In this document: piece by piece, positions 1 to 64,000 of the stretch
Position numbering within the stretch: position 1 is the stretch's first letter
Layout of the letters: every line of letters starts with the position of its first letter
NCBI GenBank assembly: GCA_001783065.1
Contig: MFQN01000019.1
Coordinates: 309-64,308, forward strand
Direction: 5' to 3'
Source of the DNA: Candidatus Magasanikbacteria bacterium RIFCSPLOWO2_12_FULL_43_12
GTDB taxonomy: Bacteria; Patescibacteriota; Patescibacteriia; Magasanikbacterales; UBA922
DNA: 64,000 nucleotides
Translations under genes and position numbers: made by a program
Notes under the pieces: model-generated
Seen by the model: the letters and a program-made list of their open reading frames with translations, nothing else
Databases searched by the model: none
What the model was told of the DNA's origin: nothing

Positions 1-1
1 T

Positions 2-1381
2 ATTTTAGCGCACGATGTTCAGCGCGCGGTGGATATGGAGGCGTTTAATCTGTATTTCCAGCTTTTATACGTGCCAGAACCGCGTACAATGTTTAAAAAT
101 ATAAAAAAACTGCCACCAGCGCACTATTTGCGTTTTAGAAATAATCAAATTAGTTTAGAAAGATACTGGCAGGTGGAAGATTTTTCCAATTTATCATCTT
201 ATGATGACGCAAAAAAACAAATCAAAACTCTTTTTCGCGACGCGATTCAAAAACAGTTGATTTCCGACCGGCCGGTGGGTGTCTTTCTTTCCGGCGGCAT
301 GGATTCCAGCGCGGTTTTGGGGGCGGTGAAAGAATTTCACGGCGGTAAAATAAAGACTTTTTCGGTTGGTTTTAAGGAGAGTACTGACCCAAATAAATTT
401 AACGCGGATTTTGAATTGGCGCGGAAGACAGCCAAACATTACAGCACTGATCATCACGAGCTTTTGGTTGGACCAGAAGATATAAAAGATAATTTGGAAA
501 AAATTGTTTGGCATTTGGATGAGCCGAATTCAAATGCCACGGCTGGCGCTGTGTTTTTGCTTTCACAATTGGCCAAACAAGAGGTGGCCGTGGTGCTGGG
601 AGGAGACGGTGGAGATGAATTGTTCGGCGGTTATCCGCGCTATTATTACAGCGCGTTGATTTCACTGGCCCGGCATTTGGTCCCTGGAATGATTAGAAAA
701 CTTATATCGCTAAAACTAAATTTACCCGCGAATGAACAAAGAATAGCGGCCTTTTTATGTCAGAAGCCGGCATTACTCGCCAAAGTTATTAACACGGGAG
801 TAATTAATCAGCAAGCGGCCACTTCTTATCTTAAGAGGCGGTTTTTCCCCAATCATCTGTGTAATCCTTTGTTAAATCAGTGTAATCAATGCTCTGATTT
901 TGAAAAATATTTCATGAATGTGGATCGCCAGAGCTGGCTGGTTGACGAATCGCTTTTGCGTACGAATAAAATGAGCATGGCTTTTGGGTTGGAGTCGCGA
1001 GTGCCAATTTTAGATCATCGTTTGATAGAATTGTCAGCGCGGATTCCTACCGCGTGGAAACTTTCGTTGTTGCAACGCCCGTCAGCATTTCAAGGCAAAC
1101 GGATTTGGCGCGACGCGATTCATGAGTATTTGCCAAACCATGTTTTGAATCAACAAAAGCGCGGTTGGTTCACGCCAATGGCTAAGTGGTTGCGTGGCGG
1201 ATTGCGAGATTTCGCGATAGAAATCTTATCACCGCAGAATTTGCCCGCGGAATATTTTAATACTTCTGAAGTGCAGAAAGTTTTTATTGATCATTTGGAA
1301 AGCAGGGAATATAATTTAAATATCGTTTGGGCTACGGTAATGTGGACATTGTGGTATCAGGAGTTTATTAAACACAGTTAG
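2..1381 (+). CDS. Asparagine synthetase (glutamine-hydrolysing)-like amidotransferase, C-terminal synthetase domain only; 5' end runs off the window (AsnB/WbpS-like)
   Basis: The reading frame is open upstream to the window edge. It has the PP-loop ATP pyrophosphatase motif SGGMDSS and a conserved AsnB C-terminal region (LGGDGGDELFGGY). WbpS-type amidotransferases are common in glycan loci. Confidence 0.8.
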   Translation: MLAHDVQRAVDMEAFNLYFQLLYVPEPRTMFKNIKKLPPAHYLRFRNNQISLERYWQVEDFSNLSSYDDAKKQIKTLFRDAIQKQLISDRPVGVFLSGGMDSSAVLGAVKEFHGGKIKTFSVGFKESTDPNKFNADFELARKTAKHYSTDHHELLVGPEDIKDNLEKIVWHLDEPNSNATAGAVFLLSQLAKQEVAVVLGGDGGDELFGGYPRYYYSALISLARHLVPGMIRKLISLKLNLPANEQRIAAFLCQKPALLAKVINTGVINQQAATSYLKRRFFPNHLCNPLLNQCNQCSDFEKYFMNVDRQSWLVDESLLRTNKMSMAFGLESRVPILDHRLIELSARIPTAWKLSLLQRPSAFQGKRIWRDAIHEYLPNHVLNQQKRGWFTPMAKWLRGGLRDFAIEILSPQNLPAEYFNTSEVQKVFIDHLESREYNLNIVWATVMWTLWYQEFIKHS

Positions 1382-1385
1382 TTAT

Positions 1386-2867
1386 ATGTCTAAAAAACAA
1401 GAAATTTTCGTCCTTGCTTTGATTATGTTGGCGGCAGTGTTTTTATCTTCTTACTGTTTAAAAACCAGCCCGGCTTTTTGGTTTGATGAGGGGATTTTCT
1501 ATCAAGTTGTGAATAATTTGGCTGTCAATGGTCAATTGGGATTACCATTGTCGCCAACCACTTCAAGTGATCTATCTTTGATTTCCATGGGGTATCCAAT
1601 ATTTTTACCAGCCGTCTTGGCTTTTAAGATTTTTGGTTCGGGGGTGATAGTCATACGAATGGTAGCCATTGCCTTTTTGCTGGGATTTTTTATAGTTGCT
1701 TTTTTTCTAGCGAAAAAATTATATGGTTTACGAGTTGCTCTGGCTACGATGTTGCTTTTGGTAACTTTTTCTCCGCTTTATGGCAATGGTAAAAGTTTTT
1801 TGGGCGAAGTGCCCGGATTATTCTTTTTTCTGACGGGATTATTTATTTTGACTATTTTGGAACAATCAAAAATAAAGAGAATTTATTTGGCTTTTTTGGG
1901 AGGTATATTTTTCGGTTTTGCCGTTAGCGCTAAGCCGATATTTATTTTGATTTTACCGGCTCTCGCCGCTGGCCTTGCGGTACAGTGGCGCAATTTTTTG
2001 GCCAGTCGTCAAGATCGGCGAATTACCATTGCGCTCTTGGTGGGTTTGGGGTTTGCGGTGAACGTCTGGGTTTGGACACAGTTTGATCTTTCCACGACGT
2101 CAATTTCTTCAGTCTTTGGCCATTTTGTGAATCCAAATCATCTAGATAAAACGGCCCCGGCCATTTTTGTCAATTTATTGCGTTTTTTCACTGAATCAAC
2201 CCCGATGTTTTTTTTACTTCAATTATGTTTGGCGGTGTATTATTTTTTTTATTGTTTTAAGCGCCGCATCCATATTTCTGCCACGAAAACAATCATTTTT
2301 ACTTTTGCATTTTTGATTTTTGCCGCGTATCTTAGGAATGTTGGTTGGTATCGTTATTTTTTTCCTGGCCAGGTGATGGTTTATTTCTTTATGATTCCGG
2401 GTCTGTTAGCAATAGAAACAAAAATAAAAAACAGCAAATATTATGGACGTTATTTTGTACCTATTGTGTTTTCTGCAATCCTTGTGGTACAGATTTTACC
2501 CTTGTCAAAAAATGCTTTAACGTGTATTATTGATGCGCCAACTGCTATTGAGCCGTATTTAAAATCTCTAGACGAACATAGCCCAGTTCTTTTTTATAGT
2601 CTGCCCCAATTGGCGGCACGCTATGAAGGTTCAGCTGCCTATCAATATATCAAGATGAATAAAACTGTGATATTGGGTGAGGATAATTTAGATCTATTGA
2701 ATCAAGATTTTTTTTCTAGGATTTTTATTGAGGAGAATGATATGGTTGGAAAAGAACAACTCCCCTCATGTTTTAAATTAGATCAAACAATTCGTGGTAT
2801 AGATATATATCGACGAGATTTACAAATTTCCTGCAAAGCAACCACGTCAAGTGAGTCAAATATATGA
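1386..2867 (+). CDS. Polytopic membrane glycosyltransferase, PMT_2 / ArnT-like (GT39/GT83-type GT-C fold)
   Basis: There are at least 10 predicted TM helices. The N-terminal loop (WFDEG...Y...N...G) is typical of ArnT/PMT_2 family proteins. Confidence 0.6.
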   Translation: MSKKQEIFVLALIMLAAVFLSSYCLKTSPAFWFDEGIFYQVVNNLAVNGQLGLPLSPTTSSDLSLISMGYPIFLPAVLAFKIFGSGVIVIRMVAIAFLLGFFIVAFFLAKKLYGLRVALATMLLLVTFSPLYGNGKSFLGEVPGLFFFLTGLFILTILEQSKIKRIYLAFLGGIFFGFAVSAKPIFILILPALAAGLAVQWRNFLASRQDRRITIALLVGLGFAVNVWVWTQFDLSTTSISSVFGHFVNPNHLDKTAPAIFVNLLRFFTESTPMFFLLQLCLAVYYFFYCFKRRIHISATKTIIFTFAFLIFAAYLRNVGWYRYFFPGQVMVYFFMIPGLLAIETKIKNSKYYGRYFVPIVFSAILVVQILPLSKNALTCIIDAPTAIEPYLKSLDEHSPVLFYSLPQLAARYEGSAAYQYIKMNKTVILGEDNLDLLNQDFFSRIFIEENDMVGKEQLPSCFKLDQTIRGIDIYRRDLQISCKATTSSESNI

Positions 2868-3829
2868 ATAAAAAATTGGTGAATATAAATATAAATTTTG
2901 ATTCTTTATTTTTTCCATTATCAATTGATCGGTGTTCCATGACAGACCCGTCCTTTTTTGTTATTGCTGATAGATTTTTTGAATTTTCACTAAAATATAA
3001 TTTCAAATACACAATATTTATTATTGGCAAGGATCTGGAGAACCCCGAAGTGGCGGCGCGGGTTCGTTCTTGGGCGGAGGCGGGACACGAAATCGGCAAT
3101 CATTCTTATACTCACAACCCAAATCTCGGGAGTTTATCTAGACAGGAAATGGAATTTGAGGTGATGAAATCTCACGAACTTATAACTAACTGTATCGGTT
3201 ATGAACCTAAAGGTTTTATCAGTCCATCTTGGAGTACCAGTGGTGATTTGATTGAAATTTTAATGAAAGCGGGTTATATTTATGATACTTCAGTTTTTCC
3301 TTCTTATTTTCAGTATTTCGTATTAATGAAATTGATGTTTTTGACCGGCCAAAAACATCCAAATTTTCATCCGAGTTTTGGTCTTCGTCGTGATAAGTTG
3401 GCGTTCTTTTTTGCTCCCCGTCGTCCTTATTTTATAGGTCCGGAATCTTTGATTAAAAAGAAATCCGAGGGTTTGCTGATGCTTCCGCTTCCTGTTGCCA
3501 CCGCCCTGCGTATACCCTGCTGGCATACTATGTATTTTGTTTTTGGTAAACATCTTATGAATTGGCTTTTACTAAAAACTATACGTGAACACGAGTATTT
3601 TTATTATTTGGTTCACCCAAAGGATTTAGTAAACTATAAGACCGATTTATTGGATGAATTTAAAAATAAATATAATACTGAATTAGCTGTTTTCGAAAGT
3701 TTGAAAATGCCAATTGAGGAAAAGACGTCATATATGGATCAGGCATTGAGTTTGTTAGCAGCTAGTGGTAGAAAATTTGTAACCATGCGAAAGATGGCGG
3801 AGAATATAATTCAGCAGTCAAAATTATAA
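2864..3829 (+). CDS. Polysaccharide deacetylase family protein (CE4/NodB homology; ArnD-like deformylase/deacetylase candidate)
   Basis: IGNHSYTHNPNL matches the H-S/T-x-x-H metal-binding motif 2 of NodB-type deacetylases. It shares a 4-bp overlap with the upstream gene. Confidence 0.6.
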   Translation: MNKKLVNININFDSLFFPLSIDRCSMTDPSFFVIADRFFEFSLKYNFKYTIFIIGKDLENPEVAARVRSWAEAGHEIGNHSYTHNPNLGSLSRQEMEFEVMKSHELITNCIGYEPKGFISPSWSTSGDLIEILMKAGYIYDTSVFPSYFQYFVLMKLMFLTGQKHPNFHPSFGLRRDKLAFFFAPRRPYFIGPESLIKKKSEGLLMLPLPVATALRIPCWHTMYFVFGKHLMNWLLLKTIREHEYFYYLVHPKDLVNYKTDLLDEFKNKYNTELAVFESLKMPIEEKTSYMDQALSLLAASGRKFVTMRKMAENIIQQSKL

Positions 3830-3837
3830 GTATTGTT

Positions 3838-4620
3838 ATGCGCATTGTAATTTTCACCGAGGAGGAATACACTTTTATGTTTGAGCCCTTCCGGCAGTTA
3901 TTGCGTGATTTAAAACACGCAGGACACCAGACGGTCGGGATTTTTATTTTTCCGGCGATTTTGGGAAAATATAAAGGTTTCCGGATTTATTTATATTATC
4001 TTAAAACATTTGGATTAAGTGTTTTCGTTAAATTAGTCATAATGGTATTGGGAGAGATAATTAGGCGTTTTTTTCGCTCTTTTTGGAATAAAGAGCCATA
4101 TAACTATCGCGCTTTGGGAAAAGAGTTTGGGGTGCCAATAATTTATGAAAAGAACCCCAATAGTTCAGGAGTAGTTGGGTGGGTTCAGGAAAATAATGTT
4201 GATGTAATTTTTATTTCTTTTGGTCATATAATTAAGAATCCGCTTATCCATGCTGCGAAGATTGCTGTGGTAAATAAGCACAGCGCCCTCTTGCCGGCCT
4301 ATCGTGGCCTTTTTCCGGTTTTTTGGACGCTATTGGAAGGAAAAATTTCGGTTGGATCCACAGTACACAAAGTGGTATCTGCTATTGACGCCGGAGAGAT
4401 TCTCTTCCAGAGATCTTATGACCATCTTGAAAATAAAACGGTTTTTTGCTATTATAAACAAATATATTCCGATTTACCAAGTTCTTTGTTACGGTCGCTT
4501 GAAATTCTTGAGGGCAAACGTCAGAAAGAAATGATAGTTAATACGTTACCTTCGTATTTTGGTTTACCTTCCAGAGCTGATTATAAAAGATTATTAAATA
4601 AAGGATATAAATTTATATGA
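3838..4620 (+). CDS. Formyltransferase domain protein (Fmt/PurN/ArnA-N-terminal-like sugar N-formyltransferase)
   Basis: HSALLPAYRG matches the H-x-S-L-L-P-x-x-R-G formyltransferase catalytic motif, followed by a hydrophobic stretch. It has an N-terminal hydrophobic insertion. Confidence 0.7.
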   Translation: MRIVIFTEEEYTFMFEPFRQLLRDLKHAGHQTVGIFIFPAILGKYKGFRIYLYYLKTFGLSVFVKLVIMVLGEIIRRFFRSFWNKEPYNYRALGKEFGVPIIYEKNPNSSGVVGWVQENNVDVIFISFGHIIKNPLIHAAKIAVVNKHSALLPAYRGLFPVFWTLLEGKISVGSTVHKVVSAIDAGEILFQRSYDHLENKTVFCYYKQIYSDLPSSLLRSLEILEGKRQKEMIVNTLPSYFGLPSRADYKRLLNKGYKFI

Positions 4621-5540
4621 AAATTCTTATTACCGGCGGAGCCGGATTTCAAGGCAGTCATCTGGCAGAACGGCTAAATCAGCTCGGGCATGAAGTAAGC
4701 ATCCTTAATACTTTGACTCCGCAGTCTTCGGGCAACAAAAAATATCTGGAAGGGAAGTGCGAGGTTATTTGGGGTTCTATCACTGACGCTGAAGTTACTG
4801 AAAAAGCGATGCGAGACAAGGAAGTTGTTTACCATTTAGGGGCGCGAATCAATGTTGATGAGTCAATCCAGCATCCTTGGGAGACGGTTGAAGTGAATGT
4901 GCGCGGCACCTTAAACGTGCTGGAGGCGGCGCGAAAGTCCGGAGCTCGCGTTATTCACACGTCCACGTGCGAAGTGTATGGCCGGCCGGAGCGCACGCCG
5001 ATAACGGAAACCGCTGAATTAAGGCCGATGAGTCCATATGCCGCGTCAAAAGCCGGAGCTGATCGCCTTTGTTTTGCTTACGTCCAAACTTATAAAATGA
5101 ATATAATAATTCCGCGTTTTTTCAATATTTTTGGCGAACGGCAAAAAGAATCTAATTTTGGCGCCGTGATTCCGATTTTCGTCGGCCGCGCTATGCGCGG
5201 CGAACCGATTAAAGTTTTTGGCAGCGGCCAGCAGACGCGCGATTATGTTTATATTTCTGATGTTATTGACGCTTATTGTCTCTTATTGGATCATCCGGAG
5301 TTGTCCGGCGAGGCAATCAATTTCGGCAGCGGCATCGGCACGCGCATTCGCGATATCGCTGAATATATTGCAAAAAAATTTAATACACAGGTAGAATACA
5401 CCGAGCCGCGGCCAGGCGAGGCATCAGAAATGGTGGCCGACTATTCTAAAGCTAAAAGACTGTTGGGTTGGGAGCCGAAGGTTAATTTTTATGAAGGGTT
5501 GGACCGCTATATCACCTGGAGGAAAAATTTGAATGTATGA
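4617..5540 (+). CDS. NAD-dependent epimerase/dehydratase (extended SDR; GalE/UXS-like UDP-sugar 4-epimerase or decarboxylase)
   Basis: It has an N-terminal GGAGFQGSHL Rossmann motif, the catalytic PYAASK (YxxxK) and an FNIFGERQ motif. It overlaps the downstream gene by ATGA. Confidence 0.8.
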   Translation: MKILITGGAGFQGSHLAERLNQLGHEVSILNTLTPQSSGNKKYLEGKCEVIWGSITDAEVTEKAMRDKEVVYHLGARINVDESIQHPWETVEVNVRGTLNVLEAARKSGARVIHTSTCEVYGRPERTPITETAELRPMSPYAASKAGADRLCFAYVQTYKMNIIIPRFFNIFGERQKESNFGAVIPIFVGRAMRGEPIKVFGSGQQTRDYVYISDVIDAYCLLLDHPELSGEAINFGSGIGTRIRDIAEYIAKKFNTQVEYTEPRPGEASEMVADYSKAKRLLGWEPKVNFYEGLDRYITWRKNLNV

Positions 5541-6625
5541 AAAAGAAATTTTGTTTAATCTTTGGCACCAGGCCGGAAATCATTAAAATGGCCCCGTTTA
5601 TTCATGAGGCCATAAAACGTAAAATAAATTTTTTCGTCATTCATACCGGCCAGCATTACTCGGAAGTGATGGATAAGGTTTTTTGGGAGAATTTGGAATT
5701 GCCGGATCCCAAATACAATCTTGGCGTCGGTTCCGGAAGCCACGCGGAACAAGTCGGCAAGATGATGATTGAGACTGAAAAAGTTTTGCAGGTAGAAAAA
5801 CCTGATTATGTCTGCGTGTACGCTGATTTAAATAGTTCTATTGCCGGGGCATTGACCGCGGCAAAAATGGGGATTTCCATCGTTCAATTAGAAGCAGGTT
5901 TGCGTTCCTTTGACCGCGCGATGCCGGAAGAAGTTAATCGCTTGGTGGTAGACAGATTAGCGCAATATTTTTTTGCCCCCACCGAACTTCAACACCAGCA
6001 TTTGCTGGCCGAGGGAATTTCTCAAAATATTTTTGTGGTGGGCAATTTAATTGCTGATGTCATCGCAAAAAATTTATCTAAGGCTTTGGATAGCAGCGCC
6101 ATTATGGGATATTTGGCCTTAACTCCTAAAAATTATTTTTTAATGACTACCCATCGTCCGGCTGTGGTTGATAAAAAGGAAGTTTTCTCAAAAATTTTCA
6201 CTGCCGTAGGCAGAGTAGCCAATGAATTTAATTTGCCGGTTATTTATCCGATCCATCCTCGGTCTAGAAAAAATTTAGAAAATTTTTCTTTGATTGTTCC
6301 GACCGATGTGCGTTTGATAGATCCTTTGGGCTATTTTGATTTTTTAACTCTTTCAGCAAATGCCAAGTTGATTTTATCTGATTCCGGCGGCATCCAAGAA
6401 GAAGCGGCGATTATGCGCGTGCCACTCGTCACTTTGCGCGAGAATACCGAGCGCCAAGAAACTCTTACTCTTGGGTCAAATATTTTGGCAGGCTTTGAAC
6501 CAATCGCTATTCTTGAAAAAACGCAAGAAATGCTGGAAAGGCCTGCCAATTGGCAGCATCCTTACGGTGAAAACGTGGCAAAAAAAATGTGGGATGTCTT
6601 GGAGCGAGCCGCAAGTATCAATTGA
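5537..6625 (+). CDS. wecB: UDP-N-acetylglucosamine 2-epimerase (non-hydrolysing)
   Basis: FGTRPEIIKMAP, HTGQHY, HRP and DSGGIQEEA motifs are diagnostic of the WecB/MnaA family. Length is 362 aa. Confidence 0.85.
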   Translation: MKKKFCLIFGTRPEIIKMAPFIHEAIKRKINFFVIHTGQHYSEVMDKVFWENLELPDPKYNLGVGSGSHAEQVGKMMIETEKVLQVEKPDYVCVYADLNSSIAGALTAAKMGISIVQLEAGLRSFDRAMPEEVNRLVVDRLAQYFFAPTELQHQHLLAEGISQNIFVVGNLIADVIAKNLSKALDSSAIMGYLALTPKNYFLMTTHRPAVVDKKEVFSKIFTAVGRVANEFNLPVIYPIHPRSRKNLENFSLIVPTDVRLIDPLGYFDFLTLSANAKLILSDSGGIQEEAAIMRVPLVTLRENTERQETLTLGSNILAGFEPIAILEKTQEMLERPANWQHPYGENVAKKMWDVLERAASIN

Positions 6626-6637
6626 TTTTTTCTTTGT

Positions 6638-7360
6638 ATGACAGAAGTCAACCGCAAACTGTCAGTGATTATCCCTTGCTGCAATGAGGAACAAAATATT
6701 CCGCGTTTTACCACGGAGCTGTGGCCGATTTTAGAATCACTGAAATTGGATTTTGAGGTGATTATAGTTGATGATGGTTCTAAAGATAATACCGTCGTTG
6801 AGGTTAAAAAAATAAATAAACCACAATTGCGCTTGGCGCGGCATGAAGTAAACACGGGGCTGGGCGCGGCGATGCGCACCGGGATTACCGCTGCCACGGG
6901 ATATTGGTTGATTTTTTTAGATGCTGACCTTACTTTTCATCCAAATATTATTCCAAATTTATTGGAGACGGCAGATAAGCATCCGGATGCGGATTTTGTC
7001 ATCGGTTCGCCAAATTTAGGCGGTTATGGCAAAGATATTCCGGCTTGGCGGCTTTGGATCAGCAAACTGGCGAACTTAATCTACCGCGTGTTATTGGGCC
7101 GGCCAGTGACTTCAATCAATCAAATTTTTCGTTTATACAAAACGGAGCAATTAAAACAACTGTCATTGTCGGCGGTTGGATTTGACATCAACGCCGAGAT
7201 TTTATTCAAACTGGTTTTTAGCGGCAGAAAGTTTAAGGAGGTGCCGGCGGAATTAACTGCGCGCCTGTTTGGTGTTTCAAAATTGAATTATGGCCGCGAG
7301 ATTAGGCGGCATTTGGTATTGGTATTTAAAATTTTGAAATGGAAATTTTTTGGATTTTGA
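6638..7360 (+). CDS. Family 2 glycosyltransferase, polyprenyl-phosphate sugar synthase type (DPM1/ArnC-like)
   Basis: LSVIIPCCNEEQNI, IIVDDGSKDNT and DADL are the GT2 DXD and nucleotide-binding motifs. 240 aa, soluble. Confidence 0.75.
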   Translation: MTEVNRKLSVIIPCCNEEQNIPRFTTELWPILESLKLDFEVIIVDDGSKDNTVVEVKKINKPQLRLARHEVNTGLGAAMRTGITAATGYWLIFLDADLTFHPNIIPNLLETADKHPDADFVIGSPNLGGYGKDIPAWRLWISKLANLIYRVLLGRPVTSINQIFRLYKTEQLKQLSLSAVGFDINAEILFKLVFSGRKFKEVPAELTARLFGVSKLNYGREIRRHLVLVFKILKWKFFGF

Positions 7361-7363
7361 AAT

Positions 7364-8308
7364 ATGTTTGAGTTTGCGGGCAAAAAAATATTGGTTACCG
7401 GAGGGGCGGGTTTTTTAGGTAATGCCGTTGTTAAGGAATTGGCAAAGCAAGGAGTTAACCAAACCGACATTGCCGTTCCCCGTTCGCGGGAATTTGATTT
7501 GCGGGAAAAAAATAATTGTCTGCTTCTGACTCGGGACGTAGATTTGGTGCTCCACCTCGCGGGGAATGTCGGTGGGATCGGGAAGAATCAACGGTTGCCG
7601 GGGACCTTATTTTACGACAACGCGATAATGGGAATTGAGTTAATGGAAGCGGCGCGAAAAAATCAAGTGAAAAAATTTGTTTGTTTGGGGACTATTTGCG
7701 CCTATCCTAAATATACGCCGGTGCCTTTTCGCGAGGAGGATTTGTGGATCGGCTATCCGGAAGAAACCAACGCGTCTTACGGCTTAGCCAAGAAAATGCT
7801 TTTAGTTCAGGCACAGGCTTATCGCCAAGAATTTGGTTTTAATGTTATCTATTTATTGCCGGTAAATATGTATGGGCCAGGGGATAATTTTAATCCGGAC
7901 AGTTCGCATGTTATACCCGCCACGATAAAAAAGATTTGCGATGCTAAAACTAGAGGAGATGAATTCGTGGAGATGTGGGGAGACGGCACGCCGACGCGCG
8001 AATTTTTGTATGTGGAAGACGCCGCGCGCGGCATTATCTTGGCCGCGCAATATTATGACAAAGCGGAACCGGTAAATTTGGGGTCTGGCGGAGAAATTTC
8101 CATTAAAGATTTGGTGACATTCATCGCCGGAATGCTGGAGTTTAAAGGCGAGATCCGCTGGGATACCAGTAAGCCTAATGGCCAGCCGCGACGGCTTTTA
8201 GACGTATCGCGAGCGGAAAAAGAATTTCAATTTAAAGCGCAAGTATCATTTAGAGATGGTTTGCAAAAAACAATTGAATGGTATTTAAAAAATATCAACT
8301 ATGAATAA
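7364..8308 (+). CDS. fcl: GDP-L-fucose synthase-like (GDP-4-keto-6-deoxy-D-mannose 3,5-epimerase/4-reductase family)
   Basis: The GGAGFLG Rossmann motif, ICAYPK...P..E, YGLAKK and YGPGDNFNPDSSHVIPA closely match the conserved Fcl/WcaG blocks (NLYGPHDNFHPSNSHVIPA). Confidence 0.75.
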   Translation: MFEFAGKKILVTGGAGFLGNAVVKELAKQGVNQTDIAVPRSREFDLREKNNCLLLTRDVDLVLHLAGNVGGIGKNQRLPGTLFYDNAIMGIELMEAARKNQVKKFVCLGTICAYPKYTPVPFREEDLWIGYPEETNASYGLAKKMLLVQAQAYRQEFGFNVIYLLPVNMYGPGDNFNPDSSHVIPATIKKICDAKTRGDEFVEMWGDGTPTREFLYVEDAARGIILAAQYYDKAEPVNLGSGGEISIKDLVTFIAGMLEFKGEIRWDTSKPNGQPRRLLDVSRAEKEFQFKAQVSFRDGLQKTIEWYLKNINYE

Positions 8309-9557
8309 AAATGAACACCAATGGCGAACGCGTTACTATAATCATTTGTTTGAGCGGTTTTTTCAGTTTATAATTCCTCCCGGAGCGTCAGTGCTTGAAA
8401 TCAGCGTTGGAATTCAGGAATTGAAAAGACAAGAAAAATTCGACTTTGTGCTATTGCCTAATGTGATTGGCAGTTTGGACGATGTGCAGAAGTGTTTTGA
8501 GGAATTACATCGAGTGGTAGATGAGCAAAGTAGAGTTATTATCACTTCGTATAATCATCTTTGGAGCGGTGTGTTAAGATTGTTAGAGTGGCTACGTCTT
8601 AAAACAGCCCAGCCGAATCAGAATTGGCTTTCCAGCCAAGATGTTGTAAATTTATTGTCTTTGGCGCGGTTTGAAATAGTAAAAAGGGGAGCGTTTATTC
8701 TGTTTCCCATATATGTGCCGATAGCGTCGTCTTTTTTAAATAAATACTTGGCCCGTTTGCCGTTAATACGTCATTTGTGTCTGGTTAATTATTTTGTGGC
8801 GCGGCCGTGTTTTAATCATTATTCAGATAAAGAATATACAGTTTCGGTAATTATTCCGGCTCGCAACGAGGCGGGTAATATTGAGAATGCAATAACCCGT
8901 TTGCCGAGGCTTGGCAGCCGGACGGAAATAATTTTTGTGGAAGGCGGGTCAAGAGACAATACTCGCGACGATATATTCAGGGTTATAGAAAAATATAAAG
9001 ACAAGAAAGATATAATCTTTGTTAACCAGGGAGGCGGAAAGGGCAAGGGTGACGCGGTTCGTAAAGGGTTCGCGCGCGCGACCGGCGACATATTGATGAT
9101 TCTTGACGCGGATTTGACAGTTCAGCCGGAAGATTTGCCGAAATTTTATCAAGCCATCCGCACCCGCCAAGGGGAGTTTATTATGGGTACGCGGCTGGTT
9201 TATCCGATGGAAAAAGACGCCATGCGATTTTTGAATATCATTGGCAATAAATTTTTTAGCCTGGCTTTCAGCTGGCTGTTAGAGCAGCCGATAAAGGATA
9301 CTCTGTGCGGCACAAAAGTTATTTTCAGAAAAGATTATGAAAGGTTGGCGCAAAACCGTTCATATTTTGGCGATTTTGATCCGTTTGGCGATTTTGATTT
9401 AATCTTTGGAGCGGCGAAGATGAATTTAAAGATAGTGGAAATCCCAATTCGTTATCAAGCGAGGAAATACGGTTCCACTAATATCAGCCGGTTTAGCCAC
9501 GGCTGGTTGTTGCTGAAAATGACAGTGTTTGCCGCGCGGAAGATAAAATTTATTTAG
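8301..9557 (+). CDS. Two-domain protein: N-terminal degenerate class-I methyltransferase-like domain fused to a family 2 glycosyltransferase
   Basis: The N-terminal ~170 aa carry VLEISVG and FDFVLL...RVIIT MTase-like motifs without an intact glycine loop. The C-terminal half has GT2 motifs SVIIPARNEAGNI, VEGGSRDNT and DADL. Confidence 0.65.
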   Translation: MNKNEHQWRTRYYNHLFERFFQFIIPPGASVLEISVGIQELKRQEKFDFVLLPNVIGSLDDVQKCFEELHRVVDEQSRVIITSYNHLWSGVLRLLEWLRLKTAQPNQNWLSSQDVVNLLSLARFEIVKRGAFILFPIYVPIASSFLNKYLARLPLIRHLCLVNYFVARPCFNHYSDKEYTVSVIIPARNEAGNIENAITRLPRLGSRTEIIFVEGGSRDNTRDDIFRVIEKYKDKKDIIFVNQGGGKGKGDAVRKGFARATGDILMILDADLTVQPEDLPKFYQAIRTRQGEFIMGTRLVYPMEKDAMRFLNIIGNKFFSLAFSWLLEQPIKDTLCGTKVIFRKDYERLAQNRSYFGDFDPFGDFDLIFGAAKMNLKIVEIPIRYQARKYGSTNISRFSHGWLLLKMTVFAARKIKFI

Positions 9558-9564
9558 TGTTTTT

Positions 9565-10302
9565 ATGATTTTAGAACTTGATAGCGCCGAGAGTCTGTAT
9601 TTGCATCGCCGTCGGATAAGAGATAATAATTTTTTACGGCGGTTATACGAAGATTTTTATTTGGAAATTAAAAATTCCGGCTTGCCTGCCGGAACGGTGG
9701 TGGAGTTGGGTTCAGGGCCGGGATTTATCAAAAAGATCATCCCCAACACCATCACTTCTGATGTTATCAGCGGGCCGGATATCGATCAAACATTTTCCGC
9801 CGCCGCCATGCCTTTTACTTCAAACAGTATCGGCGCGTTTGTGATGTTTAATGTTTTTCACCATCTTAAAGAGCCGGAGCAGGCATTGCGCGAGATGGAA
9901 CGCTGTCTCATGCCGGGCGGTAAAATAGTTATGATTGAGCCGTATAATTCGGTGTGGGGTCATTTTGTCTATTCGCATTTTCATTACGAAGATTTTAATC
10001 CCATGGCCGGCTGGAAAATCGAGGGAGACGGCCGTCTTTCCGACGCTAACAATGCTATGCCATGGATAGTGTTTGTGCGCGATCAAGCGGTCTTTAGCAA
10101 AAAATTTCCTCTGTTAAATATTATGTGTCTTAGGGTTCATACGCCTTTCAGATTTATTATTTCCGGCGGCCTTACTAAACCGCAGTTATTGCCGGCGTTT
10201 TTATACCCAGCGGTTTGTTGGTTTGAAAAAATTATTAGTCCTTTCAATAAACAATTAGGTATGTTTGTTACTATTGAACTGCAAAAACGTCCTTCTTTGT
10301 AG
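9565..10302 (+). CDS. Class I SAM-dependent methyltransferase
   Basis: VVELGSGPGF (motif I) and LMPGGKIVMIEP (post-II) are present. 245 aa. Confidence 0.7.
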   Translation: MILELDSAESLYLHRRRIRDNNFLRRLYEDFYLEIKNSGLPAGTVVELGSGPGFIKKIIPNTITSDVISGPDIDQTFSAAAMPFTSNSIGAFVMFNVFHHLKEPEQALREMERCLMPGGKIVMIEPYNSVWGHFVYSHFHYEDFNPMAGWKIEGDGRLSDANNAMPWIVFVRDQAVFSKKFPLLNIMCLRVHTPFRFIISGGLTKPQLLPAFLYPAVCWFEKIISPFNKQLGMFVTIELQKRPSL

Positions 10303-11611
10303 AAACGCGCCGCAACATGGCAATCAAAAATAAAAGGGTTGCTGTCGGGATGCCGACGTCGCCGATAAAAGTGAAACGCGGAATCAGATGAAATCCAAGA
10401 TTCGCTATCAAACCTAAAAAAACGATCACATCAGCCAAAATAACGAGCCGCGAGACGGCGATTTTTTTTGCTTCCGCAATCATTATTGAGAGTGGAATAA
10501 GCCAGATTACATTGGCATACGGCCAGCGCGGGGCGGCGATAAAAAATTCAGAAAAGAATGATAAAGCTATCGCCAAAAAGAATAGTTGCCGCGAGCTGAT
10601 TTCGGGGATTTTGTACTTATAAATAATCAAACTTATAATTATGAGAAATCCCAAAAGAAGGATGAAAAGGGTTTGACTGCTAAACCATTGGTTAAAGACG
10701 GCTCGAAAAATTCTGAAGAGCGAACTGTCCTCTCCCGGGACGGAAAGAGAATTTTTTAAATTCAAGCCGTCCGCAATGTTTTGGTCATATGGTTGGTAAT
10801 TTATAGTTTCGTCGCTAAACAATAATGTCTGCAGTTGGATTGATCGGGAGTAACTTTTCCATAGTGGAGCCGGAGATAGAAGGCTGCTGATTAACACGCT
10901 TGCCGCCATTCCTGCGATGATAATTGAAGCGAATTTAAATTTTTTATAGATTAAAAACGGGATAATCGCGAAGATAAAAGTCGGGCGCAGACTTATGAGA
11001 TAGCCAAAGATAAGCGCACTGGCGACAAACAAGCTGTTAAACCGGCGATTGTTATTTTTTTTCTGATATTTATCGTATAAATAAAACGAAAAAGAAAACA
11101 GAAAAATATATAAGATATAAATCTGCCCTCGTTCTGAATGAAGCCGCCAGAACATACTGCCGGATATGCCCAAAAGCCCCAATATCCAAATAAGAGCGCG
11201 GTTATCGGAATTATCTGATAATATTTTCGCCAGTAAATAGATACTGCCCAAAAGACTTACCCATTGGATGAAAAACCAGAAATAGCGTTGTGCTTTATAT
11301 GGAATTTCGGAGAATAGTGAGTGAAGCGACAAAACCGCAGGCGTAACTGTCAGGCGGGTATATAACGGAATTGCTCGATTGTCAAGCGGGTCAAGAAAAC
11401 GGTCACTTAAGTCGCTGGTCCATTTAAAAAAGTACGGGTCGCGGTTTAATTCGCTGGCAACCCGCGCTCCCACCACCCGATCGCGCAAGTCAATTCCGCC
11501 GTATTTTCGCGTGTTGTTGAAGTCGGTCAAAAATCCGGCGACCGCAACCAGTATAGACGCGATCAAGGTAATCCGTAGAAGAATTTTAGCATTGAAAGAT
11601 GTTGTATTCAC
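10271..11611 (-). CDS. Polytopic integral membrane protein, probable GT-C-type glycosyltransferase (DUF2029/GT87-like)
   Basis: About 12 predicted TM helices. It is translationally coupled (ATGA) to the upstream PMT_2 gene. Its 3' end overlaps the convergent + strand gene by 32 bp. Confidence 0.45.
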   Translation of the reverse strand: MNTTSFNAKILLRITLIASILVAVAGFLTDFNNTRKYGGIDLRDRVVGARVASELNRDPYFFKWTSDLSDRFLDPLDNRAIPLYTRLTVTPAVLSLHSLFSEIPYKAQRYFWFFIQWVSLLGSIYLLAKILSDNSDNRALIWILGLLGISGSMFWRLHSERGQIYILYIFLFSFSFYLYDKYQKKNNNRRFNSLFVASALIFGYLISLRPTFIFAIIPFLIYKKFKFASIIIAGMAASVLISSLLSPAPLWKSYSRSIQLQTLLFSDETINYQPYDQNIADGLNLKNSLSVPGEDSSLFRIFRAVFNQWFSSQTLFILLLGFLIIISLIIYKYKIPEISSRQLFFLAIALSFFSEFFIAAPRWPYANVIWLIPLSIMIAEAKKIAVSRLVILADVIVFLGLIANLGFHLIPRFTFIGDVGIPTATLLFLIAMLRRVSTKKDVFAVQ

Positions 11612-13005
11612 ATTTTTTGTGTTAACGGTTTTGTATCACTGCGGAATTTGTTTAGTATCAATATTGTATCTGCGGCTAGCAAAAACAAAAGCGGATTGAT
11701 GGGAATCCTGAAGCGCGGTCCGCCGATTGGCGAGGCGATGGCGCTGTAAAGTAAAATTATGCCGATCAGAAAAATAATTTCTTTGGACCACTGTCGTTGC
11801 CGCCAAAAAAAGATTAAAGGATTTGCCACCGCTAACAGAGCGACAACAATAAAAAACAGATCAGCAAAAAATAAGACCAGGAACAGCGGTTGATTTTCTA
11901 CTCTTATTACTGTTTGGCTTGGCTGTCGCCAATCAATTTGCTCTAAAAATCCGCCACTCACCGTCCCATGAGTCGTGTCATAGTTAAAATTTAATTGTGG
12001 GATGCCGTTGAGAATGCTGGCATAACCGGAATCAGTGAATAAATACGGGACGCGGATAAAATGGAACCAAAGGTATTGTGGAAAGTGGGTTTTGAGATAA
12101 TTCGTTACCACGAGCTTTATTGGGGCAATCGCTCGCGCATCTAGAGTTTCGTTGACTGGACGCATATCGGCGTAGGGCAACCGATCTTCGTCCGGCGCGC
12201 CGCGTTTAGCGCGCCATTCATCAAAATATCTGGCGCGATATTCATAACCCTGCGTCCAGACGATAGAGCTGAAGCTGGAAGAGTGAACGGTAAAAAAAAT
12301 AAAATAGAGCCAAGGCGAGATGATTAAAAAAAATATACCCAGTGAAGCCGCGGCATGTCGTGCGATTTTTTTATATTTGTCATTTACCACCACACTAAAA
12401 GTTTTGATGTGGTGGTTTACGAACCAAACCGCCGTCGGCAAGATAATAAAAAGTGGGAAAGCAATCGGCCGAGCGAGGGCAGACATGGCCAATAACGAGG
12501 AGCCATACCACAAAAATTTTGTTTTAGAAGTTTTTATATACATGAGCACAGAGAACAGTGCGCCAAGGAACAGCGGAGTAAAGATAGCCTCGGCCATTAT
12601 TTGCGCCGAGATAAGCGCGCCAGTAGGTTCAAGAGCGAATAAAACAGCTGCCGTGATTGCCGCTTTGCGACTAAAAATCTTTTGACCCAGCCAAAACACC
12701 AATCCAATCCCAAATGACATGATAATGCTTTGGACTATTGCCGGAACATATAACGAAGTTCTGAGCCAGACAAATGGCAATAAAAATAGAGGATAGAGCG
12801 GGGTGCGGAAGTTATCCTGATGCGGAGTCTCGGAAATTTCCATTGAATACACGCCATGTTCGAGAATGTTTTTAGCGGTTTGCAGGTAGGTTTGACTATC
12901 GTTGACATAAAGCAATGATTTTTCTTCGGCAAAAGAAAAAAGAGCCGTTAGTCGCATCAAAAAAGCTAACAAAAATATTATGGCGAATATTTTTTTATTG
13001 CTCAT
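11608..13005 (-). CDS. Polytopic membrane glycosyltransferase, PMT_2 / ArnT-like
   Basis: NDSQTYLQTAKNILEHGVYS...RTPLYPLFLLPF is the characteristic PMT_2 first periplasmic loop. Multiple TM helices. It is a paralog of the 34958-36364 gene. Confidence 0.6.
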   Translation of the reverse strand: MSNKKIFAIIFLLAFLMRLTALFSFAEEKSLLYVNDSQTYLQTAKNILEHGVYSMEISETPHQDNFRTPLYPLFLLPFVWLRTSLYVPAIVQSIIMSFGIGLVFWLGQKIFSRKAAITAAVLFALEPTGALISAQIMAEAIFTPLFLGALFSVLMYIKTSKTKFLWYGSSLLAMSALARPIAFPLFIILPTAVWFVNHHIKTFSVVVNDKYKKIARHAAASLGIFFLIISPWLYFIFFTVHSSSFSSIVWTQGYEYRARYFDEWRAKRGAPDEDRLPYADMRPVNETLDARAIAPIKLVVTNYLKTHFPQYLWFHFIRVPYLFTDSGYASILNGIPQLNFNYDTTHGTVSGGFLEQIDWRQPSQTVIRVENQPLFLVLFFADLFFIVVALLAVANPLIFFWRQRQWSKEIIFLIGIILLYSAIASPIGGPRFRIPINPLLFLLAADTILILNKFRSDTKPLTQKM

Positions 13006-13934
13006 ATTTGTTTTTTGTACCAGGCGATTGTTTCCTCTAGCCCCTGGGTCAGGGTGTATTGAGGTTGGAAGCCTAAAAGCTGCTGGGCTTTTTTAATGTC
13101 TACCGAGCGCCGCGGCTGGCCATTTGGTCTGGCGGTATCATAAATCACTTTGCCAGTGTGGCCAGTAAGTTTTCTAATCATTTCCACCAAATCTTTGATG
13201 CTGGTTTCCTTGCCAGTGCCTAAATTTACTGATTGACTGTCCACAGCCGTTTCAGCGGCCAACAGCACGCCTTCCGCGAAGTCTTTCACATACAAAAAAT
13301 CTCTGGTCGGAGTTCCATCGCCCCAGACCACCAGAGGATTTTCTTTATTCAAACATTTGCGTATCACTGCCGGAATTACGTGTGAATATTCTTCATGGAA
13401 ATTATCACCAGGGCCATAAGCATTATTTGGTATCACTACGACGATGTCGCTTCCATATTGTTTTCTGTAAGCATCAGCTTGAATCGTCAAAATTCTTTTG
13501 CCAATGCCATAAGCAAGATTGGTTTCTTGCGGCAAGCCATTCCAAAGCTGGTTTTCGGTAAGCGGGTATACGGCATCTTTGGGATAGGCGCAGGCGCTGC
13601 TTACCAATACTATCTTTTTTACGCCGCGCTCTTTCGCCGCCTCCACCACCTGCAGGTCCATCAGGATATTATTATAATATTGCGATGCGGGAAATTTTTT
13701 GCTAAAACCAACGCCGCCGAGGACTGCCGCCAAATGAATGACGACATCAATCTGATTATTTTTCATTAATCGCAAACAGTTGTCTATATTTCGTAAATCA
13801 TCTTTTTTGGCGTCAGGAATTATAATTTGGTCTTTGGCTAGACCCCTCTTTTCAATGAGGTTATCAACAACCCATTGTCCGATAAAACCGTATCCGCCGG
13901 TTATTAGCGCCTTTTTATCTTTAAGATTAAACAT
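13002..13934 (-). CDS. GDP-L-fucose synthase-like paralog (GDP-6-deoxyhexose 3,5-epimerase/4-reductase family)
   Basis: ITGGYGFIG, SSACAYPK, YGIGKR and NAYGPGDNFHEEYSHVIPAVIRK are the same conserved blocks as in 7364-8308 and Fcl. Confidence 0.75.
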   Translation of the reverse strand: MFNLKDKKALITGGYGFIGQWVVDNLIEKRGLAKDQIIIPDAKKDDLRNIDNCLRLMKNNQIDVVIHLAAVLGGVGFSKKFPASQYYNNILMDLQVVEAAKERGVKKIVLVSSACAYPKDAVYPLTENQLWNGLPQETNLAYGIGKRILTIQADAYRKQYGSDIVVVIPNNAYGPGDNFHEEYSHVIPAVIRKCLNKENPLVVWGDGTPTRDFLYVKDFAEGVLLAAETAVDSQSVNLGTGKETSIKDLVEMIRKLTGHTGKVIYDTARPNGQPRRSVDIKKAQQLLGFQPQYTLTQGLEETIAWYKKQI

Positions 13935-14071
13935 ATCAAATCGGAGTCATCATTTAGTTAGTCAATTTTAGCATAAAAGTGGATAGGAAGGCAAGTTTTT
14001 TGAGCCGGTCAGAGGTAGACAAGGTCTTGATTATTTGCACCCCATGTGTTAAGATGGAAACACTAAAATAG

Positions 14072-14080
14072 TGATATAAT
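14072..14080 (+). promoter_or_regulatory. Extended -10 element (TGaTATAAT) immediately upstream of rfbF; possible leaderless or short-leader start
   Basis: gTGaTATAAT ends 4 nt before the ATG at 14085. There is no SD in between. The -35 is weak. Confidence 0.3.
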
Positions 14081-14084
14081 TAGT

Positions 14085-14870
14085 ATGAAAACAGTCATTT
14101 TATGCGGCGGTATCGGCACCAGAATGAAAGAAGAAACCGAGTTTAAGCCGAAACCGTTGGTTTTGGTTGGCGGTAAGCCGATTTTGTGGCATATCATGAA
14201 AATTTATGCCCATCACGGTTTTAATGACTTTATTTTAGCGCTTGGCTATAAAGGCGACATGATAAAGCAGTATTTTTTGAATTGGAGGAGTTTTTTGAAT
14301 GATTTTACTCTCTGCACCAGAGATAACGCTATAAGTTTTCACAACAATGATTGCGATGATTTCAAAATTACTTTCGTCGAAACAGGTTTGGACAGCTTGA
14401 CCGGGGAGCGGGTCCGCCTTGTGAAGAAGTACATTGACGGGGATGACTTCATGATCACTTATGGGGATGGAGTGGCTGATATTGATATCCACGCTTTAGT
14501 TAATTTTCATAAGATCCAGAATACATTGGCGACGGTAACAGCTGTTCGCGCCGGGAATCGGTTTGGATTTTTAAATATTAATCACGACACTAAAAAAGTG
14601 ATTAATTTTTTTCAACATAAAGTGGCGGGGAGCAGCGAGGACAGACAAAAGGATTTCATCAATGGCGGATTTATGGTTTTGAAAAAAGAAGCGCTTGATC
14701 TGATCCCGGAGAATGGCATGATTGAATCAATTTACCCGATATTAGCCGGCAAAGGCGAGCTCTCCGTCTATCTGCATGATGGCAAATGGAAATGCATGGA
14801 CACGCACAAAGAATATGAAGAACTGAACGCGCATTGGAAAGAAGACCCATTTTGGAAAGTTTGGGAGTAA
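14085..14870 (+). CDS. rfbF: Glucose-1-phosphate cytidylyltransferase
   Basis: MKTVILCGGIGTRMKEETEFKPKPLVLVGGKPILWHIMKIYAHHGFNDFILALGYKG is near-identical in pattern to RfbF/DdhA N-termini. 261 aa. Confidence 0.85.
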   Translation: MKTVILCGGIGTRMKEETEFKPKPLVLVGGKPILWHIMKIYAHHGFNDFILALGYKGDMIKQYFLNWRSFLNDFTLCTRDNAISFHNNDCDDFKITFVETGLDSLTGERVRLVKKYIDGDDFMITYGDGVADIDIHALVNFHKIQNTLATVTAVRAGNRFGFLNINHDTKKVINFFQHKVAGSSEDRQKDFINGGFMVLKKEALDLIPENGMIESIYPILAGKGELSVYLHDGKWKCMDTHKEYEELNAHWKEDPFWKVWE

Positions 14871-14876
14871 TTTTTT

Positions 14877-15842
14877 ATGAGTAATCTTGCTAATTCAAAC
14901 ATATTCGTCACTGGAGCAATCGGTCTGGTTGGTTCGCATCTTGTGAAAAGCCTTCTTGAGTTACAGCCGAATAAGATCGTTTGCCTTTGCCGAAGCCGTG
15001 ACCCCCACTCGGTTTTTTATTCAGAGAAATTGGATGATAAAGTTATCTGCGCCTACGGCGATCTAAAAGATCGTGAGCGAATTCTTGACCTCGTATCAAA
15101 ACACGAGATAAATTATATTTTTCACGTCGCGGCCCAGCCGATCGTGCCGATTGCCTTTGTCAATCCCTATGAAACCTTGGACACAAATATTATGGGCACA
15201 GTCAACGTTCTTGAAGCGGCCAGGATATGTCCCAACATAAAATCAGTCATCGTGGCCTCGAGCGATAAAGCTTACGGCAAGGATTGTGTAATGGTCGAGG
15301 AGAACCATTCCCTGGAAGGCGACCACCCATACGACGTTTCCAAATCGTGCGCCGATCTGATTGCGCGAACCTACGCCAAAACGTATGGTTTGCCGGTTGC
15401 CGTGAGCAGATTCGGAAATATATACGGCCCGGGAGATTTGAATTTTAACCGGATTATTCCCGGAATTTTAAAAGCTGTTTTTGAGGGATCGGTTTTAAAA
15501 ATAAGAAGCAACGGAATGTTTAAGAGAGATTATGTTTATGTGAAAGATGTTGTAAGCGGATATATTGCGCTTGCCGAAAATATAGAACGAGTCAAAGGCG
15601 AAGCGTTTAATTTTAGTTCCGGTCAGAATTTTTCAGTCTTTGATTTGCTGGGAAGAATTTCTCATGCGGTGAATAGTGAGATTAAATACGAAATAGTCGA
15701 CACCCAAAAAAATGAAATTCCCGAGCAAAGCCTAAATTTTACCAAAGCGAACAGGATCTTAGGGTGGCAATCGCACTATTCTTTTCAAGCCGGTGTTATC
15801 GAAACTTATGAGTGGTATGAAAAATTTTTTAAAAATAAATAA
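14877..15842 (+). CDS. rfbG: CDP-glucose 4,6-dehydratase
   Basis: Extended SDR with FVTGAIGLVGSHL and HPYDVSKSCADLIARTY, matching the RfbG signature PYSxSKgCAELv. It lies adjacent to rfbF. Confidence 0.8.
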   Translation: MSNLANSNIFVTGAIGLVGSHLVKSLLELQPNKIVCLCRSRDPHSVFYSEKLDDKVICAYGDLKDRERILDLVSKHEINYIFHVAAQPIVPIAFVNPYETLDTNIMGTVNVLEAARICPNIKSVIVASSDKAYGKDCVMVEENHSLEGDHPYDVSKSCADLIARTYAKTYGLPVAVSRFGNIYGPGDLNFNRIIPGILKAVFEGSVLKIRSNGMFKRDYVYVKDVVSGYIALAENIERVKGEAFNFSSGQNFSVFDLLGRISHAVNSEIKYEIVDTQKNEIPEQSLNFTKANRILGWQSHYSFQAGVIETYEWYEKFFKNK

Positions 15843-16965
15843 ATGCCGTGTGTGCGGCCAAGCCTTGTTTCAAGAACCATTATTGCGATACAAGAACATG
15901 CCGAGGGCTGTTCAATATTTACCTGACGCGAAATCCCTAAAAAATGATAGGGGAATCAATTTGGAAGTTAGCCAATGTTCAGGTTGCGGTTTGGTACAGT
16001 TAAACAATGTTCCGGTTCCTTATTATAGAGAAGTTATACGCGCCGCCGGTGTTTCCGGCGAAATGAATGATTTTAGGACTAAACAATTTAATGACTTTGC
16101 AAAAAAATACGCGCTCAAAGATAGAAAAGTCATTGAGATCGGTTGCGGGCGCGGTGAATATTTATCTATCATGTCGCGGGTCGGCTTGAATGCTTACGGG
16201 CTTGAATATAATGAAGCTTCGGTAAACGACTGCGTAAAAAATAACCTGAGAGTTTCAGGTGGATTTGTGGAGAGTGACAATTACAAAATAGATAGCGCTC
16301 CATTCAGCGCCTTTTTTATATTGAATTTTTTTGAACACTTGCCAGATCCGAATTCAACGCTAAGGGGGATATACAACAATTTGGCAGATGGCGCGGTGGG
16401 AATTGTGGAGGTGCCGAATTTTGACATGATTTTACGCAACCGTCTTTTTTCAGAATTCATGCGCGATCATTTGCTTTATTTTACCAAAGAAACCTTAATT
16501 ACCGCGTTAAGTTTGAATGGTTTTGAAGTCATTGAGTGTAATGTGGTCTGGTATGACTATATAATTTCCGCGGTAGTTAAAAAAAAAGGAAAAATGGATT
16601 TCTCATCCTTTGATAAACATCAAAAAAAAATTATAAAAGAATTGAAAGAATTTATTGACAGTTTTGATGGCAAAGACATAGCGGTATGGGGTGCCGGGCA
16701 TCAGGCGTTTGCGATCCTCTCTTTCCTGAATTCAGTCGGCAAAATTAAGTATGTAGTTGACTCCGCGGCGTTTAAACAGGGTAAATTTTCCCCAGTCACC
16801 CACATACCCATTGTGTCTTTGAAACATCTGGTGGCGAACCCGGTTGGCGCCATCATCATCATGGCGGGCAGTTATTCTGATGAGGTAAAGAAAATAATAA
16901 TGGAAAAATTTGATAAAAAAATAAAAATCGCGATTTTGAGAGATTATGGATTGGAAATTGTTTGA
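15817..16965 (+). CDS. NDP-hexose C-methyltransferase (TylC3/TcaB9 family: N-terminal Zn-ribbon, SAM domain, C-terminal Methyltransf_14-like domain)
   Basis: The N-terminus has CRVCG...CSGCGLVQL (zinc ribbon). The central part has an IEIGCGRGE motif I and the C-terminus has DIAVWGAGHQAFAILSFLN Rossmann-like domain. Start is uncertain: the ORF is open from 15793, and ATG at 15817 (MKNFLKINKCRVCG) is chosen. Confidence 0.7.
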   Translation: MKNFLKINKCRVCGQALFQEPLLRYKNMPRAVQYLPDAKSLKNDRGINLEVSQCSGCGLVQLNNVPVPYYREVIRAAGVSGEMNDFRTKQFNDFAKKYALKDRKVIEIGCGRGEYLSIMSRVGLNAYGLEYNEASVNDCVKNNLRVSGGFVESDNYKIDSAPFSAFFILNFFEHLPDPNSTLRGIYNNLADGAVGIVEVPNFDMILRNRLFSEFMRDHLLYFTKETLITALSLNGFEVIECNVVWYDYIISAVVKKKGKMDFSSFDKHQKKIIKELKEFIDSFDGKDIAVWGAGHQAFAILSFLNSVGKIKYVVDSAAFKQGKFSPVTHIPIVSLKHLVANPVGAIIIMAGSYSDEVKKIIMEKFDKKIKIAILRDYGLEIV

Positions 16966-18061
16966 AGTTATGCCTCACGAAGTTTTAAAGGAAAATTTGA
17001 TCAGCGTTATTGTCCCCGTTTACAATTGTGAAGATTATCTTGCCAATTGCGTTGAAAGCCTGATTGCCCAAAATTATAAAAATTTTGAAATTATTTTGAT
17101 TAATGATGGATCTACGGATAGGAGTGGAACAATCTGTCATTATTACGCGTCGCGCGACAGTGGAATTAAAGTGATTGATAAAAAAAATTACGGACCAGCG
17201 GCGGCTAGGAATGACGGTATCGCTCTGTCAAAGGGCGAGTTCATATTTTTTATTGACGCGGATGATTTAGTGGAACCGAATGCCATAAATTTGTTAATAG
17301 ATAGTTATCGTCAGAATAATGCGGAAATTGTCATTGGGGATTTTTATAAATTTGACGATGTTTCGCGTACTGATTCAGGCCATGGTCATTTTCTTTCTGA
17401 CAGTCTATTAATGACGAAGCCGGACATTGTGGATTACGCGCGTTCATATTTAAAAAAACCTAATCGATTTCCGTTGTTTGCTTATTCCTGGGGCAGACTT
17501 TTTAAGTCAGCTATTATCAAGAATAACAATATTTTGTTTAATGTTGATTTGCGGACTTTTGAAGATGTGGCTTTTAATTTTGACTATTTGAATTATGTTG
17601 ATAAAATATTTTTTTTGAAATCAGCTATCTATGGTCATCGCATATATCACCATTTTGCCTCGGCGACAATGGCCATTGGCGATGATTTTTATGGGATGTT
17701 TGGATATAAGAAAGCCTTGGAGGCAATCCGGAATTTTCTTAAAAATCATGATCCTACGATTAACCCGCAAAAAGAAATTGGGCATGCCGACATTTATTTG
17801 ACAATTATTCAGATAGTTCGCATTTGCGGGCAAATCAATCAGGCAAATAAAAAGAAGATTTACAATTTTATCCGCGCGATAATCGGCGATATGAATTTCC
17901 GTAATAACCTTCGATTTTATTCGCCATCAACCGGTGATAGTAAAATTCTTCCTGTTTTGATGAAGCTGAAACTCGTTTGGCCGATTATTATGGTGTGTAA
18001 ATACAAGGCTGATAGAAGGTATAAAAAAACAACAAAAAAATCATATGAATTTAGACGATGA
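16946..18061 (+). CDS. Family 2 glycosyltransferase
   Basis: ISVIVPVYNCEDYL, ILINDGSTD and IDADD are present. An alternative start at 16970 (MPHEV...) would remove the overlap with the upstream gene. Confidence 0.7.
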   Translation: MDWKLFEVMPHEVLKENLISVIVPVYNCEDYLANCVESLIAQNYKNFEIILINDGSTDRSGTICHYYASRDSGIKVIDKKNYGPAAARNDGIALSKGEFIFFIDADDLVEPNAINLLIDSYRQNNAEIVIGDFYKFDDVSRTDSGHGHFLSDSLLMTKPDIVDYARSYLKKPNRFPLFAYSWGRLFKSAIIKNNNILFNVDLRTFEDVAFNFDYLNYVDKIFFLKSAIYGHRIYHHFASATMAIGDDFYGMFGYKKALEAIRNFLKNHDPTINPQKEIGHADIYLTIIQIVRICGQINQANKKKIYNFIRAIIGDMNFRNNLRFYSPSTGDSKILPVLMKLKLVWPIIMVCKYKADRRYKKTTKKSYEFRR

Positions 18062-19274
18062 TTTTTCCGTCCAACAAACCATTCTGGATCTTAAAATTAC
18101 GATTTTACCGATAATCATTTTTGGCAGTGGAATTGTTGGAGAAGTATTGTTTAAAGCATGTGAAAATACCGGTATTAAAGTTACCGGTTTTTGTGATAAT
18201 AATATAAAAAAAACAAAAGATTCCAAGTGCGGAATCCCAGTGTTCTTTACGCCGGAATTAAAAAGTAAATATTCCGATGCCGTTGTTTTGATATCAGCCG
18301 CCGACATTCGAGACGCAATTACTCAATTGCAAAGTTTAAAATTTTATAAATGGGCCCCCTGCACTTTTTTATTGAGAGACTTCAATACATACCAGCACCA
18401 ATTCAGCGCGCCTGGAGATTTTGTCCAGTATGCTACCGATACTTGTATTCTATGTCATGATAGTTATTCACTTCCGGACAAACTTTTTTTAAGAAGCGTA
18501 GATATAGTGATAACGGAAAGATGTTCGCTTAAATGCAGGGATTGTTCTAATCTGATGTCGTATTATCAAAAACCGATGAACTGCGATTCGCAGGAATTAA
18601 TTAAAACCATAGATGCCTTTTGTAACATTGTAGATGAAGTTAATGAGTTTAGAGTATTAGGCGGTGAGCCGTTTATGAATCCAGAGTTTGATATAATTAT
18701 AGATAGACTGATGTCAGAACCCAAAGTTAAAAAAATAATCGTATATACAAATGGGACCATCGTTCCATCAGATGGAAAAATTCAATGTTTGAAGAGTAAA
18801 AAAACGCTTTTGATAATAACTGATTATGGGCCGGCGCTTTCTAAGAATCTGGGGATTTTGACAGAAAAACTGTTAAGCGAGGGGATTTCATATTTCGTGC
18901 AAAAGGCGGGTGGATGGACAGATTGTAATAAAATAGCGAGAAATTATAGGAATTCTTTTCAGCAAATGGAAATTTTTGACAATTGTTGCGCCAAAAATAC
19001 CATTACAATTTCGGAAGGGAAGCTGCACCGATGTCCTTTTGCCGCGAATGCCATGAGGCTGAGAGCGGTGCCTGATTTTAATGACGATTATGTGGAGTTT
19101 ATGCAAACACGAGATGATCATAGCGAAATAAAAAAGAAAATCAGGTCATTTTTATTTGATAAGAAATTTTTAGCGGTCTGCGATTATTGCAGAGGAAGGT
19201 CGTTTGGAGATGAAGAAATACCGTCAGCAATTCAGGCTGATAAATCATTAGACTATGAACGATATCAATACTAA
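18045..19274 (+). CDS. Radical SAM enzyme with N-terminal Methyltransf_14-like (NDP-sugar-binding-like) domain and C-terminal Cys-rich (SPASM/twitch-like) region
   Basis: It has a CX3CX2C motif (ERCSLKCRDC) and a GGEPF motif. The N-terminal ~100 aa (IIFGSGIVGEVLF...VVLISAAD) resemble the C-terminal domain of the adjacent C-methyltransferase. C-terminal cysteines are CCAKN...CPF...CDYCRG. Confidence 0.6.
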   Translation: MNLDDDFSVQQTILDLKITILPIIIFGSGIVGEVLFKACENTGIKVTGFCDNNIKKTKDSKCGIPVFFTPELKSKYSDAVVLISAADIRDAITQLQSLKFYKWAPCTFLLRDFNTYQHQFSAPGDFVQYATDTCILCHDSYSLPDKLFLRSVDIVITERCSLKCRDCSNLMSYYQKPMNCDSQELIKTIDAFCNIVDEVNEFRVLGGEPFMNPEFDIIIDRLMSEPKVKKIIVYTNGTIVPSDGKIQCLKSKKTLLIITDYGPALSKNLGILTEKLLSEGISYFVQKAGGWTDCNKIARNYRNSFQQMEIFDNCCAKNTITISEGKLHRCPFAANAMRLRAVPDFNDDYVEFMQTRDDHSEIKKKIRSFLFDKKFLAVCDYCRGRSFGDEEIPSAIQADKSLDYERYQY

Positions 19275-22200
19275 AAAACTGAATTATCTTTTAGTAATGC
19301 CGCGTCTAGTCCAAAATATTGGCGATGGCTATGTTTTTCCTCTTGGGGTGGCTTACGTTTCTTCAAGCATGAAAAAAGCGGGGTTTAATGTTTTCACATT
19401 AAATTTAAATCACAAAGAGGGCGATGTTTTTGAAATAATTAAAAAAACAATTGAAAAGAATAATATCCATGTTGTCGCGACCGGAGGCCTTTCGCCTCAA
19501 TATCATCTTGTTAAAAACGTTATTGAATCGGCAAAAAAAGTTAATAATAATATAATCACAATTGTGGGTGGCGGCATAATTACCGCCGATTGTGAAACCG
19601 CCATGAAGGCGCTGGAATTTGCAGATTATGGAGTCATCGGCGAAGGCGAAGAAACGATGTGTGAACTTTGCCGTATTTTAGAAAATAACGGAGACCTTTC
19701 AGTTTGCGACGGGCTTATTTATAAGGAAAGAGAGGGTTTTAAAGTTACAAATCCGCGCAAAGATATTGCTGATGTCAACGGTATTCCGTGGCCAGACTAC
19801 GAGGGTTTTGATACCGATAAATATCTTGAGGTTCCGCCGGCTGGATTTGCGGGATTAAATCAAAAACGAATGATCTGCATGCTGGGAAGCCGCTCCTGTC
19901 CTTTTCAATGCACTTTCTGCTGTCATACTCTCGGTAAAAAATATCGACGCCGATCTCTCGATGATTTTTTTGGCGAACTGGATTATTTAATTTCCCGCTA
20001 CAAAATTGATTATATTTCTTTAGCCGATGAGGTATTCGCCCCGGATTTTGAAAACGCGAAAAAATTCTGCGATCGAATAAAACAATACAATATTCATTGG
20101 TATGCCGATTTTAGAGTTGATTTGGTAAAGCCCGAACTCCTTCCTATTTTAAAGGAAAGCGGTCTTGATGTTATGTTTTTCGGTTTAGAAAGCGCGGACA
20201 ATAGGATTTTAAAAAGCATGCGCAAAGGCATTACCATTGAACAAACCGAAAGAGTTCTCAAGATGGTGTATGATGCCGGAATTGCCGGTTACGGTTGTTT
20301 TATATTCGGCGATATTGAAGAAACTTTTGAAACGGCTTTGAATACGCTTAACTGGTGGCGAGCGCACAAGGAATATGGCATCCATTTAACTCTTATTAAG
20401 CCGTTTCCCGGTTCATTTATTTACAGATACGCCTGCGAAAAAGGAATTATTAAAGATCCTATCCAATATCTCAAAGATGGCTGTCCCCAGGTGAATATTT
20501 CAAAGCTGAATAATGAGGAGTTCGCGGAAATTATGCGTCAGATTTCGGAGTCATCACACTTGTTGAGCAAGCCCGAATCTTTGGAATTGCTGGCCGTTGA
20601 TCCGGTGTTGGGGCGAGAGTCAGTGTCAGGGCGGTGCTCTAAGTGCAAGCAAAAGAATGTATGGGACGATATTAAATTATTCGCAAACGATTACATCACT
20701 TGCAGTCATTGCGGACAGAAATTTGATAATCCTAATCCGCCCCAATTAATTGAAAACCTTGATAAAAATCTCAGTTTGCTTTTAGCCAAACACGGCAAAG
20801 TAGCCGTATGGGGTATGACGCTGATAATAATGGAGTTATTCAGAAATTCAAAAATACTCAATAATCCGAATATTTTCGCGATAGACATTTCAGACAGCAA
20901 AAGAAAAATGAGTCTTGCCGGAAAAAAAATTTATGCTCCGGAAATTTTAGATAAAGAAAATATCCCTGTCGTGCTAATAGCGGTGCCGTCGCACGCCGGC
21001 CAGATTTCCTGTCAAATTAAAGAGAATCATATCAAAGTTACGGAAATAATCGATATCTGCAAGCTATGTGACTTCAATCCCATTATTCCTCAAAAATTAA
21101 ATTATCTTTTGGTAATGCCGAGGCTTGTCCAGAGAATCGGCGACGGCTATTCTTTCCCGCTCGGGATAACGTTTATTTCTTCCAGCATGAAGAAAGCCGG
21201 GTTGAATGTAAGAACGATCAATTTAAATCATTGCGAGGGAGACGTTTACGATATTTTAAAAAAAGAAATTGAAGAAAACAATATTGACGTAATCGGCGTC
21301 GGCGGTTTGTCATTTCAATATAACACGGTAAGGCTTGTTGTTGAATCCGCGAAAAAAATTAAAAAAGATATTATAACGATAGTCGGCGGAGGAATTATCA
21401 GCGGTGATCCGGAGCCGGCAATGAAAGCTTTGGAATACGCCGACTTCGGTGTAATTGGAGAGGGTGAGATGACAATGAACGAGCTTTGTTCTGCGTTGGA
21501 AGGCAAAAAAAACTTTACAGATATAGAGGGAATAATTTATAAAAATAGGGATTCTTATACCACAAATAATCCGCGTAAAGAAATGGCAAACATAGATACG
21601 CTTCCTTGGCCGGATTATGGCGGGTTTGAAATTCAAAAATATTTGGATTCTACCCCGCCGGGCATTAGTGGTTTGAACAGAAAAACGCTTTTTATGTTAG
21701 CGAGTCGTTCGTGTCCGTATAGTTGTACGTTTTGTTTTCATACGAATGGCAGAAGATATCGACAAAGATCACTTGATGATTTTTTTGCAGAACTTGAGTC
21801 CGTTGTCTCGCAGTATCAGATTGAATTTGTTTGTATGGCCGACGAGCTCTTCGCGCGCAACATAGAACGGGTTAAAGAATTTTGCGAGAAAATAAAAAAG
21901 TTTAATATTAAATGGTGGGCACAGTTCAGAGTTGATGATATTACTCTTGAGTTGCTTGCTGTCTTAAAGGCTGGCGGCTGCGAGGTTATGTCGTTCGGAT
22001 TGGAAAGCGCCGACAATCGCATTTTAAAAAGCATGAGAAAAGGCATCACCATAGAACAGATTGAGCGAACGCTAAGGATGGTTTATGAAGCGGGAATATC
22101 ATTTGAGGGTGCGTTCATATTCGGGGATATTGAGGAAACAGTGGAAACCGCCAATAATACTTTGAAATGGTGGCGGGAACACGCGGAATATAGAATTACC

Positions 22201-22926
22201 CTTAATTTGATTACGGTTTACCCGGGTTCTTATCTATATATGTACGGGAATGAAAAAGGAATCATAAAAGATAAAATTCAATTTTTAAAAGACGGATGCC
22301 CGCAGATAAATGTTTCAAAATTGTCGGATAAGGAATTATCCGAACTGGTAAGGCAATTGGTGGAGGCGCCGATAAGCATGACCAAACAGTTAATTTCGCC
22401 GGAACTTAAGACCGTGGATTTTCAAACCGGTAGAATCGCTCTTAGCGGGTCATGCGTAGTTTGCGATCACCGAAGCGAATGGAGCGACATTAGAATGTTT
22501 ACCATGAATTTTTTGCCGTGCAAAAAATGCGGACAGAAATATAATGTGCCGCTTTTTCCAGAGATTAGAAAAAATATTGATGACAATTTGCAAATGCTCT
22601 TGCGTAAATATGCCAAAGTAGCGGTGTGGGGCGTCAATTATCATTCATCCGACCTATTCAAAAATTCTTCCGTTCTGCACGATCCAAATATATATCCTGT
22701 TGATATTTCCCAGACGAAACGAAAGATGGATTTATACGAGAAAAAAATATTTGCTCCCGAAATTATAGATCGTGAAAATATCAAAGCTATTGTTGTCGCG
22801 GTGCCCGTTTACTACGCGCAGATCGCGTCTTTGGTGCAAACAAATCACAGGGGTGTCGTTGAAGTGATAGACATATGCGCTTTGACAAGCCGACAATACT
22901 CAAGTCAAGAAAGGATTGGTGTATGA
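19255..22926 (+). CDS. Tandem-fused double cobalamin-binding radical SAM enzyme (two complete B12-rSAM modules, each followed by a Zn-ribbon-like and a Methyltransf_14-like domain)
   Basis: Residues ~8-613 and ~614-1223 are full-length paralogs. Examples are KLNYLLVMPRLVQNIGDGYVFPLG vs KLNYLLVMPRLVQRIGDGYSFPLG, SRSCPFQCTFCCH vs SRSCPYSCTFCFH, and GLESADNRILKSMRKGITIEQ in both. Each half has a B12-binding Rossmann N-terminal domain, a CX3CX2C cluster, C..C......CSHCGQKF or C..C...CKKCGQKY pairs, and a C-terminal KVAVWG... domain. Confidence 0.8.
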   Translation: MNDINTKKLNYLLVMPRLVQNIGDGYVFPLGVAYVSSSMKKAGFNVFTLNLNHKEGDVFEIIKKTIEKNNIHVVATGGLSPQYHLVKNVIESAKKVNNNIITIVGGGIITADCETAMKALEFADYGVIGEGEETMCELCRILENNGDLSVCDGLIYKEREGFKVTNPRKDIADVNGIPWPDYEGFDTDKYLEVPPAGFAGLNQKRMICMLGSRSCPFQCTFCCHTLGKKYRRRSLDDFFGELDYLISRYKIDYISLADEVFAPDFENAKKFCDRIKQYNIHWYADFRVDLVKPELLPILKESGLDVMFFGLESADNRILKSMRKGITIEQTERVLKMVYDAGIAGYGCFIFGDIEETFETALNTLNWWRAHKEYGIHLTLIKPFPGSFIYRYACEKGIIKDPIQYLKDGCPQVNISKLNNEEFAEIMRQISESSHLLSKPESLELLAVDPVLGRESVSGRCSKCKQKNVWDDIKLFANDYITCSHCGQKFDNPNPPQLIENLDKNLSLLLAKHGKVAVWGMTLIIMELFRNSKILNNPNIFAIDISDSKRKMSLAGKKIYAPEILDKENIPVVLIAVPSHAGQISCQIKENHIKVTEIIDICKLCDFNPIIPQKLNYLLVMPRLVQRIGDGYSFPLGITFISSSMKKAGLNVRTINLNHCEGDVYDILKKEIEENNIDVIGVGGLSFQYNTVRLVVESAKKIKKDIITIVGGGIISGDPEPAMKALEYADFGVIGEGEMTMNELCSALEGKKNFTDIEGIIYKNRDSYTTNNPRKEMANIDTLPWPDYGGFEIQKYLDSTPPGISGLNRKTLFMLASRSCPYSCTFCFHTNGRRYRQRSLDDFFAELESVVSQYQIEFVCMADELFARNIERVKEFCEKIKKFNIKWWAQFRVDDITLELLAVLKAGGCEVMSFGLESADNRILKSMRKGITIEQIERTLRMVYEAGISFEGAFIFGDIEETVETANNTLKWWREHAEYRITLNLITVYPGSYLYMYGNEKGIIKDKIQFLKDGCPQINVSKLSDKELSELVRQLVEAPISMTKQLISPELKTVDFQTGRIALSGSCVVCDHRSEWSDIRMFTMNFLPCKKCGQKYNVPLFPEIRKNIDDNLQMLLRKYAKVAVWGVNYHSSDLFKNSSVLHDPNIYPVDISQTKRKMDLYEKKIFAPEIIDRENIKAIVVAVPVYYAQIASLVQTNHRGVVEVIDICALTSRQYSSQERIGV
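19276..21093 (+). repeat. Tandem intragenic duplication, unit 1 (~1.8 kb)
   Basis: The codon for K8 (19276) aligns with K614 (21094), offset 1818 nt. Nucleotide identity is ~70-75% in the stretches I compared by eye, and protein identity ~55-60%. Confidence 0.7.
21094..22923 (+). repeat. Tandem intragenic duplication, unit 2
   Basis: See unit 1. It is fused in frame with no stop codon between the units. Confidence 0.7.
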
Positions 22927-22981
22927 TTTCAGATTCTAAGATGGCTATTGATTTTAAAATTTATTTAAGTTTAATTAACAT

Positions 22982-24130
22982 ATGACCAACACAGAAGAAT
23001 TAAAACCGATTGAAAGCGTAAAAAGGGACCAGCTCAAACGAGAAAAACCGTATGTTTATGAGAAGATCATGAAATATGATGGCAAGATTAAAAGAGGCGA
23101 AAGCATTGCCATCCTTCAATTTCAATATGACTATACCTGCAATTTTCTTTGCGAGCACTGTTGTATAACAAAATTAAGACGCAAATCGATTGGAGGGTGC
23201 GCGTTACCAACCAACACAACATCTACCGTTATAAAGCAAGGTGATAAGTCATTTACGCCAGACGATGTAAAGGAGCTTTGTAGGCAGGCGGACGAAATGG
23301 GGCTCGCACATTTTGTGATCACTGGAGGCGAGCCGTTAGTATTTACTGACTTTGATAAAATAGTTGAAGCGGTTGATCCGCAGAAATTTTACATTACTTC
23401 TGATACAAATGGTTGGTTTTTGGATGAAAAAAGAGCGAAGCATTTAAAAGACATAGGGGTTGATAAAGTTCAGATAAGCCTGGACAGTCTTTCCGCCGCG
23501 GAGCACGATAATTTTAGGAAACATGCCGGCGCGCATGAAAAAGTCCTTAGAGCCATTGACGCCGCCAAGAATGCCGGACTGAATGTTCTTGTCCAAACTG
23601 TTGTTACCAAGCAAAGAGTTAGATCGCAAGAATTTGAAGATTTTTTAAAATTTTTAAATAACGAAAAAGGCGTGCCGGTGTTTATAACCTACGCGAAGCC
23701 GGTGGGGGATTGGGAAGGAAATTTTGATGCCATGGTTAACCAAGAAGAGATGGATTATGTCAGAGAGTTGGAAAAGAAATATAATGTATTTACGCATTTA
23801 ACCCCGTCGTATGGGCTTGATCTCGGCTGTATCGCTGTTAAAAGAATGGTTTCCATTACAAAGTATGGAGATATAATGCCCTGCCCCTACATGCATGTTT
23901 CTCTCGGAAATTTTTTCAAGGAACCGTTAAAAGATATTTTTGAAAGAGGATTGAACACCAAGCAGTTCGGGCAGTATTATGAATCATGTTATATGGCTGA
24001 AGACAGGAAATTTATTGATAAGTATATCGCGGGAAGAGTATATGGCAAAAAGTTGCCGGTGCCTTACAACGAGGTGTTCACCGAAGAAGACTTTATTAAG
24101 CCAAGCGAGCGAAAACTTTATAAGGATTAA
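22982..24130 (+). CDS. Radical SAM enzyme (MoaA/SPASM-twitch-like)
   Basis: It has a CX3CX2C motif (CNFLCEHC) and ITGGEPLVF. C-terminal cysteines are CIAV...CPYMH. Confidence 0.7.
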   Translation: MTNTEELKPIESVKRDQLKREKPYVYEKIMKYDGKIKRGESIAILQFQYDYTCNFLCEHCCITKLRRKSIGGCALPTNTTSTVIKQGDKSFTPDDVKELCRQADEMGLAHFVITGGEPLVFTDFDKIVEAVDPQKFYITSDTNGWFLDEKRAKHLKDIGVDKVQISLDSLSAAEHDNFRKHAGAHEKVLRAIDAAKNAGLNVLVQTVVTKQRVRSQEFEDFLKFLNNEKGVPVFITYAKPVGDWEGNFDAMVNQEEMDYVRELEKKYNVFTHLTPSYGLDLGCIAVKRMVSITKYGDIMPCPYMHVSLGNFFKEPLKDIFERGLNTKQFGQYYESCYMAEDRKFIDKYIAGRVYGKKLPVPYNEVFTEEDFIKPSERKLYKD

Positions 24131-24133
24131 TGT

Positions 24134-25183
24134 ATGAATGAATTAGCAACCGACCTGGATGAAATTTTAGAAAAAACCTCGGGCCTTTGGGAAGAATTGC
24201 GCGGGCAGAGAGTTTTTATTACGGGTGGAACCGGATTTTTTGGTTGCTGGCTGCTGGAAAGCTTCGCTTGGATTAACGAAAAACTTGCGCTTAATGCCTC
24301 GGCTGTCGTGTTGACAAGGGACTACGAGGCGTTTAAAATGAAAGCGCCGCATCTTGCGTCTAATCCGTCAATAAAATTTCACATTGGAGACATTAGAAAT
24401 TTTGAATTTCCGGATGGGGATTTTTCGCATGTTATCCACGCGGCCGCCACTTCGGCTATTGCTACCTATAATAATGAAAACCCACGGGTCAAATACGATA
24501 CGGTCGTGGAGGGAACGAGGCATGCTTTAAATTTTGCCGTTGAATGTCGCGCCAAAAAATTTCTTTATACGAGCTCGGGCGCCGTCTACGGAAAACCGCC
24601 CGCCGAGATGACGCATATCCCTGAAGATTATAATGGCGCTCCCGACTCCACCGCTGTCAAATCGGCTTGGGGCGAGAGTAAGCGAGCTGCGGAATTTTTA
24701 TGCGCCTATTATGCCAATAGATATGATTTAGAAATAAAGACGGCGCGCTGTTTTTCTTTTATTGGCCCGTATCTTCCTTTGGATATTCATTACGCAATTG
24801 GAAATTTTATTCGCGACGCGTCGCGCGGCGGTCCGGTGCGAGTCAATGGCGACGGCACGCCTCGCCGTTCATATCTTTATGCCTCTGATTTAATGATTTG
24901 GCTGTGGACAATATTTTTTAAGGGTGTTTCAGGCAGGCCATATAATGTCGGCTCCGAGGATGATGTAACTATTGCGGAATTAGCCCATATTGTGGTAAGC
25001 TGTTTGCAAAGTTATTCGGAGGTAAAAATCGCCAAATTACCGGCGCCAAACACGACGGAGGAGCGCTATGTGCCGTCAACCGGTCGCGCGCGGATGGAAT
25101 TGGGTCTTAGACAGACGGTCGGGCTTGAAGAGGCAATTAAACGAACGGCAGGATTATTTAAAAAAATTAATAAAACAGTATGA
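24134..25183 (+). CDS. NAD-dependent epimerase/dehydratase (extended SDR), possibly non-canonical active site
   Basis: FITGGTGFFGCWL Rossmann motif and a SSGAVYG block. At the expected YxxxK position the sequence reads AWGESK (Trp in place of Tyr). Confidence 0.65.
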   Translation: MNELATDLDEILEKTSGLWEELRGQRVFITGGTGFFGCWLLESFAWINEKLALNASAVVLTRDYEAFKMKAPHLASNPSIKFHIGDIRNFEFPDGDFSHVIHAAATSAIATYNNENPRVKYDTVVEGTRHALNFAVECRAKKFLYTSSGAVYGKPPAEMTHIPEDYNGAPDSTAVKSAWGESKRAAEFLCAYYANRYDLEIKTARCFSFIGPYLPLDIHYAIGNFIRDASRGGPVRVNGDGTPRRSYLYASDLMIWLWTIFFKGVSGRPYNVGSEDDVTIAELAHIVVSCLQSYSEVKIAKLPAPNTTEERYVPSTGRARMELGLRQTVGLEEAIKRTAGLFKKINKTV

Positions 25184-26703
25184 CAGAAAAATTAGACCAA
25201 GCTAAACCGCTTTTTATTTTTGATTTAGCGAATAACCACATGGGCGATGTTGAGCATGGGCTGAAGATTATCCGCGAGGTGCATGCGGCCTGTCGGCATT
25301 TTGTTTCCCATGGCTGGAATTTCGCTTTTAAATTCCAATATCGTGATTTTGATTCTTTTATCCATCCTGATTATAAAGAAAGAATGGATTTAAGATACAT
25401 CAAACGTTTTTCCGAAACGCGATTAAGCGAGGAACAGTTTTTAGTTTTAAAAAATGAAGTTGATAAATTGGGTTTTATTTCAGTCTGCACGCCGTTTGAT
25501 GAAAAATCGGTTGATAAAGCAGTGAAACATGGTTTTGACATCATTAAAATCGCCAGCGCTTCGTTTACCGATTGGTCATTGTTAGAAAAAGTCGTTCAAA
25601 CCGATAAGCCGATAATCGCTTCCACCGGCGGGGTTAAATTGGAAGACATTGATAAGGTGGTAACTTTTTTGCGGCACCGCGGCAAAGAGTTTGTCATTAT
25701 GCACTGTGTTGGACAGTATCCAACCTCGAAAGACCAATTGCAATTGAATCAAATAGACTTATTAAAAAAAAGATATCCGGAGGTAATTATTGGTTTTTCT
25801 ACTCACGAGTCACCGGATAATTTAGACGCTGTTAAGTTAGCCATAGCTAAGGGAACATCAATTTTTGAAAAGCATGTGGGAATAACAACCGAAAAATACC
25901 CGCTAAACGCTTATTCGGCCACGCCGGAACAGACTAAAGGGTGGTTAGAAGCGGCTCAAATGGCTTATACAATTTGCGGCACAGTCAACAAGAGGCATGA
26001 GTTTGCCAAACAAGAGCTGGCTGATATTAGGCAATTTCAAAGAGGTGTTTTCGCGTCAGTTGACATAAAAGCAGGTGAGAGAGTGGAAATAAAAGATACT
26101 TTTTTTGCTTTCCCCAATCAAGAAGGACAAGTTTTGGCGAATGAGATGTCCAAATACACCTTCTATACCGCCCGGAAAGATTACAAGATGAATGAACCGA
26201 TTATGTCTAGTAGCGTGAGTAGAACGGAAGTCCGCGGAAAAGTTTATTTGGCAGTGGAAAGAATCAACAAGTTTTTACGCCAGGCTAATATCCCCATATC
26301 TAATAAGTGGGATTTTGAGCTCTCGCATCATTACGGTCTGGATAAATTTTATGAATACGGGGCCAGTCTGGTGACCTGTTTAAATCGAGAATATTGCAAA
26401 AAGCTGATAGTAGTTTTACCCGGCCAAAAACATCCGAGCCACTCGCACAAATTAAAAGAAGAAACTTTTCATGTCTTATGGGGCGATGTGGTATTTATTG
26501 TCAGCGGTGAAAGGAAAGAGTGCGGGCCGAGCGATATCGTAACCATAGAAAGGGAGTCCAATCATAGTTTTGAATCAACCAACGGATGCGTGTTGGAAGA
26601 AATTTCCACCACTCATTATAAAGACGATACTTTTTACGAAGACGCGAGCATCGCGCAAAATCAAAATCGGAAAACCCAACTGACTTACTGGGTGATTCAA
26701 TGA
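25180..26703 (+). CDS. NeuB-family PEP-sugar aldolase (nonulosonic/ulosonic acid synthase) with SAF domain and an extra C-terminal cupin domain
   Basis: LFIFDLANNHMGD, KIASASFTD, STGG, HCVGQYP and IGFSTHE form the NeuB/PseI TIM-barrel pattern. The SAF domain shows ASVDIKAGERV. The C-terminal ~130 aa contain a two-His cupin motif (HPSHSHKLKEETFHVLWGDVVFIVSGE). Confidence 0.7.
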   Translation: MTEKLDQAKPLFIFDLANNHMGDVEHGLKIIREVHAACRHFVSHGWNFAFKFQYRDFDSFIHPDYKERMDLRYIKRFSETRLSEEQFLVLKNEVDKLGFISVCTPFDEKSVDKAVKHGFDIIKIASASFTDWSLLEKVVQTDKPIIASTGGVKLEDIDKVVTFLRHRGKEFVIMHCVGQYPTSKDQLQLNQIDLLKKRYPEVIIGFSTHESPDNLDAVKLAIAKGTSIFEKHVGITTEKYPLNAYSATPEQTKGWLEAAQMAYTICGTVNKRHEFAKQELADIRQFQRGVFASVDIKAGERVEIKDTFFAFPNQEGQVLANEMSKYTFYTARKDYKMNEPIMSSSVSRTEVRGKVYLAVERINKFLRQANIPISNKWDFELSHHYGLDKFYEYGASLVTCLNREYCKKLIVVLPGQKHPSHSHKLKEETFHVLWGDVVFIVSGERKECGPSDIVTIERESNHSFESTNGCVLEEISTTHYKDDTFYEDASIAQNQNRKTQLTYWVIQ

Positions 26704-26710
26704 TTTATTT

Positions 26711-27634
26711 GTGGAAATGAAAACACACCGTAATTTAGGGCAAATTAAACTTGAAGAAGCCAGACCGCGGCTTCAGTTGTTTGGTTTAGATTATGACGGG
26801 ACAGTCGCTGATGCTGCTCATAAGCAGCCGCAAGTTTTTGCTTTGGTGGAAAAGATTTTCGCTAAAAATAAATCAGTGGCGTTTATTACGGCCAGAGCGG
26901 CTACCGCGATAAAAGTTTTAGTGCCGCCCTTGCAAGAATTGCTCGTTCGCGAGAATGTAACCGTTCCCAGTTTTGTCGCCGGCGGCAACGGAACTACTCT
27001 GTATGAAGTGAAAAAGAATGAACTGATTGAAATTTATAATCATGGTTTAGAATTATCAAAAATCCAGCAAGCAGTGGAGATAGGAAGGAAAGTCTATGAA
27101 AAATTGGGAATCAATAACGCGAATTTAGCGGAGAAGGGATTAGAAACATTTAGAAGATTTTTACGGGAACCGTGGGAAGGATTTATCCCTGCGGAAATGA
27201 TTGATGTTTGCCGGCCATATAATGGCGAACTTTTTACCGAACAGGCCAAGGTTACTTTTGTTTTGCCTAAAGAAAAAGATTTGCATCAGAGAGTTATAGC
27301 TGAACTCAATCAGGCGTTAGGCGCGGAGTATTGCGCCGTAGCCGGTGATGACACCTTTGTCCACATAACTAAAAGACTTGAGGAAGACAGCAAGAGCGTG
27401 GCAATCAAGACTGTTTTAAATATATTGGGTTTGGATTCAGCCCAAGTGGTAACTTTCGGCGATATGCCTGCGGGGAATGATGCCGGTTTGTTAAGTTTCC
27501 CGTACAGTTTTACCAATTCAGATGATTATTTTAATCTCAAGAAAGACCCCGAACAACCGCCGTATGTCTTGCCAGATTTAGAGTTGTCGCCGGTTGATCG
27601 CGTTTATAAAGCGATAGAGTATCTAATTAGTTAA
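26711..27634 (+). CDS. HAD-superfamily phosphatase (subfamily IIB/Cof-like)
   Basis: It has the LDYDGTVAD DxDGT motif I and TFGDMPAGNDAGLL motif IV. Confidence 0.6.
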   Translation: MEMKTHRNLGQIKLEEARPRLQLFGLDYDGTVADAAHKQPQVFALVEKIFAKNKSVAFITARAATAIKVLVPPLQELLVRENVTVPSFVAGGNGTTLYEVKKNELIEIYNHGLELSKIQQAVEIGRKVYEKLGINNANLAEKGLETFRRFLREPWEGFIPAEMIDVCRPYNGELFTEQAKVTFVLPKEKDLHQRVIAELNQALGAEYCAVAGDDTFVHITKRLEEDSKSVAIKTVLNILGLDSAQVVTFGDMPAGNDAGLLSFPYSFTNSDDYFNLKKDPEQPPYVLPDLELSPVDRVYKAIEYLIS

Positions 27635-27639
27635 TTCCT

Positions 27640-29310
27640 ATGAAATTAAGCGATTACGTGTTTCAATTTATCAAAAAAGAAGTGGCAGATTCAGTTTTTT
27701 TGGTTTCCGGCGGAGGAATTATGCATTTAGTTGATTCATTGGGCAAATCAGAACTCAAATCATATTGTTGCCATCATGAACAGGCGGCGGCAATCGCGGC
27801 CGAAGGTTATGGGCGAGTGAAAAATTCGCCGGGAGTTGTCATGGTTACAACCGGTCCGGGCGGCACGAACGCGATTACCGGAATTGCCGGAGCGTGGTTG
27901 GATAGCATCCCGATGCTTGTCATAGCCGGACAGGTCAAGCGCGCAAGCATTACTCCGTGTCAAAACGGAGTACCAGTTGTCAGAGCGATTGGTTTTCAGG
28001 AATTAAATGTGATTGATTTGGTTAAGCCGATTACAAAATACGCTGTTACGGTTGAAGATGAAAAAGAAATACGTTACCATTTAGAAAAAGCCGTCTATTT
28101 ATCAAGACACGGCAGACCGGGTCCGGTTTTTGTTGAAATTCCCCTGGATGTTCAAGCAACAGAGATAGAACCGGAGAGTTTAAAATCTTTTGACCCATCA
28201 GAGGTTGAAGAAAAAATAAATTTGGATTCAGCGGCAATAAGTAAGGTCGCGGAGCTTCTTAAAAATGCAAAGAGGCCTTTGTTAATGGCAGGAAACGGGG
28301 TAAGATTGGCAGGGGGCGAAGAAATTTTATGGAAAGTTTTAAATAAATTAAAAATTAATACGATTACTCCGATTTTTACCGCCGATGATCTGGTCACTTA
28401 CGATTATCCGAAATACTTGGGACGGCAGGGGATGTGGGGGAACAAATCGGCTAATTACGCGATAGATAATTGCGATGTTTTATTAATCATAGGGGAGCGC
28501 ATGCAGCTCACGCAAGTTTCTTGGGATTACGCAAAGTTCGCGACTCAAGCGACAAAAATCATGGTGGATATTGATAAGAATGAAATGGCAAAATTTACTC
28601 TTAAAGCGGATTTTCCGATTCATTGCGACGCCAAATTATTTTTAGAAGAACTTTATAAGCAAGATATCACATTAAACGAATGGGAAGTAAAAATCGAACC
28701 GATTGACGCGGAAAAATATCCTTGTGAAAATAAATATCTGAATGTTTTTAAATTTTTTAATGAGTTAAATAATTGGCCGGTAAAAATGGCTGTTACCACT
28801 GCCAATGGCATGGCTAGCCTTGCCTCACACCAAGCGTTAAAATTACCGCGCGGAAAAAGATTCCTCACCAATGCGGGATTGGGACATATGGGCTCCGGTC
28901 TTCCAATGGCAATCGGCGCCAGCATAGCTGGCGGCAAGGCTGTGATTATGTGCATGGAAGGGGACGGCTCGCTGATGATGAATTTTCAAGAGCTACAGAC
29001 CGTTGTCCATCATCAATTGCCGATAAAAATCTTTATTTTTAATAATAACGGGTATTTTTCAATTAGAAACACCCACCTTAATTTTTTCAAGAAAATTTTT
29101 GCCGCTGATCCAACGTCCGGCGTCAGTTTGCCGGATTACCAAAAACTTATTCCGGCTTGGGGGTTGGAATTTGAACGGATTAATGATGATAGCGAATTAG
29201 ATAAATTAAAAAAAGTGATGGATTATGATGGGCCGATTGTCTGCGAACTGATGCTGGATCCATATCAGCCGCTATTGGAAAAATGGACCGCCGGGATGTT
29301 TAAAGAATAA
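27640..29310 (+). CDS. Thiamine-diphosphate-dependent enzyme, acetolactate synthase large-subunit-like (YerE-like candidate sugar C-branching enzyme)
   Basis: GPGGTNAITGIAGAWLDSIPMLVIAGQ (N-terminal Pyr domain) and a C-terminal ThDP-binding GDGS...NN motif (EGDGSLMMNFQEL...NNNGY) are present. 556 aa. Confidence 0.8.
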   Translation: MKLSDYVFQFIKKEVADSVFLVSGGGIMHLVDSLGKSELKSYCCHHEQAAAIAAEGYGRVKNSPGVVMVTTGPGGTNAITGIAGAWLDSIPMLVIAGQVKRASITPCQNGVPVVRAIGFQELNVIDLVKPITKYAVTVEDEKEIRYHLEKAVYLSRHGRPGPVFVEIPLDVQATEIEPESLKSFDPSEVEEKINLDSAAISKVAELLKNAKRPLLMAGNGVRLAGGEEILWKVLNKLKINTITPIFTADDLVTYDYPKYLGRQGMWGNKSANYAIDNCDVLLIIGERMQLTQVSWDYAKFATQATKIMVDIDKNEMAKFTLKADFPIHCDAKLFLEELYKQDITLNEWEVKIEPIDAEKYPCENKYLNVFKFFNELNNWPVKMAVTTANGMASLASHQALKLPRGKRFLTNAGLGHMGSGLPMAIGASIAGGKAVIMCMEGDGSLMMNFQELQTVVHHQLPIKIFIFNNNGYFSIRNTHLNFFKKIFAADPTSGVSLPDYQKLIPAWGLEFERINDDSELDKLKKVMDYDGPIVCELMLDPYQPLLEKWTAGMFKE

Positions 29311-29320
29311 ATTTTTCGTT

Positions 29321-29791
29321 ATGTTAACCGCCATGGAACTAAAACAATTAGTGTCTTTACTGAAAAAGATAGATAACCCTCACGAGGGCATGCCCCAGCC
29401 AATTTTTGACGCTTTGTGCGGCGTGGTCGCGTTTGTCGCGTGTGAATTGGTGGTTGTGGATAAAAAGAGGGGTATCTTGCTAACCTGGCGCAATGACAGG
29501 TGGTGGCGCGGGTGGCACTTTCCTGGCGGGCTCCTACGCTATCGTGAAAGTTTTGATGAACGGATACAGGCAGTCGCGTGGAAAGAACTTGGTGTTAATG
29601 TAGAAGATTATAAACTTCTATTTACCAAAGATTGCAGCCAAGGCGCGCGCGGCCATGTTGTTTCTTTAGTTTTTCGCTGTGAAACGGCGATGAAGCCAAA
29701 ACACGGCAAATTTTTTAAAAAAATGCCGAAAAATATCATAGACGCGCACAAAGAATTTTGGATTAAATTTGAAAAATTATTGAATAATTAA
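29321..29791 (+). CDS. Nudix-fold hydrolase with non-canonical Nudix box, GDP-mannose mannosyl hydrolase (Gmm/NudD)-like
   Basis: WHFPGGLLRYRESFDERIQAVAWKELGV parallels the Gmm [28 protein letters not shown]. 156 aa (Gmm is ~159 aa). Confidence 0.55.
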   Translation: MLTAMELKQLVSLLKKIDNPHEGMPQPIFDALCGVVAFVACELVVVDKKRGILLTWRNDRWWRGWHFPGGLLRYRESFDERIQAVAWKELGVNVEDYKLLFTKDCSQGARGHVVSLVFRCETAMKPKHGKFFKKMPKNIIDAHKEFWIKFEKLLNN

Positions 29792-29795
29792 AAAT

Positions 29796-30737
29796 ATGCC
29801 GGAAAGAAAAAAAATAAGCGTTGTTACCGCTTGTTTCAACGAGGAAGAAAATGTTGATGCCGTCTATCGACAGGTTCAAGCTGTTTTCGCCGAGTTGCCA
29901 CAATATGACTACGAGCATTTATTTATTGATAACTGCTCCACAGACAAAACAGTCAGTATTCTAAAAAATATCGCCCAAGATGATAGGCGCGTAAAGATTA
30001 TAGTTAACGCCAGAAATTTTGGCCAAGTTAGAACTGGTTGTCATGCTATTGCGCAAGCACAAGGCGATGCAGTGGTAAATTTAGTCTGTGATTTGCAGGA
30101 CCCGCCGGTTTTAATCAAAGATTTCATAAAAAAATGGGAAGAAGGTTATAAGGTAGTCATCGGAATCAAAAATAAGAGCGCCGAAAATTCGGTAATGTTC
30201 ATGATAAGAAGGGTGTATTATAATCTTATTAAAAAAATTGCTGAAATAGAACAAATTAAAAATTTTACCGGCTTTGGCCTATATGATCGGATTATTATCA
30301 ATGCCTTAAAAAAATTTGATGATCCATACCCCTATCTTCGCGGTATGATTGCGGAAGTTGGATTTGAGCGAGCTGAAATCGAATATATTCAACCTGAAAG
30401 AGAAAAAGGAAGATCCAAAAATAATTTCTATTCCCTGTATGACATGGCGATGCTTGGTTTTGTGAATCACTCCAAGATCCCGTTGCGTCTGGCCAGCTTT
30501 ATCGGGTTTGGGATGTCAATTTTAAGTTTTATAGTTGCCATGATTTATTTAGTTTATAAGTTATTATATTGGCAGGAATTTGAACTCGGTTTGGCGCCTT
30601 TGATTATTGGAATATTTTTATTCGCTTCGGTGCAATTATTTTTTATCGGAATTTTAGGAGAATATATCGGGGCGATTTATACTCAAGTGAAACACCGTCC
30701 GCTTGTCATTGAAAAGGAGAGGATTAATTTTGATTGA
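29796..30737 (+). CDS. gtrB: Family 2 glycosyltransferase, GtrB-like bactoprenol-phosphate sugar transferase (two C-terminal TM helices)
   Basis: ISVVTACFNEEENV, DNCSTDKT and DLQDPP motifs are present. The C-terminal hydrophobic segments are LASFIGFGMSILSFIVAMIYL and LIIGIFLFASVQLFFIGILG. Confidence 0.7.
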   Translation: MPERKKISVVTACFNEEENVDAVYRQVQAVFAELPQYDYEHLFIDNCSTDKTVSILKNIAQDDRRVKIIVNARNFGQVRTGCHAIAQAQGDAVVNLVCDLQDPPVLIKDFIKKWEEGYKVVIGIKNKSAENSVMFMIRRVYYNLIKKIAEIEQIKNFTGFGLYDRIIINALKKFDDPYPYLRGMIAEVGFERAEIEYIQPEREKGRSKNNFYSLYDMAMLGFVNHSKIPLRLASFIGFGMSILSFIVAMIYLVYKLLYWQEFELGLAPLIIGIFLFASVQLFFIGILGEYIGAIYTQVKHRPLVIEKERINFD

Positions 30738-31120
30738 TTTCCGCCATGTTGGAAAAGTTGATAAAAAATCAATTTATCAGGTTTTTATTTGCCGGCGGGC
30801 TGAATACCGTATTTGGTTATGGTATTTTTTCTTTTTTTCTTTGGCTCGGCCTGCATTATTCTTTGGCGTCGTTGTTGAGCACTTTTTTTGGCATTTTATT
30901 TAATTTTAAAACTACCGGTATTATTGTGTTTAATTCCCGCAATAATTTGTTGATTTTAAAATTTTTTGGTGTTTATGGGGTGACGTATGTTTTGGGTGTG
31001 TTTATCATGTATCTGTTCAGTCTTTTGCATATCAGCGCCTATATTTCCGGAGCGATATTGATTTTACCGATGGCATGCGTGGCTTTTCTTCTAAATAAGC
31101 GTTTTGTCTTCAGGTCTTGA
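30734..31120 (+). CDS. gtrA: GtrA-family small membrane protein (putative lipid-linked sugar translocation component)
   Basis: 128 aa with 4 TM helices. FIRFLFAGGLNTVFGYGIF matches the GtrA-like family N-terminus. It overlaps gtrB by ATGA. Confidence 0.65.
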   Translation: MISAMLEKLIKNQFIRFLFAGGLNTVFGYGIFSFFLWLGLHYSLASLLSTFFGILFNFKTTGIIVFNSRNNLLILKFFGVYGVTYVLGVFIMYLFSLLHISAYISGAILILPMACVAFLLNKRFVFRS

Positions 31121-31146
31121 CATTCGTCTCATTAATGTGATATAAA
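31117..31146 (+). promoter_or_regulatory. Consensus sigma70 promoter (TTGACA-N18-TGaTATAAA) upstream of the GC-rich gene
   Basis: TTGACA at 31117-31122 overlaps the gtrA stop codon. The extended -10 is TGaTATAAA at 31138-31146. AAAGGAGG (31183-31190) follows, 6 nt before ATG 31197. Confidence 0.5.
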
Positions 31147-31196
31147 AGAGTGTCTTTTGGCTATGGTGGCCAAGAGCGAACAAAAGGAGGAAATAG

Positions 31197-31742
31197 ATGA
31201 CTACGGACGAAGCCGTTGCCGTTCTGTCGGGGCTGGACCCGCAGAGCGACGAGTTCAGGGGGGTTCTATCGCGCCTTTTGGGGCGCGTCGACCCCAAGAA
31301 GCCGTACGGCGCGACGTTGTTCGACGCCTTGGCGCGGCTCACGACGAGCGAGGCAGTGGAGGCGGTGCTTGTGCGCTGGGGTGCGGATAATCAACTGGAA
31401 GTCTACATGACCCAGCGCGGATCAGACGAGGCCTACCCAAATGAGTGGCACTTGCCAGGATCCATCTACCGTCCGGGCGAGGATACGGCGGATGTCATGG
31501 CGCGGCTGTCTCAGCGAGAATTTGGATGCAAGATCACCGGCTGGAGGCAGGTAGACCACTTTCGCCATGCGGAAGCTCGCGGCTGGTTCAGCGCTTTTGT
31601 CTTCATGCTGGAGGTGGAAGGCGAGCCGCGGAACGCACGCGGCGCATGGTACCTCGTTGACAACCTTCCGCCGAACACGGTCCGCCATCATGTGGAGCGT
31701 ATCATCCCAGCGGCCACTGCGGCCTTCTCCGGCCAGTCCTAG
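31197..31742 (+). CDS. GC-rich (~65% GC) divergent paralog of the 29321-29791 Gmm-like Nudix hydrolase
   Basis: FDAL...WHLPGS...REFG...ARGWFSAFVFMLE aligns collinearly with FDAL...WHFPGG...KELG...ARGHVVSLVFRCE of 29321-29791, with the same 54-55 aa spacing from WH to the conserved E. The gene has a perfect SD and ATG. Overlapping ORFs in other frames are GC artefacts. Confidence 0.55.
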   Translation: MTTDEAVAVLSGLDPQSDEFRGVLSRLLGRVDPKKPYGATLFDALARLTTSEAVEAVLVRWGADNQLEVYMTQRGSDEAYPNEWHLPGSIYRPGEDTADVMARLSQREFGCKITGWRQVDHFRHAEARGWFSAFVFMLEVEGEPRNARGAWYLVDNLPPNTVRHHVERIIPAATAAFSGQS

Positions 31743-31767
31743 GCCATCCACAATTTCCTACCAATCA

Positions 31768-31791
31768 GGGAGCGCGTCCAGCCGCGCTCCC
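31768..31791 (+). terminator. GC-rich hairpin (9-bp perfect stem GGGAGCGCG/CGCGCTCCC, 6-nt loop) immediately after the GC-rich gene
   Basis: A perfect inverted repeat lies 26 nt after the stop codon, followed by a weak T-tract (ATTTTGATT). Confidence 0.45.
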
Positions 31792-31812
31792 AATCCCTTC
31801 ATAATTTTGATT

Positions 31813-31833
31813 CCGCTTTTGGCGGTTTTTTTT
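31813..31833 (+). terminator. Short hairpin (CCGC-tttt-GGCGG) followed by T8 tract; candidate intrinsic terminator
   Basis: ccgcttttggcggtttttttt. The stem is short (4-5 bp) but the U-tract is strong. Confidence 0.4.
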
Positions 31834-31928
31834 GACTTTTTTTGAAAAGATGCTAAACTGTGAACATGGCGGGTTTTAGCGTCAGGCGGAAAATATGATT
31901 ATTTTTTGCTTCAATAACAATTTATTCT

Positions 31929-33233
31929 ATGGACAAAAATTTACAAGAGGCATTAGTGAATGAATATCGGAAAAGATTTCCACCCAAAGAATTTGTTCCC
32001 GGAGAATCACCGGTGCGGATATCCGGCACAGTTTCTGATGAGCAAGAAGTGCTGTTCGGAGTTGAGGCTGTGCTTGACAGCTGGTGGACAGAAGGAAGAT
32101 TTAGCGACGAGTTTGAAGAAAAGATGAATCATCTGCTGGGAGTAAAATACACCTCGTTGGTTAATTCCGGTTCTTCGGCTAATCTGGTGGCTTTGACTGC
32201 TTTGACATCTCCTAAACTTGGGGATAAAAGATTAAAAGAGGGCGATGAAGTGATAACCGTTGCCGCCGGCTTTCCAAGCACGGTTAATCCGATTATTCAA
32301 AACGGATTAGTGCCGGTTTTTGTTGATGTGGATTTGGGAACTTATAACATCAATATTGATGGATTAAAAAACGCCATCGGACCAAAAACTCGAGCGATAA
32401 TGATCGCGCATACTCTAGGCAATCCTTTCGCGCTTGATGTTATTATTGATATTTGCAAAAAAAATAATTTGTGGTTGGTAGAAGATAATTGCGACGCGCT
32501 TGGTTCAAAATATAATGGAAAATACACCGGCACCTTCGGCCATGTTTCCACCTGCAGTTTCTATCCGGCGCATCATATTACCATGGGCGAGGGCGGGGCG
32601 GTGTTTACGAGCGATAATTTGTTGAATGGAATAATCCGGTCGGTCCGCGATTGGGGCCGGGATTGCTATTGCAAAACCGGACATGATAATACTTGCGGAA
32701 TGAGATTTGGCTGGCAATTGGGGGATTTGCCGTTTGGTTATGACCACAAGTATATCTATTCTGAAATCGGGTATAATCTAAAGCTGACGGATATCCAGGC
32801 TGCTATCGGCGTGGCGCAGTTGGGCAAACTTGAAGGATTCATTAAAAAGAGAAAAGATAATTTCAAGTTTTTGTATGATTCTTTGAAAAAATACGAAGAA
32901 TATTTTATTTTGCCGAAATGGGAGGAAAAAGCCGAGCCAAGTTGGTTTGGATTTTTATTGACGGTGAGAGAGGAAGCGCCGTTTGGCCGCAATCAGATTG
33001 TCCAACACTTGCAAGAGAGTAATATCGCTACCAGATATTTATTTGCCGGCAATCTCGTTAAACAGCCGTATTTTATTGATAATCAAGTTAAGTATCGGGT
33101 AGTGGGAGATTTGGACAATACCGATAAAGTGATGAAAAATACTTTTTGGATTGGGTGCTACCCGGGTTTGACGGAAGAGATGTTGAGTTATGTAATTGAA
33201 AATTTTAATGATTTTTGTAAAAATTTTAAATAA
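31929..33233 (+). CDS. rfbH: CDP-6-deoxy-D-xylo-4-hexulose 3-dehydrase-like (RfbH/DdhC/E1 family; PMP-dependent DegT-fold enzyme with His in place of the Schiff-base Lys)
   Basis: LVNSGSSANLVALTALTSPKLGDKRLKEGDEVITVAAGFPSTVNPIIQNGLVPVFVDVDLGTYNI matches the conserved E1 core. CSFYPAHHITMGEGG has His where aminotransferases have Lys. 434 aa (E1 is ~437 aa). Confidence 0.7.
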   Translation: MDKNLQEALVNEYRKRFPPKEFVPGESPVRISGTVSDEQEVLFGVEAVLDSWWTEGRFSDEFEEKMNHLLGVKYTSLVNSGSSANLVALTALTSPKLGDKRLKEGDEVITVAAGFPSTVNPIIQNGLVPVFVDVDLGTYNINIDGLKNAIGPKTRAIMIAHTLGNPFALDVIIDICKKNNLWLVEDNCDALGSKYNGKYTGTFGHVSTCSFYPAHHITMGEGGAVFTSDNLLNGIIRSVRDWGRDCYCKTGHDNTCGMRFGWQLGDLPFGYDHKYIYSEIGYNLKLTDIQAAIGVAQLGKLEGFIKKRKDNFKFLYDSLKKYEEYFILPKWEEKAEPSWFGFLLTVREEAPFGRNQIVQHLQESNIATRYLFAGNLVKQPYFIDNQVKYRVVGDLDNTDKVMKNTFWIGCYPGLTEEMLSYVIENFNDFCKNFK

Positions 33234-33235
33234 GC

Positions 33236-35002
33236 ATGTTGACTAAAGAGAAATTAATATCCGCCGTAAAAAATTATTATTTAGTTATCATATTTTCCAT
33301 TATTGTTGGCTTGCTTTCGTTATCCCAACAGTTTCTAGCCATTAGCGCTCTTGGAAAATCCTACAACGGAGTTCCGATGTTTAATGCTGCTAATATGGAT
33401 TTTTATTTAACCAGAGTGAGGGATCTGATGGATGGCCACGGTTTGGTTAGTTCCGCCTTTTATTTTGAATATAAGAATAATTTTCCGGTAATATTTCCAA
33501 CCAATGAACATTTATATGCCTTAATCGGCCGCATCATTGGCTTATCCACCACAGAAATAATACTCTTGAATCAATTTTTATTTCCCGCTTTTTTATTTTT
33601 ACTGATTTATTTTTTGGTCATCAAATTAACTGATGGCCATACTACTGCGGGCCGTCTCAATGCGGTGGGAACAGGTTTGTTGGTCATATTTGGTTATGAA
33701 TTTACGGATATAAAATTTTCTTGGCTTGTGTTAAGCGGCCAACTGCCTTATTTACATGGCCTATTATGGAATAGGCCCGTTAATCCAATTATTGGAGTGA
33801 TGCTATTATTTCTATTGTTGTTAATTTTATGGCAAATAGTTAATAAAAAAGGCCGTTATTGGTCTTTGTTCGCAGGAGTTATTATCGCGCTGGGAGTGGG
33901 ATATTATTTCACATTGATCATGTCACTTTCTATTGCTGGTGTTCTGGCGTTAATTTATTTTTTAAAAAAGGAATACTCTATCTCATTCAATTTATTTCTT
34001 GCCATCATCTTTAGTTTCTTTTTTTCTTCGCCGTATTGGTATATGGTGATAAGAGCGTTGGTTGAGAGTAAGGGAGGAGTAGTTGGTATATTCGGCGGGG
34101 TTTTTACCCGTCAGTTGGTTTTTAATAAAGTGTTATTAGCCGGTAGCGCCATATTTTTTTTCTGTTTTATAAAAGAATATTTACAACAAAAAAAAATTGC
34201 TGGGAAAATTGATTCGTGGTGGTTTTTTTGTCTAGCTTTTTTTATCGGAGGTCTGGCAGCGTTTAATATTCAGGTTATTACCGGTATCAACATCTCGCAT
34301 CCTCACTTTGTGCAATTTACGATTCCTTTAACCCTCGTTGCGTTAATGGTGCTTAGCTTTAATTTTTTGCGTCCGCGTTTTTCCAAAATTTGGTATGTTG
34401 TGTTAATAGCGGTTTTTGCATCCACTCTGTTTTTTGGTGTTCAAACCGCGCGTTCCTATGTGTTGGGACTAAGCTATTTTTCAGAAACTCAAAAATTTAA
34501 CGAGATGTTTAAGTGGATTGACATTAATACGCCAAAAGATTGCGTTATTTTTGTGGCCGAAAGAGAAGACGATACGATTTCTAGGCTACTTACTGGGTTA
34601 ACTCACTGTAATATTTATTACATATCAAGGGGGGCCAGCGCGGAAGCCACGGCGGAGAGAAATTACCACAATTTTTTATCGTTTTTGAGGATGAATGAAG
34701 TGCAACCAGCGGAAGTTGAGAATTATCTTAAGAATCATTTTTTGCTGGTAAGTCTTAATTTCTTTAAAAACTGGGATCAATTATTTAGTCCAGGATACCA
34801 GCAATGGATGGCTGAGCCGGTCAGACGGGTAGCGGAAGATTATCCCGTATTTTTTAAAAAAGATTTCTCCACTGAGTTAAGGCGGTACAAAATTGATTAT
34901 CTTTTGTCGCCTAAGGAATTGTCAGAGTCGCTTCTAAAAACACTGCCTTCAATAAAACTACTTCATCAGGCCGGGGGACTCCACCTTTATCGGTTTGAGT
35001 GA
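33236..35002 (+). CDS. Large polytopic membrane protein (about 12-14 TM) with C-terminal soluble domain; GtrC/GT-C-like glycosyltransferase or polymerase candidate
   Basis: Hydrophobicity pattern only. It follows gtrBA and rfbH. Its 3' end overlaps the convergent gene by 45 bp. Confidence 0.4.
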   Translation: MLTKEKLISAVKNYYLVIIFSIIVGLLSLSQQFLAISALGKSYNGVPMFNAANMDFYLTRVRDLMDGHGLVSSAFYFEYKNNFPVIFPTNEHLYALIGRIIGLSTTEIILLNQFLFPAFLFLLIYFLVIKLTDGHTTAGRLNAVGTGLLVIFGYEFTDIKFSWLVLSGQLPYLHGLLWNRPVNPIIGVMLLFLLLLILWQIVNKKGRYWSLFAGVIIALGVGYYFTLIMSLSIAGVLALIYFLKKEYSISFNLFLAIIFSFFFSSPYWYMVIRALVESKGGVVGIFGGVFTRQLVFNKVLLAGSAIFFFCFIKEYLQQKKIAGKIDSWWFFCLAFFIGGLAAFNIQVITGINISHPHFVQFTIPLTLVALMVLSFNFLRPRFSKIWYVVLIAVFASTLFFGVQTARSYVLGLSYFSETQKFNEMFKWIDINTPKDCVIFVAEREDDTISRLLTGLTHCNIYYISRGASAEATAERNYHNFLSFLRMNEVQPAEVENYLKNHFLLVSLNFFKNWDQLFSPGYQQWMAEPVRRVAEDYPVFFKKDFSTELRRYKIDYLLSPKELSESLLKTLPSIKLLHQAGGLHLYRFE

Positions 35003-36364
35003 TGATAGTTTTGTATTTTCTTGTCGGCCAATCGCATAGAAAGCAAATGTCGCGATAAAAATATTTATCGGCGCGCGGTAGCGCGCTGTTACTCCCAAAC
35101 CGACAACGGCGGAAGTTATGGTGAAATAAAAAATTATGAGAAAAGTGAACGATATTTTGTTTTGCAATCTTTCGCGTTTAAGGTATTTTATGATACCAAG
35201 CGCGGCGAAAAGCGTCATTAGAATCCAAAATATGCGCCCGGCTATAACAATAATTGCCGGGCCTCTTATTAGTCCGCCAATTATACTTAGGGCAATTCTT
35301 GGTGATTGAATTATTTTAAAAACAGGAATGGCCGGCAGGTTGGCGTCTAATCCTAAATCCCCAAGAATATCACGATACCCATCCTGGGTAAATAACGAAA
35401 CGACAGTTAAGACGATAACTTTGGTCGTGTCATATGGAGGCATTTTTTTAAGAATCTCTATTGATCGTTGTGTAAAATGATTGGCGGTCTTTAGGTCAAT
35501 TATCGTCAGGTCAGATATTTTTTCTTCAGCAAAGAATTTATTTTTTGCTTCATTGTAACTAATATTATTTTTAAGCGCCAGTATTGATGGTATGAAATAG
35601 CCATATAGATTATTGGCTGAAGTAGCCGCGAGAGCGGGACTTCCGAATAAACGGGAATTTCGGTAAAGCCACGGAGAAAGCATCATAACAAAAATCACCA
35701 AGAATCCAAGCATACGCCAAAAGACGCGAATGGTAATTTTTTTTCTAAAAATCCAGATAATTAAGGCAACAATAATTACCGGTAGATATTGCGTTATCGG
35801 CCGAGTCAGAGTCGTGAGTCCTAAAAGGACAGCACTCACAGCAAGATAAGAAAATTTTTCATTTTTTAAATAATTATAGAAAGCTAAAAGAAAACCGAAG
35901 AAAAGCGTTAAAAATAATGTTTCTGTTAAGAGCACGCTGGTGAGCCTGATCAACAGTGGTTCAATCGCAAAAAAAATACCGACGCCGATAGCTATTTTTT
36001 CATTGTTCATTATGTGGTAGCTTATTCTCTTAGCCAGCAACGCCAAAATACTCCCCATGATAATTTGGGAGATGATGACCGCCAAATCTGACCCGAATAG
36101 CTTGAAATTGGCGGCTATAAATAGGGGATAAAGCGGCGTGCGCCACGAATCCGGCGTGTATGGCTCTGTAGTCGCTCCAGAAAACCCGTGGCCGGAAAGG
36201 ATATTGTGGGCTATTTCGTAATAACTTTCTGATTTCCAAATGGTGCCAAGGAGACTGTTGTCGTGCGTCGCCATGTTAATCCAAAAATAACCAACCCGCA
36301 GTATAATCGCCAGCGCGACAATCGCTATTTCGATTTTTTGATTTCTTGAAAATTTAATGCCCAT
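34958..36364 (-). CDS. Polytopic membrane glycosyltransferase, PMT_2 / ArnT-like
   Basis: SESYYEIAHNILSGHGFS...RTPLYPLFIAANFKLFG is the PMT_2 signature loop. It is a paralog of 11608-13005. Confidence 0.6.
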   Translation of the reverse strand: MGIKFSRNQKIEIAIVALAIILRVGYFWINMATHDNSLLGTIWKSESYYEIAHNILSGHGFSGATTEPYTPDSWRTPLYPLFIAANFKLFGSDLAVIISQIIMGSILALLAKRISYHIMNNEKIAIGVGIFFAIEPLLIRLTSVLLTETLFLTLFFGFLLAFYNYLKNEKFSYLAVSAVLLGLTTLTRPITQYLPVIIVALIIWIFRKKITIRVFWRMLGFLVIFVMMLSPWLYRNSRLFGSPALAATSANNLYGYFIPSILALKNNISYNEAKNKFFAEEKISDLTIIDLKTANHFTQRSIEILKKMPPYDTTKVIVLTVVSLFTQDGYRDILGDLGLDANLPAIPVFKIIQSPRIALSIIGGLIRGPAIIVIAGRIFWILMTLFAALGIIKYLKRERLQNKISFTFLIIFYFTITSAVVGLGVTARYRAPINIFIATFAFYAIGRQENTKLSSLKPIKVESPGLMK

Positions 36365-37454
36365 CGAAAAATTTATTGATGTGTCTGCAAACAGTTATCA
36401 CGTCTTCGTCTGCCATAGTAAAAGAAGAAGGTAGCCAAAAAGAGAGAGGTGATATTTTTGTACTGCTTGCAAACCGTTCGTCTGGCATTTTAAAAGCGGT
36501 CTGTCGGTGAATTGGCAGCCAAAATTCACGGCATTCAATATTCTGGGATAGCAAATAGTTAATGAGGGTGTCGCGTTTTTCTGTCCAGGCGTCAATCCAA
36601 AGCGGGAGTTCGCCTTCCGCGATATTAAAAGGAAACAGATTAACGGTGTTTGGTTTCAAATTTTCTTTGTACAATTTATAGGCGCGTTTTATCCGATCCA
36701 TCCTGAACGCAACTTTATTTAGCTGTCCCAAGCCAACAGCGGCTTGTAAATTGGTGTATTTGAAATTATAACCAATACTTTGATGGATATCGTCTCCCCC
36801 GGTTCCTTTTACCGGCCGCCCATGGTCTTTTAATTTAACCAGTTCTTCAAAAAGTGCGTCATCATCAGTAACAATTATGCCTCCTTGCCCTGTAGAGACC
36901 ATTTTAAAGGGCGACAAAGAGTAACAGCCGGCCTTTCCTATGGTACCCAAATACCGACCGTTCTGTTTGGACATGAACGCCGCAGCCGCGTCTTCTACTA
37001 CCAACAAGTTATGTTTCTTCGCAAGTTCTAAAATTTTAACCATGTCTGCCCCGCGGCCGCTCACATGCACAGGCACAATTGCCTTTGTTTTGGTAGTTAC
37101 CGATCGTTCGGCCGCCTCTATATCTATAGTCAGGGTTTGTGGATTAACATCTACGAGAACAACATTAGCGCCAGTCAGCTCCACTGCGTGGGCCGTAGCG
37201 ATAAACGTCATGTTTGGCACCAGGACTTCATCTCCGGTTCCTACTCTAAGCCCCTTGAGAGCCAAAAATATGCCCATTGTGCAACTGGTTACTGCCAATG
37301 CGTGTTTGGCGTTTACCATCGTTGCCCAACGTTCTTCAAACTGATCAGTTACATTTCCATCATTTAAGTAATTTTCTGTTAATACTTTCAAAACTAAATT
37401 TTTTTCCTCCTCGTCAACCATCGGTTGATACCAAGGGATTTTGCAATTAGCCAT
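36354..37454 (-). CDS. DegT/DnrJ/EryC1/StrS-family PLP-dependent sugar aminotransferase
   Basis: KIPWYQPMVDEEEKN N-terminus and LSPFKMVSTGQGG with the Schiff-base Lys. The ORF is open to 37502; ATG at 37454 (MANCKIP) is chosen by family N-terminus pattern. Confidence 0.8.
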   Translation of the reverse strand: MANCKIPWYQPMVDEEEKNLVLKVLTENYLNDGNVTDQFEERWATMVNAKHALAVTSCTMGIFLALKGLRVGTGDEVLVPNMTFIATAHAVELTGANVVLVDVNPQTLTIDIEAAERSVTTKTKAIVPVHVSGRGADMVKILELAKKHNLLVVEDAAAAFMSKQNGRYLGTIGKAGCYSLSPFKMVSTGQGGIIVTDDDALFEELVKLKDHGRPVKGTGGDDIHQSIGYNFKYTNLQAAVGLGQLNKVAFRMDRIKRAYKLYKENLKPNTVNLFPFNIAEGELPLWIDAWTEKRDTLINYLLSQNIECREFWLPIHRQTAFKMPDERFASSTKISPLSFWLPSSFTMADEDVITVCRHINKFFDGH

Positions 37455-37561
37455 AATTAATTTGCTTATAGCGAATCTTACACCCCCTTGCCAAGGGCGC
37501 AAAGTTTAGTTATAATTAATGTTATTATAAGTTAAGCACAGAAAACTGTCAATTTGAGGGG

Positions 37562-37567
37562 TATAAT
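37562..37567 (+). promoter_or_regulatory. -10 hexamer TATAAT upstream of the FdtA-like gene
   Basis: gggGTATAATg is 20 nt upstream of ATG 37588. The -35 is weak. Confidence 0.3.
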
Positions 37568-37587
37568 GTAAAAAAAGCATTGCCGAT

Positions 37588-37974
37588 ATGCAAAAAATAA
37601 TTAAGGTTTTTACGCGTCATGACAAGAGGGGAATTTTTTTGGAATATTTCAATAGTAAAACGGGCTGGCAATCCATTAATGGCGGTTTTATGAAAAAGGG
37701 TTCAATTATTGGTAATCATTATCACAAGAAATGTCTAACAATGTTTTTCGTGATGTCCGGCTCCGCAATGATTTTTTATAAAAACATTAACAGTCCAAGA
37801 AGTAAAACTAAAAAATTTATTCTGTCCAAGTCTCAAGGTTGTATATTCAAACCATATGAAACTCATGCCGTAAAATTTTTAGAAGGATCAAGCTTTGTTC
37901 TACTAAAAACAAGAAAATTTAGTGAAAAAAATAAAGATATTTTTAAAGCCCCGCTTATTAAAAAACCTGGCTAA
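37588..37974 (+). CDS. Cupin-fold NDP-4-keto-6-deoxyhexose 3,4-ketoisomerase-like (FdtA/QdtA/WxcM-C family)
   Basis: IGNHYHKKCLTMFFVMSG matches the R/GxHxHK...(Q/E) signature of FdtA-type isomerases. 128 aa. Confidence 0.55.
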   Translation: MQKIIKVFTRHDKRGIFLEYFNSKTGWQSINGGFMKKGSIIGNHYHKKCLTMFFVMSGSAMIFYKNINSPRSKTKKFILSKSQGCIFKPYETHAVKFLEGSSFVLLKTRKFSEKNKDIFKAPLIKKPG

Positions 37975-37997
37975 CATCACATTTTATTTTAGAGATT

Positions 37998-38576
37998 ATG
38001 AAAAAACAATTGTCAGACGAGTCAAGCGCTGGTTATGATTATTCCAAACTTAAATCATTCGGAGAAGACGTTTTTATTAGTAATGATATAGAGCTTCGCC
38101 GGCCCAATTTATTAGAAGTTGGTAGCCATATACGTATAGATTGCGGCCTTTATTTAACCCCGCCGGCCGAGATCGGAAGTTATATTCATATTGGACCATA
38201 TGTTACAGTAATTGGGGGGCCTAAAAGCATACTGAAGATTGGCAGTTTTATTACGATTGGAGCCGGTAGTAAAATATTGTGCGGTTCAGATAATTTTTCA
38301 GGAGACGGCCTTGTTAGCGCGCCGGGGATTCCTTTTGAATATACTAGCGTAAATTTTACCCATGTAACGTTAGAAGATTTTTCAAACCTATGTGTAAATT
38401 CTGTTGTATTGCCCGGCGTGACCATTGGTGAGGGGTCGGTAATCGGGGCGTGCGCATTGGTTACGAAAGACACTGAACCGTGGACTGTTTACATGGGCGT
38501 ACCCGCCCGGCCTGTTAAAAAAAGGAATAAAGAAAAAATGATAGAATTAGCGCGCAAACTCGGCTATTCGCCGTAA
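37998..38576 (+). CDS. Left-handed beta-helix (hexapeptide-repeat) sugar N-acyltransferase (FdtC/QdtC/WxcM-N-like)
   Basis: Repeating [LIV]-G-x-x-x-x hexapeptides (IGSYIHIGPYVTVIGG, IGSFITIGAGSKI, IGEGSVIGACALV). Confidence 0.75.
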   Translation: MKKQLSDESSAGYDYSKLKSFGEDVFISNDIELRRPNLLEVGSHIRIDCGLYLTPPAEIGSYIHIGPYVTVIGGPKSILKIGSFITIGAGSKILCGSDNFSGDGLVSAPGIPFEYTSVNFTHVTLEDFSNLCVNSVVLPGVTIGEGSVIGACALVTKDTEPWTVYMGVPARPVKKRNKEKMIELARKLGYSP

Positions 38577-38605
38577 CAACCAATTTAAATTTTTACTTTT
38601 ATGAT

Positions 38606-39805
38606 ATGAGAATAGTTTTTTTAACTTCAAAAATGAATTTTTCCTCGTCCGGTGGTTCTGTGGAAGAACTAGACATTATCATTCGTACTTTACAAAAGTT
38701 TGGCAATGACGTTGTCGTAGTGACTGCATTTTCTAAAAATAATCAAATTCCTCATAATTTACCATATAAAATAGTAGAGGAGAATATATCAGCGACAGAT
38801 CTGCTTGGTATTCAATTGGCTGCCATAAAGCTTTTGAAGAAATACGAAACGCAAGCTGACTTTTTTCATATTGATGGACATTTATTTTTATATGGAGCCG
38901 GGATATATCGCAGATTAAAAGGAAGCGTTCCTGTGGCAGCGTTGTTTAATTCATATTTGGCAGGTTTACCGGATAATCTTATTACCTCTTTTGCATATCC
39001 TACTGACGGTTTAATAGGTAAAATTAAAAAGAAAATCCGTTATTTAGCAGAACGTTATCTTGGTATGTGGTTGGCTAAGTCCATAGATTTATGCGCCTTT
39101 GTGAGTCCTCCGTTACAAAAGGTTTACGAAAATTTTGGTCTGCGGGCCAAACGTCACATGGTCATTGGCGACCTGATTGATTTTGATAGCTTAAAAAAGG
39201 AAAATAACATCTTTTGCGGATGTTATTCGGAACGCAAAAGTCAAGATGGGCTGATTAAAATTTTGTTTTCCAGTCGTATGATTCGAGGCAAAGGTTTTGA
39301 TTTGTTGCTTGATGGTTTTTCTCTAGTTAAAGATAAACACAAATTTCGACTAATTATTGGCGGATCTGGTCCGGATGAGCACTTCGTCGTCGAGAGGATA
39401 AAAAAGTTATCGCTTGAACCTTATGTTGAAATTCCAGGCTGGGTAGCTAAGGAAAAATTATTTGATTATTACAGACAAGCCGATATCTTTGCGCAGGTTG
39501 GCTGGAAGCCGGAAGGAACTTCTATTTCACTTCTGTACGCCATGTTATTTGGCATTCCATCGATTTTACCGCGCGGAGGCGGGTTAGAATGGCAGGCCGG
39601 CAACTGCGCTATTTATGTCAACAATGGCAATCCAGAAGAGTTGGCGTCAGCGATTGAGTTGCTGGGAAATGATGAAAGTCTAAGAAAAAAGCTTTCTGAC
39701 GAGTGTTACAATAGGATTGGAAGAGAGCAGTTTAATTGCGATAAAATGGTTGGTTATCTCTTTAACGAAATTGAGAAGATAAACAAACGATCTAAAATTA
39801 CCTAG
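38606..39805 (+). CDS. Family 4 (GT-B) glycosyltransferase
   Basis: The C-terminal domain has the EX7E-type motif (EGTSISLLYAMLFGIPSILPRGGGLEWQ). 399 aa. Confidence 0.7.
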   Translation: MRIVFLTSKMNFSSSGGSVEELDIIIRTLQKFGNDVVVVTAFSKNNQIPHNLPYKIVEENISATDLLGIQLAAIKLLKKYETQADFFHIDGHLFLYGAGIYRRLKGSVPVAALFNSYLAGLPDNLITSFAYPTDGLIGKIKKKIRYLAERYLGMWLAKSIDLCAFVSPPLQKVYENFGLRAKRHMVIGDLIDFDSLKKENNIFCGCYSERKSQDGLIKILFSSRMIRGKGFDLLLDGFSLVKDKHKFRLIIGGSGPDEHFVVERIKKLSLEPYVEIPGWVAKEKLFDYYRQADIFAQVGWKPEGTSISLLYAMLFGIPSILPRGGGLEWQAGNCAIYVNNGNPEELASAIELLGNDESLRKKLSDECYNRIGREQFNCDKMVGYLFNEIEKINKRSKIT

Positions 39806-40793
39806 ACAAATTAATTATATCATTTTGCACCATAATTTTTACCAATTCTTTAAAGGCAGTTTTTGGCTTCCAGCCCAATATTTTACGGGCCTTGGATGCG
39901 TCTCCGCAAAGACAATCAACCTCGTTTGGTCTTTTGTATTTTTCATCAATTTTCAAAACTCTAGTCCAGTCTAGACCGGCGGCTTTGCATGCTTCAACTA
40001 AAAATTCTTTTACCGAATGAGTTTCTCCGGTTGCGATTACAAAATCATCCGGTTTATTTTGTTGGAGAATTTTCCACATTGCCTCAACGTACTCTGGAGC
40101 GTAACCCCAATCACGTTTGGCGTCTACATTTCCCAATTTAATATATTTTTCTTTTCCAGCCAGGATATCTCTGATGCCAAGGGTGATTTTTCTAGTTACA
40201 AAACTTTCTCCGCGGCGTTCCGACTCGTGGTTGAAAAGGATGCCGTTGGAAATAAACATGCCGTAACTTTCACGGTAAATTCGCGCGATCTCAAAACCAT
40301 AAAGCTTGGCTGCTCCGTATGGGCTTTTTGGCTTAAATGGCGTCAATTCATTCTGGGGAGCTTCTTTGGGGTCGCCGGAATAGAGTTCGGAAGTGGATGC
40401 TTGATAAATTTTTGACTTTAGATTCAGAGCTCTAACCGATTCCAACAGGTTCAAAACTCCAATACCGCTGGTTTGCGCGGTGTAAAGCGGAGTTTCAAAC
40501 GAGACCTTAACATGAGACTGCGCCGCTAAATTATATATTTCATCAGGTTTAACTTTTGCTAAAATATTGGTGATGGATACGGAATCGGTCATGTCGCCAT
40601 AGTGCATAAGCAAATTTTTGTTGTGCGGAAAATCCGCTGTAACTTCCAATCTTTCATAATTATAAAGAATAGAATTTCTGCGGACAAAACCGTGTACTTT
40701 ATACCCTTTGGACAATAACAGTTCGGCAAGATATGAGCCATCTTGTCCGGTGATACCCGTAATAAAAGCGATTTTTTGTTTAGGCATAAACAT
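39798..40793 (-). CDS. gmd: GDP-mannose 4,6-dehydratase
   Basis: IAFITGITGQDGSYLAELLLSKGYKVHGFVRRNS is the canonical Gmd N-terminus, and YGAAKLYGFEIARIYRESYGMF carries the YxxxK. Confidence 0.9.
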   Translation of the reverse strand: MFMPKQKIAFITGITGQDGSYLAELLLSKGYKVHGFVRRNSILYNYERLEVTADFPHNKNLLMHYGDMTDSVSITNILAKVKPDEIYNLAAQSHVKVSFETPLYTAQTSGIGVLNLLESVRALNLKSKIYQASTSELYSGDPKEAPQNELTPFKPKSPYGAAKLYGFEIARIYRESYGMFISNGILFNHESERRGESFVTRKITLGIRDILAGKEKYIKLGNVDAKRDWGYAPEYVEAMWKILQQNKPDDFVIATGETHSVKEFLVEACKAAGLDWTRVLKIDEKYKRPNEVDCLCGDASKARKILGWKPKTAFKELVKIMVQNDIINLSR

Positions 40794-42291
40794 TTTTAAA
40801 AGTAAATTTTTTCATTATTAATTCGGCCAGCGGTTCCAGACCGGCTTTTCGTTTTTCACTGTCTGTTTCTTTTTCCCAAAGATAACTTAACGGCACATCC
40901 ACCGATTCTTCAAAAATGGCGGCAATAAGTCGTGACAGTTCATTTTCATCAAATTTAAAGTTTTCTAATTGTTCTTTCACTAAATAAGGCATTTCTTCGG
41001 GGGTCTTGCAATGCTTTACAAAAGACAGCTGGTTATAAAAAATATTCCCAAAGGTTATAACCGGCTTTTTTAAAAGCGTTCCTTCCCAGCCCACAGAACC
41101 GGAAATTGTCGTGATAAGTTTGGCGTTGAGAATAAGCTCAAAGCTGGTTACCGCCGGGTTGATAAGCCGCACATTCGGCGTTTTTTTTATTTCTTTATAG
41201 AAAGAACGCGGTCGATAAACCACCATCATTGGATGTTCTTTTACGTAAAGTTTGTAACCTACCGGCAATGATCTGGCGATCAGTTTAATTAAGTGAATCT
41301 GGTCTGTAAAAAACGGAGCATACAGCAGGGTGGCGATTTCCGGTTCAACATGAAGAGGGTAAAAAGCGAAATCTTCATTTGGGATAGACTGATCATACAG
41401 ATCGTTAATCCCGATTAAATTTCTGATTTTTCTTTTAAAAGAGTCTTTTAGGTAATTCCAAGGCCCGATATAGTCATAATCGTGGCGATCTTTTTTGGAA
41501 TAATGCTCATAAAAATTTTTTGCCAGTGAAAAAATATTATTCTTTAAATTTTTTGGCAGCAAAAATTGAAATTGTTTCGCGCGCTGAAGAGGCTGTTTGC
41601 TTGGATGAGCCGGCTCGTAATGCGGATGCGGCGCGGAACGAAAATTTTCAAGAAATAATTTAGCTTTTTCCAAAACGGTTTCGGGAATTATATTTTTTTC
41701 TAAATAGCTATTCGCAGTTTCTTTAACATAAGAAAAGTCATCATATTTTTCGCTTAAAAGATAAGAATTTTTTATGTAAGAAGGATGGATTACAAAAGTT
41801 TTTATTCCCATTTTCTTCGCCATATGAAAGAGAAGCATGCTTCCCATGGCGGCGACCGCGGAAAAAACAATAAAATCCGGTTTTTCGGTTTTTAAAAAGT
41901 TTAAAATTGTTTTTGCCTTAATCTGCAGGATTCTTAAAATTTCTTCGTAATTATAAGGCGATTTATCGTAAGGGTACTCCCGCACCAATTGATTTGACAT
42001 TATTACTCGGTCGATTGCGATATATGGCCAGAGATTCGGTATGCCATAGTCTTTTTCCATTTTTTTTAAAAAGTCCAAGTCAAGCTTGGTATTTTTAAAT
42101 TCTTCATGTATATCTTCATCAAGAAGCAAAGATGAATAGTCTATATCCTTTTGGTTTTTGAGGAAATCATGGCTCGAACGCAAATTGACAAAGCCGCAAA
42201 ATTGTTCGACTCTGTACTTATTTTTGAGAATAATTGCCAAAATATGGCCAAGATAAGCGAAATTTCTCTGTAATAAAAAACACGCTTTCAT
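40780..42291 (-). CDS. Capsule polysaccharide biosynthesis (Capsule_synth, KpsC/KpsS/LpsZ-like) family protein; candidate ulosonic-acid glycosyltransferase
   Basis: It has a conserved KEHP block (LYVKEHPMMVVYRP...NVRLINPAVTSFELI...SGSVGWEGTLLKKPVITFG). It is a paralog of 45636-47072. Confidence 0.45.
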   Translation of the reverse strand: MKACFLLQRNFAYLGHILAIILKNKYRVEQFCGFVNLRSSHDFLKNQKDIDYSSLLLDEDIHEEFKNTKLDLDFLKKMEKDYGIPNLWPYIAIDRVIMSNQLVREYPYDKSPYNYEEILRILQIKAKTILNFLKTEKPDFIVFSAVAAMGSMLLFHMAKKMGIKTFVIHPSYIKNSYLLSEKYDDFSYVKETANSYLEKNIIPETVLEKAKLFLENFRSAPHPHYEPAHPSKQPLQRAKQFQFLLPKNLKNNIFSLAKNFYEHYSKKDRHDYDYIGPWNYLKDSFKRKIRNLIGINDLYDQSIPNEDFAFYPLHVEPEIATLLYAPFFTDQIHLIKLIARSLPVGYKLYVKEHPMMVVYRPRSFYKEIKKTPNVRLINPAVTSFELILNAKLITTISGSVGWEGTLLKKPVITFGNIFYNQLSFVKHCKTPEEMPYLVKEQLENFKFDENELSRLIAAIFEESVDVPLSYLWEKETDSEKRKAGLEPLAELIMKKFTFKNVYA

Positions 42292-42296
42292 AAATA

Positions 42297-42325
42297 TTGA
42301 CTTTAATTCAGGTTTAGTCTAAAAT
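42297..42325 (+). promoter_or_regulatory. sigma70-type promoter TTGACT-N17-TAAAAT driving the + strand B12-rSAM/ABC operon
   Basis: -35 at 42297-42302, -10 at 42320-42325, spacer 17 nt. The predicted start is ~80 nt upstream of ATG 42410. Confidence 0.5.
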
Positions 42326-42335
42326 AAGCCCATAT

Positions 42336-42364
42336 ATTATATAGATTTGCCCCACGGAAGTCAA
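42336..42364 (-). promoter_or_regulatory. sigma70-type promoter TTGACT-N17-TATAAT on the minus strand driving the Capsule_synth gene
   Basis: The reverse complement reads TTGACT(42364-42359)-N17-TATAAT(42341-42336). It is interleaved with the + strand promoter, forming a near-symmetric 68-bp element. Confidence 0.5.
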
Positions 42365-42409
42365 ATTTGTTTTATTTGTAAGAGTTGAGTTTTTAGCCAA
42401 TATATATCT

Positions 42410-43831
42410 ATGGAAAATATAGAGAGAAATATGAAAATTTTAGTGATAAATGTTTGTTTAAGGCCGTATAAACCGCAGATTATGTTTCCTTTGGGTTTAT
42501 CATACGTGGTAGGCGCCATTCAAAGAGCCGGATATGATTTTGAGATGTTGGATTTGGATAGAGACCGTAAATCGGAAGAGGAAATCAAGAGTTTTTTAAC
42601 AAGCGCCACGTTTGATGTCGTGGCGCTTGGTTGCATCGCGACTGGCTACAAGACGGTCAAAAACTTAACTCGGATAATCAGAGAGGTTAAAAAAGGCGCG
42701 GTAATTATTGTCGGCAATTCGGTGGCGGATTCAATTCCGAAATTATTATTGGAAAAAACCGAGGCAGATGTCGCGGTTATCGGGGAAGGAGAAATAACCA
42801 TTGTTGAGGTTCTTGACAAGATAAAAAATGCTGAATCACTGGCAGGGGTTAAAGGCATTTGGTATAAAGAAAAAAATGAAATTTTTAGCAACCCGCCGCG
42901 GGAAGTAATTAAAGATATTAACTCCATTTCGTTTCCCGGGTGGGATAGTTTTGATATGGAGGCTTATATTGTGGCCGCGAGAGAGCTTATCAATGACCCG
43001 CCTCCAATTCCGAAGGACGGCATTAGGGCGTTTATGGTTAATTTCGCTCGGGGTTGTCCGTTTAAATGTTCTTTCTGTTACCAAGTTTTTCAACGCAACG
43101 GTTATCGTTTTAGGTCAACCGATTCTGTGCTGGAGGAAATTAAAGAATTGCAAAATAGATATAAAATTAATTATATCATGTTTAATGATGATTTATCTTT
43201 TTTGACCAAAAAACAGGTTGAAGATTTTGTGGACAGGGTTTTAGTGGAAAAATTAAAATTTTTTTGGACCGCCATTTGCCGTTCCAATTTGTTTAATTCG
43301 GAAAATGACGTAGAGTTGCTAAAAAAAATCAAATCTGCGGGGTGCATTGGTTTTGGCTATTCGCTTGAGTCTGCCAACGAAGAGATCCGTCGCTCAATGA
43401 ATAAAATGTTGGATTTAAAAAGTTTTGCCATGCAGAAGAGGCTATTGGATAAGGCCGACCTATCCAGTTGGACGAGTTTGGTTTTCGGCTATCCTCAAGA
43501 GACCAAAGAGACGATTAAGGAAACGATGGATCTTTGCTATGACCTCGGCATCTATCCAAGTAGTGGGTATCTCCTCCCCATGCCAATGACTCCGATGTAT
43601 GATTATATTTTTAAGAATGGGATGGTAAAGGATGAAGAAGCGTATGTTTTGTCGCTCGGGGATCGTCAAGATTTAAGAATTAATTTAACCAAAATGTCCG
43701 ATAGTGAATTTCAGGAAGAAATAAAGAAACATTTAGAGCGCATATCAGAAAAATTACATTTAGGGCTGAAAGGGGATGAGCTGATTAAAACCACGAATTA
43801 TAAGTCGGATCAATCTAAAATTAAACAATAG
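42410..43831 (+). CDS. Cobalamin-binding radical SAM enzyme (class B rSAM)
   Basis: B12-binding N-terminal domain (KILVINVCL...FPLGLSYVVGAIQRAGYDFEMLDLD, VIGEGE) and FARGCPFKCSFC (CX3CX2C). 473 aa. Confidence 0.8.
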   Translation: MENIERNMKILVINVCLRPYKPQIMFPLGLSYVVGAIQRAGYDFEMLDLDRDRKSEEEIKSFLTSATFDVVALGCIATGYKTVKNLTRIIREVKKGAVIIVGNSVADSIPKLLLEKTEADVAVIGEGEITIVEVLDKIKNAESLAGVKGIWYKEKNEIFSNPPREVIKDINSISFPGWDSFDMEAYIVAARELINDPPPIPKDGIRAFMVNFARGCPFKCSFCYQVFQRNGYRFRSTDSVLEEIKELQNRYKINYIMFNDDLSFLTKKQVEDFVDRVLVEKLKFFWTAICRSNLFNSENDVELLKKIKSAGCIGFGYSLESANEEIRRSMNKMLDLKSFAMQKRLLDKADLSSWTSLVFGYPQETKETIKETMDLCYDLGIYPSSGYLLPMPMTPMYDYIFKNGMVKDEEAYVLSLGDRQDLRINLTKMSDSEFQEEIKKHLERISEKLHLGLKGDELIKTTNYKSDQSKIKQ

Positions 43832-43832
43832 T

Positions 43833-45617
43833 GTGCTGTTCAGAAATAATAAAATTTTAAACCTTTTGCGTTTGTTGCGCCGCGCGTTTGGCGATTATAA
43901 GAGACAGATAGTTTTTCTGTCCGTTTTTGGTTTTTTTGGCGGCGTTTTGGAGGGGGTGGGCATAAACGCGATAATTCCTTTATTTTCCTTTTTAGGCAAA
44001 TCTTCTTCGCCGCAAGTGGATATTATTTCACAAGCGATCCAAGGTTTTTTTCGTTTTTTTCATCTGCCGTATAGCCTAAAATCAATTCTAATCTTCATTA
44101 TCGTGATATTTTTGTCCAAAGCGGTCTTGCTGTTTTTAGCTAAATTTATTTCCGCCCGAATTATTGCTGATTATCAGCGGGCAACGCGGCATAAAATTTT
44201 GCGGCTCATTCTGTTATCCGATTGGCCGAATTTGTTTAAACAGAAGGTCGGTTATTTGGATCAGATATTGATTACTGATATCAATTATAGCTCTGCCATG
44301 TTGGCGCATATGAGCTCTGCCATTTTGATTACTGCCAATTTGATAGTTTATAGTTTTGTGGCTGTCAACATTTCACCGGTTATTGCCGCGCTGGCGATGA
44401 TCTCCGGAGTTGTCATTTTGTTCTTGTTGAAGCCGCTTTTTTATCGGAATAAACTATTTTCCGAGAAGATTGCCAGCATATATAAGCAGACGGCGCACTT
44501 TATCAGTGAAAGCATAATTGGGATTAAAACCATTAAAACATCATCTTCGGAAAATTTTTTAATTGAAAAAGGGGACGATTTTTTTAATCACATTAAGAAA
44601 TTCACCGTAAAAAATGCCATCATGCAGAATTTGACTAATACGCTTTTACAGCCGGTCGGTCTTCTTTTTGTCATAGGTATTTTTGCTTTTTTTTATAAAG
44701 TTAAGGGATTCGATTTTGCTTCGTTCGCTGTGATTGTCTACGCGATTAATAAGTTATTTTCTCATATACAATTAGCCGAGACTGAAGCGCACACGTTGGC
44801 TTCGCTTACGCCGTTTGTGGTTAATGTTTTACAGTATCAGGAAGAGGCGGCGAGTCATCAGGAGATTGATACTGGAGGAAAAAAATTTAGTTTTAAGAAA
44901 GAAGTGTGTTTTAAAAATGTTGACTTTTCTTACAATTCTGGCAAAAAGACTCTTTCCAATTTAAATTTTTCAATAGAGTGCGGCCGGATGATAGGGATAA
45001 TCGGCGCGTCTGGCGCTGGCAAAACCACTCTCGTGGATTTGTTATTGCGATTGTTTAAACCCAGCGGAGGTTCAATTTGTGTTGATGGTATTGATATTAA
45101 TGAGATCGGATTGGCTGAATGGCGCGCCGGAGTTGGTTATGTTTCGCAAGATATATTTCTTTTGAATGATACGATTGAAAATAATATCCGTTTTTATAAC
45201 GAATCTATTTCCCATGAAGACGCGCTGGAAGCGGCGGAAATGGCGCAGTGCAATGAGTTTATTCAAAAATTGTCCCAGCAGTTCATGACTGTGGTTGGGG
45301 AGCGTGGCATGTCGCTTTCCGGCGGCCAGCGTCAGCGCATCGCATTAGCGAGAGTTTTGGCGCGTAAACCAAGCATTTTAGTTTTGGACGAAGCCACCAG
45401 CGCGCTAGATAACGAATCGGAAATAATGGTTCAGCGCGCGATTGAAAAGTTGCGCGGGAAAATTACGGTTTTGGTGATCGCCCATCGGTTATCTACCGTA
45501 ATGACATCCGATAAATTAGTTGTTTTGGAAAAAGGAAGGATCATTGAAGAGGGCGCGCCGTTGGATTTATTAAAGAACCGCGAATCGTATTTTTCAAAAG
45601 CATATAATTTAAAATAG
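43833..45617 (+). CDS. ABC exporter, fused transmembrane domain-nucleotide binding domain (MsbA/PglK-type lipid/lipid-linked glycan flippase candidate)
   Basis: Six N-terminal TM helices. Walker A GASGAGKTTL, signature LSGGQRQRIALARVL and Walker B ILVLDEATSALD are present. Confidence 0.85.
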   Translation: MLFRNNKILNLLRLLRRAFGDYKRQIVFLSVFGFFGGVLEGVGINAIIPLFSFLGKSSSPQVDIISQAIQGFFRFFHLPYSLKSILIFIIVIFLSKAVLLFLAKFISARIIADYQRATRHKILRLILLSDWPNLFKQKVGYLDQILITDINYSSAMLAHMSSAILITANLIVYSFVAVNISPVIAALAMISGVVILFLLKPLFYRNKLFSEKIASIYKQTAHFISESIIGIKTIKTSSSENFLIEKGDDFFNHIKKFTVKNAIMQNLTNTLLQPVGLLFVIGIFAFFYKVKGFDFASFAVIVYAINKLFSHIQLAETEAHTLASLTPFVVNVLQYQEEAASHQEIDTGGKKFSFKKEVCFKNVDFSYNSGKKTLSNLNFSIECGRMIGIIGASGAGKTTLVDLLLRLFKPSGGSICVDGIDINEIGLAEWRAGVGYVSQDIFLLNDTIENNIRFYNESISHEDALEAAEMAQCNEFIQKLSQQFMTVVGERGMSLSGGQRQRIALARVLARKPSILVLDEATSALDNESEIMVQRAIEKLRGKITVLVIAHRLSTVMTSDKLVVLEKGRIIEEGAPLDLLKNRESYFSKAYNLK

Positions 45618-45635
45618 AGTTTAAAACAAAGGTAT

Positions 45636-47072
45636 ATGCGTTTATTTGTGATTGAATGGGCAAATGGATTGCCGGAAATGGTTGATGTCATTAGGGAAAT
45701 TAAAAAAGACGGACATGAAATATCGTATTGGTCCGGTTGTAATCTTGGCCGTATACCAAAAGTTGAATTTCCCAACACAGTATTTCACGATCATTTTGAT
45801 GCTTTGGCCGGTCGGCCGGCGCCCGGCGTGGATGATTCGGAGTTCCCGCCTCCCGGTGAGGATTTGTTAGTTCAACTTGCCGATGTTGAGTCAACCACAC
45901 TGACCATGATGAACAAAAAATATCCAAGTTTATCGGTGGATGAACGAAAGCATTTTTATTATCATCTGGTAAAGTATTGGTCAGGAGTTTTAAAAAAGTT
46001 TCAGCCGGAAGCGATAATTTTTTTGGTGACTCCACATACCGTGTATAATTTTGTAATCTATTCTCTGGCCAAATTATTTGGCCTAAAAACCATAATGTTT
46101 GATGTGGTACTTATGGATGGGTATCGAATGATAGGATTGAACGACTATAAAAAAGGAAACAGCGATTTAGAAAACGCAATCGTCGGACAAGGACAAGATT
46201 ACTCGGTGTCTGACTTGGGCGCGGGAATTAGGTCGTATTATGAAAGGCAGACGAGTCAGCGAATTGATGCCACGCCGGCATATACCAGAGAATATGTCGC
46301 ATCGCGTTCCGGCCGCAATTTATTGCTTTTGAGAGTTAAAATAATTTGGAAAAGTATCGCCAATTTGTCTATTTTTAAGAAAATTTTTGATTTTGTGATG
46401 ACGGAAATTGGTTCAAACATGAAAAAAGAATATGTTCAAGTACAGACCGAACCGGGTTTCGGCAAACCATTTGTGTATCTGTCGCTTAATTACCAGCCAG
46501 AAGCCACCACCTCTCCGATGGGCGGGGTATTCGTGGATCAGCTCCTAATGATTGAAACATTGGCGGCCGCGATTCCACCCGATTGGTTGATTTATGTTAA
46601 AGAACACCCTGGTCAGTGGATAACAAATAGCAAGAGGTATTTTAGTTATCGTTATCGCGGTTACTATAAGGAGATTATCCGGTTGCCCAATGTAAGATTG
46701 ATGCCAGTGGTTACCAGTAATTATGACTTAATCAATAATGCTCGGGCGGTGGCCACGGTTACCGGAACGCCGGGATGGGAAGCATTGTTGAGATCAAAAC
46801 CGGTGTTAGTTTTCGGTTATCCTTGGTATCAGCATTGTTCGGGGGTGTTTAAGGTCAATAGCGCGGAATCATGCAAAATAGCGATTGAAAAGATTATCAA
46901 TGGTTTTAAAGTTGAAAAACAGGCGATAATAAATTTTTTATATCATTTTGGCAATTTATCATGGCCCGGGTATAATGACGAAAATACCAAAAAACTCGCG
47001 GCGATTGATAGCCGCGGAGTGAAGGACGGTTATGTAAGGTTTTTATTAGCGCAAATTAAAAAACAGGTTTAA
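45636..47072 (+). CDS. Capsule_synth (KpsC/KpsS-like) family protein, paralog of 40780-42291
   Basis: LIYVKEHPGQW...NVRLMPVVTSNYDLI...TGTPGWEALLRSKPVLVFG aligns with the other copy. Confidence 0.45.
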   Translation: MRLFVIEWANGLPEMVDVIREIKKDGHEISYWSGCNLGRIPKVEFPNTVFHDHFDALAGRPAPGVDDSEFPPPGEDLLVQLADVESTTLTMMNKKYPSLSVDERKHFYYHLVKYWSGVLKKFQPEAIIFLVTPHTVYNFVIYSLAKLFGLKTIMFDVVLMDGYRMIGLNDYKKGNSDLENAIVGQGQDYSVSDLGAGIRSYYERQTSQRIDATPAYTREYVASRSGRNLLLLRVKIIWKSIANLSIFKKIFDFVMTEIGSNMKKEYVQVQTEPGFGKPFVYLSLNYQPEATTSPMGGVFVDQLLMIETLAAAIPPDWLIYVKEHPGQWITNSKRYFSYRYRGYYKEIIRLPNVRLMPVVTSNYDLINNARAVATVTGTPGWEALLRSKPVLVFGYPWYQHCSGVFKVNSAESCKIAIEKIINGFKVEKQAIINFLYHFGNLSWPGYNDENTKKLAAIDSRGVKDGYVRFLLAQIKKQV

Positions 47073-47083
47073 TCATAATTATA

Positions 47084-47845
47084 ATGTATAAAGAACATAA
47101 GGAAAAAATTGTCGCCACCATTGAAGCGCGGATGACTTCAACGCGGTTGCCGGGCAAAGTGCTTCTGCCATTAGCGGGTAAGCCGGCGCTGGAACGATTA
47201 GTTGAACGTCTGAAGAGGAGCCTCTATATTGATGAAATCGTGGTAGCGACAACCACAAATCAGACCGATGAACCAATAGTGGAGCTTTGCGAGAGCTTGG
47301 GTGTAAAATATTTTCGCGGCAGTGAACTTGATGTTTTGAAACGGGTGTTGGGCGCGGCGGAGTCAGTGCGCGCTGATATTATCGTAGAGATTACCGGCGA
47401 TTGTCCATTGATGGATTGGCGCATAGTAGATCGCGGGATTGAGGAATTTTATTCTCAAAATGTTGATTATGCGGCTAATATGATTCCTCTGATTACTTAT
47501 CCCGTCGGGTTTGATGTGCAGGTTTTTCCGGTCCGTGTTTTAGCCGAGGTTGATAAATTAACTAGCGATCCGATAGATCGCGTGCATGTTTCCTATTATA
47601 TTTATCACCATCCTGACCGATATAAGCTGGGAAGCTGGCTGGCTCCGGCCGAAGCGAGTGGTCCGGCTATGCGGTTAACCCTTGACGAACTATCGGATTA
47701 TAAGCTGATCGATGAGATTTTTAGAAATTTATTACCAGTAGACGAAGATTTTAGCGTCGTTAAGGTTGTGGAGTTTCTTAACAAGAATAGACACTTATTA
47801 GAAATTAATAAACATGTCAAAGATAAAGACCCGCGGCAGGGTTAA
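47084..47845 (+). CDS. pseF: CMP-nonulosonate synthetase (acylneuraminate cytidylyltransferase family; PseF/NeuA-like)
   Basis: IEARMTSTRLPGKVLLPLAGKPALERLVERL is the CTP-transferase N-terminal motif. 253 aa. It lies in the pse gene neighbourhood. Confidence 0.7.
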   Translation: MYKEHKEKIVATIEARMTSTRLPGKVLLPLAGKPALERLVERLKRSLYIDEIVVATTTNQTDEPIVELCESLGVKYFRGSELDVLKRVLGAAESVRADIIVEITGDCPLMDWRIVDRGIEEFYSQNVDYAANMIPLITYPVGFDVQVFPVRVLAEVDKLTSDPIDRVHVSYYIYHHPDRYKLGSWLAPAEASGPAMRLTLDELSDYKLIDEIFRNLLPVDEDFSVVKVVEFLNKNRHLLEINKHVKDKDPRQG

Positions 47846-48806
47846 AAAATATCGGGCGGCAATTATCGGCGCTGGGCGAATCGGCAGCGGCTTTGATAAT
47901 TCACGTACGGCGGCAGTGGCTACCCATGCTCATGCTTTCAAAAATAATCCTCGCGTAGAGTTGGTTGGTTTTTTTGACATACAGCCGGAAAAAGCGCGCG
48001 CCGCCGCCAAGAAATGGTCGGTACTGGCTTATAAAAATTTAAATGATTTGTTGGCCGATAAGCCGGATCTAATCAGCATTTGCACCCCTGATGCGGATCA
48101 TTACCCCACGTTATTAAAAGTTTTATCTTCCAAGCCGCGCTTGATTATTTGCGAAAAACCATTGACCGCGAATATCAGGCAGGCCCGGCTGGTTGCCGAA
48201 AAAATTGTTAAAATGAATATACCGATTTTAGTAAATTATTCCCGCCGTTTTGATTCTACAATCCAAAAGTGCCGACTGGACATAAAGAAGAAAAAATATG
48301 GAAAGGTTATAAGCGCTGTGGGCGTTTATAATAAAGGACTGCTTCACACCGGTTCTCATCTGATAGATTTCGCCCGATATTTATTTGGCGATGTCTTGGA
48401 TTGCCAGGCGCTGAATGCGATTTTTGATTATCATCGCAACGATCCAAGTGTTGGGGGGTGGTTAAAATTAGAAGATTGCCCGAGTTTAAATTTGGTTGTT
48501 GGCGATAGCCGCTATTATGAAATTTTTGAAATGGATATACTTCTGGAAAAAGCACGACTGCGTTTTACGAATTTTGGCTCTGTTCTGGCTGTCCAAAAAA
48601 TTGCCAAAGACAAATCATATCCTGAATTTTCTGTATTAGGCAGGCCAAAAGAAACGGCCGTCAAACTGAATCGGGCGGCTGTCGGTCTGGCGGGGAATGC
48701 GGTAAATTTTTTGGACAAAAAAGTCGATTTATTATGTGCCGGGCAAGACGCTTTAAAGACGCAGATTGTCTGCGGTGATTTATTGAAAGGATTAAAAAAT
48801 AAATAA
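47814..48806 (+). CDS. Gfo/Idh/MocA-family NAD(P)-dependent oxidoreductase
   Basis: AAIIGAGRIGSGF Rossmann motif and a LISICTPDADHYP block. Confidence 0.7.
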   Translation: MSKIKTRGRVKKYRAAIIGAGRIGSGFDNSRTAAVATHAHAFKNNPRVELVGFFDIQPEKARAAAKKWSVLAYKNLNDLLADKPDLISICTPDADHYPTLLKVLSSKPRLIICEKPLTANIRQARLVAEKIVKMNIPILVNYSRRFDSTIQKCRLDIKKKKYGKVISAVGVYNKGLLHTGSHLIDFARYLFGDVLDCQALNAIFDYHRNDPSVGGWLKLEDCPSLNLVVGDSRYYEIFEMDILLEKARLRFTNFGSVLAVQKIAKDKSYPEFSVLGRPKETAVKLNRAAVGLAGNAVNFLDKKVDLLCAGQDALKTQIVCGDLLKGLKNK

Positions 48807-48807
48807 T

Positions 48808-50121
48808 ATGTCTGAATTAGCGATTTTTGGCGGCCAGCCGGTTAGAAAAAAACTTTTCCCCGCTTATCGGGTGATTGGACAAGAAGAAAAAGACGCGGTT
48901 AATCGAGTAATGGATTCGGGAATTTTATCGCGTTATTTAGGTTGCTGGCATGATGACTTTTACGGCGGCCCAGAAGTGCGCTCGCTGGAAAAAGAGTGGA
49001 GTGAGTATTTTGGGGTTAAACACGCTATGGTTGTTAATTCTTGCACCTCTGGATTAATCGCCGCCATTGGCGCTGTCGGTATTAGTTTTGGCGATGAAGT
49101 CATTGTCTCGCCATATACTATGGCGGCGTCAGCAACCGCCCCCCTGTGGTATGGCGGCATTCCGGTCTTTGCGGATATTGAACCGGAGCATTTTTGTCTT
49201 GATCCGGTATCGGTGCGCGCTAAAATAACGGAGCGCACCAAAGCGATTATTGTCGTTGATATTTTTGGCCAGCCGTACGATGCTGAAGCGATCAATGCTA
49301 TTGCCAAGGAGCATAATTTGATTGTCATTGAAGATTGCGCCCAAGCTCCGGGAGCAAAATATCGCGGACGGTTTGCCGGCACTCTGGGGGATGTCGGCGT
49401 TTTTTCTTTGAACTATCATAAACATATTCATACTGGCGAGGGCGGGATAGTAGTAACCAATAATGACAAATTAGCTGAACGGGTGCGGTTGATTTGTAAT
49501 CACGCTGAAGCGGTTGTTGAGGATAAGGGGGTGGCGGATTTAACTAATATGGTCGGCCTTAATTTTCGTTTAACGGAAATTCAAGCGGCGATCGGCCGCG
49601 AACAGCTGAAAAAACTTGATAGACTGACAAAGGAAAGAATTGATAACTGTAGTTATTTGACGGGACGGTTAAATGGTTTTCCCGGCATTCGCAGTCCGCG
49701 GGTGCGCGCCGAGTCCTCTCACGTGTATTATGTTCAGCCATTTTTATACAATGAAAATGAAGCAGGAGTGGAACGGAATAAATTTATTGCTGCCGTTAAA
49801 GCCGAATTGCCGGTGACCGAGCTCCGTGAGGCGGAAGGTCAGCAGATAAGTTGCGGCTATGCCAAACCTTTATATCTGCTGCCTTTGTTTCAAAAGAGAA
49901 TCGCTTTTGGAAATAATGGATATCCGTTTAATTCAGCCGCGGCAACAGTTTCGTATCAAAAAGGAATTTGTCCGGTTACGGAACGTTTGTATGAAAAAGA
50001 ATTGTTCCTGCATGAATTCATGCGTCCGCCCGCCACCAGAGATGATTTGGATGATGTTGTAAGAGCCTTTCAAAAAGTTTATGAATTTAAGGATGAATTA
50101 AAAAAAAATGATGAGCAATAA
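48808..50121 (+). CDS. DegT/DnrJ/EryC1/StrS-family PLP-dependent aminotransferase
   Basis: VVNSCTSGLIAAIGAVGI and FSLNYHKHIHTGEGG with Lys present. 437 aa. Confidence 0.75.
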   Translation: MSELAIFGGQPVRKKLFPAYRVIGQEEKDAVNRVMDSGILSRYLGCWHDDFYGGPEVRSLEKEWSEYFGVKHAMVVNSCTSGLIAAIGAVGISFGDEVIVSPYTMAASATAPLWYGGIPVFADIEPEHFCLDPVSVRAKITERTKAIIVVDIFGQPYDAEAINAIAKEHNLIVIEDCAQAPGAKYRGRFAGTLGDVGVFSLNYHKHIHTGEGGIVVTNNDKLAERVRLICNHAEAVVEDKGVADLTNMVGLNFRLTEIQAAIGREQLKKLDRLTKERIDNCSYLTGRLNGFPGIRSPRVRAESSHVYYVQPFLYNENEAGVERNKFIAAVKAELPVTELREAEGQQISCGYAKPLYLLPLFQKRIAFGNNGYPFNSAAATVSYQKGICPVTERLYEKELFLHEFMRPPATRDDLDDVVRAFQKVYEFKDELKKNDEQ

Positions 50122-50830
50122 TTTGGAGAAAGTTATAATTTTATCTACCATTGGCAGTGAAATCTTGCCGCTCTTATTGTCGGCCATGGAAGCTCAAGGT
50201 ATCGCTGTGGGAGCGATTGTACTGGATGGTATTATTAGCGAAAAAAACAGAGAGATCGTTTTAAAAAGAACCTGCAATTTTTTTGATTGGCCGGATTTTT
50301 TTGATATTGAGAGATTTAACCTCCCGACTTATCTGGTTAAAAATCATAATGGCGAAAACTGTTTGCATTTATTAAGATCATTGAACTCTGACTTAATAAT
50401 TAATGGCGGGACTCCTCGGATTCTGAAAAGTCCGATTTTATCATTACCGAAACGAGGAATATTGAATTGCCACCCTGGAATTTTGCCAAAATATCGCGGT
50501 TGTACCTGCGCCGAATGGGCGATTTACAATGATGATGAGGTGGGAGCCACCTGTCATTTTATGACCGATGGTATTGACGCCGGCCCGATTGTTTACAGCG
50601 AAGCAATGGCCATTCATCGAGGCGATAGTTATGAAAAAATGAGGACAAATCTGATTTTTCACATGATTAAAGTATTGGTCGAAGGGACATCAAAAGTTTT
50701 GCGGCAACACCTTTCCATTGATAAATTGCCGGAGCAAACTGGCGACGATTATTTTAGGGTTATTTCTGAAGAAAAATTACAGATTGTCAAGCAAAAATTG
50801 ATACAGCAAACTTACAAATATTTGGGATAA
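50108..50830 (+). CDS. Formyltransferase-family protein (sugar N-formyltransferase candidate)
   Basis: LNCHPGILPKYRG matches the formyltransferase H-x-x-x-L-P-x-x-R-G motif. 240 aa. Confidence 0.6.
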   Translation: MMSNNLEKVIILSTIGSEILPLLLSAMEAQGIAVGAIVLDGIISEKNREIVLKRTCNFFDWPDFFDIERFNLPTYLVKNHNGENCLHLLRSLNSDLIINGGTPRILKSPILSLPKRGILNCHPGILPKYRGCTCAEWAIYNDDEVGATCHFMTDGIDAGPIVYSEAMAIHRGDSYEKMRTNLIFHMIKVLVEGTSKVLRQHLSIDKLPEQTGDDYFRVISEEKLQIVKQKLIQQTYKYLG

Positions 50831-50840
50831 ATAAATTTTT

Positions 50841-51824
50841 TTGATTACCATGAGAAATAAAAGCAAATTTTTAGTCGTTTGTCATGACACCGGCGGAGCG
50901 GAAATAATATCCGCTTTTGTTAAGTTAAGAAAAAAGAAAAATGATTGTATCTGCTTTATCTCCGGGCCCGCGGTTAAAATTTTTCGGCGAAAGAAAATAA
51001 AGATATCTATAATTAGACCAGTGATAAACATTGAACGCGTTCTCAAAAAATATCAGCAGATGCGGCTGACAGTTCTGACTGAAGTCGGCTGGTCAACGGA
51101 TTTGGGGATCAAAACGATTTTGGCGGCAAAGAAAAAAAGCATTAAGACGGCGGCCTATCTGGATCATTGGGTGAATTACAAAGAACGTTTTGGTTTTCCT
51201 CGATCCGATTGGGTGAACAATCTGCCCGATGAAATTTGGGTCGGGGATAAGGCGGCCTATCTTTTGGCTAAGAGAACTTTTCCATGTAAAGTTGTGATCC
51301 GCTATATTCCTAATCAATATTTTAGAGAAATTGAAGCGGAATATGATAAATCCGTAAAAATTAAACCAGCGTTGAATTTATTAATTGTCAGCGAGCCCCT
51401 TGGCGAAGCGATTAATAGTTATGGTCAGAAGTTGCCCATTTTATTTAATGAATTCAAGTGGTTGGAAATTATATTATCAAACTTAGCGCGAAGTAATTTT
51501 AAAGACAAAGTGATATTACGGCTTCATCCCTCGGAAGCAATGGACAAATATGATTCTATCTTAGCGAAATATGTAGATAAAATAAGATTAGAAAAGTCGC
51601 GTAACAGCAGTATAATGAAAGATTTGATCAGAGTTGATACGGTTATAGGCGCGACAAGTATGGCGTTGGTTGTCGCCGCCATTTGCCAAAAGAAGGTTTT
51701 TAGTCTGATTTTAGACAAATTTTTGCTTTTTTTTGTACCCAAACATCCCCATATATGCAAACTGCGCGCTGAACGGGATTTATTAGATAAACTTAAATTT
51801 GTCGGTAAACATCCCGGGGCTTGA
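50841..51824 (+). CDS. GT-B-fold (MurG/PseG-like) protein; candidate UDP-sugar hydrolase PseG
   Basis: N-terminal FLVVCHDTGGAEII resembles the GT28 glycine-rich loop. It sits directly upstream of pseB/pseC. This is a weak, context-driven assignment. Confidence 0.35.
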   Translation: MITMRNKSKFLVVCHDTGGAEIISAFVKLRKKKNDCICFISGPAVKIFRRKKIKISIIRPVINIERVLKKYQQMRLTVLTEVGWSTDLGIKTILAAKKKSIKTAAYLDHWVNYKERFGFPRSDWVNNLPDEIWVGDKAAYLLAKRTFPCKVVIRYIPNQYFREIEAEYDKSVKIKPALNLLIVSEPLGEAINSYGQKLPILFNEFKWLEIILSNLARSNFKDKVILRLHPSEAMDKYDSILAKYVDKIRLEKSRNSSIMKDLIRVDTVIGATSMALVVAAICQKKVFSLILDKFLLFFVPKHPHICKLRAERDLLDKLKFVGKHPGA

Positions 51825-51838
51825 TTTTTTAACATCCA

Positions 51839-51865
51839 CTTGATATCATATTATAACGATATCAC
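51839..51865. promoter_or_regulatory. Paired palindromic GATATC half-sites (TTGATATCA-N8-CGATATCAC) upstream of pseB; candidate operator
   Basis: Two GATATC palindromes lie 16 bp apart in the 68-bp gap before pseB. Confidence 0.25.
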
Positions 51866-51892
51866 GACGGTTTTTAAATAATACCTTTTTGT

Positions 51893-52882
51893 ATGTCTCT
51901 TGATTTTTTGGGCGGTAAAACAATTTTAATCACCGGCGGCACCGGTTCATTTGGTCAGCGATGCGTTCGCATACTTTTGGGACAAAGCGCGGCCGCTAGA
52001 ATCGTGATTTTTAGTCGCGATGAGTTAAAACAATCGCAAATGCAAACTGAAATTTCAGACCCGGACGGACGGCTGCGTTTTTTTATCGGCGATATCCGCG
52101 ATGTAGATAGGTTGATTATGGCTTTGCAAGGCGTTGACTATGTTATTCATGCCGCGGCGCTTAAACAAGTGCCGGCTCTGGAATATAATCCGTTTGAGGC
52201 GGTTAAAACCAATATTATAGGCACGCAGAATGTGATTATGGCGGCGTTAAAGAATAATGTTGAAAAAATGGTTTTGGTATCTACTGATAAGGCCGCTAAT
52301 CCAGCCAATCTTTACGGAGCCACTAAATTATGCGCTGAGCGTTTGATGACCAGCGCCAATGCCTATTCAGGCAAGGGCGGGACAAAGTTTGGCGCTGTGC
52401 GTTACGGTAATGTTCTTGGCAGTCGCGGCAGTATTATTAAAATTATTGAACAACAGCGCGCTACCGGGGAGATTACTTTGACCCACGAAGATATGACACG
52501 ATTTTGGATTACGCTTGACCAGGGGGTGGAGGTAGTGATGATGGCGCTTGAAAAAATGTATGGCGGAGAAGTTTTTGTTCCCAAGTTGCCAAGCATGAAG
52601 ATTAAAGATTTTATCAGTTTATTAGCGCCGGATAGTAAAATAAAAATTGTCGGTATCAGGCCTGGAGAAAAACTGCACGAGGCATTGGTTACGCTGGAGG
52701 AGGCAAGGCACACGAAAGAATTTTCTAATCATTATGTCATTATGCCAGAGCACGATTGGTGGTTGGGTCATGATGTCTATGGTAGCGGCGTAAAAGTGGA
52801 AGAAGGATTTTATTTCGCTAGCCATAATAACGAGCAGTGGTTAGACGAAGAAGGAATGAAAAAATTACTCACTACTCTATGA
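51893..52882 (+). CDS. pseB: UDP-N-acetylglucosamine 4,6-dehydratase (inverting), PseB/FlaA1 family
   Basis: ILITGGTGSFGQRCVRILL and YGATKLCAE (YxxxK) are present. 329 aa, Polysacc_synt_2 type. Confidence 0.85.
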   Translation: MSLDFLGGKTILITGGTGSFGQRCVRILLGQSAAARIVIFSRDELKQSQMQTEISDPDGRLRFFIGDIRDVDRLIMALQGVDYVIHAAALKQVPALEYNPFEAVKTNIIGTQNVIMAALKNNVEKMVLVSTDKAANPANLYGATKLCAERLMTSANAYSGKGGTKFGAVRYGNVLGSRGSIIKIIEQQRATGEITLTHEDMTRFWITLDQGVEVVMMALEKMYGGEVFVPKLPSMKIKDFISLLAPDSKIKIVGIRPGEKLHEALVTLEEARHTKEFSNHYVIMPEHDWWLGHDVYGSGVKVEEGFYFASHNNEQWLDEEGMKKLLTTL

Positions 52883-53982
52883 TTCCGTATGGACGCCAAC
52901 ACCTTGATCAAAACGATGTTCAAGCTGTGCGAAAAGTTTTAATGTCTGATTTTTTGACGCAAGGTCCAAAAATTAAGGAATTTGAAAAAACGCTTTGTCA
53001 TTATACCGGAGCCAGATACGCGGTGGCCGCAGTCAACGGCACGGCCGCCCTGCACCTATCGTATTTAGCGGCCAATATTGGCGGCGGCGATGAGGTAATA
53101 ACCACCCCCAATACATTTGTCGCCACTACTAATATGCTGTTGGCAGTCGGCGCCAAACCGGTTTTTTGCGATATTCGGCTGGATACCTACAATATTGATG
53201 AGGGTAAAATTGAAAAGTTGATTACTTCAAAAACACGCGCTATTGTGGCGGTGCATTTCGCCGGACAGCCATGCGCCATGAGGAAAATTTTAAAGCTCGC
53301 TAAAAAGTACAAACTGATAGTGATTGAAGACGCGGCGCATGCTCTCGGCGCGGTGTGTAACGGCAAAAAAATCGGCAGCCTCAATAGCGACATGACAACT
53401 TTTAGTTTTCATCCGGTAAAATCTATCACCACCGGCGAGGGTGGCGCGGTTTTAACCGATAACCCGGATTATTATAAAAAGTTGATTTTGTTACGGAGTC
53501 ATGGGATTGAAAAGGACGCGCATGGTTTCAATGTCATGAGCCAACTGGGGTATAATTATCGTTTAACAGATATTCAAGCCGCGCTTGGCATAAGCCAGCT
53601 TAAGAAGTTGGATGCTTTCATCGCCCGCAGGAAGCGGGTGGCTAAATGGTATCAAGAAGAGCTGGGAAATGGCCGCGGTATTTTTTTACCGTCGGCAAGC
53701 GACGAAAGCGCTTGGCATATTTATGTGGTAAGAGTGAAGAATGGAAAATTGAGGATTTTACTCGCGGAGTATTTAAAAGAAAATGGAATCGCCACGAATT
53801 TTCACTATCCGGCAGTGTATGGGCAGCCGTACTATAAGGGACATGGATTTGCCAGAGTACATTTGAAAAATATGGAAGAGTATCAAAAAACATGCGTGAC
53901 CCTTCCTTGCTATCCGCAATTAACACACAGAGAAGTGAAGATAATTTCGGATAAAATTAAAGTTTTTTTGGAGAAGACGTGA
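52879..53982 (+). CDS. pseC: UDP-4-amino-4,6-dideoxy-N-acetyl-beta-L-altrosamine transaminase-like (PseC; DegT family)
   Basis: MIPYGRQHL start with ATGA overlap to pseB. TFSFHPVKSITTGEGG carries the catalytic Lys. Confidence 0.8.
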   Translation: MIPYGRQHLDQNDVQAVRKVLMSDFLTQGPKIKEFEKTLCHYTGARYAVAAVNGTAALHLSYLAANIGGGDEVITTPNTFVATTNMLLAVGAKPVFCDIRLDTYNIDEGKIEKLITSKTRAIVAVHFAGQPCAMRKILKLAKKYKLIVIEDAAHALGAVCNGKKIGSLNSDMTTFSFHPVKSITTGEGGAVLTDNPDYYKKLILLRSHGIEKDAHGFNVMSQLGYNYRLTDIQAALGISQLKKLDAFIARRKRVAKWYQEELGNGRGIFLPSASDESAWHIYVVRVKNGKLRILLAEYLKENGIATNFHYPAVYGQPYYKGHGFARVHLKNMEEYQKTCVTLPCYPQLTHREVKIISDKIKVFLEKT

Positions 53983-54009
53983 AAAAAGTATCGCGGAATT
54001 ATTTTTGCT

Positions 54010-54468
54010 TTGAGTATGCTATCGCTGAAATCGGCAACATTTAACGAGTTAAAATTTTTATTGGAATTGCGCAATGATTTTTTAGTAAGAAAAAATTCTT
54101 TTAATCATGATTCGGTAAAATTTGAAAGCCATCGTCGCTGGTTGCGGAGAATTTTATCCAATTCAAATCATCGTTTGTATATTGTTGTAGATAAACAAAA
54201 ACAGCCCATTGGTCAAGTTAGATTTGATCTGCGCGGACACACGGCAGAAATCAACGTCGCTCTTATTCAAGAAGCGCGCGGCCGCGGTTTTGGCAAAGAG
54301 GCCATTCGCGAAAGTTCAGCTTTATTTTTATCGCAAAATCCCCATTATAAAATTTTGGCGCGGGTAAAAGAAGATAATTCGATTTCTTTGAAAGCATTTT
54401 TAAACGTTGGCTACAAAGAAGAAAAGAAAAAAAATGGCGTTGTTTATTTAACCTTAAGACCGCAATGA
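54010..54468 (+). CDS. GNAT-family N-acetyltransferase (PseH-like)
   Basis: EARGRGFGKEAI is acetyl-CoA-binding motif A. 152 aa. It follows pseC. Confidence 0.6.
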   Translation: MSMLSLKSATFNELKFLLELRNDFLVRKNSFNHDSVKFESHRRWLRRILSNSNHRLYIVVDKQKQPIGQVRFDLRGHTAEINVALIQEARGRGFGKEAIRESSALFLSQNPHYKILARVKEDNSISLKAFLNVGYKEEKKKNGVVYLTLRPQ

Positions 54469-55154
54469 ATCAGCGCCTGTCTAGGCGGTTGGATTTTATG
54501 AAAAGATTAACCAATCAAGAAAAAATTTGGGGCGGTGGATTTGGCACGGAATTCACGCGACGCAATTATTCAAATATTAAAAACATCGCGAGTTTTGATA
54601 AACTCCATCGCGAAAATTTTGGCATCGGCCGCGAAGAATTATACAGAAAATTTATTGGGAATTTGGATCGTTCCGCCAAGATTCTTGAGGTTGGGTCAAA
54701 CATTGGGACGCAATTGGCTTTGCTTAGAAAAATTGGTTTTAGCAATCTTTATGGAGTTGAGATAAACAGGGACGCGGTCATAAAATCTCGTCATTTATTT
54801 CCGGATATAAATGTTGTCGAAGGTTCGGCTTTTGATATCCCTTTCAAAGACGGTTTTTTTGATTTGGTTTTTACCGCCGCGGTTTTAATCCATTTTCCTC
54901 GACCCGATATTAAACGAGTTATGAGCGAAATGTATCGTTGTTCTAAAAAGTATATTTGGGGTTATGAATATTACGCGGATAAACACACGGAAATAGTTTA
55001 CCGAGGAAACAGAAACATATTATGGAAAGGAAATTTTGCGGGAAAGTTTCTTAATTTGTTTAAGGATTTAAGATTGATAAAGAAAAAGGAAATGCCGTAT
55101 CTAAGCAGCGCGAATGTTGACATGATGTATTTACTGAAAAAAAATCGGATATGA
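54465..55154 (+). CDS. Class I SAM-dependent methyltransferase
   Basis: ILEVGSNIGTQLALL motif I and DLVFTAAVLIHF motif II. Confidence 0.65.
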   Translation: MNQRLSRRLDFMKRLTNQEKIWGGGFGTEFTRRNYSNIKNIASFDKLHRENFGIGREELYRKFIGNLDRSAKILEVGSNIGTQLALLRKIGFSNLYGVEINRDAVIKSRHLFPDINVVEGSAFDIPFKDGFFDLVFTAAVLIHFPRPDIKRVMSEMYRCSKKYIWGYEYYADKHTEIVYRGNRNILWKGNFAGKFLNLFKDLRLIKKKEMPYLSSANVDMMYLLKKNRI

Positions 55155-55690
55155 ATATACCAGATTTACGTTTGGCTGGGAAAAAAGTATTTTTACGTAT
55201 CCTTAATGTGTCGGACGCTACCGCCGAATATTGCGCTTGGCTAAACGATCCAGAAGTAAATAAGTTTCTTACCACTCAACAGGCGATTATTTCCGAACTG
55301 CGAGGATACATAAAAGAAAAACTGATTAGTGAAAATACTTTGTTTTTAGGAATTTTTTGGAATGAGAACAGCCGACATATTGGCAACATAAAACTAGAGC
55401 CCATTGATGAGGAGAAAGGGGAAGCGATTATTGGTATTTTAGTCGGCGATAAGGACTACTGGGGGAAAGGGGTCGCGACAGAAGCAATTGGTTTATTGAG
55501 TAGTTATGCTTTTAGAGTTTTGAAGTTGCGCAGATTAGGATTGAAAGTAATAGCAGAAAATAAGGCGGCGGTGAGAGTGTATCAAAAATGCGGATTCAGG
55601 ATAAAAAGCGTTGATTATAAATCAGTAAATCGCGGCGGGCAGCTGTATGACGATGTAGGCATGGAAAAATTTTATGAAAGCGAATCCTAA
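55151..55690 (+). CDS. GNAT-family N-acetyltransferase (RimJ/RimL-like)
   Basis: DKDYWGKGVATEAI motif A. Confidence 0.7.
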   Translation: MNIPDLRLAGKKVFLRILNVSDATAEYCAWLNDPEVNKFLTTQQAIISELRGYIKEKLISENTLFLGIFWNENSRHIGNIKLEPIDEEKGEAIIGILVGDKDYWGKGVATEAIGLLSSYAFRVLKLRRLGLKVIAENKAAVRVYQKCGFRIKSVDYKSVNRGGQLYDDVGMEKFYESES

Positions 55691-55702
55691 TCATTCTATG
55701 TT

Positions 55703-56890
55703 ATGAGTAACCTTGTCAACGTTGGAAGCGCAAGAGTCGTTAGCGATCCAAAATTGTTAAAACGTTGCGCAAAATGCGTCATGCCAGAAACACAGGAGGC
55801 AATTACTTTTGATAGTCAAGGCGTATGTAGCACTTGCAGGCAAATTGAGTTTAAGCAGGAAAAGATTAATTGGGCGGCGCGTGAGAAAGAATTTTTAGCC
55901 TTGTGCGATCAATACCGGGGAAAAAATCAATATGATTGTATTGTCCCGTTTAGCGGCGGCAAAGACAGCACTTTCGCCGCTTATAAATTGGTTCATGATT
56001 ATGGTTTGAAGCCGCTGGTCGTGCAATATCATCATCAGCTTTTGCGTCCAAAAGTATTGGCAAACGCGGAAAGAACGATTAAACGTTTGGGCGCGGATTT
56101 TTTATCTTTCAAAACAAATTGGCAATTAATAAAAAAACTGATGCGCGTCAGTCTTGAACGGAAAGGCGATATTTTGTGGTATCAGCACACGGCAATTTTT
56201 TCCCTGCCGATGCACATTGCGATAAAATTTAACGCTCCTCTCGTTGTTTGGGGCGAACCATCCGCTGAATATACAAGTTATTATGGATACGACGAAACCG
56301 AAGAAGTTGATGAAAGACGTTTTAATATGGGGACCAACCTCGGCATCACAGCCGATGATATGTTGGGTTTTTTGAATGATTCCAAAATTACGATGCGTGA
56401 TTTGTGGCCGTATCAGTATCCGAAACGCGCCGATTTAGCGGCAATTGGATGCCGTTCGATTTGTTTGGGCAGTTATATACCTTGGGATGTAAAAAAGAAT
56501 TCACGGATTATTTCAGAAGAGTTGGGTTGGGAGGGCGATGAGGTGGAGGGGGTGCCGCCGGAATATTATTATGAAAAAATTGAAGATATGATGCAGGGCG
56601 TTCAGGATTATTTGAAATTTATAAAGCGCGGTTATGGACGCATGAGCCACTTGGCTTCAATTGATATCCGCAATGGTCGCATGACGCGTGAACAGGCCTT
56701 AAAACTCGTTGAAGAATGGGAGGGGAAAAGGCCGGCGAGTCTAGATGTTTTGCTTCATTGGTTGAATATTTCCGAAGCTGAATTTTATCAAATCGCCAGT
56801 CTTCACGTTATTAGCCCGTGGCGTCACGATCCCGCGAACATAAGGCGCGGTAAAGAGCTGTGGGATCAAAAGCTGTGGACTAAAGATTAA
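55703..56890 (+). CDS. N-acetyl sugar amidotransferase (PP-loop ATPase; WbuX/PseA/LfnA family)
   Basis: N-terminal Cys pairs (CAKCVMPE...CSTCRQ) and the VPFSGGKDSTFAAYKL PP-loop motif. It is followed by hisH/hisF homologs. Confidence 0.8.
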   Translation: MSNLVNVGSARVVSDPKLLKRCAKCVMPETQEAITFDSQGVCSTCRQIEFKQEKINWAAREKEFLALCDQYRGKNQYDCIVPFSGGKDSTFAAYKLVHDYGLKPLVVQYHHQLLRPKVLANAERTIKRLGADFLSFKTNWQLIKKLMRVSLERKGDILWYQHTAIFSLPMHIAIKFNAPLVVWGEPSAEYTSYYGYDETEEVDERRFNMGTNLGITADDMLGFLNDSKITMRDLWPYQYPKRADLAAIGCRSICLGSYIPWDVKKNSRIISEELGWEGDEVEGVPPEYYYEKIEDMMQGVQDYLKFIKRGYGRMSHLASIDIRNGRMTREQALKLVEEWEGKRPASLDVLLHWLNISEAEFYQIASLHVISPWRHDPANIRRGKELWDQKLWTKD

Positions 56891-56900
56891 AGACCAAGAT

Positions 56901-57518
56901 ATGATTGCCGTCATTGATTATGGAATGGGAAATCTGGCTTCTATTAAAAAGGCTTTGGAGTATGCGGGCGGAAAACCTTTTTTAACCAGTAATCCACAAG
57001 ATTTGGAGCGGGCGGAGAGAATTGTTCTGCCCGGTGTCGGAGCGTTTGCCGAAGGCATGTCTCATCTTAAAGAATCAGGTATGGATGTAAAATTGCGAGA
57101 GGCTGTGCTTAAAGGAAAAAAACCGTTATTTGGCATTTGTCTCGGCATGCAATTGCTGGCAAAAAAGAGTTATGAGTTTGGCGAATATCCGGGGCTGGGG
57201 TTAATTGACGCGGAAGTGAAAAAATTTGATTTTTATGATACATTTCCAAATCTGCGCGTACCCCACGTGGGTTGGAACGCTGTTGGATTTAAAATTGCCT
57301 CGCCTTATTTTGAAGGGATAAAAGACAACAGTGATTTTTATTTTGTGCACAGTTATCACGTGGTTTGTCGCGAGCCGCGGCTCGTTGCGGCTGTAAGCGA
57401 CTATGGCGGGGAGTTTACCGCGGCGATCGCCAAGGATAATATTTTTGCCACACAATTCCATCCGGAAAAAAGCCAGCAATATGGACTTAAGATGCTGGAG
57501 AATTTTGTGGCTTTATAG
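56901..57518 (+). CDS. hisH: Imidazole glycerol phosphate synthase glutamine amidotransferase subunit homolog (HisH/WbuY-like)
   Basis: IAVIDYGMGNLASIKKAL and the GICLGMQLL catalytic Cys motif are present, with a PEKS H/E dyad region. Confidence 0.85.
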   Translation: MIAVIDYGMGNLASIKKALEYAGGKPFLTSNPQDLERAERIVLPGVGAFAEGMSHLKESGMDVKLREAVLKGKKPLFGICLGMQLLAKKSYEFGEYPGLGLIDAEVKKFDFYDTFPNLRVPHVGWNAVGFKIASPYFEGIKDNSDFYFVHSYHVVCREPRLVAAVSDYGGEFTAAIAKDNIFATQFHPEKSQQYGLKMLENFVAL

Positions 57519-58286
57519 TTGTTTTCTATGGTGAAAATGCGTATAATTCCACTGTTACTTTTAAAGAACGGCCGGCTGGTAAAAACCGTTCAGTTTAGCG
57601 GATATCGCGATGTTGGCGATCCGGTGGCTACGGCGAAAATATATGACGCGCAGAGAGCAGATGAAATGATTCTCTTGGACATAGAAGCTAGCAAGGAGAA
57701 TCGCGGAACCCTGCTTAATATTGTCAGAGAGGTTTCTGGGGAATGCTTCATGCCGCTTGGGGTCGGTGGAGGAATACGGGCACTTGGCGATATCCGTTTG
57801 TTGCTTCAAAGCGGCGCGGATAAAGTAGTAATTAATACGGCGGCGGTTGAGGATCCGAGCTTGGTCAGAAAGGCGGCAAAAAAATTTGGCTGTTCCACAA
57901 TTGTTGTCTCTATAGATTACAAAAAAAATTCAGCTGGTCGTCCGGAGGTGTTTGTGCGTGGCGGCAGTAAATCAACCGGTCTCGACCCGGTAGAATGGGC
58001 GATAAAGGTTGTAGCCGAAGGAGCCGGAGAAATTATGTTGACTTCAATAGAACGCGATGGGATGATGCGCGGGATTGATCTGGATATTATTCGCACGGTA
58101 GCCGACTTGGTTTCAGTTCCTGTAATTTGTTCTGGCGGAGTGGGAACTTTAGAAGATTTTAAACGTGGATTTATAGATGGTCATGTTTCGGCGGTTGGGG
58201 CGGGCAGCATATTTCATTTTACCGACCAAAGCATAATTAAAACCAGGCGTTATTTAGTTGGTGAAGGCATCAACGTACGCCGTTAA
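57519..58286 (+). CDS. hisF: Imidazole glycerol phosphate synthase cyclase subunit homolog (HisF/WbuZ-like)
   Basis: [19 protein letters not shown] and [12 protein letters not shown] are HisF patterns. An alternative start is ATG at 57537. Confidence 0.85.
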
Positions 58287-58300
58287 AAGAATTTATTATT

Positions 58301-59365
58301 ATGAAACCGATGATTATTAATACCCCAAAAGGAAAAAGAAAAATCGGACCAGGCAATCCGGCGTTTATTATTGCCGAGATGTCCGGCAACCATAATCAGG
58401 ATTTTAATCGCGCGTTAAAAATTATTGATGCCGCCGCGGCCGCCGGTGTTGACGCGGTAAAATTGCAGACATACACGCCGGATACAATCACGATGGATTC
58501 AGACAAAGATTATTTTCGGGTAAAAATAAAAAATGTGTGGCAGGATCAAATTTTATATAATCTTTACAAACAGGCTTACACACCATGGGATTGGCAGCCG
58601 AAATTAAAAAAGTATGGCGAAAATAAAGGGTTGGTGGTTTTTTCCACGCCGTTTGACAACACCGCGGTTGATTTTTTGGAAAAAATGAAAGTGTCGTTAT
58701 ATAAGATTGCTTCTTATGAAGTTGGCGATATTCCCTTGTTAAAACGAGTCGGCCAAACTAAAAAGTCGGTGATTATGTCGCGCGGCATGGCTTCCAAAGC
58801 TGAAATTCAACTGGCGATAAAGACCCTCAAAGAAGCCGGCGCTTCTCAAGTTGCCACACTGCACTGCGTTAGCGCTTATCCGGCTACAGCCGAACAAATG
58901 AATTTGGCGACCATTCCAGATTTGGCCAAACGCTTTAAAGTTATTTCCGGATTGTCTGATCACACGTTAGGAATTACTGCTTCCGTCGCTTCTATCGTTT
59001 TGGGCGCCAATATTATTGAAAAGCATCTGACTTTGCGGCGAGCTGATGGCGGCCCCGACGCCACCTTTTCTTTGGAGCCGGGAGAATTTAAAGATTTAGT
59101 TCAAACAGTGCGTGAAGCGGAAGCGACGATTGGCAAACCGAATTATGAATTGACCGAAGGTGAAAAAATTGGAGTATTATATCGCAAATCATTGTTTGTG
59201 GTGAAAGACATCAAAGCTGGTGAGAAGTTCACGCCACAAAATGTGCGTAGTATTCGTCCAGGCCATGGTTTGCCGCCAAAATATTATGAAGAGATTTTGG
59301 GACGCGCGGCGAAAGTTGATATTGAACGAGGCGAACCGTTAGACCGGGGAATGGTCAGGCGGTAA
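58301..59365 (+). CDS. pseI: Pseudaminic acid synthase / NeuB-family nonulosonate synthase
   Basis: FIIAEMSGNHNQD, KIASYEV, MSRGMAS, LHCVSAYPA and LSDHTLG motifs are present, plus a C-terminal SAF domain (VKDIKAGEKF). 354 aa. Confidence 0.85.
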   Translation: MKPMIINTPKGKRKIGPGNPAFIIAEMSGNHNQDFNRALKIIDAAAAAGVDAVKLQTYTPDTITMDSDKDYFRVKIKNVWQDQILYNLYKQAYTPWDWQPKLKKYGENKGLVVFSTPFDNTAVDFLEKMKVSLYKIASYEVGDIPLLKRVGQTKKSVIMSRGMASKAEIQLAIKTLKEAGASQVATLHCVSAYPATAEQMNLATIPDLAKRFKVISGLSDHTLGITASVASIVLGANIIEKHLTLRRADGGPDATFSLEPGEFKDLVQTVREAEATIGKPNYELTEGEKIGVLYRKSLFVVKDIKAGEKFTPQNVRSIRPGHGLPPKYYEEILGRAAKVDIERGEPLDRGMVRR

Positions 59366-59385
59366 CAAGTCTTCTGTAAGTTATT

Positions 59386-60012
59386 ATGGTAAAATTTTTT
59401 TCAACAGCGGCCATACTTAGCGGAGCAATGGTGAGAGATATGTCTGGGCGCTGGCGCACCACGACCTTTGATGATCCAGGCGATCTTTATGGGTCGGTTG
59501 GCGATCGTCTGCGTGTCATCGCGGGCAGTTGTTTGTATAGGGAAAATCCATCACTTAAGTTCATTCTTTTGGGCGGTAAAGGGCAGCATGCCCGCACCCC
59601 CGGCGCTCCCACTTTGGCAGAGGTGATACAAGAGGAGTTGCAGGAATTAGGAGTGCCGCCAGAAAATATTTTTCTGGAAAAAAAATCTGGTAATACCTAC
59701 GAGTCGTTATTTTTTCTGAAAGAATTTTTAGAAGACAAAAATTTAAAAGATATTTTATTGATTTCAAACAAATATCATCTGCCTAGAATTAAAGCAATGA
59801 TAAAAGGAACCCCGGAATTGAATTTGACTTTCTCTCTTTTGAGAATCAGACTTATGTCCGCCGAGAAAATTTTAATTACCCATGAACCAAAAATCTGGCG
59901 GAAAAAAATTGCCGCTGTTTATAACAGCGCGGTTATGAAAAAACGTTTAAGCGCAGAAAAGAAAGGTATTGAAGATTTTAAAAATGGAAAGTATAAATTT
60001 ATCCATTATTAA
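59386..60012 (+). CDS. DUF218 (YdcF/SanA/ElyC-like) domain protein
   Basis: KFILLGGKGQ...EKKSGNTYES pattern. Confidence 0.45.
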   Translation: MVKFFSTAAILSGAMVRDMSGRWRTTTFDDPGDLYGSVGDRLRVIAGSCLYRENPSLKFILLGGKGQHARTPGAPTLAEVIQEELQELGVPPENIFLEKKSGNTYESLFFLKEFLEDKNLKDILLISNKYHLPRIKAMIKGTPELNLTFSLLRIRLMSAEKILITHEPKIWRKKIAAVYNSAVMKKRLSAEKKGIEDFKNGKYKFIHY

Positions 60013-60065
60013 AACTGCCCCCCCAAATCAATTTATGGATAAAGAGACGTTAAATCATAAAGAAT

Positions 60066-61511
60066 ATGGCATCTTGTAAATTTTTGTTCATTTATCCTGA
60101 TATAAATGAGTTTAGCCATGCTTATGACGGCAATAATGGTTGTTATTATTATGGAATAGCCCAATTATCCAGTGTTCTTAAAAGGGTTGGAGTGGAGACC
60201 GGGCTTTTACATTACACACTCCGTCCAGCAAAAGAAAAATTTTTAAACGATATAGATAATTTTACTCCTGACATTATCGGTTTTTCTTCAACGACGATGA
60301 TGATTGCGGATGTCTATGAATGGGTCAGATGGATACGGGAGTCTGGCCGTCATTCCCCACTCGTATTGGGTGGAAGCCACGCGACATTGGACTATAAAAG
60401 AGTGGCGGCGGATGGATTATTTGACGTTATTTTTATTGGAGAGTCCGAGGAATCAATTGTGGAATATTGTCAACACTATCGTGAGCGCCCCACAAATATT
60501 CTTGGCACGGTCGTCAAGGGTGACAATGATTACATCTTTAATCCTGCGCGTGTCTTGGAGCAGAATCTAGATAGATACCCGTTTCCTGACTGGACCCTTT
60601 TTGATTATGAAAGTCTTTATGATATGAAAACACACAAGCGCGGCATTCTTATGGCCGCGCGCGGCTGTCCTTACCGTTGCAGTTTTTGTTCAAATGACAG
60701 GTACGCTGATTTATATCGCAATAAAGGAAAAATCCTTCGCATAAAGACAGTGGATTATGTTATTCGAGAGGCGAAGGCAATGAAGATTCAGTATCCAGCT
60801 ATCAATTATTTTCAATTTGTGGAAGATACCGTGGGTTTTGACCGAATATGGTTGAAAGAATTCAGCGAAAGATGGCCGAGAGAGGTGGGGATGGATTTTT
60901 ATGCGAATCTGAATGTAAACGTTTGCAATGATGACACAATAAAATTGTTGGCTTTAGCCGGTTGTCGACGTTTGCAAATTGGCGTTGAGACGGGTAATGA
61001 GTCGCGCCGGAAAGAAATTTTAAAGAAGCCGGTTCTTAATAAAACTATTGAGGCAGTGGTTAAAGAATGTCACAAGCATGACATTGATGTTAATAGTTTG
61101 AACATGATTGGTTTGCCGTTTGAGAGCGAGGAAAACATATTAGAGACAATTCATTTTAACGCCCGCCTGAAACCGAAATTGTTGCAGTGTACGATTTTTT
61201 ATCCTTTTCCACATACTTCACTGTATGACTATTGCGTTGAACACAAACTGATCAGTGAGAGTAACCTCTCGAGAACTGATTATTTTCGGGAGAGTATTTT
61301 GGAAAATCCAAAAATTTCTCAAGAGGCGTTATATTTTTTTAGGGATAATTTTAAGACATTGATAAAGATTTATAGATATGTTAATATTGATTGGCTGATA
61401 AGGCTGGTTGGGTATAAGAGGGCGGGTAAAATTATTAGACTTTTCAGGACAAGGTCTGAATTAAAAAAGTGGCTTTATCAACCGCGTAAGAAATTATTAA
61501 AGTATGTTTAA
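60066..61511 (+). CDS. Cobalamin-binding radical SAM enzyme (class B rSAM)
   Basis: B12-domain N-terminus (FIYPDINEF...GIAQLSSVLKRVGVET, FIGESE) and AARGCPYRCSFC (CX3CX2C). 481 aa. Confidence 0.8.
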   Translation: MASCKFLFIYPDINEFSHAYDGNNGCYYYGIAQLSSVLKRVGVETGLLHYTLRPAKEKFLNDIDNFTPDIIGFSSTTMMIADVYEWVRWIRESGRHSPLVLGGSHATLDYKRVAADGLFDVIFIGESEESIVEYCQHYRERPTNILGTVVKGDNDYIFNPARVLEQNLDRYPFPDWTLFDYESLYDMKTHKRGILMAARGCPYRCSFCSNDRYADLYRNKGKILRIKTVDYVIREAKAMKIQYPAINYFQFVEDTVGFDRIWLKEFSERWPREVGMDFYANLNVNVCNDDTIKLLALAGCRRLQIGVETGNESRRKEILKKPVLNKTIEAVVKECHKHDIDVNSLNMIGLPFESEENILETIHFNARLKPKLLQCTIFYPFPHTSLYDYCVEHKLISESNLSRTDYFRESILENPKISQEALYFFRDNFKTLIKIYRYVNIDWLIRLVGYKRAGKIIRLFRTRSELKKWLYQPRKKLLKYV

Positions 61512-62457
61512 TAAAAAATCTATTTTAAATAAAAAAGACGTATTAGTTACCGGCGCGGCCGGCGTTATCGGCCGAGAACTCATAAATTTATTGAAAGAGG
61601 CGGGCGCCAACATCCGGGCAGTTGATTTTCAAGAAAAACCGGCCGCTTTCGGGAATATTGATTATTTTCGTTGCGATTTATCCCATCCCGATTCCCAATT
61701 TTTATTTCGTTTTGAACCCAATTATGTTTTTCATCTAGCGGCTGATTTTGAACGCAGCGCCGAAAATTTACTTTTTTGGGATACGAATTTTGCCAACAAT
61801 ATTTTGGCTTCTCATTATACCCTCAATCAAGCGGTTAAATGTCCGGCTTTAAAAAAAATTATTTTTGCTTCCAGCTATTTAATCTACGATAAAAAATTAT
61901 ATAATGATACCGGCGGTGGTAATGTTTTATCAGAAAAATCAATAATAAATCCGCGTAATATCTGCGGGGTATCAAAGTTGCAGACAGAAAGAGATATTGA
62001 ATTTTTTTATGAGAAAATGAATAGAAGATTTAGTTATGCGTGCGCGAGAATTTTTCGTGTTTACGGCCAAGGGTCGCGAGATATAATATCACGTTGGGTT
62101 CGTTTGGCTCTGCGGTCGGAAGAATTGTCGGTGTTTGATGCGAAAAATTCTTTTGATTATATTTATGCCAAAGATGCGGCTTTGGGGCTTATAAAAATGG
62201 CGGAGATTGAAGAAGCGAAAGGTATAATAAATTTGGGCACCGGTGTCTCCGCAAGCATTGGCGAGGTTTTGGAGCTTATACGACATTTAATGCCAGAAGT
62301 CAAATCAAAAAATGTGAAAAAGTCTATTTTCTTAGAGTCTAGCTGCGCCGATGTTTCGAAGCTTAAGAAAAAACTTGGTTGGATCCCGCAGACGCGGCTT
62401 GAGGATGGTATTAAGGAAATAATTGCCTATGAAAAAAAGAAAATCTCGCAACGATGA
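61504..62457 (+). CDS. NAD-dependent epimerase/dehydratase-family protein (extended SDR) with apparent Tyr-to-Cys substitution in the YxxxK position
   Basis: VLVTGAAGVIGREL Rossmann motif. The expected catalytic site reads NPRNICGVSK, where TGC Cys is one nucleotide from TAC Tyr. Confidence 0.6.
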   Translation: MFNKKSILNKKDVLVTGAAGVIGRELINLLKEAGANIRAVDFQEKPAAFGNIDYFRCDLSHPDSQFLFRFEPNYVFHLAADFERSAENLLFWDTNFANNILASHYTLNQAVKCPALKKIIFASSYLIYDKKLYNDTGGGNVLSEKSIINPRNICGVSKLQTERDIEFFYEKMNRRFSYACARIFRVYGQGSRDIISRWVRLALRSEELSVFDAKNSFDYIYAKDAALGLIKMAEIEEAKGIINLGTGVSASIGEVLELIRHLMPEVKSKNVKKSIFLESSCADVSKLKKKLGWIPQTRLEDGIKEIIAYEKKKISQR

Positions 62458-63433
62458 TTGTGTAGAGAGGAAACAAATCAATGTTTTGTTTACCAGCGTT
62501 TCTCACAAGGTATCCTTGGTGAATAGTTTCAGAAACGCTTACCGCGATCTAAAAATTCCCGGTTTAATTGTCGGTGTTGATTGCGACCCTTTTAGCGCCG
62601 CGTTTCATTTCGTGGATAAAAAGTATGTTATACCCCGCTTAGACGATCGCAATTTTTTACCGAAACTAATGTCAATTTGCCGTCGAGAAAATATTGCCTT
62701 ATTAATTCCGACTCGCGACGAGGATTTATCTTTTTTTTCAAATCATCGGCATGAGTTTGAAGCTAATAATATTAGGGTTATGGTTGCCGATCCGCGGACA
62801 ATCGCGATCTGTTCAGATAAATGGCGGTTTTTTAAGTATTTACAAAACAATCGCATATCAACCATTGAAACTTGGCAAAGGCTGGATCCGAAGATAAAAT
62901 TTCCCTGTATCGTTAAACCGCGTATGGGCAAGGGCGCTCTGGGAGTTCTGAAGATTGAAGATATGACGCAATTAAGAGGGGTTGATTTAGATAAAAATAT
63001 TATTCAAGAAAAAATAGAAGGGGTTGAATATACAATAGACTACCTCGCGGATTTTGACGGCCGTCCAGTTTGCGCCGTGCCTCGCATACGGCTTAGGATA
63101 TATCAAGGAGAATCCAAGGCCGGTGTTACTAAATATGATAAAAAAATGATTGATTTATGCAAAAAACTCGGCAAAGGTCTTAAATTAATTGGCCACAATA
63201 CCATCCAATGTTTTAAACTTCCTGACGGAAAGATCAAATTTTTAGAAGTTAATCCGAGGTTTGGCGGAGGCGCCGCGTTAGGCATGGCGGCTGGCTGCAA
63301 AAGCCCGGAGTTTATTTTGTCGTTGATGGCGAATCGCGTTTTTCCGATTGTTGAAAAGTTTACTGAAGATTTAGCAATGATCAGGTATAGCCAAGATATT
63401 TTTTTACCCTATGATCAAATTGGTGGTTTTTGA
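62423..63433 (+). CDS. ATP-grasp enzyme (carboxylate-amine ligase type)
   Basis: CIVKPRMGKGALGV, YTIDYLADFDGRPV and FLEVNPRFGGG are ATP-grasp B/C-domain motifs. Confidence 0.7.
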   Translation: MPMKKRKSRNDDCVERKQINVLFTSVSHKVSLVNSFRNAYRDLKIPGLIVGVDCDPFSAAFHFVDKKYVIPRLDDRNFLPKLMSICRRENIALLIPTRDEDLSFFSNHRHEFEANNIRVMVADPRTIAICSDKWRFFKYLQNNRISTIETWQRLDPKIKFPCIVKPRMGKGALGVLKIEDMTQLRGVDLDKNIIQEKIEGVEYTIDYLADFDGRPVCAVPRIRLRIYQGESKAGVTKYDKKMIDLCKKLGKGLKLIGHNTIQCFKLPDGKIKFLEVNPRFGGGAALGMAAGCKSPEFILSLMANRVFPIVEKFTEDLAMIRYSQDIFLPYDQIGGF

Positions 63434-64000
63434 CTTAGATGATACCCTGTATAACGAAAAAGAATACGTATTGAGCGGCTTCAAAGCGGTAGCGAATTTT
63501 TTGTCTAAAACTACCAATATAGCGCCCCAAGAGATCTATGCCGCGCTGGTTGAATCTTTTGTTTTGCACGGACGAGGAAAAAATTTTGAATACTTTTTTG
63601 AGAAATATAATCTGCCCAAAGTTGATTGCGATCTGCTGGTAAAAATATACCGCGAACATACTCCAGACATAAAGTTGTTCGTCGAATCCGAATTAGTTTT
63701 GGAGCATTTGAAGAAAAAATTTACTTTAGCCATTCTTACCAATGGCTGGGAGGATGCGCAGAGGAACAAGGTCTTCGCTTTAAAACTTGGACATTATTTT
63801 GATTCAATCTTTTTTGCTCAAGAAAAAGGTTTGGAGTTTCGCAAGCCCGATCCACGGTGTTTTTTGAATATTTTGCGCCATTATAAATTTAAGCCGGAGG
63901 AAGTTTTGATGGTTGGTGACGATCTATTTTCTGATATTGAAGGCGCGGACAGGCTCGGTTTTGGGGCATTTCATATTAGACACCAGAGTGATTTATTAAA
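63423..64000 (+). CDS. HAD-superfamily hydrolase (subfamily IA-like), 3' end runs off the window
   Basis: The GTG/TTG start overlaps the upstream stop. VVFDLDDTLY is motif I, ILTNG motif II and MVGDDLFSDIEGA motif IV. There is no stop before the window end. Confidence 0.55.
   Translation, partial: MVFDLDDTLYNEKEYVLSGFKAVANFLSKTTNIAPQEIYAALVESFVLHGRGKNFEYFFEKYNLPKVDCDLLVKIYREHTPDIKLFVESELVLEHLKKKFTLAILTNGWEDAQRNKVFALKLGHYFDSIFFAQEKGLEFRKPDPRCFLNILRHYKFKPEEVLMVGDDLFSDIEGADRLGFGAFHIRHQSDLL

Follow-up and report, generated by a model that had tools for sequence, protein, structure and literature searches.

In the Arn system, a formyltransferase (the ArnA N-domain) formylates a transaminase-derived nucleotide amino sugar, a GT2 (ArnC) loads the formylated form alone, the CE4 deacylase ArnD removes the formyl group, and a GT-C protein (ArnT) transfers the cationic, free-amine sugar to the envelope. 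ArnD acts on the lipid-linked sugar at the cytoplasmic face (PMC10967932). An initial annotation had proposed the same logic, with a formyl group transiently protecting the amine, for an operon of Candidatus Magasanikbacteria (CPR) from groundwater, within the 64,000 nt of contig MFQN01000019.1 analysed here (the window). We find that the operon resembles the Arn system in layout and appears to differ from it in what the formyl group is for.

Results

Six plus-strand open reading frames (1386-2867, 2864-3829, 3838-4620, 4617-5540, 5537-6625 and 6638-7360) encode, in this order, a PMT_2-type GT-C protein, a cytoplasmic CE4 deacylase, a stand-alone formyltransferase (FT), an extended SDR, WecB and a short DPMS/ArnC-like GT2; gene set, positions and domain calls agree with the initial annotation. 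The junctions among them measure -4 to +12 bp, i.e., the genes abut or overlap, and the six form a portion of a ten-gene run (29-10302) that holds no aminotransferase, no UDP-glucose dehydrogenase (UGDH) gene and no ArnE/F-like gene. The run opens with an asparagine-synthase-type amidotransferase (29-1381, plus strand; Asn_synthase 273 bits), whose 5' end is cut by the window and which comprises 617 aa in the full contig; in locus L001 the full-length enzyme, with GATase domains, is seen. Any role of it in the module is putative. Separated from the GT2 gene by 3 bp and in the same operon, a GDP-fucose-synthase-like SDR of the 3,5-epimerase/4-reductase type (7364-8308, plus strand; NF047922 Fcl 276 bits, cutoff 500) could reduce a 4-keto sugar received from the SDR at 4617. 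It is followed by a fusion of a methyltransferase and an AglJ/DPMS-like GT2 (8301-9557, plus strand; Glycos_transf_2 93 bits, methyltransferase domains, AglJ TIGR04182 97 bits), a candidate for the operon's second lipid-phosphate sugar synthase. The window as a whole is a single large glycan island holding many parallel pathways.

The FT (3838-4620, plus strand) is of the N10-formyl-THF type and matched Formyl_trans_N alone (62 bits); the domain search found neither an Fmt/ArnA-type C-terminal subdomain nor the tRNA-binding Formyl_trans_C, in line with its annotation as stand-alone. Residues N146, H148 and D184 are invariant and correspond to N102, H104 and D140 of ArnA, and the LLP..RG motif is likewise invariant. 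The structural model (pLDDT 93.8) resolves a family-specific insertion of ~45 residues as a helix (48-84), the hydrophobicity of which varies across the family. In Foldseek, the best six matches were the ArnA N-domain (7e-15), followed by Fmt (8e-14), and the family HMM gave 103 bits for EcArnA and 87 bits for EcFmt. The ArnA N-domain is thus the nearest solved relative by three methods (phmmer, HMM, Foldseek), with a narrow lead over Fmt. The family comprises ~1330 cluster representatives at E<=1e-30; in one member, P0226, the FT is fused to a membrane-embedded GT2 and so located at the membrane.

The neighbouring CE4/NodB-fold metal-dependent de-N-acylase (2864-3829, plus strand; Polysacc_deac_1 57.8 bits) is cytoplasmic, with no TM segment, signal peptide or export signal predicted. 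Columns D13, H80, H84 and ~37 more are invariant among 24 homologues. In Foldseek, the AlphaFold model (pLDDT 93) matched 3qbu (4e-11), 3rxz (3e-10) and, as the third-closest solved fold, ArnD (8t0j, 5.5e-8); by BLAST, identity to E. coli ArnD is 21% (E 2e-4). The D-x-D motif of ArnD is altered in the window-type CE4 family, its first Asp being replaced by Asn or His. Because the catalytic residues are retained (N/H/D in the FT, D/H/H in the CE4), both enzymes are probably active, and the CE4 is predicted to de-N-acetylate the HexNAc that the GT2 handles. In JGI, the name 'methionyl-tRNA formyltransferase' is given to some homologues of the FT and 'PgdA/CDA1 family' to some of the CE4, and Fmt scores close to ArnA, all of which would fit a Met-tRNA formyltransferase beside a PgdA-type peptidoglycan deacetylase. 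However, this housekeeping reading is exceedingly improbable and effectively refuted by the scores (FT 67 bits, fmt cutoff 201.5; CE4 48 bits, PgdA cutoff 400), the missing signal peptide and TM anchor of the CE4, the missing Formyl_trans_C of the FT, and the location of both genes in a glycan operon with conserved synteny.

The extended SDR (4617-5540, plus strand; Epimerase 218 bits) had been likened to the ArnA C-domain and UXS, an assignment that did not hold, and its lack of the YDEGK motif had been recorded correctly, with YAASK in its place. NCBIfam scores were 207 (LegB), 202 (RmlB), 163 (GalE), 78 (UXS) and 61 bits (ArnA), each under its cutoff, and the PDB matches were Pal (175 bits), TmGalE (169 bits) and hUXS1 (165 bits). 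Aligned with E. coli RmlB, Gmd, GalE and ArnA, its active site (S-T-C-E-V-Y-G, Y-A-A-S-K) is dehydratase-like. Thr-x-Glu, as in dehydratases and decarboxylases, stands where GalE has Ser-Ala-Thr, and a GalE-type epimerase was rejected on this ground. A UDP-GlcA decarboxylase was rejected on the YAASK motif, the low UXS and ArnA scores and the missing carboxylate-binding Arg of ArnA. Orthologues of the SDR occur together with wecB in five loci (L095, L097, L098, L012 and L014). The WecB-family protein itself (5537-6625, plus strand) is a non-hydrolysing UDP-N-acetylhexosamine 2-epimerase (TIGR00236 332 bits, cutoff 210; NeuC model 67 bits). A wecB gene occurs within the available flanks of 13 FT loci, directly after the FT in L108-L113, L116 and L117. 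WecB is the predicted conserved sugar supplier of the module, and the substrate would therefore already be N-acetylated.

The GT2 (6638-7360, plus strand; 240 aa, GT2 domain 112 bits) belongs to the polyprenyl-phosphate sugar synthases (DPMS/ArnC/GtrB-like) and lacks TM helices. Its best PDB matches were Pyrococcus DPMS (PfDPMS; 1e-23 over residues 6-236), ArnC (2e-15) and GtrB (2e-12). It shares 27% identity with E. coli ArnC across 223 aa, with FGVSKLNY aligned to FGESKYSF of ArnC and an invariant DAD motif, and 50% identity with the GT2 that abuts the CE4 in L005. In L007, L013 and L015, its orthologues are fused to a GT-C domain (GT2 domains matching at 204-261 bits). In the window, two membrane proteins could partner it. 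The first (1386-2867, plus strand; PMT_2 27.5 bits, cutoff 26.1) has ~10 hydrophobic TM segments and, in its first loop on the extracytoplasmic side, a D34-E35 motif (DEGIFY after TM1), shows no similarity to E. coli ArnT by BLAST and no PDB sequence match, and is predicted to move the lipid-linked sugar onto an acceptor. Its gene overlaps the start of the CE4 by 4 bp, and in four loci (the window, L011, L012 and L105) the gene immediately preceding the CE4 encodes a GT-C protein. The second (33236-35002, plus strand; 588 aa, roughly 10 TM, GT-C fold, no Pfam match) would be a partner transferase in place of the first or besides it, given its homology to the membrane domain of the GT2 fusions. 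As a phmmer query it matched the L013 and L015 fusions at E 7e-13 to 3.5e-9 (7e-12 to 5e-7 in reverse) and L007_619 at ~1e-12, the L007 fusion itself being matched much more weakly (1.6e-4 / 7.6e-3). By hhalign, its family matched a PMT_2/ArnT-like set with 95.9% probability (E 5.7e-9).

Of 22 informative FT loci, which come from unrelated samples and several phyla, 20 have the CE4 adjacent to the FT, usually overlapping it. The recurrence of this arrangement in unrelated samples and taxa means that it is not due to chance. GT2s of the window type and GT-C proteins are found together with the pair, and a marine clade has the order CE4-FT-wecB. A compact marine module consists of a GT2, a polytopic membrane protein, the CE4, the FT and wecB, with only an ABC-2-type transporter pair and housekeeping genes downstream. 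In more distant relatives, a GT2 is commonly paired with a CE4 in the absence of an FT.

Arn-type logic, in which the FT would formylate a transaminase-made nucleotide amino sugar, the GT2 would load only the formylated form, the CE4 would deformylate it and the GT-C would deliver the cationic sugar, is suggested by the co-conservation of all four enzyme classes. The first rank of the ArnA N-domain among FT matches, the place of ArnD among the folds closest to the CE4 and the 4-bp overlap that E. coli arnA/arnD likewise show point the same way, as does the Thr-x-Glu of the SDR, a motif of makers of 4-keto sugars, which are the usual transaminase substrates. In L005, a DegT gene and a GFO gene without an acetyltransferase stand beside the pair, which fits Arn-like use of the FT there; in L012, which has no FT, a GFO/DegT/Hexapep trio is present and the acetyl group could be a transient protecting group. 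We nevertheless consider this logic unlikely. The operon lacks an aminotransferase. DegT aminotransferases had been annotated elsewhere in the window, and four DegT-family genes are indeed present (31929, 36354 on the minus strand, 48808 and 52837), but the nearest, 31929, is RfbH, a 3-dehydrase and not an aminotransferase (699 bits, cutoff 423), and the other three have acyl-transfer or pathway partners of their own locally. Within the flanks inspected (<=10 kb, which bounds all neighbour-gene counts), only 4 of 22 FT loci have a DegT-family gene (in one case RfbH-like, in another joined to an acetyltransferase of its own in a fusion), as opposed to 13 with wecB, the supplier of an acetylated sugar; given these flanks, an aminotransferase could sit further off, as those of the window do. 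In the compact marine module, no aminotransferase was found in the 3 kb upstream and the 10 kb downstream, and the CE4 is the sole amine-forming enzyme. CE4s of FT-less loci sit within clades of FT-linked CE4s (bootstrap 92 and 74/88), from which it follows that the CE4 reaction is independent of the FT, as would be expected of a deacetylase if re-capping of its product is optional. The SDR unlike ArnA-C/UXS, the absence of UGDH and ArnE/F-like genes from the run and the small margin of ArnA over Fmt further argue against an Arn-type role of the formyl group.

Discussion

The proposed decoration of an envelope acceptor with an aminosugar via a polyprenyl-phosphate carrier is well supported by the DPMS/ArnC-like GT2, the GT2-GT-C fusions, the upstream GT-C genes, the cytoplasmic ArnD-like CE4 and the ArnA-N-like FT, whereas the Arn-specific part, transient formyl protection of a transaminase-made amine, is not. 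We propose instead, with a probability of roughly 0.5, that the N-acetyl group of the carrier-bound sugar is exchanged for N-formyl. Briefly, WecB and the dehydratase-like SDR, possibly with the Fcl-like reductase, would generate a UDP-2-acetamido sugar (ManNAc or a 6-deoxy-HexNAc), which the short GT2 would load onto polyprenyl phosphate at the cytoplasmic face. The ArnD-class CE4 would then take off the acetyl group, and the FT would formylate the freed amine with N10-formyl-tetrahydrofolate as donor. After a flippase has turned the lipid-linked N-formyl-hexosamine across the membrane, a GT-C protein (1386-2867 and/or 33236-35002) would transfer it to an extracytoplasmic protein, wall polymer or lipid. 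In a sub-variant, the CE4 and FT steps would take place on the nucleotide sugar, ahead of the GT2. The computations show the gene set, the catalytic residues, the folds and the conserved synteny and fusions; from these we infer which of the two enzymes acts first, the identity of the sugar and of the acceptor, and that the substrate is lipid-linked.

Several observations speak against the exchange: the uneven hydrophobicity of the FT insertion, the replaced first Asp of the D-x-D motif in the CE4 family, the FT loci that lack a CE4 (L095, L097) and the gene content of L005 and L012. In the literature searched, we also found no N-formyltransferase with a lipid-linked sugar as substrate, nor one that works after a de-N-acetylase, and we know of none; to our knowledge, every characterised sugar FT acts on nucleotide sugars, with which the PDB matches of the FT are consistent. 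The two enzymes might accordingly share an operon and not act consecutively, an ordinary nucleotide-sugar FT feeding cytoplasmic glycan assembly while a distinct, Lgm/Flm/PpgS-like route made up of CE4, GT2 and GT-C supplies a de-N-acetylated hexosamine. The parallel pathways of the island, the FT-less GT2 + CE4 pairs of distant relatives and two loci with an FT and no CE4 (L095, L097) would suit this explanation. Yet we regard it as improbable: stop/start-overlapping adjacency in unrelated taxa is far tighter than co-location within an island, and the FT family with its specific insertion adjoins the CE4 family and not aminotransferases. Moreover, a second, canonical FT is already encoded elsewhere in the genome, at 50108-50830, where its gene overlaps one of the DegT family, so that the canonical layout of aminotransferase and then FT is visible in the same genome.

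With acetyl-to-formyl exchange as the preferred reading, the most likely role of the operon is to place an N-acetyl-hexosamine on a lipid carrier in the membrane, replace the acetyl by a formyl group and join the product to a surface molecule; the CE4-FT gene pair that would carry out this swap is widespread and so far unstudied.

Organization and conservation of the module

The six genes at 1386-7360, which the initial annotation had read as an Arn-like formylation/deformylation set, were all recovered on the + strand by an ORF scan with unchanged coordinates, and Pfam and NCBIfam scans bore out each of the domain calls: a PMT_2-type GT-C transferase (1386-2867, +; Pfam 27.5 bits, barely over the 26.1 cutoff), a NodB-fold CE4 deacylase (2864-3829, +; Polysacc_deac_1, 57.8 bits), a formyltransferase (FT) consisting of Formyl_trans_N alone (3838-4620, +; 62 bits), an extended SDR (4617-5540, +; Epimerase, 218 bits), WecB (5537-6625, +; 332 bits against a cutoff of 210), and a short GT2 (6638-7360, +; 112 bits). 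Together with four further genes they form a ten-gene run at 29-10302 that in all likelihood is one operon, because its gene junctions measure only -8 to +12 bp. The E. coli arn operon was retrieved, and each window protein was compared pairwise with its Arn counterpart.

GT2, CE4, FT and a GT-C are firmly linked through adjacency, GT2-GT-C fusions, GT-C genes upstream of CE4 and a GT2-FT fusion. We collected loci around FT and CE4 homologues (L numbers), querying genomes with the CE4 alignment and metagenomes with a closer FT alignment, and scored the ORFs found there by purpose-built HMMs; the genome scan was dominated by generic PgdA-like CE4s, with full-length relatives only in L015-L037. 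CE4 directly adjoins FT, mostly with overlapping genes, in 20 of the 22 informative FT loci. CE4-FT loci come, among others, from MAGs of Lentisphaerae (L011) and Gammaproteobacteria (L015), from a clade of marine metagenomes (L108-L116) and, in the case of L008, possibly from an archaeon. A GT2 of the window type adjoins CE4 in L005 (50% identical) and in many distant relatives (e.g., L022, L023, L025, L028, L030, L037). In L007 (4524-7118), L013 (11727-14351) and L015 (7470-10001), a GT2 domain orthologous to that of the window (204-261 bits) is joined, in one protein of 843-874 aa, to a membrane domain that has ~600 residues and ~10 TM segments. This membrane domain has no Pfam model, is of the PMT_2/ArnT-type GT-C kind by profile-profile comparison (95.9% probability, E 5.7e-9), and has stand-alone homologues in L005 (13495-15318), L007 (11060-12919) and the window (33236-35002). 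The fusion proteins thus indicate that GT2 and GT-C are functionally linked. GT-C-like genes also lie directly upstream of CE4 in the window, L011 (PMT_2), L012 (GT87) and L105 (PMT_2), and the 642-aa protein P0226 joins a GT2 of the Glyco_tranf_2_3 type, membrane-embedded and flanked by TM segments, to a C-terminal FT of the 3838 family. An apparent CE4-FT fusion in L105 was traced to a frameshift or to read-through in a contig of high GC content and rejected as an artefact; no such fusion is claimed. In L021, L024 and L032, GT2 and CE4 are genuinely fused in one ORF, but these cases count as indirect support only, their CE4 being of the DUF3473 subtype.

Co-encoding of a DPMS/ArnC/GtrB-class GT2 with a GT-C-fold transferase, which the window shows, is a feature of polyprenyl-phosphate monosaccharide decoration systems, and the general idea of a lipid-carrier aminosugar decoration, as first proposed, is backed by this linkage across loci and fusions. 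Of the FT loci, 13 contain wecB, and in the marine clade this gene comes right after FT. The module of L110 is compact: GT2 and a polytopic membrane protein of 463 aa stand with CE4, FT and wecB, and the genes downstream of wecB are limited to housekeeping genes and a pair of ABC-2-type transporter genes.

Assignment of the individual enzymes

The best relative of FT is the ArnA N-domain by phmmer against the PDB, by the family HMM (ArnA 103 bits, E. coli Fmt 87 bits) and by Foldseek, where the ArnA N-domain took the top six places for the predicted structure (pLDDT ~94; 7e-15, Fmt 8e-14). FT is 35% identical to ArnA over the 100-residue catalytic core, and the Asn/His/Asp triad (ArnA N102/H104/D140) is present in every family member. 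The margin of ArnA over Fmt is small, about 4-15 bits, and FT falls under every NCBIfam cutoff. The triad and the closest sequence and structural relative agree with the proposed ArnA-N likeness, but FT is a separate protein of 260 aa without the C-terminal subdomain that ArnA-N and Fmt both have, with Fmt close behind, and it carries a family-specific ~45-residue insertion that the model folds as a single 37-residue helix (residues 48-84). Tentatively, this insertion could act as a TM anchor; its hydrophobicity is not general through the family. A word-indexed search returned 21 relatives and an exhaustive profile search (E<=1e-30) ~1,330 cluster representatives, nearly all of 245-290 aa and full length. 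One family member, P0290, has a methyltransferase-like C-terminal extension.

The CE4 deacylase, whose family counts at least 292 matches, has marginal sequence similarity to ArnD (BLAST E 2e-4; family HMM 15 bits; identity 12-21%). The nearest distinct solved proteins to its model (pLDDT 93) are HP0310 (3qbu), 3rxz and then Salmonella ArnD (8t0j; Foldseek E 5.5e-8, TM 0.51/0.60), and 3RXZ and 3QBU are among the closest structural relatives of ArnD itself (PMC10967932). CE4 has neither a signal peptide, a hydrophobic N-terminus nor a TM segment, which points to a cytoplasmic enzyme like ArnD and unlike PgdA-type wall deacetylases; judged from its sequence, CE4 is predicted to act in the cytoplasm. 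Motif 1 reads NFDS, and the family has Asn or His at the first Asp of ArnD's D-x-D. CE4 probably belongs to the ArnD/HP0310 subclass. With ArnD, a membrane-associated cytoplasmic deformylase to which it was likened initially, it shares the fold neighbourhood and a predicted cytoplasmic location, but identity is low and the D-x-D motif is N-x-D here. The NodB model TIGR04243 gave 24 bits only.

Both families are now auto-named for housekeeping functions, 'Met-tRNA formyltransferase' and 'PgdA-family deacetylase', and the closeness of Fmt in the FT searches fits the former name. We nevertheless consider it extremely improbable that FT is Fmt and CE4 is PgdA. FT has no tRNA-binding Formyl_trans_C domain (PF02911), scores 67.2 bits against the 201.5 cutoff of TIGR00460, and ends ~50 residues past the catalytic Asp, so that Fmt identity, named beforehand as a possible objection to the Arn analogy, was rejected. 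CE4 has no export signal and no canonical TFDD, and PgdA models give 30-48 bits against cutoffs of 400-800, on which grounds a PgdA-type wall or exopolysaccharide deacetylase was rejected.

The GT2 shares 27% identity over 223 aa and an FG(V/E)SK motif with ArnC, but has no TM helices, unlike ArnC with its C-terminal ones, scores 60.9 bits against the 529 cutoff of PRK10714, and is matched better by PfDPMS than by ArnC. Because Pyrococcus DPMS (1e-23), ArnC (2e-15) and GtrB (2e-12) are the solved proteins most similar to it, the GT2 is predicted by class to be a polyprenyl-phosphate monosaccharide synthase. The GT-C at 1386, expected to be ArnT/PMT_2-like, has its assignment from the PMT_2 Pfam match, but BLAST against E. 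coli ArnT found no similarity; a PDB sequence search gave no match. No small EamA/SMR-like ORF that could represent an ArnE/F flippase was found in the ORF list of 1-10302.

In an alignment with E. coli RmlB, Gmd, GalE and ArnA, the SDR shows the motifs S-T-C-E-V-Y-G and Y-A-A-S-K. Its Glu is shared with 4,6-dehydratases and decarboxylases (RmlB TDE, Gmd TSE, ArnA TSE), whereas E. coli GalE has SAT and no Glu. NCBIfam scores were 207 for LegB, 202 for RmlB, 162.6 for GalE (TIGR01179, cutoff 262), 78 for UXS (cutoff 294) and 61 bits for ArnA (cutoff 777). A GalE-type 4-epimerase, another objection considered in the initial annotation, was rejected, the SDR having a catalytic T-C-E instead of S-A-T and a GalE score under those of LegB and RmlB. 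A UDP-GlcA decarboxylase of the UXS/ArnA-C type was likewise rejected; the SDR lacks an Arg at the carboxylate-binding ArnA R619 position, and the ArnA and UXS scores lie far under their cutoffs and far below LegB and RmlB, so that the proposed likeness to the ArnA C-domain or UXS had to be abandoned.

Origin of the amine and the role of the formyl group

In the Arn scheme, the amine is made by transamination and then protected with formyl. A true Arn-type logic with a transient formyl group would agree with the ArnA-, ArnD- and ArnC-related folds described here, but we regard it as unlikely. Neither a DegT/ArnB-type aminotransferase nor a UDP-glucose dehydrogenase was found by ORF and Pfam scans of all ten operon genes (29-10302), and it is wecB, not DegT, that recurs with FT. 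A DegT-family gene occurs within the available flanks (<=10 kb) in four of the 22 FT loci; in one of these it is fused with an acetyltransferase of its own, and in another it is RfbH-like. In compact modules, CE4, acting on an N-acetylated sugar, is the only enzyme predicted to be able to free an amine. The initial annotation was hence right about the architecture, but the role it gave to the formyl group, protection of a transaminase-made amine, is probably wrong.

DegT aminotransferases had been noted elsewhere in the window, and it does hold four DegT-family genes, but the nearest (31929-33233) is not an aminotransferase; it is RfbH, the PMP-dependent 3-dehydrase of 3,6-dideoxyhexose synthesis (699 bits with NF011936, cutoff 423). 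An RfbH orthologue (602 bits) is present in CE4 locus L013. The DegT at 52837 is PseC, beside PseB and NeuB, and that at 36354 is accompanied by a hexapeptide acetyltransferase and a GDP-mannose dehydratase. The 3' end of the fourth, at 48808, is overlapped by a second FT (50108-50830) without the insertion; 48808-50830 is a canonical aminotransferase-then-FT arrangement, separate from the CE4-coupled FT in the same genome.

The CE4 phylogeny bears on the same question. In a neighbour-joining tree, the CE4 of L013, a locus without FT, is sister to the window CE4 (bootstrap 92), and that of L012, also without FT, is sister to the L014 CE4 (bootstrap 74) within an 88% clade of FT-linked CE4s. 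Because these two CE4s nest among FT-linked ones, FT must have undergone two or more losses or replacements during which CE4 was kept, which fits a de-N-acetylase with optional re-capping, a dedicated deformylase being a poor fit. In these two close relatives, CE4 is followed by a methyltransferase and then a B12-radical-SAM enzyme (L012, 7448-9515) and by a NodU/CmcH-type carbamoyltransferase (L013, 10000-11718), which suggests other ways to cap the freed amine or to modify the sugar.

A proposed acetyl-to-formyl exchange

It is attractive to propose that the module exchanges an acetyl for a formyl group on the same amine, a model to which we give about an even chance (roughly 0.5). Briefly, WecB, together with SDRs, would supply a UDP-2-acetamido sugar, the sugar of which would be placed onto polyprenyl phosphate by GT2. 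CE4 would then take off the acetyl group, FT would formylate the amine left behind, and the GT-C would move the N-formyl sugar to an acceptor beyond the membrane. Formyl would probably be the final substituent of the amine and not its temporary protection; the order of CE4 and FT, the lipid- or nucleotide-linked state of their substrate, which sugar it is and which acceptor is used are inferences. We know of no precedent for an FT of the kind the exchange model requires, and literature searches for a lipid-carrier system with CE4 and a formyltransferase, or for the making of 2-N-formyl hexosamines, brought up no pertinent work, which counts against the model.

Several observations speak against the exchange model. 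L005 has DegT and GFO genes without an acetyltransferase, and L012 has its own GFO/DegT/Hexapep set, so that in L012 acetyl could be a transient protecting group. The Asn or His at the first Asp of ArnD's D-x-D in the CE4 family, the limited spread of hydrophobicity in the FT insertion and flanks of at most 10 kb are further points against it. L095 (8837-11583) and L097 (2046-5873) encode FT with GT2, wecB and SDR but no CE4; in its place stands a 385-aa (alpha/alpha)6-barrel-like protein, followed by a 267-aa UDP-glucose-dehydrogenase-like fragment, and these gene sets are explained by neither the Arn scheme nor the exchange model. Such loci would accommodate CE4 and FT functions that are not consecutive, a reading we find improbable beside the close pairing of the two genes in most FT loci.

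Extending the exchange model, it is conceivable, though rather doubtful, that CE4-FT is a widespread 'N-acyl editing' device for polyprenyl-phosphate-linked hexosamines, in which CE4 cuts off acetyl and an FT near the membrane puts formyl directly on the sugar while this is lipid-linked. A methyl- or carbamoyltransferase may stand in for FT in sister loci.

Relation to known systems

The Arn system of Enterobacteria (PmrHFIJKLM), which adds 4-amino-4-deoxy-L-arabinose to lipid A, resembles the window module in its ArnA-N-fold FT, ArnC/DPMS-like GT2, cytoplasmic NodB-fold deacylase (the CE4 neighbours include ArnD) and GT-C transferase; E. coli arnA and arnD overlap by 4 bp, and the window FT and CE4 genes adjoin. 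However, the window module is without the ArnB-type aminotransferase, UDP-glucose dehydrogenase, ArnA-C decarboxylase and ArnE/F, and its sugar supplier, unlike that of Arn, is WecB, which gives an N-acetylated hexosamine. The Arn acceptor is lipid A, which CPR bacteria are usually held to lack.

Comparable to the exchange model in the origin of the amine are Bordetella LgmABCD (GlcN on lipid A), Francisella FlmF2/NaxD/FlmK (GalN on lipid A) and Mycobacterium PpgS/Rv3779 (GalN on arabinogalactan), in which an ArnC-like GT2 loads UDP-HexNAc on polyprenyl phosphate, de-N-acetylation takes place on the lipid and a GT-C transfers the sugar to lipid A or arabinan. Amines arise there by deacetylation and not transamination, as in the exchange model, and the window GT2 matches the PpgS NCBIfam model weakly (37 bits). 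These systems end at the free amine and have no formyltransferase, whereas the window module has FT; NaxD is a YdjC-family deacetylase in contrast to CE4.

Nod factor tailoring comprises the NodC GT2, the CE4 de-N-acetylase NodB, the N-acyltransferase NodA, the N-methyltransferase NodS and the carbamoyltransferase NodU. As in the exchange model, a CE4 de-N-acetylates a GlcNAc-type sugar and a second enzyme re-substitutes the amine, and the methyltransferase of L012 and the carbamoyltransferase of L013 find parallels there. The Nod GT2, however, is a processive chitin-oligomer synthase, unlike the DPMS/ArnC-type lipid-phosphate monosaccharide synthase of the window, and the new acyl group is a fatty acyl chain instead of formyl from folate.

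Nucleotide-sugar formyltransferases (WlaRD, FdtF, QdtF, VioF, WbkC, PseJ) have the Formyl_trans_N core and N/H/D triad in common with the window FT, which scored 21-44 bits against them and 49-53 bits against ArnA or Fmt by phmmer (PDB). Their usual aminotransferase setting matches the second FT (50108-50830), whereas the FT at 3838 pairs with CE4 and has a helical insertion unique to it. Overall, the window module belongs to the polyprenyl-phosphate monosaccharide decoration kind, as do Arn, Lgm, Flm/NaxD, PpgS/Rv3779 and GtrABC. New is its conserved CE4-FT pair fed by WecB, for which no description was found in the searchable literature.

Further features of the glycan island

The window encodes at least five GT-C-like polytopic membrane proteins (1386, 10271(-), 11608(-), 33236, 34958(-)), and two more lie just upstream (L001 275-4514). 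For a CPR genome of small size, this is an unusual density of lipid-phosphate-sugar-dependent transferases. The second FT is a 240-aa protein with PurN-like best PDB and NCBIfam matches that overlaps the end of DegT 48808-50121, itself preceded by genes for a CMP-sugar-type cytidylyltransferase (47084-47845) and a GFO_IDH_MocA oxidoreductase (47814-48806); this oxidase, transaminase and N-formyltransferase set (47084-50830) probably leads to a 3-formamido sugar. A pseudaminic-acid-type nonulosonic acid pathway spans 51893-59365 (PseB 447 and PseC 441 bits, both above cutoff) and includes a NeuB/PseI-like gene at 58301-59365, while a second, cupin-fused NeuB (25180-26703) adjoins a HAD hydrolase and a TPP enzyme.

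Several radical-SAM enzymes of the island, in 18045-24130 and at 42410-43831, may perform C-methylation or other radical tailoring of sugars. Among them are a protein of 1223 aa that contains two B12-binding/radical-SAM modules (19255-22926) and one with a SPASM domain (22982-24130). The enzyme at 42410-43831, a B12-binding/radical-SAM protein, lies with a fused ABC exporter (43833-45617) between two KpsC/KpsS-like Capsule_synth genes (40780-42291, -; 45636-47072), so that this CPR bacterium has group-2-capsule-like export/assembly genes at 40780-47072. GC skew is above zero in almost all 2-kb bins of 1-64000, cumulative skew climbs monotonically and nearly all genes are on the + strand, which places the whole island on the leading strand of one replichore.

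Implications

To our knowledge, all N-formyl sugar routes start from a transaminase-made nucleotide amino sugar. If the exchange model is true, a route through a deacetylase and FT, possibly on a lipid carrier, would be a new biosynthetic logic, and it would give a function to a sizeable unannotated FT family (~1,300 clusters at 50% identity) and its partner CE4 family. If 'N-acyl editing' is true, FT would be the first known case of a formyltransferase that uses a glycan precursor linked to lipid, N-formyl sugars would arise by a new route without an aminotransferase, and CPR bacteria and several other phyla would diversify their surfaces in this way. A set of formyltransferase, CE4, GT2 and GT-C genes need not signify Arn-type polymyxin resistance. 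CPR bacteria live attached to host cells and their envelopes are almost unstudied; for these organisms, the module indicates a specific, testable surface modification.

Follow-up and report, generated by a model that had tools for sequence, protein, structure and literature searches.

We found that the genes between positions 14085 and 36364 of the window, a 64-kb stretch of DNA from a Candidatus Magasanikbacteria (CPR) bacterium, probably form a single biosynthetic cassette and not the halves of a broken pathway. This cassette is conserved in many uncultivated groundwater microbes. On balance, we favour reading it as an E3-independent variant of the acyl-branched 3,6-dideoxyhexose pathway of yersiniose, erwiniose and caryophyllose; we infer its product, its donor acid and the order of its steps from sequence.

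All genes from 14085 to 35002 lie on the forward strand in one array of about 21 kb (Table 1); NCBI names the ORF at 31929-33233 RfbH, from Candidatus Magasanikbacteria. A sequence-only reading had split the pathway into two blocks. The two blocks are indeed 15 kb apart, but all 13 intervening genes point the same way and follow one another closely: their gaps measure -50 to 76 nt, with the sole exception of 186 nt before RfbH. This shared direction and close packing lead us to read the array as one unit. The hairpin in the long gap is a weak terminator candidate, as the overall number of such sites in the DNA was not above that in shuffles. Nor does the split mark a disruption, since the intervening genes are conserved together with RfbF/G, the ThDP enzyme and RfbH in unrelated lineages, and RfbF/G at the 5' end with RfbH at the 3' end is the commonest layout in the family.

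Table 1. Features of the cassette in window coordinates.
Feature	Position	Strand	Length (aa)	Matches and remarks
RfbF/DdhA-like glucose-1-phosphate cytidylyltransferase	14085..14870	+	261	TIGR02623; 1tzf
RfbG321, short divergent CDP-glucose 4,6-dehydratase-like SDR	14877..15842	+	321	TIGR02622
TylC3/TcaB9-type NDP-hexose C-methyltransferase	15793..16965	+	390	Pfam, PDB, motifs
GT2a, GT2 glycosyltransferase	16946..18061	+	371	Pfam PF00535
rSAM409, N-terminal Rossmann-like domain and twitch-type radical SAM core	18045..19274	+		Candidate sugar dehydrogenase
Cobalamin-dependent radical SAM enzyme, fused tandem duplicate	19255..22926	+	1223	Candidate C-methylase(s)
Radical SAM/SPASM enzyme	22982..24130	+	382	Pfam Radical_SAM and SPASM; core member
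SDR349, YerF-like side-chain ketoreductase candidate	24134..25183	+	349	
NeuB-cupin: NeuB-family PEP-condensing synthase fused to D-lyxose/mannose-isomerase-like cupin	25180..26703	+	507	Pfam NeuB and Cupin_2
HAD-IIB (Cof-type) phosphatase	26711..27634	+	307	Pfam Hydrolase_3; NCBIfam Cof subfamily
YerE-like ThDP-dependent carboligase	27640..29310	+	556	TPP_enzyme_N/M/C (three domains)
Nudix-fold protein, degenerate Nudix box	29321..29791	+	156	Pfam NUDIX, 35.8 bits; core member
ArnC/GtrB/PgfS-like polyprenyl-phosphate glycosyltransferase, GT2	29796..30737	+		Two predicted C-terminal TM segments
GtrA-family small membrane protein	30734..31120	+		Pfam PF04138; candidate flippase for lipid-linked sugar
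Second Nudix-like protein	31197..31742	+	181	Pfam NUDIX, 23 bits; not conserved in other cassettes
Terminator-like hairpin, then T8	31813..31825	+		Within the array's only long intergenic gap
RfbH/DdhC/E1, PMP- and [2Fe-2S]-dependent CDP-4-keto-6-deoxyglucose 3-dehydrase	31929..33233	+	434	
Polytopic membrane protein	33236..35002	+	588	About 10 TM segments (hydropathy); candidate GT-C/polymerase-type transferase
PMT_2 (ArnT-like GT-C) membrane glycosyltransferase	34958..36364	-	468	Pfam PF13231; nine TM-like segments

The recurring set comprises RfbF, RfbG321, NeuB-cupin, the first Nudix-like protein, the radical SAM/SPASM enzyme, the ThDP enzyme and RfbH; the C-methyltransferase, the B12 radical SAM enzyme and the GT2 plus twitch radical SAM genes are variable extras. 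We found this set in a Patescibacteria MAG (L086), a Logan contig (L087), a Nanoarchaeia MAG (L088) and locus L089, and part of it in a Pseudomonadota MAG (L024). Among 24 metagenome loci of at least 12 kb that each carry a cassette-type ThDP gene, RfbH and radical SAM/SPASM were each present in 21, NeuB-cupin in 19 and the Nudix-like gene in 18; these loci are partly redundant (L122 and L123, for example, are identical in score and position profiles), and their genes were labelled by applying in-house phmmer thresholds to raw ORFs. RfbF/G typically lie 5-10 kb upstream of the ThDP gene, and RfbH 1.6-7.8 kb downstream.

Profile and PDB matches reproduced the calls of rfbF, an rfbG-type gene and a C-methyltransferase as contiguous at 14.1-17.0 kb. 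RfbF matched TIGR02623 over its whole length at 274 bits, slightly under the cutoff of 300, and Salmonella RfbF (1tzf), likewise at full length, at 216 bits; its orthologs are the first cassette gene in L086-L089. For RfbG321, the top model was CDP-glucose 4,6-dehydratase (TIGR02622, 188 bits, under the cutoff of 278) and the top PDB match was 1rkx (122 bits), with PDB scores almost equal for CDP-glucose dehydratases, dTDP-glucose dehydratases and a UDP-glucose epimerase. It retains the dehydratase S-D-K and Y-x3-K signatures (SSDKAYG and PYDVSK, corresponding to canonical TSDKCY and PYSxSK), and it fills the RfbG slot in L046, where RfbF, RfbG321, RfbH, SDR349 and the ThDP gene form a contiguous run. 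Judged by their sequences, RfbF and RfbG321 are the right kinds of enzymes for making CDP-4-keto-6-deoxy-D-glucose, the step that we assign to them. The C-methyltransferase contains Methyltransf_23, a C-terminal Methyltransf_14 and a weak Methyltransf_13 domain, and its top PDB matches were MtmC (4rv9) and TcaB9. Its Zn-ribbon (Cys18/21/62/65) and Asp225-His226 are present, and its SAM motif, the loss of which had been named beforehand as grounds for rejecting the assignment, is intact (EIGCGRG, 115-121).

RfbH scored 699 bits against NF011936 (cutoff 423) and 563 bits against Yersinia E1 (3bcx), and shares about 58-67% identity with the RfbH proteins of canonical operons. The alignment that had been proposed as a check of its E1 identity revealed an AHH motif with His215 in place of lysine at the H220 position, and the iron-sulfur motif C-X57-C-X-C-X7-C (Cys188/246/248/256). 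The second outcome named beforehand as a refutation, closer alignment to ordinary DegT aminotransferases with an intact lysine, was thus not observed. With every catalytic and cluster residue kept, window RfbH is, by its sequence features, a bona fide E1, and it would convert CDP-4-keto-6-deoxy-D-glucose to CDP-4-keto-3,6-dideoxy-D-glucose.

The pathway apparently runs without the usual E3 helper reductase. As had been noted earlier, E3 is missing from the 64-kb window: no ORF of at least 120 aa contains a Fer2/FNR-type domain, and searches by tblastn and HMM, using both classical and short E3-like proteins as queries, returned nothing (E > 0.1). No long or short E3-like gene was found in the window, L024, L086-L091 or 42 metagenome loci, and none of the 48 cassette loci examined, from many lineages, had an E3 within 10 kb. 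This absence is no anomaly of the window, as 35 of 50 full-length RfbH loci also lack an E3 within 10 kb. One possible explanation is that this is a normal E1/E3 pathway, with a dedicated E3 (classical DdhD or short FNR-like) encoded elsewhere in the genome, of which our view covers 64 kb. Consistent with this idea, Yersinia E1 requires E3 (PMC8987622), and of 80 RfbH loci, 28 have a short FNR-like ORF that adjoins RfbH or follows a little downstream, and two have a classical DdhD upstream of rfbF-rfbG-rfbH. We regard it as a real possibility, though not a probable one, given that E3 is missing from the 48 cassette loci while the remaining pathway is tightly clustered, and that SpnQ, an E1-type enzyme, has no dedicated E3 and works with general ferredoxin or flavodoxin reductase pairs (PMC8987622). 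Under the E3-independent reading, E1 would be re-reduced, like SpnQ, by a housekeeping low-potential ferredoxin/flavodoxin system, which the radical SAM enzymes would require anyway.

The ThDP enzyme, proposed earlier as a YerE-like candidate at 27.6 kb, had the YerE-like JanthE (8rph) as its top PDB match at 363 bits, compared with 239 bits for the best AHAS, and its Glu47 and GDG441-X24-NNN are intact. It would attach an acyl anion equivalent at the C4 ketone, after which SDR349 would reduce the side-chain carbonyl; acyl transfer to C4 and side-chain reduction are also the steps published for yersiniose, erwiniose, caryophyllose and gastriose. Orthologs of SDR349 (388-487 bits) adjoin the ThDP gene in L021, L046 and L033. 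Such sugars had been described as rare, which holds for characterised glycans but not for genomes: 30 of the 80 RfbH loci sampled have a YerE-like gene, and a review lists more than 200 predicted YerE-like clusters (PMC12247030).

A rival model, in line with the yersiniose-like C2 branch of the sequence-only reading, is a plain yersiniose-like pathway, with a pyruvate donor, a C2 branch and an optional C-methyl group, the genes of which would be scattered in a large mosaic glycan locus while those between the blocks would make other, unrelated sugars. RfbF, an RfbG-like enzyme, RfbH, the ThDP enzyme and a YerF-like SDR would suffice, as in Leminorella (L059), which has the textbook order DdhD-RfbF-RfbG-RfbH-YerE-YerF; pyruvate is the donor of YpYerE (PMC9306805), and other pathways of the window are also dispersed (Gmd at 39.8 kb, Fcl-like genes at 7.4 and 13.0 kb). 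However, NeuB-cupin, the Nudix-like protein and radical SAM/SPASM accompany RfbH, ThDP and RfbF/G in different phyla and domains, often joined by the C-methyltransferase, GT2a and rSAM409. Cassette-type ThDP enzymes also form a distinct group with scores of 630-1136 bits, as compared with about 226-441 bits for the remaining RfbH-linked enzymes; the Leminorella genes in the YerE and YerF positions score 226 bits against the window ThDP enzyme and 136 bits against SDR349. These data make the plain pathway unlikely. The general prediction of a CDP-linked 3,6-dideoxy sugar that is C-methylated and/or branched stands, but a simple C2 branch is not the best guess, because the cassette has its own NeuB-isomerase fusion, a phosphatase and several radical SAM enzymes.

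Residues 8-346 of NeuB-cupin matched 3g8r at 375 bits and residues 358-446 matched 2y0o and 7nzo, the cupin domain being similar to D-lyxose/mannose isomerases. HpcH/HpaI aldolase genes were found in 11 of the 30 ThDP-positive RfbH loci and in none of the 50 ThDP-negative ones, a co-occurrence that agrees with previous work (PMC9306805). None of 42 cassette loci had an HpcH aldolase, and most had NeuB-cupin. NeuB-like genes also lie beside the ThDP gene in L011, L033, L032 and L057, and a phosphatase, of HAD or NT5C type, adjoins it in L086-L088 and lies one gene upstream in L089. In our favoured pathway, NeuB-cupin and the phosphatase would stand in for the HpcH/HpaI aldolase of other YerE clusters: NeuB-cupin would isomerise a ketose to an aldose and condense it with PEP, the HAD phosphatase would dephosphorylate the product, and the resulting 3-deoxy-2-ulosonic acid would serve as the keto-acid donor, giving a long polyhydroxylated branch. 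This route resembles KdsD/KdsA/KdsC or KDN-9-P logic in that an isomerase-like cupin and a NeuB-family synthase stand next to a HAD phosphatase; it differs in that isomerase and synthase are fused, that most cassettes have no CMP-activating enzyme, and that decarboxylative transfer by a ThDP enzyme is undocumented for such acids. In L024, a module of NeuB-cupin, C-methyltransferase and radical SAM genes lies beside RfbH with no ThDP gene within 10 kb, so NeuB-cupin does not necessarily work for the ThDP enzyme.

The Nudix-like protein, the phosphatase and NeuB, a conserved trio, would also fit a pathway in which an NDP-sugar yields a free sugar and this in turn an ulosonic acid. The Nudix-like protein and phosphatase would turn the modified CDP-hexose into free sugar, and NeuB-cupin would condense this sugar with PEP, giving a novel nonulosonic-type acid, the ThDP enzyme acting before or after this condensation, by analogy with pseudaminic/legionaminic acid synthesis. 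The trio, conserved in cassettes (Nudix-like orthologs occur in L086-L091), matches the hydrolase-then-synthase logic typical of known nonulosonate pathways, and the window encodes a CMP-sugar synthetase at 47084. By contrast, that CTP_transf_3-type enzyme belongs to a separate Pse/Leg-type set that includes a NeuB-SAF of its own, and none lies in or near the cassettes of L087, L088 and L089. Both window Nudix boxes lack the catalytic glutamates (those of REUxEE in the conserved protein), and the second Nudix-like protein has no homolog in the 80 RfbH loci. Chemical reasoning adds that a 3-deoxyhexose acceptor would give an acid without the O6 that normally closes the pyranose ring. We consider this route quite improbable.

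In the favoured pathway, the TylC3-type methyltransferase and the twitch (dehydrogenase-like), SPASM and duplicated B12 radical SAM enzymes would modify the sugar, oxidising, deoxygenating and C-methylating it. rSAM409 (CSLKCRDC at 160; 1263 homologs) gave an AF2 model of pLDDT 83 with the twitch radical SAM dehydrogenases SpeY (7wzv) and BtrN as top fold matches, making it a candidate sugar dehydrogenase. GT2a adjoins it in every locus holding both (L024 and L086-L091), with a few-base overlap in several. The B12 enzyme consists of two units of B12-binding and radical SAM domains, 57% identical to each other, and the single gene of L087 and L088 is orthologous to its second half.

The window shares with the yersiniose A pathway of Yersinia pseudotuberculosis (DdhA-D/AscA-D, YerE and YerF) the cytidylyltransferase, a 4,6-dehydratase-type SDR, the PMP/[2Fe-2S] E1 with His for Lys, the YerE-like carboligase and the YerF-like SDR. 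It lacks E3/DdhD, its dehydratase is short, divergent and below the equivalog cutoff, and its genes are spread over 21 kb together with the NeuB-cupin fusion, phosphatase, Nudix-like protein, three radical SAM genes, C-methyltransferase and lipid-carrier transfer genes. The acyl-branched clusters of the published 'unifying scheme', which include erwiniose (ErwE/F/I/J), caryophyllose (MMAR_2331-2333), gastriose (MyGE) and an R. palustris cluster with a SAM methyltransferase (PMC9306805), follow the same logic: a YerE-like ThDP enzyme joins CDP-4-keto-3,6-dideoxyglucose to a cluster-made keto acid from a C-C-forming enzyme, with later reduction and optional methylation. By contrast, the window has radical SAM tailoring enzymes, no E3 and no HpcH/HpaI or BphI-type pyruvate aldolase, PEP-dependent NeuB-cupin being its only candidate donor-forming enzyme; cassette hosts are CPR and DPANN-type, whereas those of the scheme are Proteobacteria or mycobacteria. 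SpnQ, the TDP-sugar 3-dehydrase of spinosyn forosamine, is likewise an E1-type PMP/[2Fe-2S] enzyme with no cluster E3 (PMC8987622), although window RfbH, which would share its use of general reductants, is much closer to the CDP-specific Yersinia E1 and lies among CDP-glucose genes. That RfbH without E3 is an aminotransferase or inactive, with no deoxygenation, is very improbable: SpnQ does transaminate when reductase is missing, but E1 does so only after mutation of His to Lys (PMC8987622), and window RfbH retains His215 and all four cluster cysteines, stays close to canonical-operon RfbH and is conserved in the cassette.

Genes for delivery flank RfbH. The ArnC-like GT2 (NF047588, 202 bits; NF007986, 134 bits) recurs with RfbH/ThDP in L008, L014, L027, L068, L064 and L074, and GtrA accompanies it in other RfbH loci. 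The 588-aa protein had no Pfam or NCBIfam match; in L087 and L088, a convergent polytopic protein of 487-489 aa lies 3' of RfbH. As in GtrA/GtrB/GtrC and ArnC/ArnT decoration, the GT2 would load the product onto polyprenyl phosphate, GtrA would help to flip it, and the GT-C-type proteins would transfer the lipid-linked sugar outside the membrane, although here the donor would be a CDP-sugar, not a UDP-sugar, and the envelope that of a CPR bacterium, in which outer-membrane LPS is not expected. These data suggest that the cassette most likely supplies the cell surface with an unusual 3,6-dideoxy sugar that is branched and methylated.

A sequence-only reading of this DNA had separated RfbF, RfbG and a C-methyltransferase, as one block, from RfbH and a ThDP enzyme, as another. 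We found that the genes between 14085 and 35002 all run in one direction and follow one another with overlaps or gaps of −50 to 76 nt, save for 186 nt before RfbH. Scanning metagenomes with the ThDP protein gave 42 cassette-type loci (51–87% identity), many of them from 0.1–0.2 µm groundwater fractions. Of the 24 metagenome loci that span at least 12 kb, 21 have RfbH, 21 a radical SAM/SPASM gene, 19 a fusion of NeuB with a cupin and 18 a Nudix-like gene. In these loci, RfbF/G lay mostly 5–10 kb upstream (often cut by the flank limit) and RfbH 1.6–7.8 kb downstream, and where RfbF/G were seen they preceded the ThDP gene in 13 of 15. This shared gene set shows the two blocks to be opposite ends of a single conserved cassette, and the distance between them is the commonest layout of the family. 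Nothing is broken or split; dozens of metagenome contigs conserve the same architecture, so that each gene of the cassette becomes a candidate for one pathway.

Features of the window and of comparison loci (window positions unless a locus is named)
Feature	Position	Strand	Remark
Epimerase-family SDR	7364-8308	+
GDP-fucose-synthase-like SDR	13002-13934	-
RfbF	14085	+	cassette, 5' end
RfbG321	14877-15842	+	SDR in the RfbG position
C-methyltransferase	15793	+
GT2a	16946-18061	+	glycosyltransferase
rSAM409	18045-19274	+	radical SAM
Double cobalamin radical SAM protein	19255-22926	+	1223 aa
SDR349	24134-25183	+	two genes upstream of the ThDP gene
NeuB-cupin	25180-26703	+	OGH71445.1 (identical)
HAD-IIB phosphatase	26711-27634	+	adjoins NeuB-cupin
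ThDP enzyme	27640-29310	+
Terminator-like hairpin	31813-31825	+	in the 186-nt gap
RfbH	31929-33233	+	OGH71450.1 (identical)
128-aa ORF	37588-37974	+
GDP-mannose 4,6-dehydratase	39798-40793	-
KpsS/KpsC-like Capsule_synth protein	40780-42291	-
Cobalamin radical SAM	42410-43831
ABC exporter	43833-45617		with a B12 radical SAM gene, between the two Capsule_synth genes
KpsS/KpsC-like Capsule_synth protein	45636-47072	+
Nonulosonic acid (pseudaminic/legionaminic-type) set	47084-59365	+	separate from cassette; CMP-sugar synthetase, PseB-like dehydratase, PseC-like aminotransferase, GNATs, formyltransferases
HisH/HisF-like amidotransferase-cyclase pair	56901-58286		within nonulosonic set
NeuB-SAF synthase	58301		within nonulosonic set
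Cobalamin radical SAM	60066-61511
Short FNR-like ORF	L008:11371-12060; L014:11309-12001; L021:11261-11983; L033:11290-12099		examples; 24 more loci

Loci with homologues of rSAM409 gave a similar picture. L087 and L088 share the order RfbF, RfbG321, NeuB-cupin, GT2, SDR, B12 radical SAM, Nudix-like gene, C-methyltransferase, GT2a, rSAM409, radical SAM/SPASM, ThDP, phosphatase and RfbH, followed by a convergent polytopic membrane protein. L086 and L089 have the same core in another order, without the C-methyltransferase, the B12 radical SAM gene and the convergent membrane protein after RfbH. For four of the 1263 rSAM409 homologues we examined the neighbouring genes: in a Patescibacteria MAG (L086), a Logan contig (L087), a Nanoarchaeia MAG (L088) and L089. 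The GT2a–rSAM409 pair also occurs in two clusters of other composition, L090 and L091, with RfbH not in view; L091 lacks a ThDP gene and L090 has one truncated at the edge. In these two loci, methyltransferases and SDRs carry a faint ‘C2185-like_N’ domain as a fusion. GT2a–rSAM409 is a mobile module with a wider distribution than the cassette.

The 186-nt gap upstream of RfbH, the only long one in the array, holds a terminator-like hairpin, CCGCTTTTGGCGG, followed by T8; such sites were overall not above shuffled controls. Rfam detected no riboswitch or structured RNA in this gap or elsewhere in the window, and a promoter scan was uninformative: it placed candidate sites mostly within genes, and CPR promoter types may differ. 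RfbH and a 588-aa membrane protein may form a transcription unit of their own.

RfbH is, on sequence criteria, unambiguously an E1. It scored 699 bits against equivalog NF011936 (cutoff 423), and residues 9–430 aligned to the Yersinia E1 structure 3bcx with 563 bits. Within the motif AHHITMGEGG, His215 aligns with the residue changed in 3bb8, the H220K variant; two other aligned DegT proteins of the window (36354, minus strand; 52837, plus strand) have Lys there and lack the E1 cysteines. Cys188, Cys246, Cys248 and Cys256 of RfbH are spaced C-X57-C-X1-C-X7-C, reportedly the exact spacing given by Agnihotri et al. in 2004 for the [2Fe-2S] motif of E1. An ordinary DegT aminotransferase is ruled out by His215 together with all four cysteines. 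So is an Fe–S-free dehydratase of the ColD type, as ColD scores only ~200 bits versus 563 for E1 and the four-cysteine motif, described for E1 and SpnQ, is absent from ColD (PMC8987622). The earlier E1 assignment thus stands, with both the His-for-Lys replacement and the Fe–S cysteines confirmed by alignment.

The genes at the other end of the cassette were assigned with varying firmness. RfbF matched TIGR02623 over its full length, at 274 bits and thus under the cutoff of 300.25, and Salmonella RfbF (1tzf, 216 bits) over residues 2–261; the original call holds for an RfbF-like enzyme. The C-methyltransferase likewise has the TylC3/TcaB9 architecture first attributed to it, with an intact SAM motif (EIGCGRG), a zinc ribbon (Cys18/21/62/65; PF08421 at 28 bits, under its 31.3 cutoff), a C-terminal Methyltransf_14 domain (PF08484, 45.5 versus a cutoff of 23.5) and a PDB match to MtmC (4rv9, E = 2.6e-16). 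The Glu–His pair of TcaB9 and MtmC has a catalytic role; Asp225-His226 aligns with DEH of TcaB9 and HEH of MtmC, the His being kept and the Glu replaced by Asp. Enzymes of this class methylate next to a 4-keto group. A kinship between its C-terminal NDP-sugar-binding domain and the N-terminal domain of rSAM409 was not borne out: pairwise BLASTP of the two gave no match, and there are only faint precomputed Pfam hints (PF22674; PF08484 on two homologues).

RfbG321 is the weak point among the gene assignments. It scored 188 bits against TIGR02622 (CDP-glucose 4,6-dehydratase), under the cutoff of 278, is 28–31% identical to canonical RfbG and has 321 residues versus ~357–360 in the solved enzymes (1rkx, 1wvg); its PDB scores are close to tied between a CDP-glucose dehydratase, a dTDP-glucose dehydratase and an epimerase. 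The call nevertheless holds for an RfbG-type dehydratase: the S/T-D-K and Y-x3-K signatures (SSDKAYG and PYDVSK) are kept in 8/8 aligned members of a distinct family of 320–340 aa, and RfbG321 fills the RfbG slot in L046, an Armatimonadales MAG with RfbF-RfbG321-RfbH and no canonical RfbG nearby. By enzyme type, RfbF, RfbG321 and E1 would together make CDP-4-keto-3,6-dideoxyglucose.

This ketosugar is the putative acceptor substrate of the ThDP enzyme, whose reading as YerE-like also proved sound. The enzyme is of the AHAS type, with three domains (PF02776, PF00205 and PF02775), the activating Glu47 and a GDG-X(24-27)-NN motif (GDG441...NNN). Among PDB relatives, it scored 363 bits to JanthE, a characterised YerE-like carboligase that accepts ketones, versus 239 bits to the best AHAS. 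An ordinary acetolactate synthase is ruled out by these scores, by every AHAS equivalog model falling far below its own cutoff, and by the setting in a glycan array. We regard the protein as a candidate YerE-like ketosugar acyl transferase, predicted to form a tertiary alcohol. L021, L046 and L033 have orthologues of SDR349 beside their ThDP genes (388–487 bits), although SDR349 scored only 136 bits against the gene in the YerF position of Leminorella. The cassette has a YerE-like carboligase and a candidate YerF-like SDR, as well as a putative set for lipid-carrier transfer. Metagenome loci L134–L162, many of them marine, have ThDP homologues that are ~40% identical and stand without cassette or ddh neighbours; these are a different subgroup of YerE/AHAS-like enzymes.

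To place the cassette among known clusters, we searched the genomes of species representatives with RfbH, which gave 80 loci spread over many phyla (54–67% identity, 67% being the best match among the GTDB species representatives scanned). RfbF-RfbG-RfbH is their usual order, and Leminorella has DdhD-RfbF-RfbG-RfbH-YerE-YerF. ThDP homologues occur in 30 of the 80 loci, and an HpcH/HpaI aldolase, mostly adjoining the ThDP gene, in 11 of those 30 versus none of the other 50; ArnC-like GT2 and GtrA recur in the RfbH/ThDP loci. RfbH with a ThDP enzyme and an aldolase is the architecture published as a ‘unifying scheme’ of acyl-branched sugars (PMC9306805), and in silico predictions of YerE-like clusters exceed 200 (PMC12247030). 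The cassette comes nearest to these YerE-type acyl-branched 3,6-dideoxyhexose clusters and would work alike, but it misses the textbook E3, an equivalog-level RfbG and the pyruvate aldolase, and has in addition the NeuB-isomerase fusion, the Nudix-like protein and radical SAM enzymes. A limited literature search (YerE plus radical SAM; C2185; PDB codes 7WZV and 3G8R) found no description of such a cassette, which leaves its absence unproven.

The NeuB-cupin may account for the missing aldolase. Its NeuB domain scored 375 bits to 3g8r, and its cupin resembles D-lyxose/mannose isomerases. Neither the window nor any of the 42 metagenome cassette loci has an HpcH/HpaI aldolase. By analogy with KdsD/KdsA/KdsC or the KDN-9-P route, NeuB-cupin and the HAD phosphatase would give a 3-deoxy-2-ulosonic acid. 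Such an acid belongs to the 4-hydroxy-2-oxo acids, the donor class used by ErwE, MMAR_2332 and MyGE (PMC9306805). Because cassette loci have NeuB-cupin and never HpcH, we propose that the fusion replaces the aldolase; the ThDP enzyme would then couple the resulting keto acid to the CDP-4-keto-3,6-dideoxyhexose. As for tailoring, rSAM409 has an AlphaFold model (pLDDT 83) whose nearest matches are the twitch radical SAM dehydrogenases SpeY and BtrN, so it may oxidise a sugar hydroxyl anaerobically. In the 1223-aa protein, two cobalamin radical SAM modules, each with CxxxCxxC and 57% identical to each other, are fused head to tail; only its second half is orthologous (~850 bits) to a single-module gene in L087 and L088. 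It is a likely candidate C-methylase, and the SPASM radical SAM enzyme could deoxygenate or epimerise the branch.

The main caveat to this coupling scheme is L024, a Pseudomonadota MAG in which RfbH is directly followed by NeuB-cupin, a C-methyltransferase, radical SAM/SPASM, GT2a, rSAM409, two B12 radical SAM genes and an ArnC-like GT2, with the ThDP gene not in view. One less probable rival is a plain yersiniose pathway whose neighbours are unrelated to it; the recurrence of the same neighbours across the cassette loci argues against it. Less probably still, the Nudix-like protein, the phosphatase and NeuB, all of them conserved members of the cassette, could act in series, from NDP-sugar to free sugar to ulosonic acid.

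The coupling scheme also has to do without E3, the DdhD/AscD reductase, whose reported lack in the window was confirmed by domain, tblastn and HMM searches. No ferredoxin/FNR (Fer2/FNR) domain occurs among window ORFs of at least 120 aa, tblastn of the window with 13 queries (classical DdhD from Leminorella, L059, and from L032, plus a short FNR-like family) gave no match better than E = 0.1, and HMM searches of the window for E3-like proteins gave none. The tblastn result and intergenic gaps of at most 186 nt rule out a small, unannotated or degraded E3 gene in the window. Nor was an E3 found in any of 48 cassette loci, or an E3-like gene in the 42 from metagenomes. Within the 64 kb, the dedicated E3 with which E1 works is thus missing; a less probable rival is an unlinked E3, encoded elsewhere in the genome. 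We favour re-reduction of E1 by a general low-potential ferredoxin or flavodoxin, which is plausible because the radical SAM enzymes of the cassette would already need such a reductant and because SpnQ, which is E1-type, can run on general ferredoxin/flavodoxin systems (PMC8987622). An RfbH that does not dehydrate would also fit the lack of E3, but hardly the retained His215 and cysteines. Among the 80 RfbH loci, only 2 have a classical DdhD. A short FNR-like ORF of ~227–270 aa occurs in 28, mostly directly 3' of RfbH and otherwise within ~2 kb, with the FNR-like motifs R/CFS and GGTGITP, faint similarity to DdhD, no ferredoxin domain and no Pfam match at 1e-4; it may be a ferredoxin-domain-less variant of E3.

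The whole 64 kb is devoted to glycan biosynthesis, with SDRs, glycosyltransferases, aminotransferases, capsule-type export genes and a Pse/Leg-type nonulosonate set at 47–59 kb. The host, a Candidatus Magasanikbacteria bacterium of the CPR/Patescibacteria, comes from the Rifle aquifer; a 37-kb NCBI contig of GCA_001783015.1 is 99.98% identical to window 21929–43233. The GDP-sugar genes are dispersed too, so scattered pathway genes are a general trait of the locus. The layout at 40780–47072 suggests an ABC-transporter-dependent polymer pathway beside genes for lipid-carrier decoration. The 128-aa ORF, whose sole match is the C-terminal domain of Wzx-type flippases (Polysacc_synt_C), resembles the fragment or remnant of a gene. 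Cobalamin-binding radical SAM modules number five in the 64 kb and CPR bacteria are not generally known to make cobalamin; surface glycan synthesis would thus need scavenged B12.

Taken together, we tentatively suggest, as a possibility that we hold to be short of probable, that this is a widespread, undescribed cassette of CPR/DPANN-type ultra-small groundwater microbes and others, in which a CDP-3,6-dideoxy-4-ketohexose made by E1 without E3, a YerE-like-coupled long chain derived from an ulosonic acid (NeuB-isomerase) and radical SAM remodelling, including cobalamin-dependent C-methylation, give a higher-carbon surface sugar of a new class. The cassette extends the YerE-type scheme, until now known from Proteobacteria and mycobacteria together with pyruvate aldolases and E1/E3, to organisms whose genomes are very small; here a PEP-dependent NeuB-isomerase fusion probably forms the donor, and several radical SAM enzymes would do the tailoring. 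The lack of E3 in 48/48 loci offers a clean natural test of whether general ferredoxin/flavodoxin can drive a CDP-specific E1, as so far shown only for the TDP-specific SpnQ. The surface glycans of CPR bacteria have hardly been characterised. They bear on the episymbiotic lifestyle of these organisms, and the cassette predicts a concrete, unusual sugar to seek.

Follow-up and report, generated by a model that had tools for sequence, protein, structure and literature searches.

Six radical SAM (rSAM) domains encoded in the sugar-coat island of a CPR bacterium (Candidatus Magasanikbacteria) fall into three separately conserved modules, not into one system: module 1 belongs to CDP-3,6-dideoxyhexose acyl-branching, and modules 2 and 3 belong to CMP-nonulosonic-acid pathways. 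We hold the scheme as a whole, in which a radical layer sits on an acyl-branched dideoxyhexose and rSAMs D and E act on nonulosonic acids, with moderate confidence.

Radical SAM domains and their genetic setting

We analyzed a 64,000-nucleotide stretch of DNA (the window) that lies in an island of at least 80 kb, about 82 kb of which was covered including the window. An earlier note had placed six radical SAM domains, four of them B12-dependent, among nucleotide-sugar and glycosyltransferase genes. ORF calls and Pfam searches recovered all six in five ORFs at the coordinates given there:

18045-19274, + strand: rSAM A (409 aa); PglD_N/Methyltransf_14-like domain of nucleotide-sugar type at the N-terminus, then the radical SAM core and a C-terminus rich in Cys; motif from C160; PF04055 36.3 bits
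19255-21069, + strand: B1, first half of ORF B (1223 aa); B12-binding-type and radical SAM domains, then a 4-Cys zinc ribbon and a small Rossmann module; motif from C215
21070-22926, + strand: B2, second half of ORF B, a paralog that shares the architecture of B1; motif from C820
22982-24130, + strand: rSAM C (382 aa); radical SAM and partial SPASM/twitch; motif from C53; PF04055 85.4 bits, PF13186 24.4 bits
42410-43831, + strand: rSAM D (473 aa); B12-binding-type and radical SAM domains, in a CMP-sugar/nonulosonic-acid context; motif from C216; PF04055 68.5 bits, PF02310 60.7 bits
60066-61511, + strand: rSAM E (481 aa); B12-binding-type and radical SAM domains; motif from C201; PF04055 71.3 bits, PF02310 53.9 bits

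ORF B scored 117.5 bits with PF04055 and 119.6 bits with PF02310, each over two stretches. Thus all five ORFs exceeded the PF04055 cutoff (29.5 bits), and the N-terminal B12-binding-type domains of B1, B2, D and E exceeded that of PF02310 (32.1 bits). The SPASM domain that the note had proposed looking for was found in rSAM C (PF13186 cutoff 21.5 bits), where this region has three Cys only. Each radical SAM domain carries one canonical CX3CX2C motif, and each of these ORFs matched the radical SAM profile. The E-values, together with synteny conserved in unrelated contigs, rule out chance; no rSAM protein of the window reached a curated NCBIfam family cutoff. rSAM A matches PF04055 in the N-terminal half of that profile alone, and this weak score is backed by alignment of the full core (residues 152-385) to the solved chain 7wzv (E = 8e-9) and by conservation over the full length of the family (564 representatives at E ≤ 1e-30).

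Nearly all remaining ORFs of the window encode nucleotide-sugar, glycosyltransferase or glycan-export proteins by Pfam, including a C-methyltransferase (PF08484) and a ThDP enzyme, so the glycan context holds. The rSAM genes overlap their neighbors by 4-50 nt, which points to a single operon. In hosts that range from 31 to 61% GC they keep close synteny with sugar genes, with strong statistical support. Rosetta-stone fusions join rSAMs to a GT2 domain, to an SDR, to one another and to a TcaB9-like NDP-sugar module. These fusions uphold a role of the rSAMs in sugar chemistry; the idea of one pathway with six radical steps gives way to three conserved modules.

A proposed acyl-branched dideoxyhexose module with a radical layer

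Module 1 (14085-33233) surrounds rSAM A, B1, B2 and rSAM C with the following genes:

14085-14870, + strand: glucose-1-phosphate cytidylyltransferase-like enzyme, CDP-hexose entry (TIGR02623, its best NCBIfam match by far, 274 bits, below the cutoff of 300)
14877-15842, + strand: CDP-glucose 4,6-dehydratase-like SDR (best NCBIfam match TIGR02622, 188 bits, cutoff 278)
15793-16965, + strand: TcaB9/TylC3-type NDP-hexose C-methyltransferase with Zn, SAM and C-terminal domains (Methyltransf_23 54.1, Methyltransf_14 45.5 with cutoff 23.5, Methyltransf_13 28.0 bits)
16946-18061, + strand: GT2a, GT2 glycosyltransferase and partner of rSAM A (PF00535 139.8 bits)
24134-25183, + strand: SDR (Pfam Epimerase), a candidate for a YerF-like role as reductase of the side chain or of the 4-keto group
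25180-26703, + strand: fusion of a NeuB-type PEP-condensing domain (PF03102 138 bits) and a cupin (Cupin_2)
26711-27634, + strand: HAD-IIB (Cof-type) phosphatase (Pfam Hydrolase_3)
27640-29310, + strand: YerE-like ThDP-dependent C-branching enzyme (three of three TPP domains match)
29321-29791, + strand: NUDIX hydrolase (PF00293)
29796-31120, + strand: GT2b (PF00535) and a GtrA-like small membrane protein, a candidate polyprenyl-phosphate sugar synthase pair
31929-33233, + strand: RfbH (E1), CDP-4-keto-6-deoxyglucose 3-dehydrase (NF011936 699 bits, cutoff 423)

Comparison of 21 cassette loci with 22 non-cassette loci revealed that the C-methyltransferase (16/21 versus 0/22), the NeuB-cupin fusion (15/21 versus 0/22) and the ThDP enzyme (15/21 versus 1/22) travel with the cassette, as the earlier note had guessed in tying the rSAMs to the C-methyltransferase and the ThDP enzyme. 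Orthologs of rSAM C (42-68% identity), RfbH and the cytidylyltransferase-like enzyme (at least 35% identity) were present in 16, 14 and 11 of the 21 cassette loci, respectively. Several of the loci have a GT2b ortholog (about 60% identity), and one locus (L001) has a GtrA_DPMS_TM gene at the corresponding place (21480-21866). Neither the SDR at 24134-25183 nor the phosphatase is conserved by orthology across the 21 loci; in other cassette loci a different SDR adjoins the ThDP gene.

Fusions and overlaps further define units within the module. The GT2a and rSAM A genes overlap by 17 nt, and all seven long A-family members tested are GT2-rSAM A fusions. The N-terminus of rSAM A aligned to the C-methyltransferase's C-terminal domain (hhalign, 78% probability, E = 1.8e-5), and in P0393, a member of its family, the domain scores above the cutoffs of both PglD_N and Methyltransf_14. 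B1 and B2 are 57% identical, orthologs specific to B2 share 56-73% identity with it, and the core cassette is retained in loci having B2 only; in locus L012, the B2 ortholog is fused to a SPASM rSAM.

Among the closest known systems are YerE-like clusters for yersiniose A, erwiniose and caryophyllose (Steitz et al. 2022, PMC9306805; reviewed in PMC12247030). Like these, the window is a surface-glycan locus with CDP-4-keto-3,6-dideoxyglucose genes (its RfbH passes the cutoff), a ThDP enzyme, a candidate SDR reductase and a candidate supplier of a gamma-hydroxy-alpha-keto acid; it also has a SAM methyltransferase, as does the R. palustris cluster. The top PDB match of the ThDP enzyme was 8rph (363 bits, versus 239 bits for the next, labeled acetolactate synthase), which is the YerE-like JanthE, identified by its CDG motif (PMC12247030). 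Unlike the known clusters, whose hosts are proteobacteria or mycobacteria, the window of this CPR host has no pyruvate aldolase, and a NeuB-type enzyme fused to an isomerase stands in its place: the NeuB-type domain matched 3g8r (SpsE-like) at 375 bits and NeuB at 83 bits, and its cupin, which matched D-lyxose isomerase 2y0o (E = 6e-7), resembles a sugar ketol-isomerase. We saw no E3 (RfbI/AscD) reductase in the window that could partner RfbH; this weighs against the scheme proposed below, as does the poor conservation of the SDR at 24134-25183 and of the phosphatase. A further difference is the presence of three or four radical SAM domains (A, B1, B2 and C), and the word "radical" is absent from Steitz et al. 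2022 (PMC9306805).

We propose that module 1 follows the published acyl-branching scheme. The cytidylyltransferase, 4,6-dehydratase and RfbH would convert CDP-glucose to CDP-4-keto-3,6-dideoxyglucose, and the ThDP enzyme would then add an acyl branch at C4 from a gamma-hydroxy-alpha-keto acid, which the NeuB-isomerase fusion, in place of the aldolase, may form from PEP and an aldose. The TcaB9-type enzyme would place a methyl next to the keto group. In B1 and B2, a B12-type rSAM catalytic unit is joined to the zinc ribbon and C-terminal domain known from TcaB9-type methyltransferases. Both would bind this CDP-sugar too and alkylate it, in all likelihood by methylation, at carbons beyond the reach of polar chemistry. 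rSAM C would partner B2, and rSAM A, GT2a and B1 would act as a unit. The novelty of module 1 would be this radical layer. TcaB9, KijD1 and MtmC (NDP-hexose C-3-methyltransferases) have a SAM-binding methyltransferase domain, which A, B1 and B2 lack; a radical SAM domain replaces it in all three, and B1 and B2 have a B12-type domain as well. A limited literature search found no description of this architecture.

CMP-nonulosonic-acid modules

Both in the window and in other organisms, rSAMs D and E sit within CMP-nonulosonic-acid clusters, and each has an SDR as its partner or as part of a fusion. Genes around D and E are:

43833-45617, + strand: fused TMD-NBD ABC exporter, HepA/MsbA/PglK-like (Pfam and NCBIfam), which probably exports glycan
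47084-47845, + strand: CMP-ulosonic-acid cytidylyltransferase (CTP_transf_3, PF02348 91 bits; KdsB match weak)
51893-53982, + strand: PseB (inverting UDP-GlcNAc 4,6-dehydratase; TIGR03589 447 bits, cutoff 408) and a PseC-like aminotransferase (DegT 405 bits)
58301-59365, + strand: PseI, pseudaminic acid synthase (TIGR03586 469 bits, cutoff 340)
61504-63433, + strand: SDR and PylC-like ATP-grasp (Pfam), conserved partners of E

The D family is large: at 48% identity or above it exceeds 120 proteins, from CPR bacteria and Omnitrophica. One member (P0307) is a D-SDR fusion adjoining DegT, GFO and CMP-transferase genes, and another (P0239) adjoins NeuB and a CMP-transferase. The ABC exporter of the window is paired with a Capsule_synth gene; locus L092 has this pair too, but a D gene does not adjoin it there. 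Close relatives of E are few (59-72% identity), one being from a CPR bacterium, and the gene order from NeuB through E, SDR and ATP-grasp is kept in L092, L093 and L096 (the window's own contig). In our scheme, D and E would each act with an SDR to modify pseudaminic-acid-type sugars.

Radical chemistry and cobalamin

GenK, GenD1 and Fom3 methylate unactivated sp3 carbons, and the substrate of Fom3 is CMP-linked. These class B methylases, classed as Csp3 methyltransferases (PMC12931638), share the B12-binding-type plus radical SAM architecture of the window enzymes; as described, they serve actinomycete antibiotic pathways, whereas the window enzymes belong to loci for cell-surface glycans, and the TcaB9-like module is an addition in B1 and B2. 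Among solved structures, the best sequence matches of B1 and D were the methylase MgmA/QCMT (9ccb) and CysS (E = 6e-15, both domains aligned), with AprD4 among the top matches of each. For E (AF2 model, pLDDT 92.8), Foldseek placed MgmA (1.9e-22) and AprD4 (1.4e-21, TMq 0.70) on top, with TsrM, OxsB, CysS and TokK also close. These solved B12-rSAMs are only 13-17% identical to the window enzymes and act on proteins, carrier-linked small molecules and nucleosides, not NDP-sugars. The nearest solved relatives of rSAM C, BlsE (7vob; a cytosylglucuronate decarboxylase acting on a sugar nucleoside) and MoaA, were weak matches (E about 1e-12).

By its predicted model, E is as near to the cobalamin-free dehydratase AprD4 as to MgmA, and AprD4 is its only significant full-domain sequence match in the PDB. 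On an alternative but unlikely reading, the B12-type enzymes, or at least some of them (D and E with their SDRs in particular), might be AprD4/AprD3-like pairs rather than cobalamin methylases. In apramycin C3' deoxygenation, AprD4, an rSAM with an N-terminal Rossmann domain lacking B12, acts as a 1,2-diol dehydratase, and its dedicated SDR AprD3 then acts as an NAD(P)H reductase, for net deoxygenation of the sugar. That an SDR always follows E, that D and an SDR are fused in P0307 and that the island yielded no B12 genes all fit such pairs; any sugar locus, however, is rich in SDRs. AprD4 and ArsL fall within the B12-rSAM similarity network yet bind no B12, so a PF02310 match is no proof of B12 binding (PMC12931638). 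Against this reading, the PF02310 matches span the whole profile well over the cutoff, the NCBIfam AprD4 model reached only 40-124 bits (cutoff 500), the B12 domain of D aligns with that of the true B12 methylase CysS, and five B12-rSAMs are close structural neighbors of E.

HpnI is a GT2 enzyme, and the B12-rSAM HpnJ acts after it in a proposed ring contraction of a hopanoid-linked sugar. The grouping of B1 with GT2a and rSAM A parallels this logic, and HpnJ (279 bits) and BchE (269 bits) top the NCBIfam matches of ORF B, raising the improbable alternative that B1 and B2 perform a radical rearrangement or C-C cyclization, as modeled on HpnJ, OxsB and BchE, to yield a carbocyclic or ring-contracted sugar. 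Several B12-rSAMs are indeed not methylases (PMC12931638); but both scores are far under their cutoffs (577 and 481), PhpK-type methylases score about the same (251 bits), among solved structures B1 is nearest in sequence to a methylase (MgmA), and a module taken from a C-methyltransferase points to methyl transfer. That the rSAM genes are mere neighbors of glycan genes and act on a peptide, lipid or cofactor is very improbable: SPASM and B12-type rSAMs commonly tailor RiPPs and lipids, and NCBIfam gave weak matches to maturases of RiPPs and to enzymes of ladderane and tetraether lipids, but the fusions, synteny and gene overlaps described above tie them to sugar genes, and the window showed no genes for a precursor peptide or for lipids.

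In the methylation reading, the four B12-type domains would use cobalamin. Consistent with the earlier note, Pfam revealed no cobalamin biosynthesis or uptake gene among window ORFs of at least 150 aa; no cobalamin riboswitch or other Rfam family was found in the window, and no cob/btu gene or riboswitch in the ~82 kb of island. The host is of groundwater origin and has a tiny genome. CPR genomes are commonly regarded as lacking cofactor biosynthesis, and the CPR host makes the question of a B12 source sharper; AprD4-like chemistry would make this supply problem disappear. The presence of five rSAM genes in three conserved modules of a sugar locus suggests that the surface sugars of this bacterium are probably carbon-branched to an unusual degree and that the cell may rely on scavenged vitamin B12.

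Radical SAM and B12-type domains in the glycan locus

Five open reading frames (ORFs) with radical SAM cores had been proposed in the earlier note, and we recovered all five with exactly the same boundaries:

18045-19274, rSAM A, radical SAM enzyme
19255-22926, ORF B (1223 aa), halves B1 and B2, each with a radical SAM and a B12-binding-type domain
22982-24130, rSAM C, radical SAM enzyme with a SPASM region
42410-43831, rSAM D, radical SAM enzyme with a B12-binding-type domain
60066-61511, rSAM E, radical SAM enzyme with a B12-binding-type domain

These ORFs contain the six predicted radical SAM domains (two in ORF B), all above the Pfam gathering score (PF04055, 36.3-117.5 bits across the five ORFs versus a cutoff of 29.5) and each with one [4Fe-4S]-ligating CX3CX2C motif (6/6). 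The four B12-binding domains (PF02310) likewise exceeded their cutoff of 32.1 bits, with two in ORF B (119.6 bits in two stretches) and one each in D (60.7 bits) and E (53.9 bits). The weakest case is rSAM A, which scored 36.3 bits versus 29.5 with half of the profile aligned. This marginal call is upheld by the solved radical SAM chain 7wzv, which aligns with rSAM A over the entire core, and by full-length conservation of its family (564 representatives at E<=1e-30). For rSAM C, the SPASM profile PF13186 scored 24.4 bits versus a cutoff of 21.5; the region has three cysteines only (283, 301 and 336), and the C-terminal domain is thus twitch-like at most. The glycan setting was borne out, as essentially all remaining ORFs encode nucleotide-sugar enzymes, glycosyltransferases or export proteins, among them the expected C-methyltransferase (with a Methyltransf_14 domain) and three-domain ThDP enzyme.

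Magasanikbacteria are members of the Candidate Phyla Radiation (CPR). The five radical SAM ORF proteins are identical to Candidatus Magasanikbacteria MAG proteins from the Rifle aquifer that are labelled hypothetical, and the same locus recurs in independent samples on 22 contigs of up to 124 kb. Upstream of the window, glycan genes extend for 10 kb or more; downstream, they run to a window-equivalent position of ~69,900 and stop at an EamA gene on the opposite strand. The island, which lies almost entirely on one strand, is thus at least 80 kb long. CPR genomes are ~1 Mb in size and usually lack cofactor biosynthesis; at ~1 Mb, we estimate that the island would take up ~8% of the genome, an unusually large share.

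Several other genes in or beside the window bear on the glycan. Three ORFs (10271-11611 (-), 11608-13005 (-) and 33236-35002 (+)) have no Pfam match and 9-10 hydrophobic segments each, and may encode membrane proteins of the Wzy, ligase or GT-C kind. PMT_2-type GT-C proteins number at least four (window 1386 and 34958; L008, which covers a flank of the window, 2727 and 5617) and hint that proteins or lipids are glycosylated on the external face of the membrane. Formyltransferase-domain proteins are encoded at 3838-4620 and 50108-50830, the latter directly after a DegT aminotransferase, which suggests that amino sugars of the glycan are N-formylated.

A mobile cassette that extends the YerE scheme

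Scanning metagenomes with a B-type protein alignment yielded 79 loci, which were searched with every window protein. Loci of at least 12 kb were then compared after splitting them at 48% identity of the B-like protein. At least three of six core genes (C-methyltransferase, rSAM C, NeuB-cupin, ThDP enzyme, RfbH-like aminotransferase-family protein and cytidylyltransferase) were found in 17 of the 21 loci with a B-like protein of at least 48% identity versus none of the 22 loci below that value (Fisher p=1.4e-8). In the same comparison, the nonulosonic-acid genes, D, E, the ABC transporter and the capsule-synthesis genes did not co-travel with this cassette. The locus had been viewed as one radical-tailored glycan system: the sugar-tailoring idea largely held for the cassette (module 1, 14085-33233), while the single pathway gave way to three independent modules, with D and E in the other two. 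The cassette loci range in GC from 31 to 61% and one belongs to an Alphaproteobacteria MAG, indicating that the cassette is widespread and mobile and not a CPR peculiarity. Where B-type proteins are annotated, they carry generic labels or are mislabelled as BchE or YgiQ.

Besides the radical SAM genes, module 1 contains:

14085, RfbF-like gene
14877, RfbG-like gene
15793-16965, C-MT, TcaB9-type C-methyltransferase
16946-18061, GT2a, glycosyltransferase
25180-26703, NeuB-cupin
27640-29310, ThDP enzyme
31929-33233, RfbH, CDP-4-keto-6-deoxyglucose 3-dehydrase

RfbH scored 699 bits versus a cutoff of 423. The best match of gene 14085 is glucose-1-phosphate cytidylyltransferase (274 bits, below the cutoff of 300), and that of gene 14877 is CDP-glucose 4,6-dehydratase (188 bits, below the cutoff of 278). 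Together, the three enzymes would produce CDP-4-keto-3,6-dideoxyglucose, which YerE-type ThDP enzymes use as their acceptor (PMC12247030; PMC9306805). No E3 (RfbI/AscD) reductase for RfbH was found among window ORFs of at least 150 aa; a gene elsewhere in the genome could supply one. The ThDP enzyme is predicted to belong to the YerE-like subclass: its best PDB match is 8rph (363 bits), followed at 239 bits by a chain annotated as acetolactate synthase, and chain 8rph contains the CDG cofactor motif described for the YerE-like enzyme JanthE (PMC12247030). Biosynthetic acetolactate synthase was rejected as the identity of this gene because no ALS equivalog cutoff was reached and 8rph is far closer.

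The unifying scheme of Steitz et al. for acyl-branched sugars combines deoxy-keto-sugar genes, a YerE-like enzyme, a reductase and an aldolase that makes the gamma-hydroxy-alpha-keto acid donor, with a SAM methyltransferase in one case (PMC9306805). The cassette agrees with this scheme except at one step, where the NeuB-cupin would replace the aldolase. A search of the window found no pyruvate aldolase; in its place sits a fusion of a NeuB-type PEP-condensing domain and a cupin, and this fusion is conserved together with the ThDP gene. The SpsE-like structure 3g8r is the nearest match of the NeuB domain, and the cupin has similarity to D-lyxose/mannose ketol-isomerases. When PEP is condensed with an aldehyde, the product is a 4-hydroxy-2-oxo acid, the donor class preferred by ErwE and MMAR_2332, and the product of the NeuB-cupin would feed the ThDP enzyme in the aldolase's stead. 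As a widely conserved cassette, module 1 extends the known YerE scheme. The NeuB-cupin is labelled 'spore coat protein' in NCBI and UniRef, a label inherited from SpsE that almost certainly has no meaning for a CPR bacterium.

ORF B, its C-terminal module and its partners

ORF B is a fusion of two old paralogs. B1 and B2 are 57% identical, and orthologs that occur elsewhere as separate genes (63-75% identity for B1, 56-73% for B2) are each closer than B1 is to B2. The B1 and B2 genes adjoin without being fused in three loci (L029, L021 and L016). An assembly artefact was ruled out because the identical 1223-aa protein is found on the 22 independent contigs and a second fused homolog exists (1209 aa, 85% identity).

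Gene fusions establish which proteins act together. In locus L012, B2 is fused to an ortholog of the SPASM enzyme C, which couples C to B2. The long members of the rSAM A family are GT2-rSAM A fusions in 7/7 cases tested, in agreement with the 17-nt overlap of the GT2a and rSAM A genes in the window. Furthermore, rSAM A is present in 6/7 loci with B1 versus 1/8 loci with B2 only (p=0.01), usually in the order B1-GT2a-A. In the cassette locus L011 (14843-15902), two Fe-S_biosyn/IscA-like genes and one NifU_N gene directly follow the SPASM radical SAM gene, an Fe-S assembly insertion that is consistent with a high Fe-S demand of the cassette.

At the C-terminus, B1 and B2 are both extended by ~165 aa that include four invariant cysteines. 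Profile-profile comparison matched this extension to the Methyltransf_14 C-terminal domain of the adjoining C-MT family (91.5% probability, E 8.4e-7), and its highest Foldseek TM-scores were with MtmC and KijD1, which are related C-methyltransferases. For B1, the module was resolved by profile-profile and fold comparison only: a BLASTP comparison with the C-methyltransferase fell short of significance, a Pfam scan of the single sequence hinted weakly at a zinc ribbon and a Rossmann fold and at nothing more, and a match to MtrB in an HMM search of the PDB was spurious. Thus, the C-terminal module is common to B1/B2 and the TcaB9-type NDP-hexose C-methyltransferases; however, Pfam detected no counterpart of the class I SAM-binding methyltransferase domain of those enzymes in B1 or B2, where B12-type and radical SAM domains lie upstream of the module. 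B1 and B2 are therefore not TcaB9-type members and share a module only. The TcaB9 C-terminal domain helps to hold the dTDP-sugar. The N-terminal domain of rSAM A is akin to the same C-MT domain (78% probability, profile-profile), and in one member of the rSAM A family it passes the Pfam cutoffs for both PglD_N and Methyltransf_14. On these domain comparisons, A, B1 and B2 each carry a module common to nucleotide-sugar-binding enzymes.

Judged by sequence and predicted fold, B1 and B2 would represent a new domain architecture that ties radical SAM chemistry to NDP-sugar binding by joining a radical SAM unit to the substrate-binding module of a C-methyltransferase, a fusion that appears not to have been described before. 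The borrowed methyltransferase module tilts the likely chemistry toward methyl transfer, with a rearrangement catalysed by B1/B2 as a possible alternative. Distant relatives outside the cassette (P0012, P0008, P0016, P0032 and P0047; 35-40% identity), one of them from Azospirillum, are fused to TPR repeats, and P0012 and P0047 additionally have a GT2 domain and a class I SAM methyltransferase domain, respectively. The wider B1/B2 family may therefore have a general link to glycosylation.

D and E, cobalamin and the CPR host

E has few close relatives (59-72% identity), whose sole named source is the CPR bacterium Staskawiczbacteria. The gene string NeuB-(GNAT or DUF218)-E-SDR-ATP-grasp-HAD-kinase-aminotransferase-HAD-GFO-CMP-transferase occurs on the window's own contig and in two other organisms (L092 and L093), so that the E-SDR adjacency is kept in three organisms. 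In the window, this string comes after genes for PseB, PseI and a WbuX amidotransferase, all above cutoffs and the first two at equivalog level (447 bits versus 408 for PseB; 469 versus 340 for PseI). The D family has more than 120 proteins at 48% identity or higher, from several CPR lineages and Omnitrophica. One member adjoins NeuB, CMP-transferase and ATP-grasp genes; another, P0307, is a D-SDR fusion adjoining DegT, GFO and CMP-transferase genes, an arrangement that window 42410-50830 mirrors. These neighbourhoods and the fusion link both D and E with an SDR partner and with CMP-activated sugars of the nonulosonic-acid type.

Additional genes surround these two enzymes:

40780-42291 (-), Capsule_synth (KpsC/KpsS-family) protein
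43833-45617, ABC transporter
45636-47072 (+), Capsule_synth (KpsC/KpsS-family) protein
55703-58286, WbuX-type N-acetyl sugar amidotransferase (358 bits versus a cutoff of 203), then HisH-like and HisF-like genes

The WbuX/HisH-like/HisF-like trio is the one known for making acetamidino groups on amino sugars, and on its presence the pseudaminic-acid-type sugar is probably amidinated. Behind E-SDR-ATP-grasp, HAD, APH-type kinase, class III aminotransferase, HAD, GFO/IDH oxidoreductase and CMP-transferase genes follow in L092, L093 and the window's own contig downstream of the window (L096 13346-18988); this looks like a second CMP-sugar or side-chain pathway. The Capsule_synth family includes beta-Kdo transferases of capsule pathways, and the two Capsule_synth proteins, which flank D and the ABC exporter, may transfer ulosonic acids made in the locus. 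The transporter was considered as a cobalamin importer for its position directly downstream of D, a reading rejected because it is HepA/MsbA/PglK-like and the ABC and Capsule_synth pair occurs in L092 without an adjoining D; we read it as a putative glycan exporter.

The named B12 radical SAM families (HpnJ, BchE, PhpK, HpnR, KedN5, BzaD, MgmA-type and ladderane) all scored far below their NCBIfam cutoffs; the best result was HpnJ (279 bits versus 577.6), with HpnJ, BchE and PhpK about equal. The closest solved sequence relatives are B12 methylases, MgmA for B1 and, across both domains, CysS for D. AprD4 recurs in every hit list and is the only full-domain PDB match for E. A 2026 review places AprD4 and ArsL inside the B12-radical SAM similarity network, yet neither binds cobalamin (PMC12931638). 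Thus, a PF02310 match does not prove B12 use. A serious rival to cobalamin chemistry in D and E is that they form AprD4/AprD3-like deoxygenation pairs with their SDR partners, given the conserved E-SDR adjacency and the P0307 fusion. The predicted model of E (pLDDT 92.8) fits the cobalamin-free AprD4 (E 1.4e-21, TMq 0.70) as well as it does B12-bound MgmA (E 1.9e-22, TMq 0.66); however, scores for the AprD4 family itself (NF033070) reached 124, 46 and 40 bits versus a cutoff of 500.

As the earlier note had reported, the window has no gene for cobalamin biosynthesis or uptake among ORFs of at least 150 aa. It also has no cobalamin riboswitch at the Rfam gathering threshold, and neither cob/btu genes nor a riboswitch was found in the 10 kb upstream or 7.5 kb downstream of it. 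That the host is a CPR bacterium makes the question of the B12 source more pointed. Among GTDB genome contigs, ORF B matched a single, 28%-identical Woesearchaeota protein; the MAG of this DPANN archaeon carries two genes for B12-type radical SAM enzymes with ~25% identity to E and D (L007 3269-4450 and ~11650-12870), making Woesearchaeota another small-genome lineage with such enzymes. A literature search returned nothing relevant on Magasanikbacteria radical SAM enzymes, CPR cobalamin, B12 radical SAM enzymes in O-antigen or capsule, or 7WZV.

Tentatively, and with some doubt as to the whole, we propose that B1/B2 represent a new architecture in which a cobalamin-dependent radical SAM unit is set on a TcaB9-type NDP-sugar-binding scaffold and, with the SPASM enzyme and the GT2-rSAM pair, would alkylate carbons of CDP-activated acyl-branched deoxysugars by radical chemistry. 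This would give a hyper-branched class of surface sugar new to glycan chemistry and widespread in uncultured bacteria; in a CPR cell, the coat would then rely on cobalamin scavenged from its neighbours.

Radical SAM enzymes with B12-type domains are a very large, mostly uncharacterised group, and none is known to act on a nucleotide-sugar for a cell-surface glycan. The locus provides a defined, testable case, a cassette of about ten genes found in unrelated uncultured bacteria in which the YerE scheme is extended by radical chemistry, and its enzymes could serve as biocatalysts for sugar C-alkylation. For the organism, it raises the questions of what purpose such a coat has in an episymbiont and whether the cell depends on cobalamin supplied by its community.
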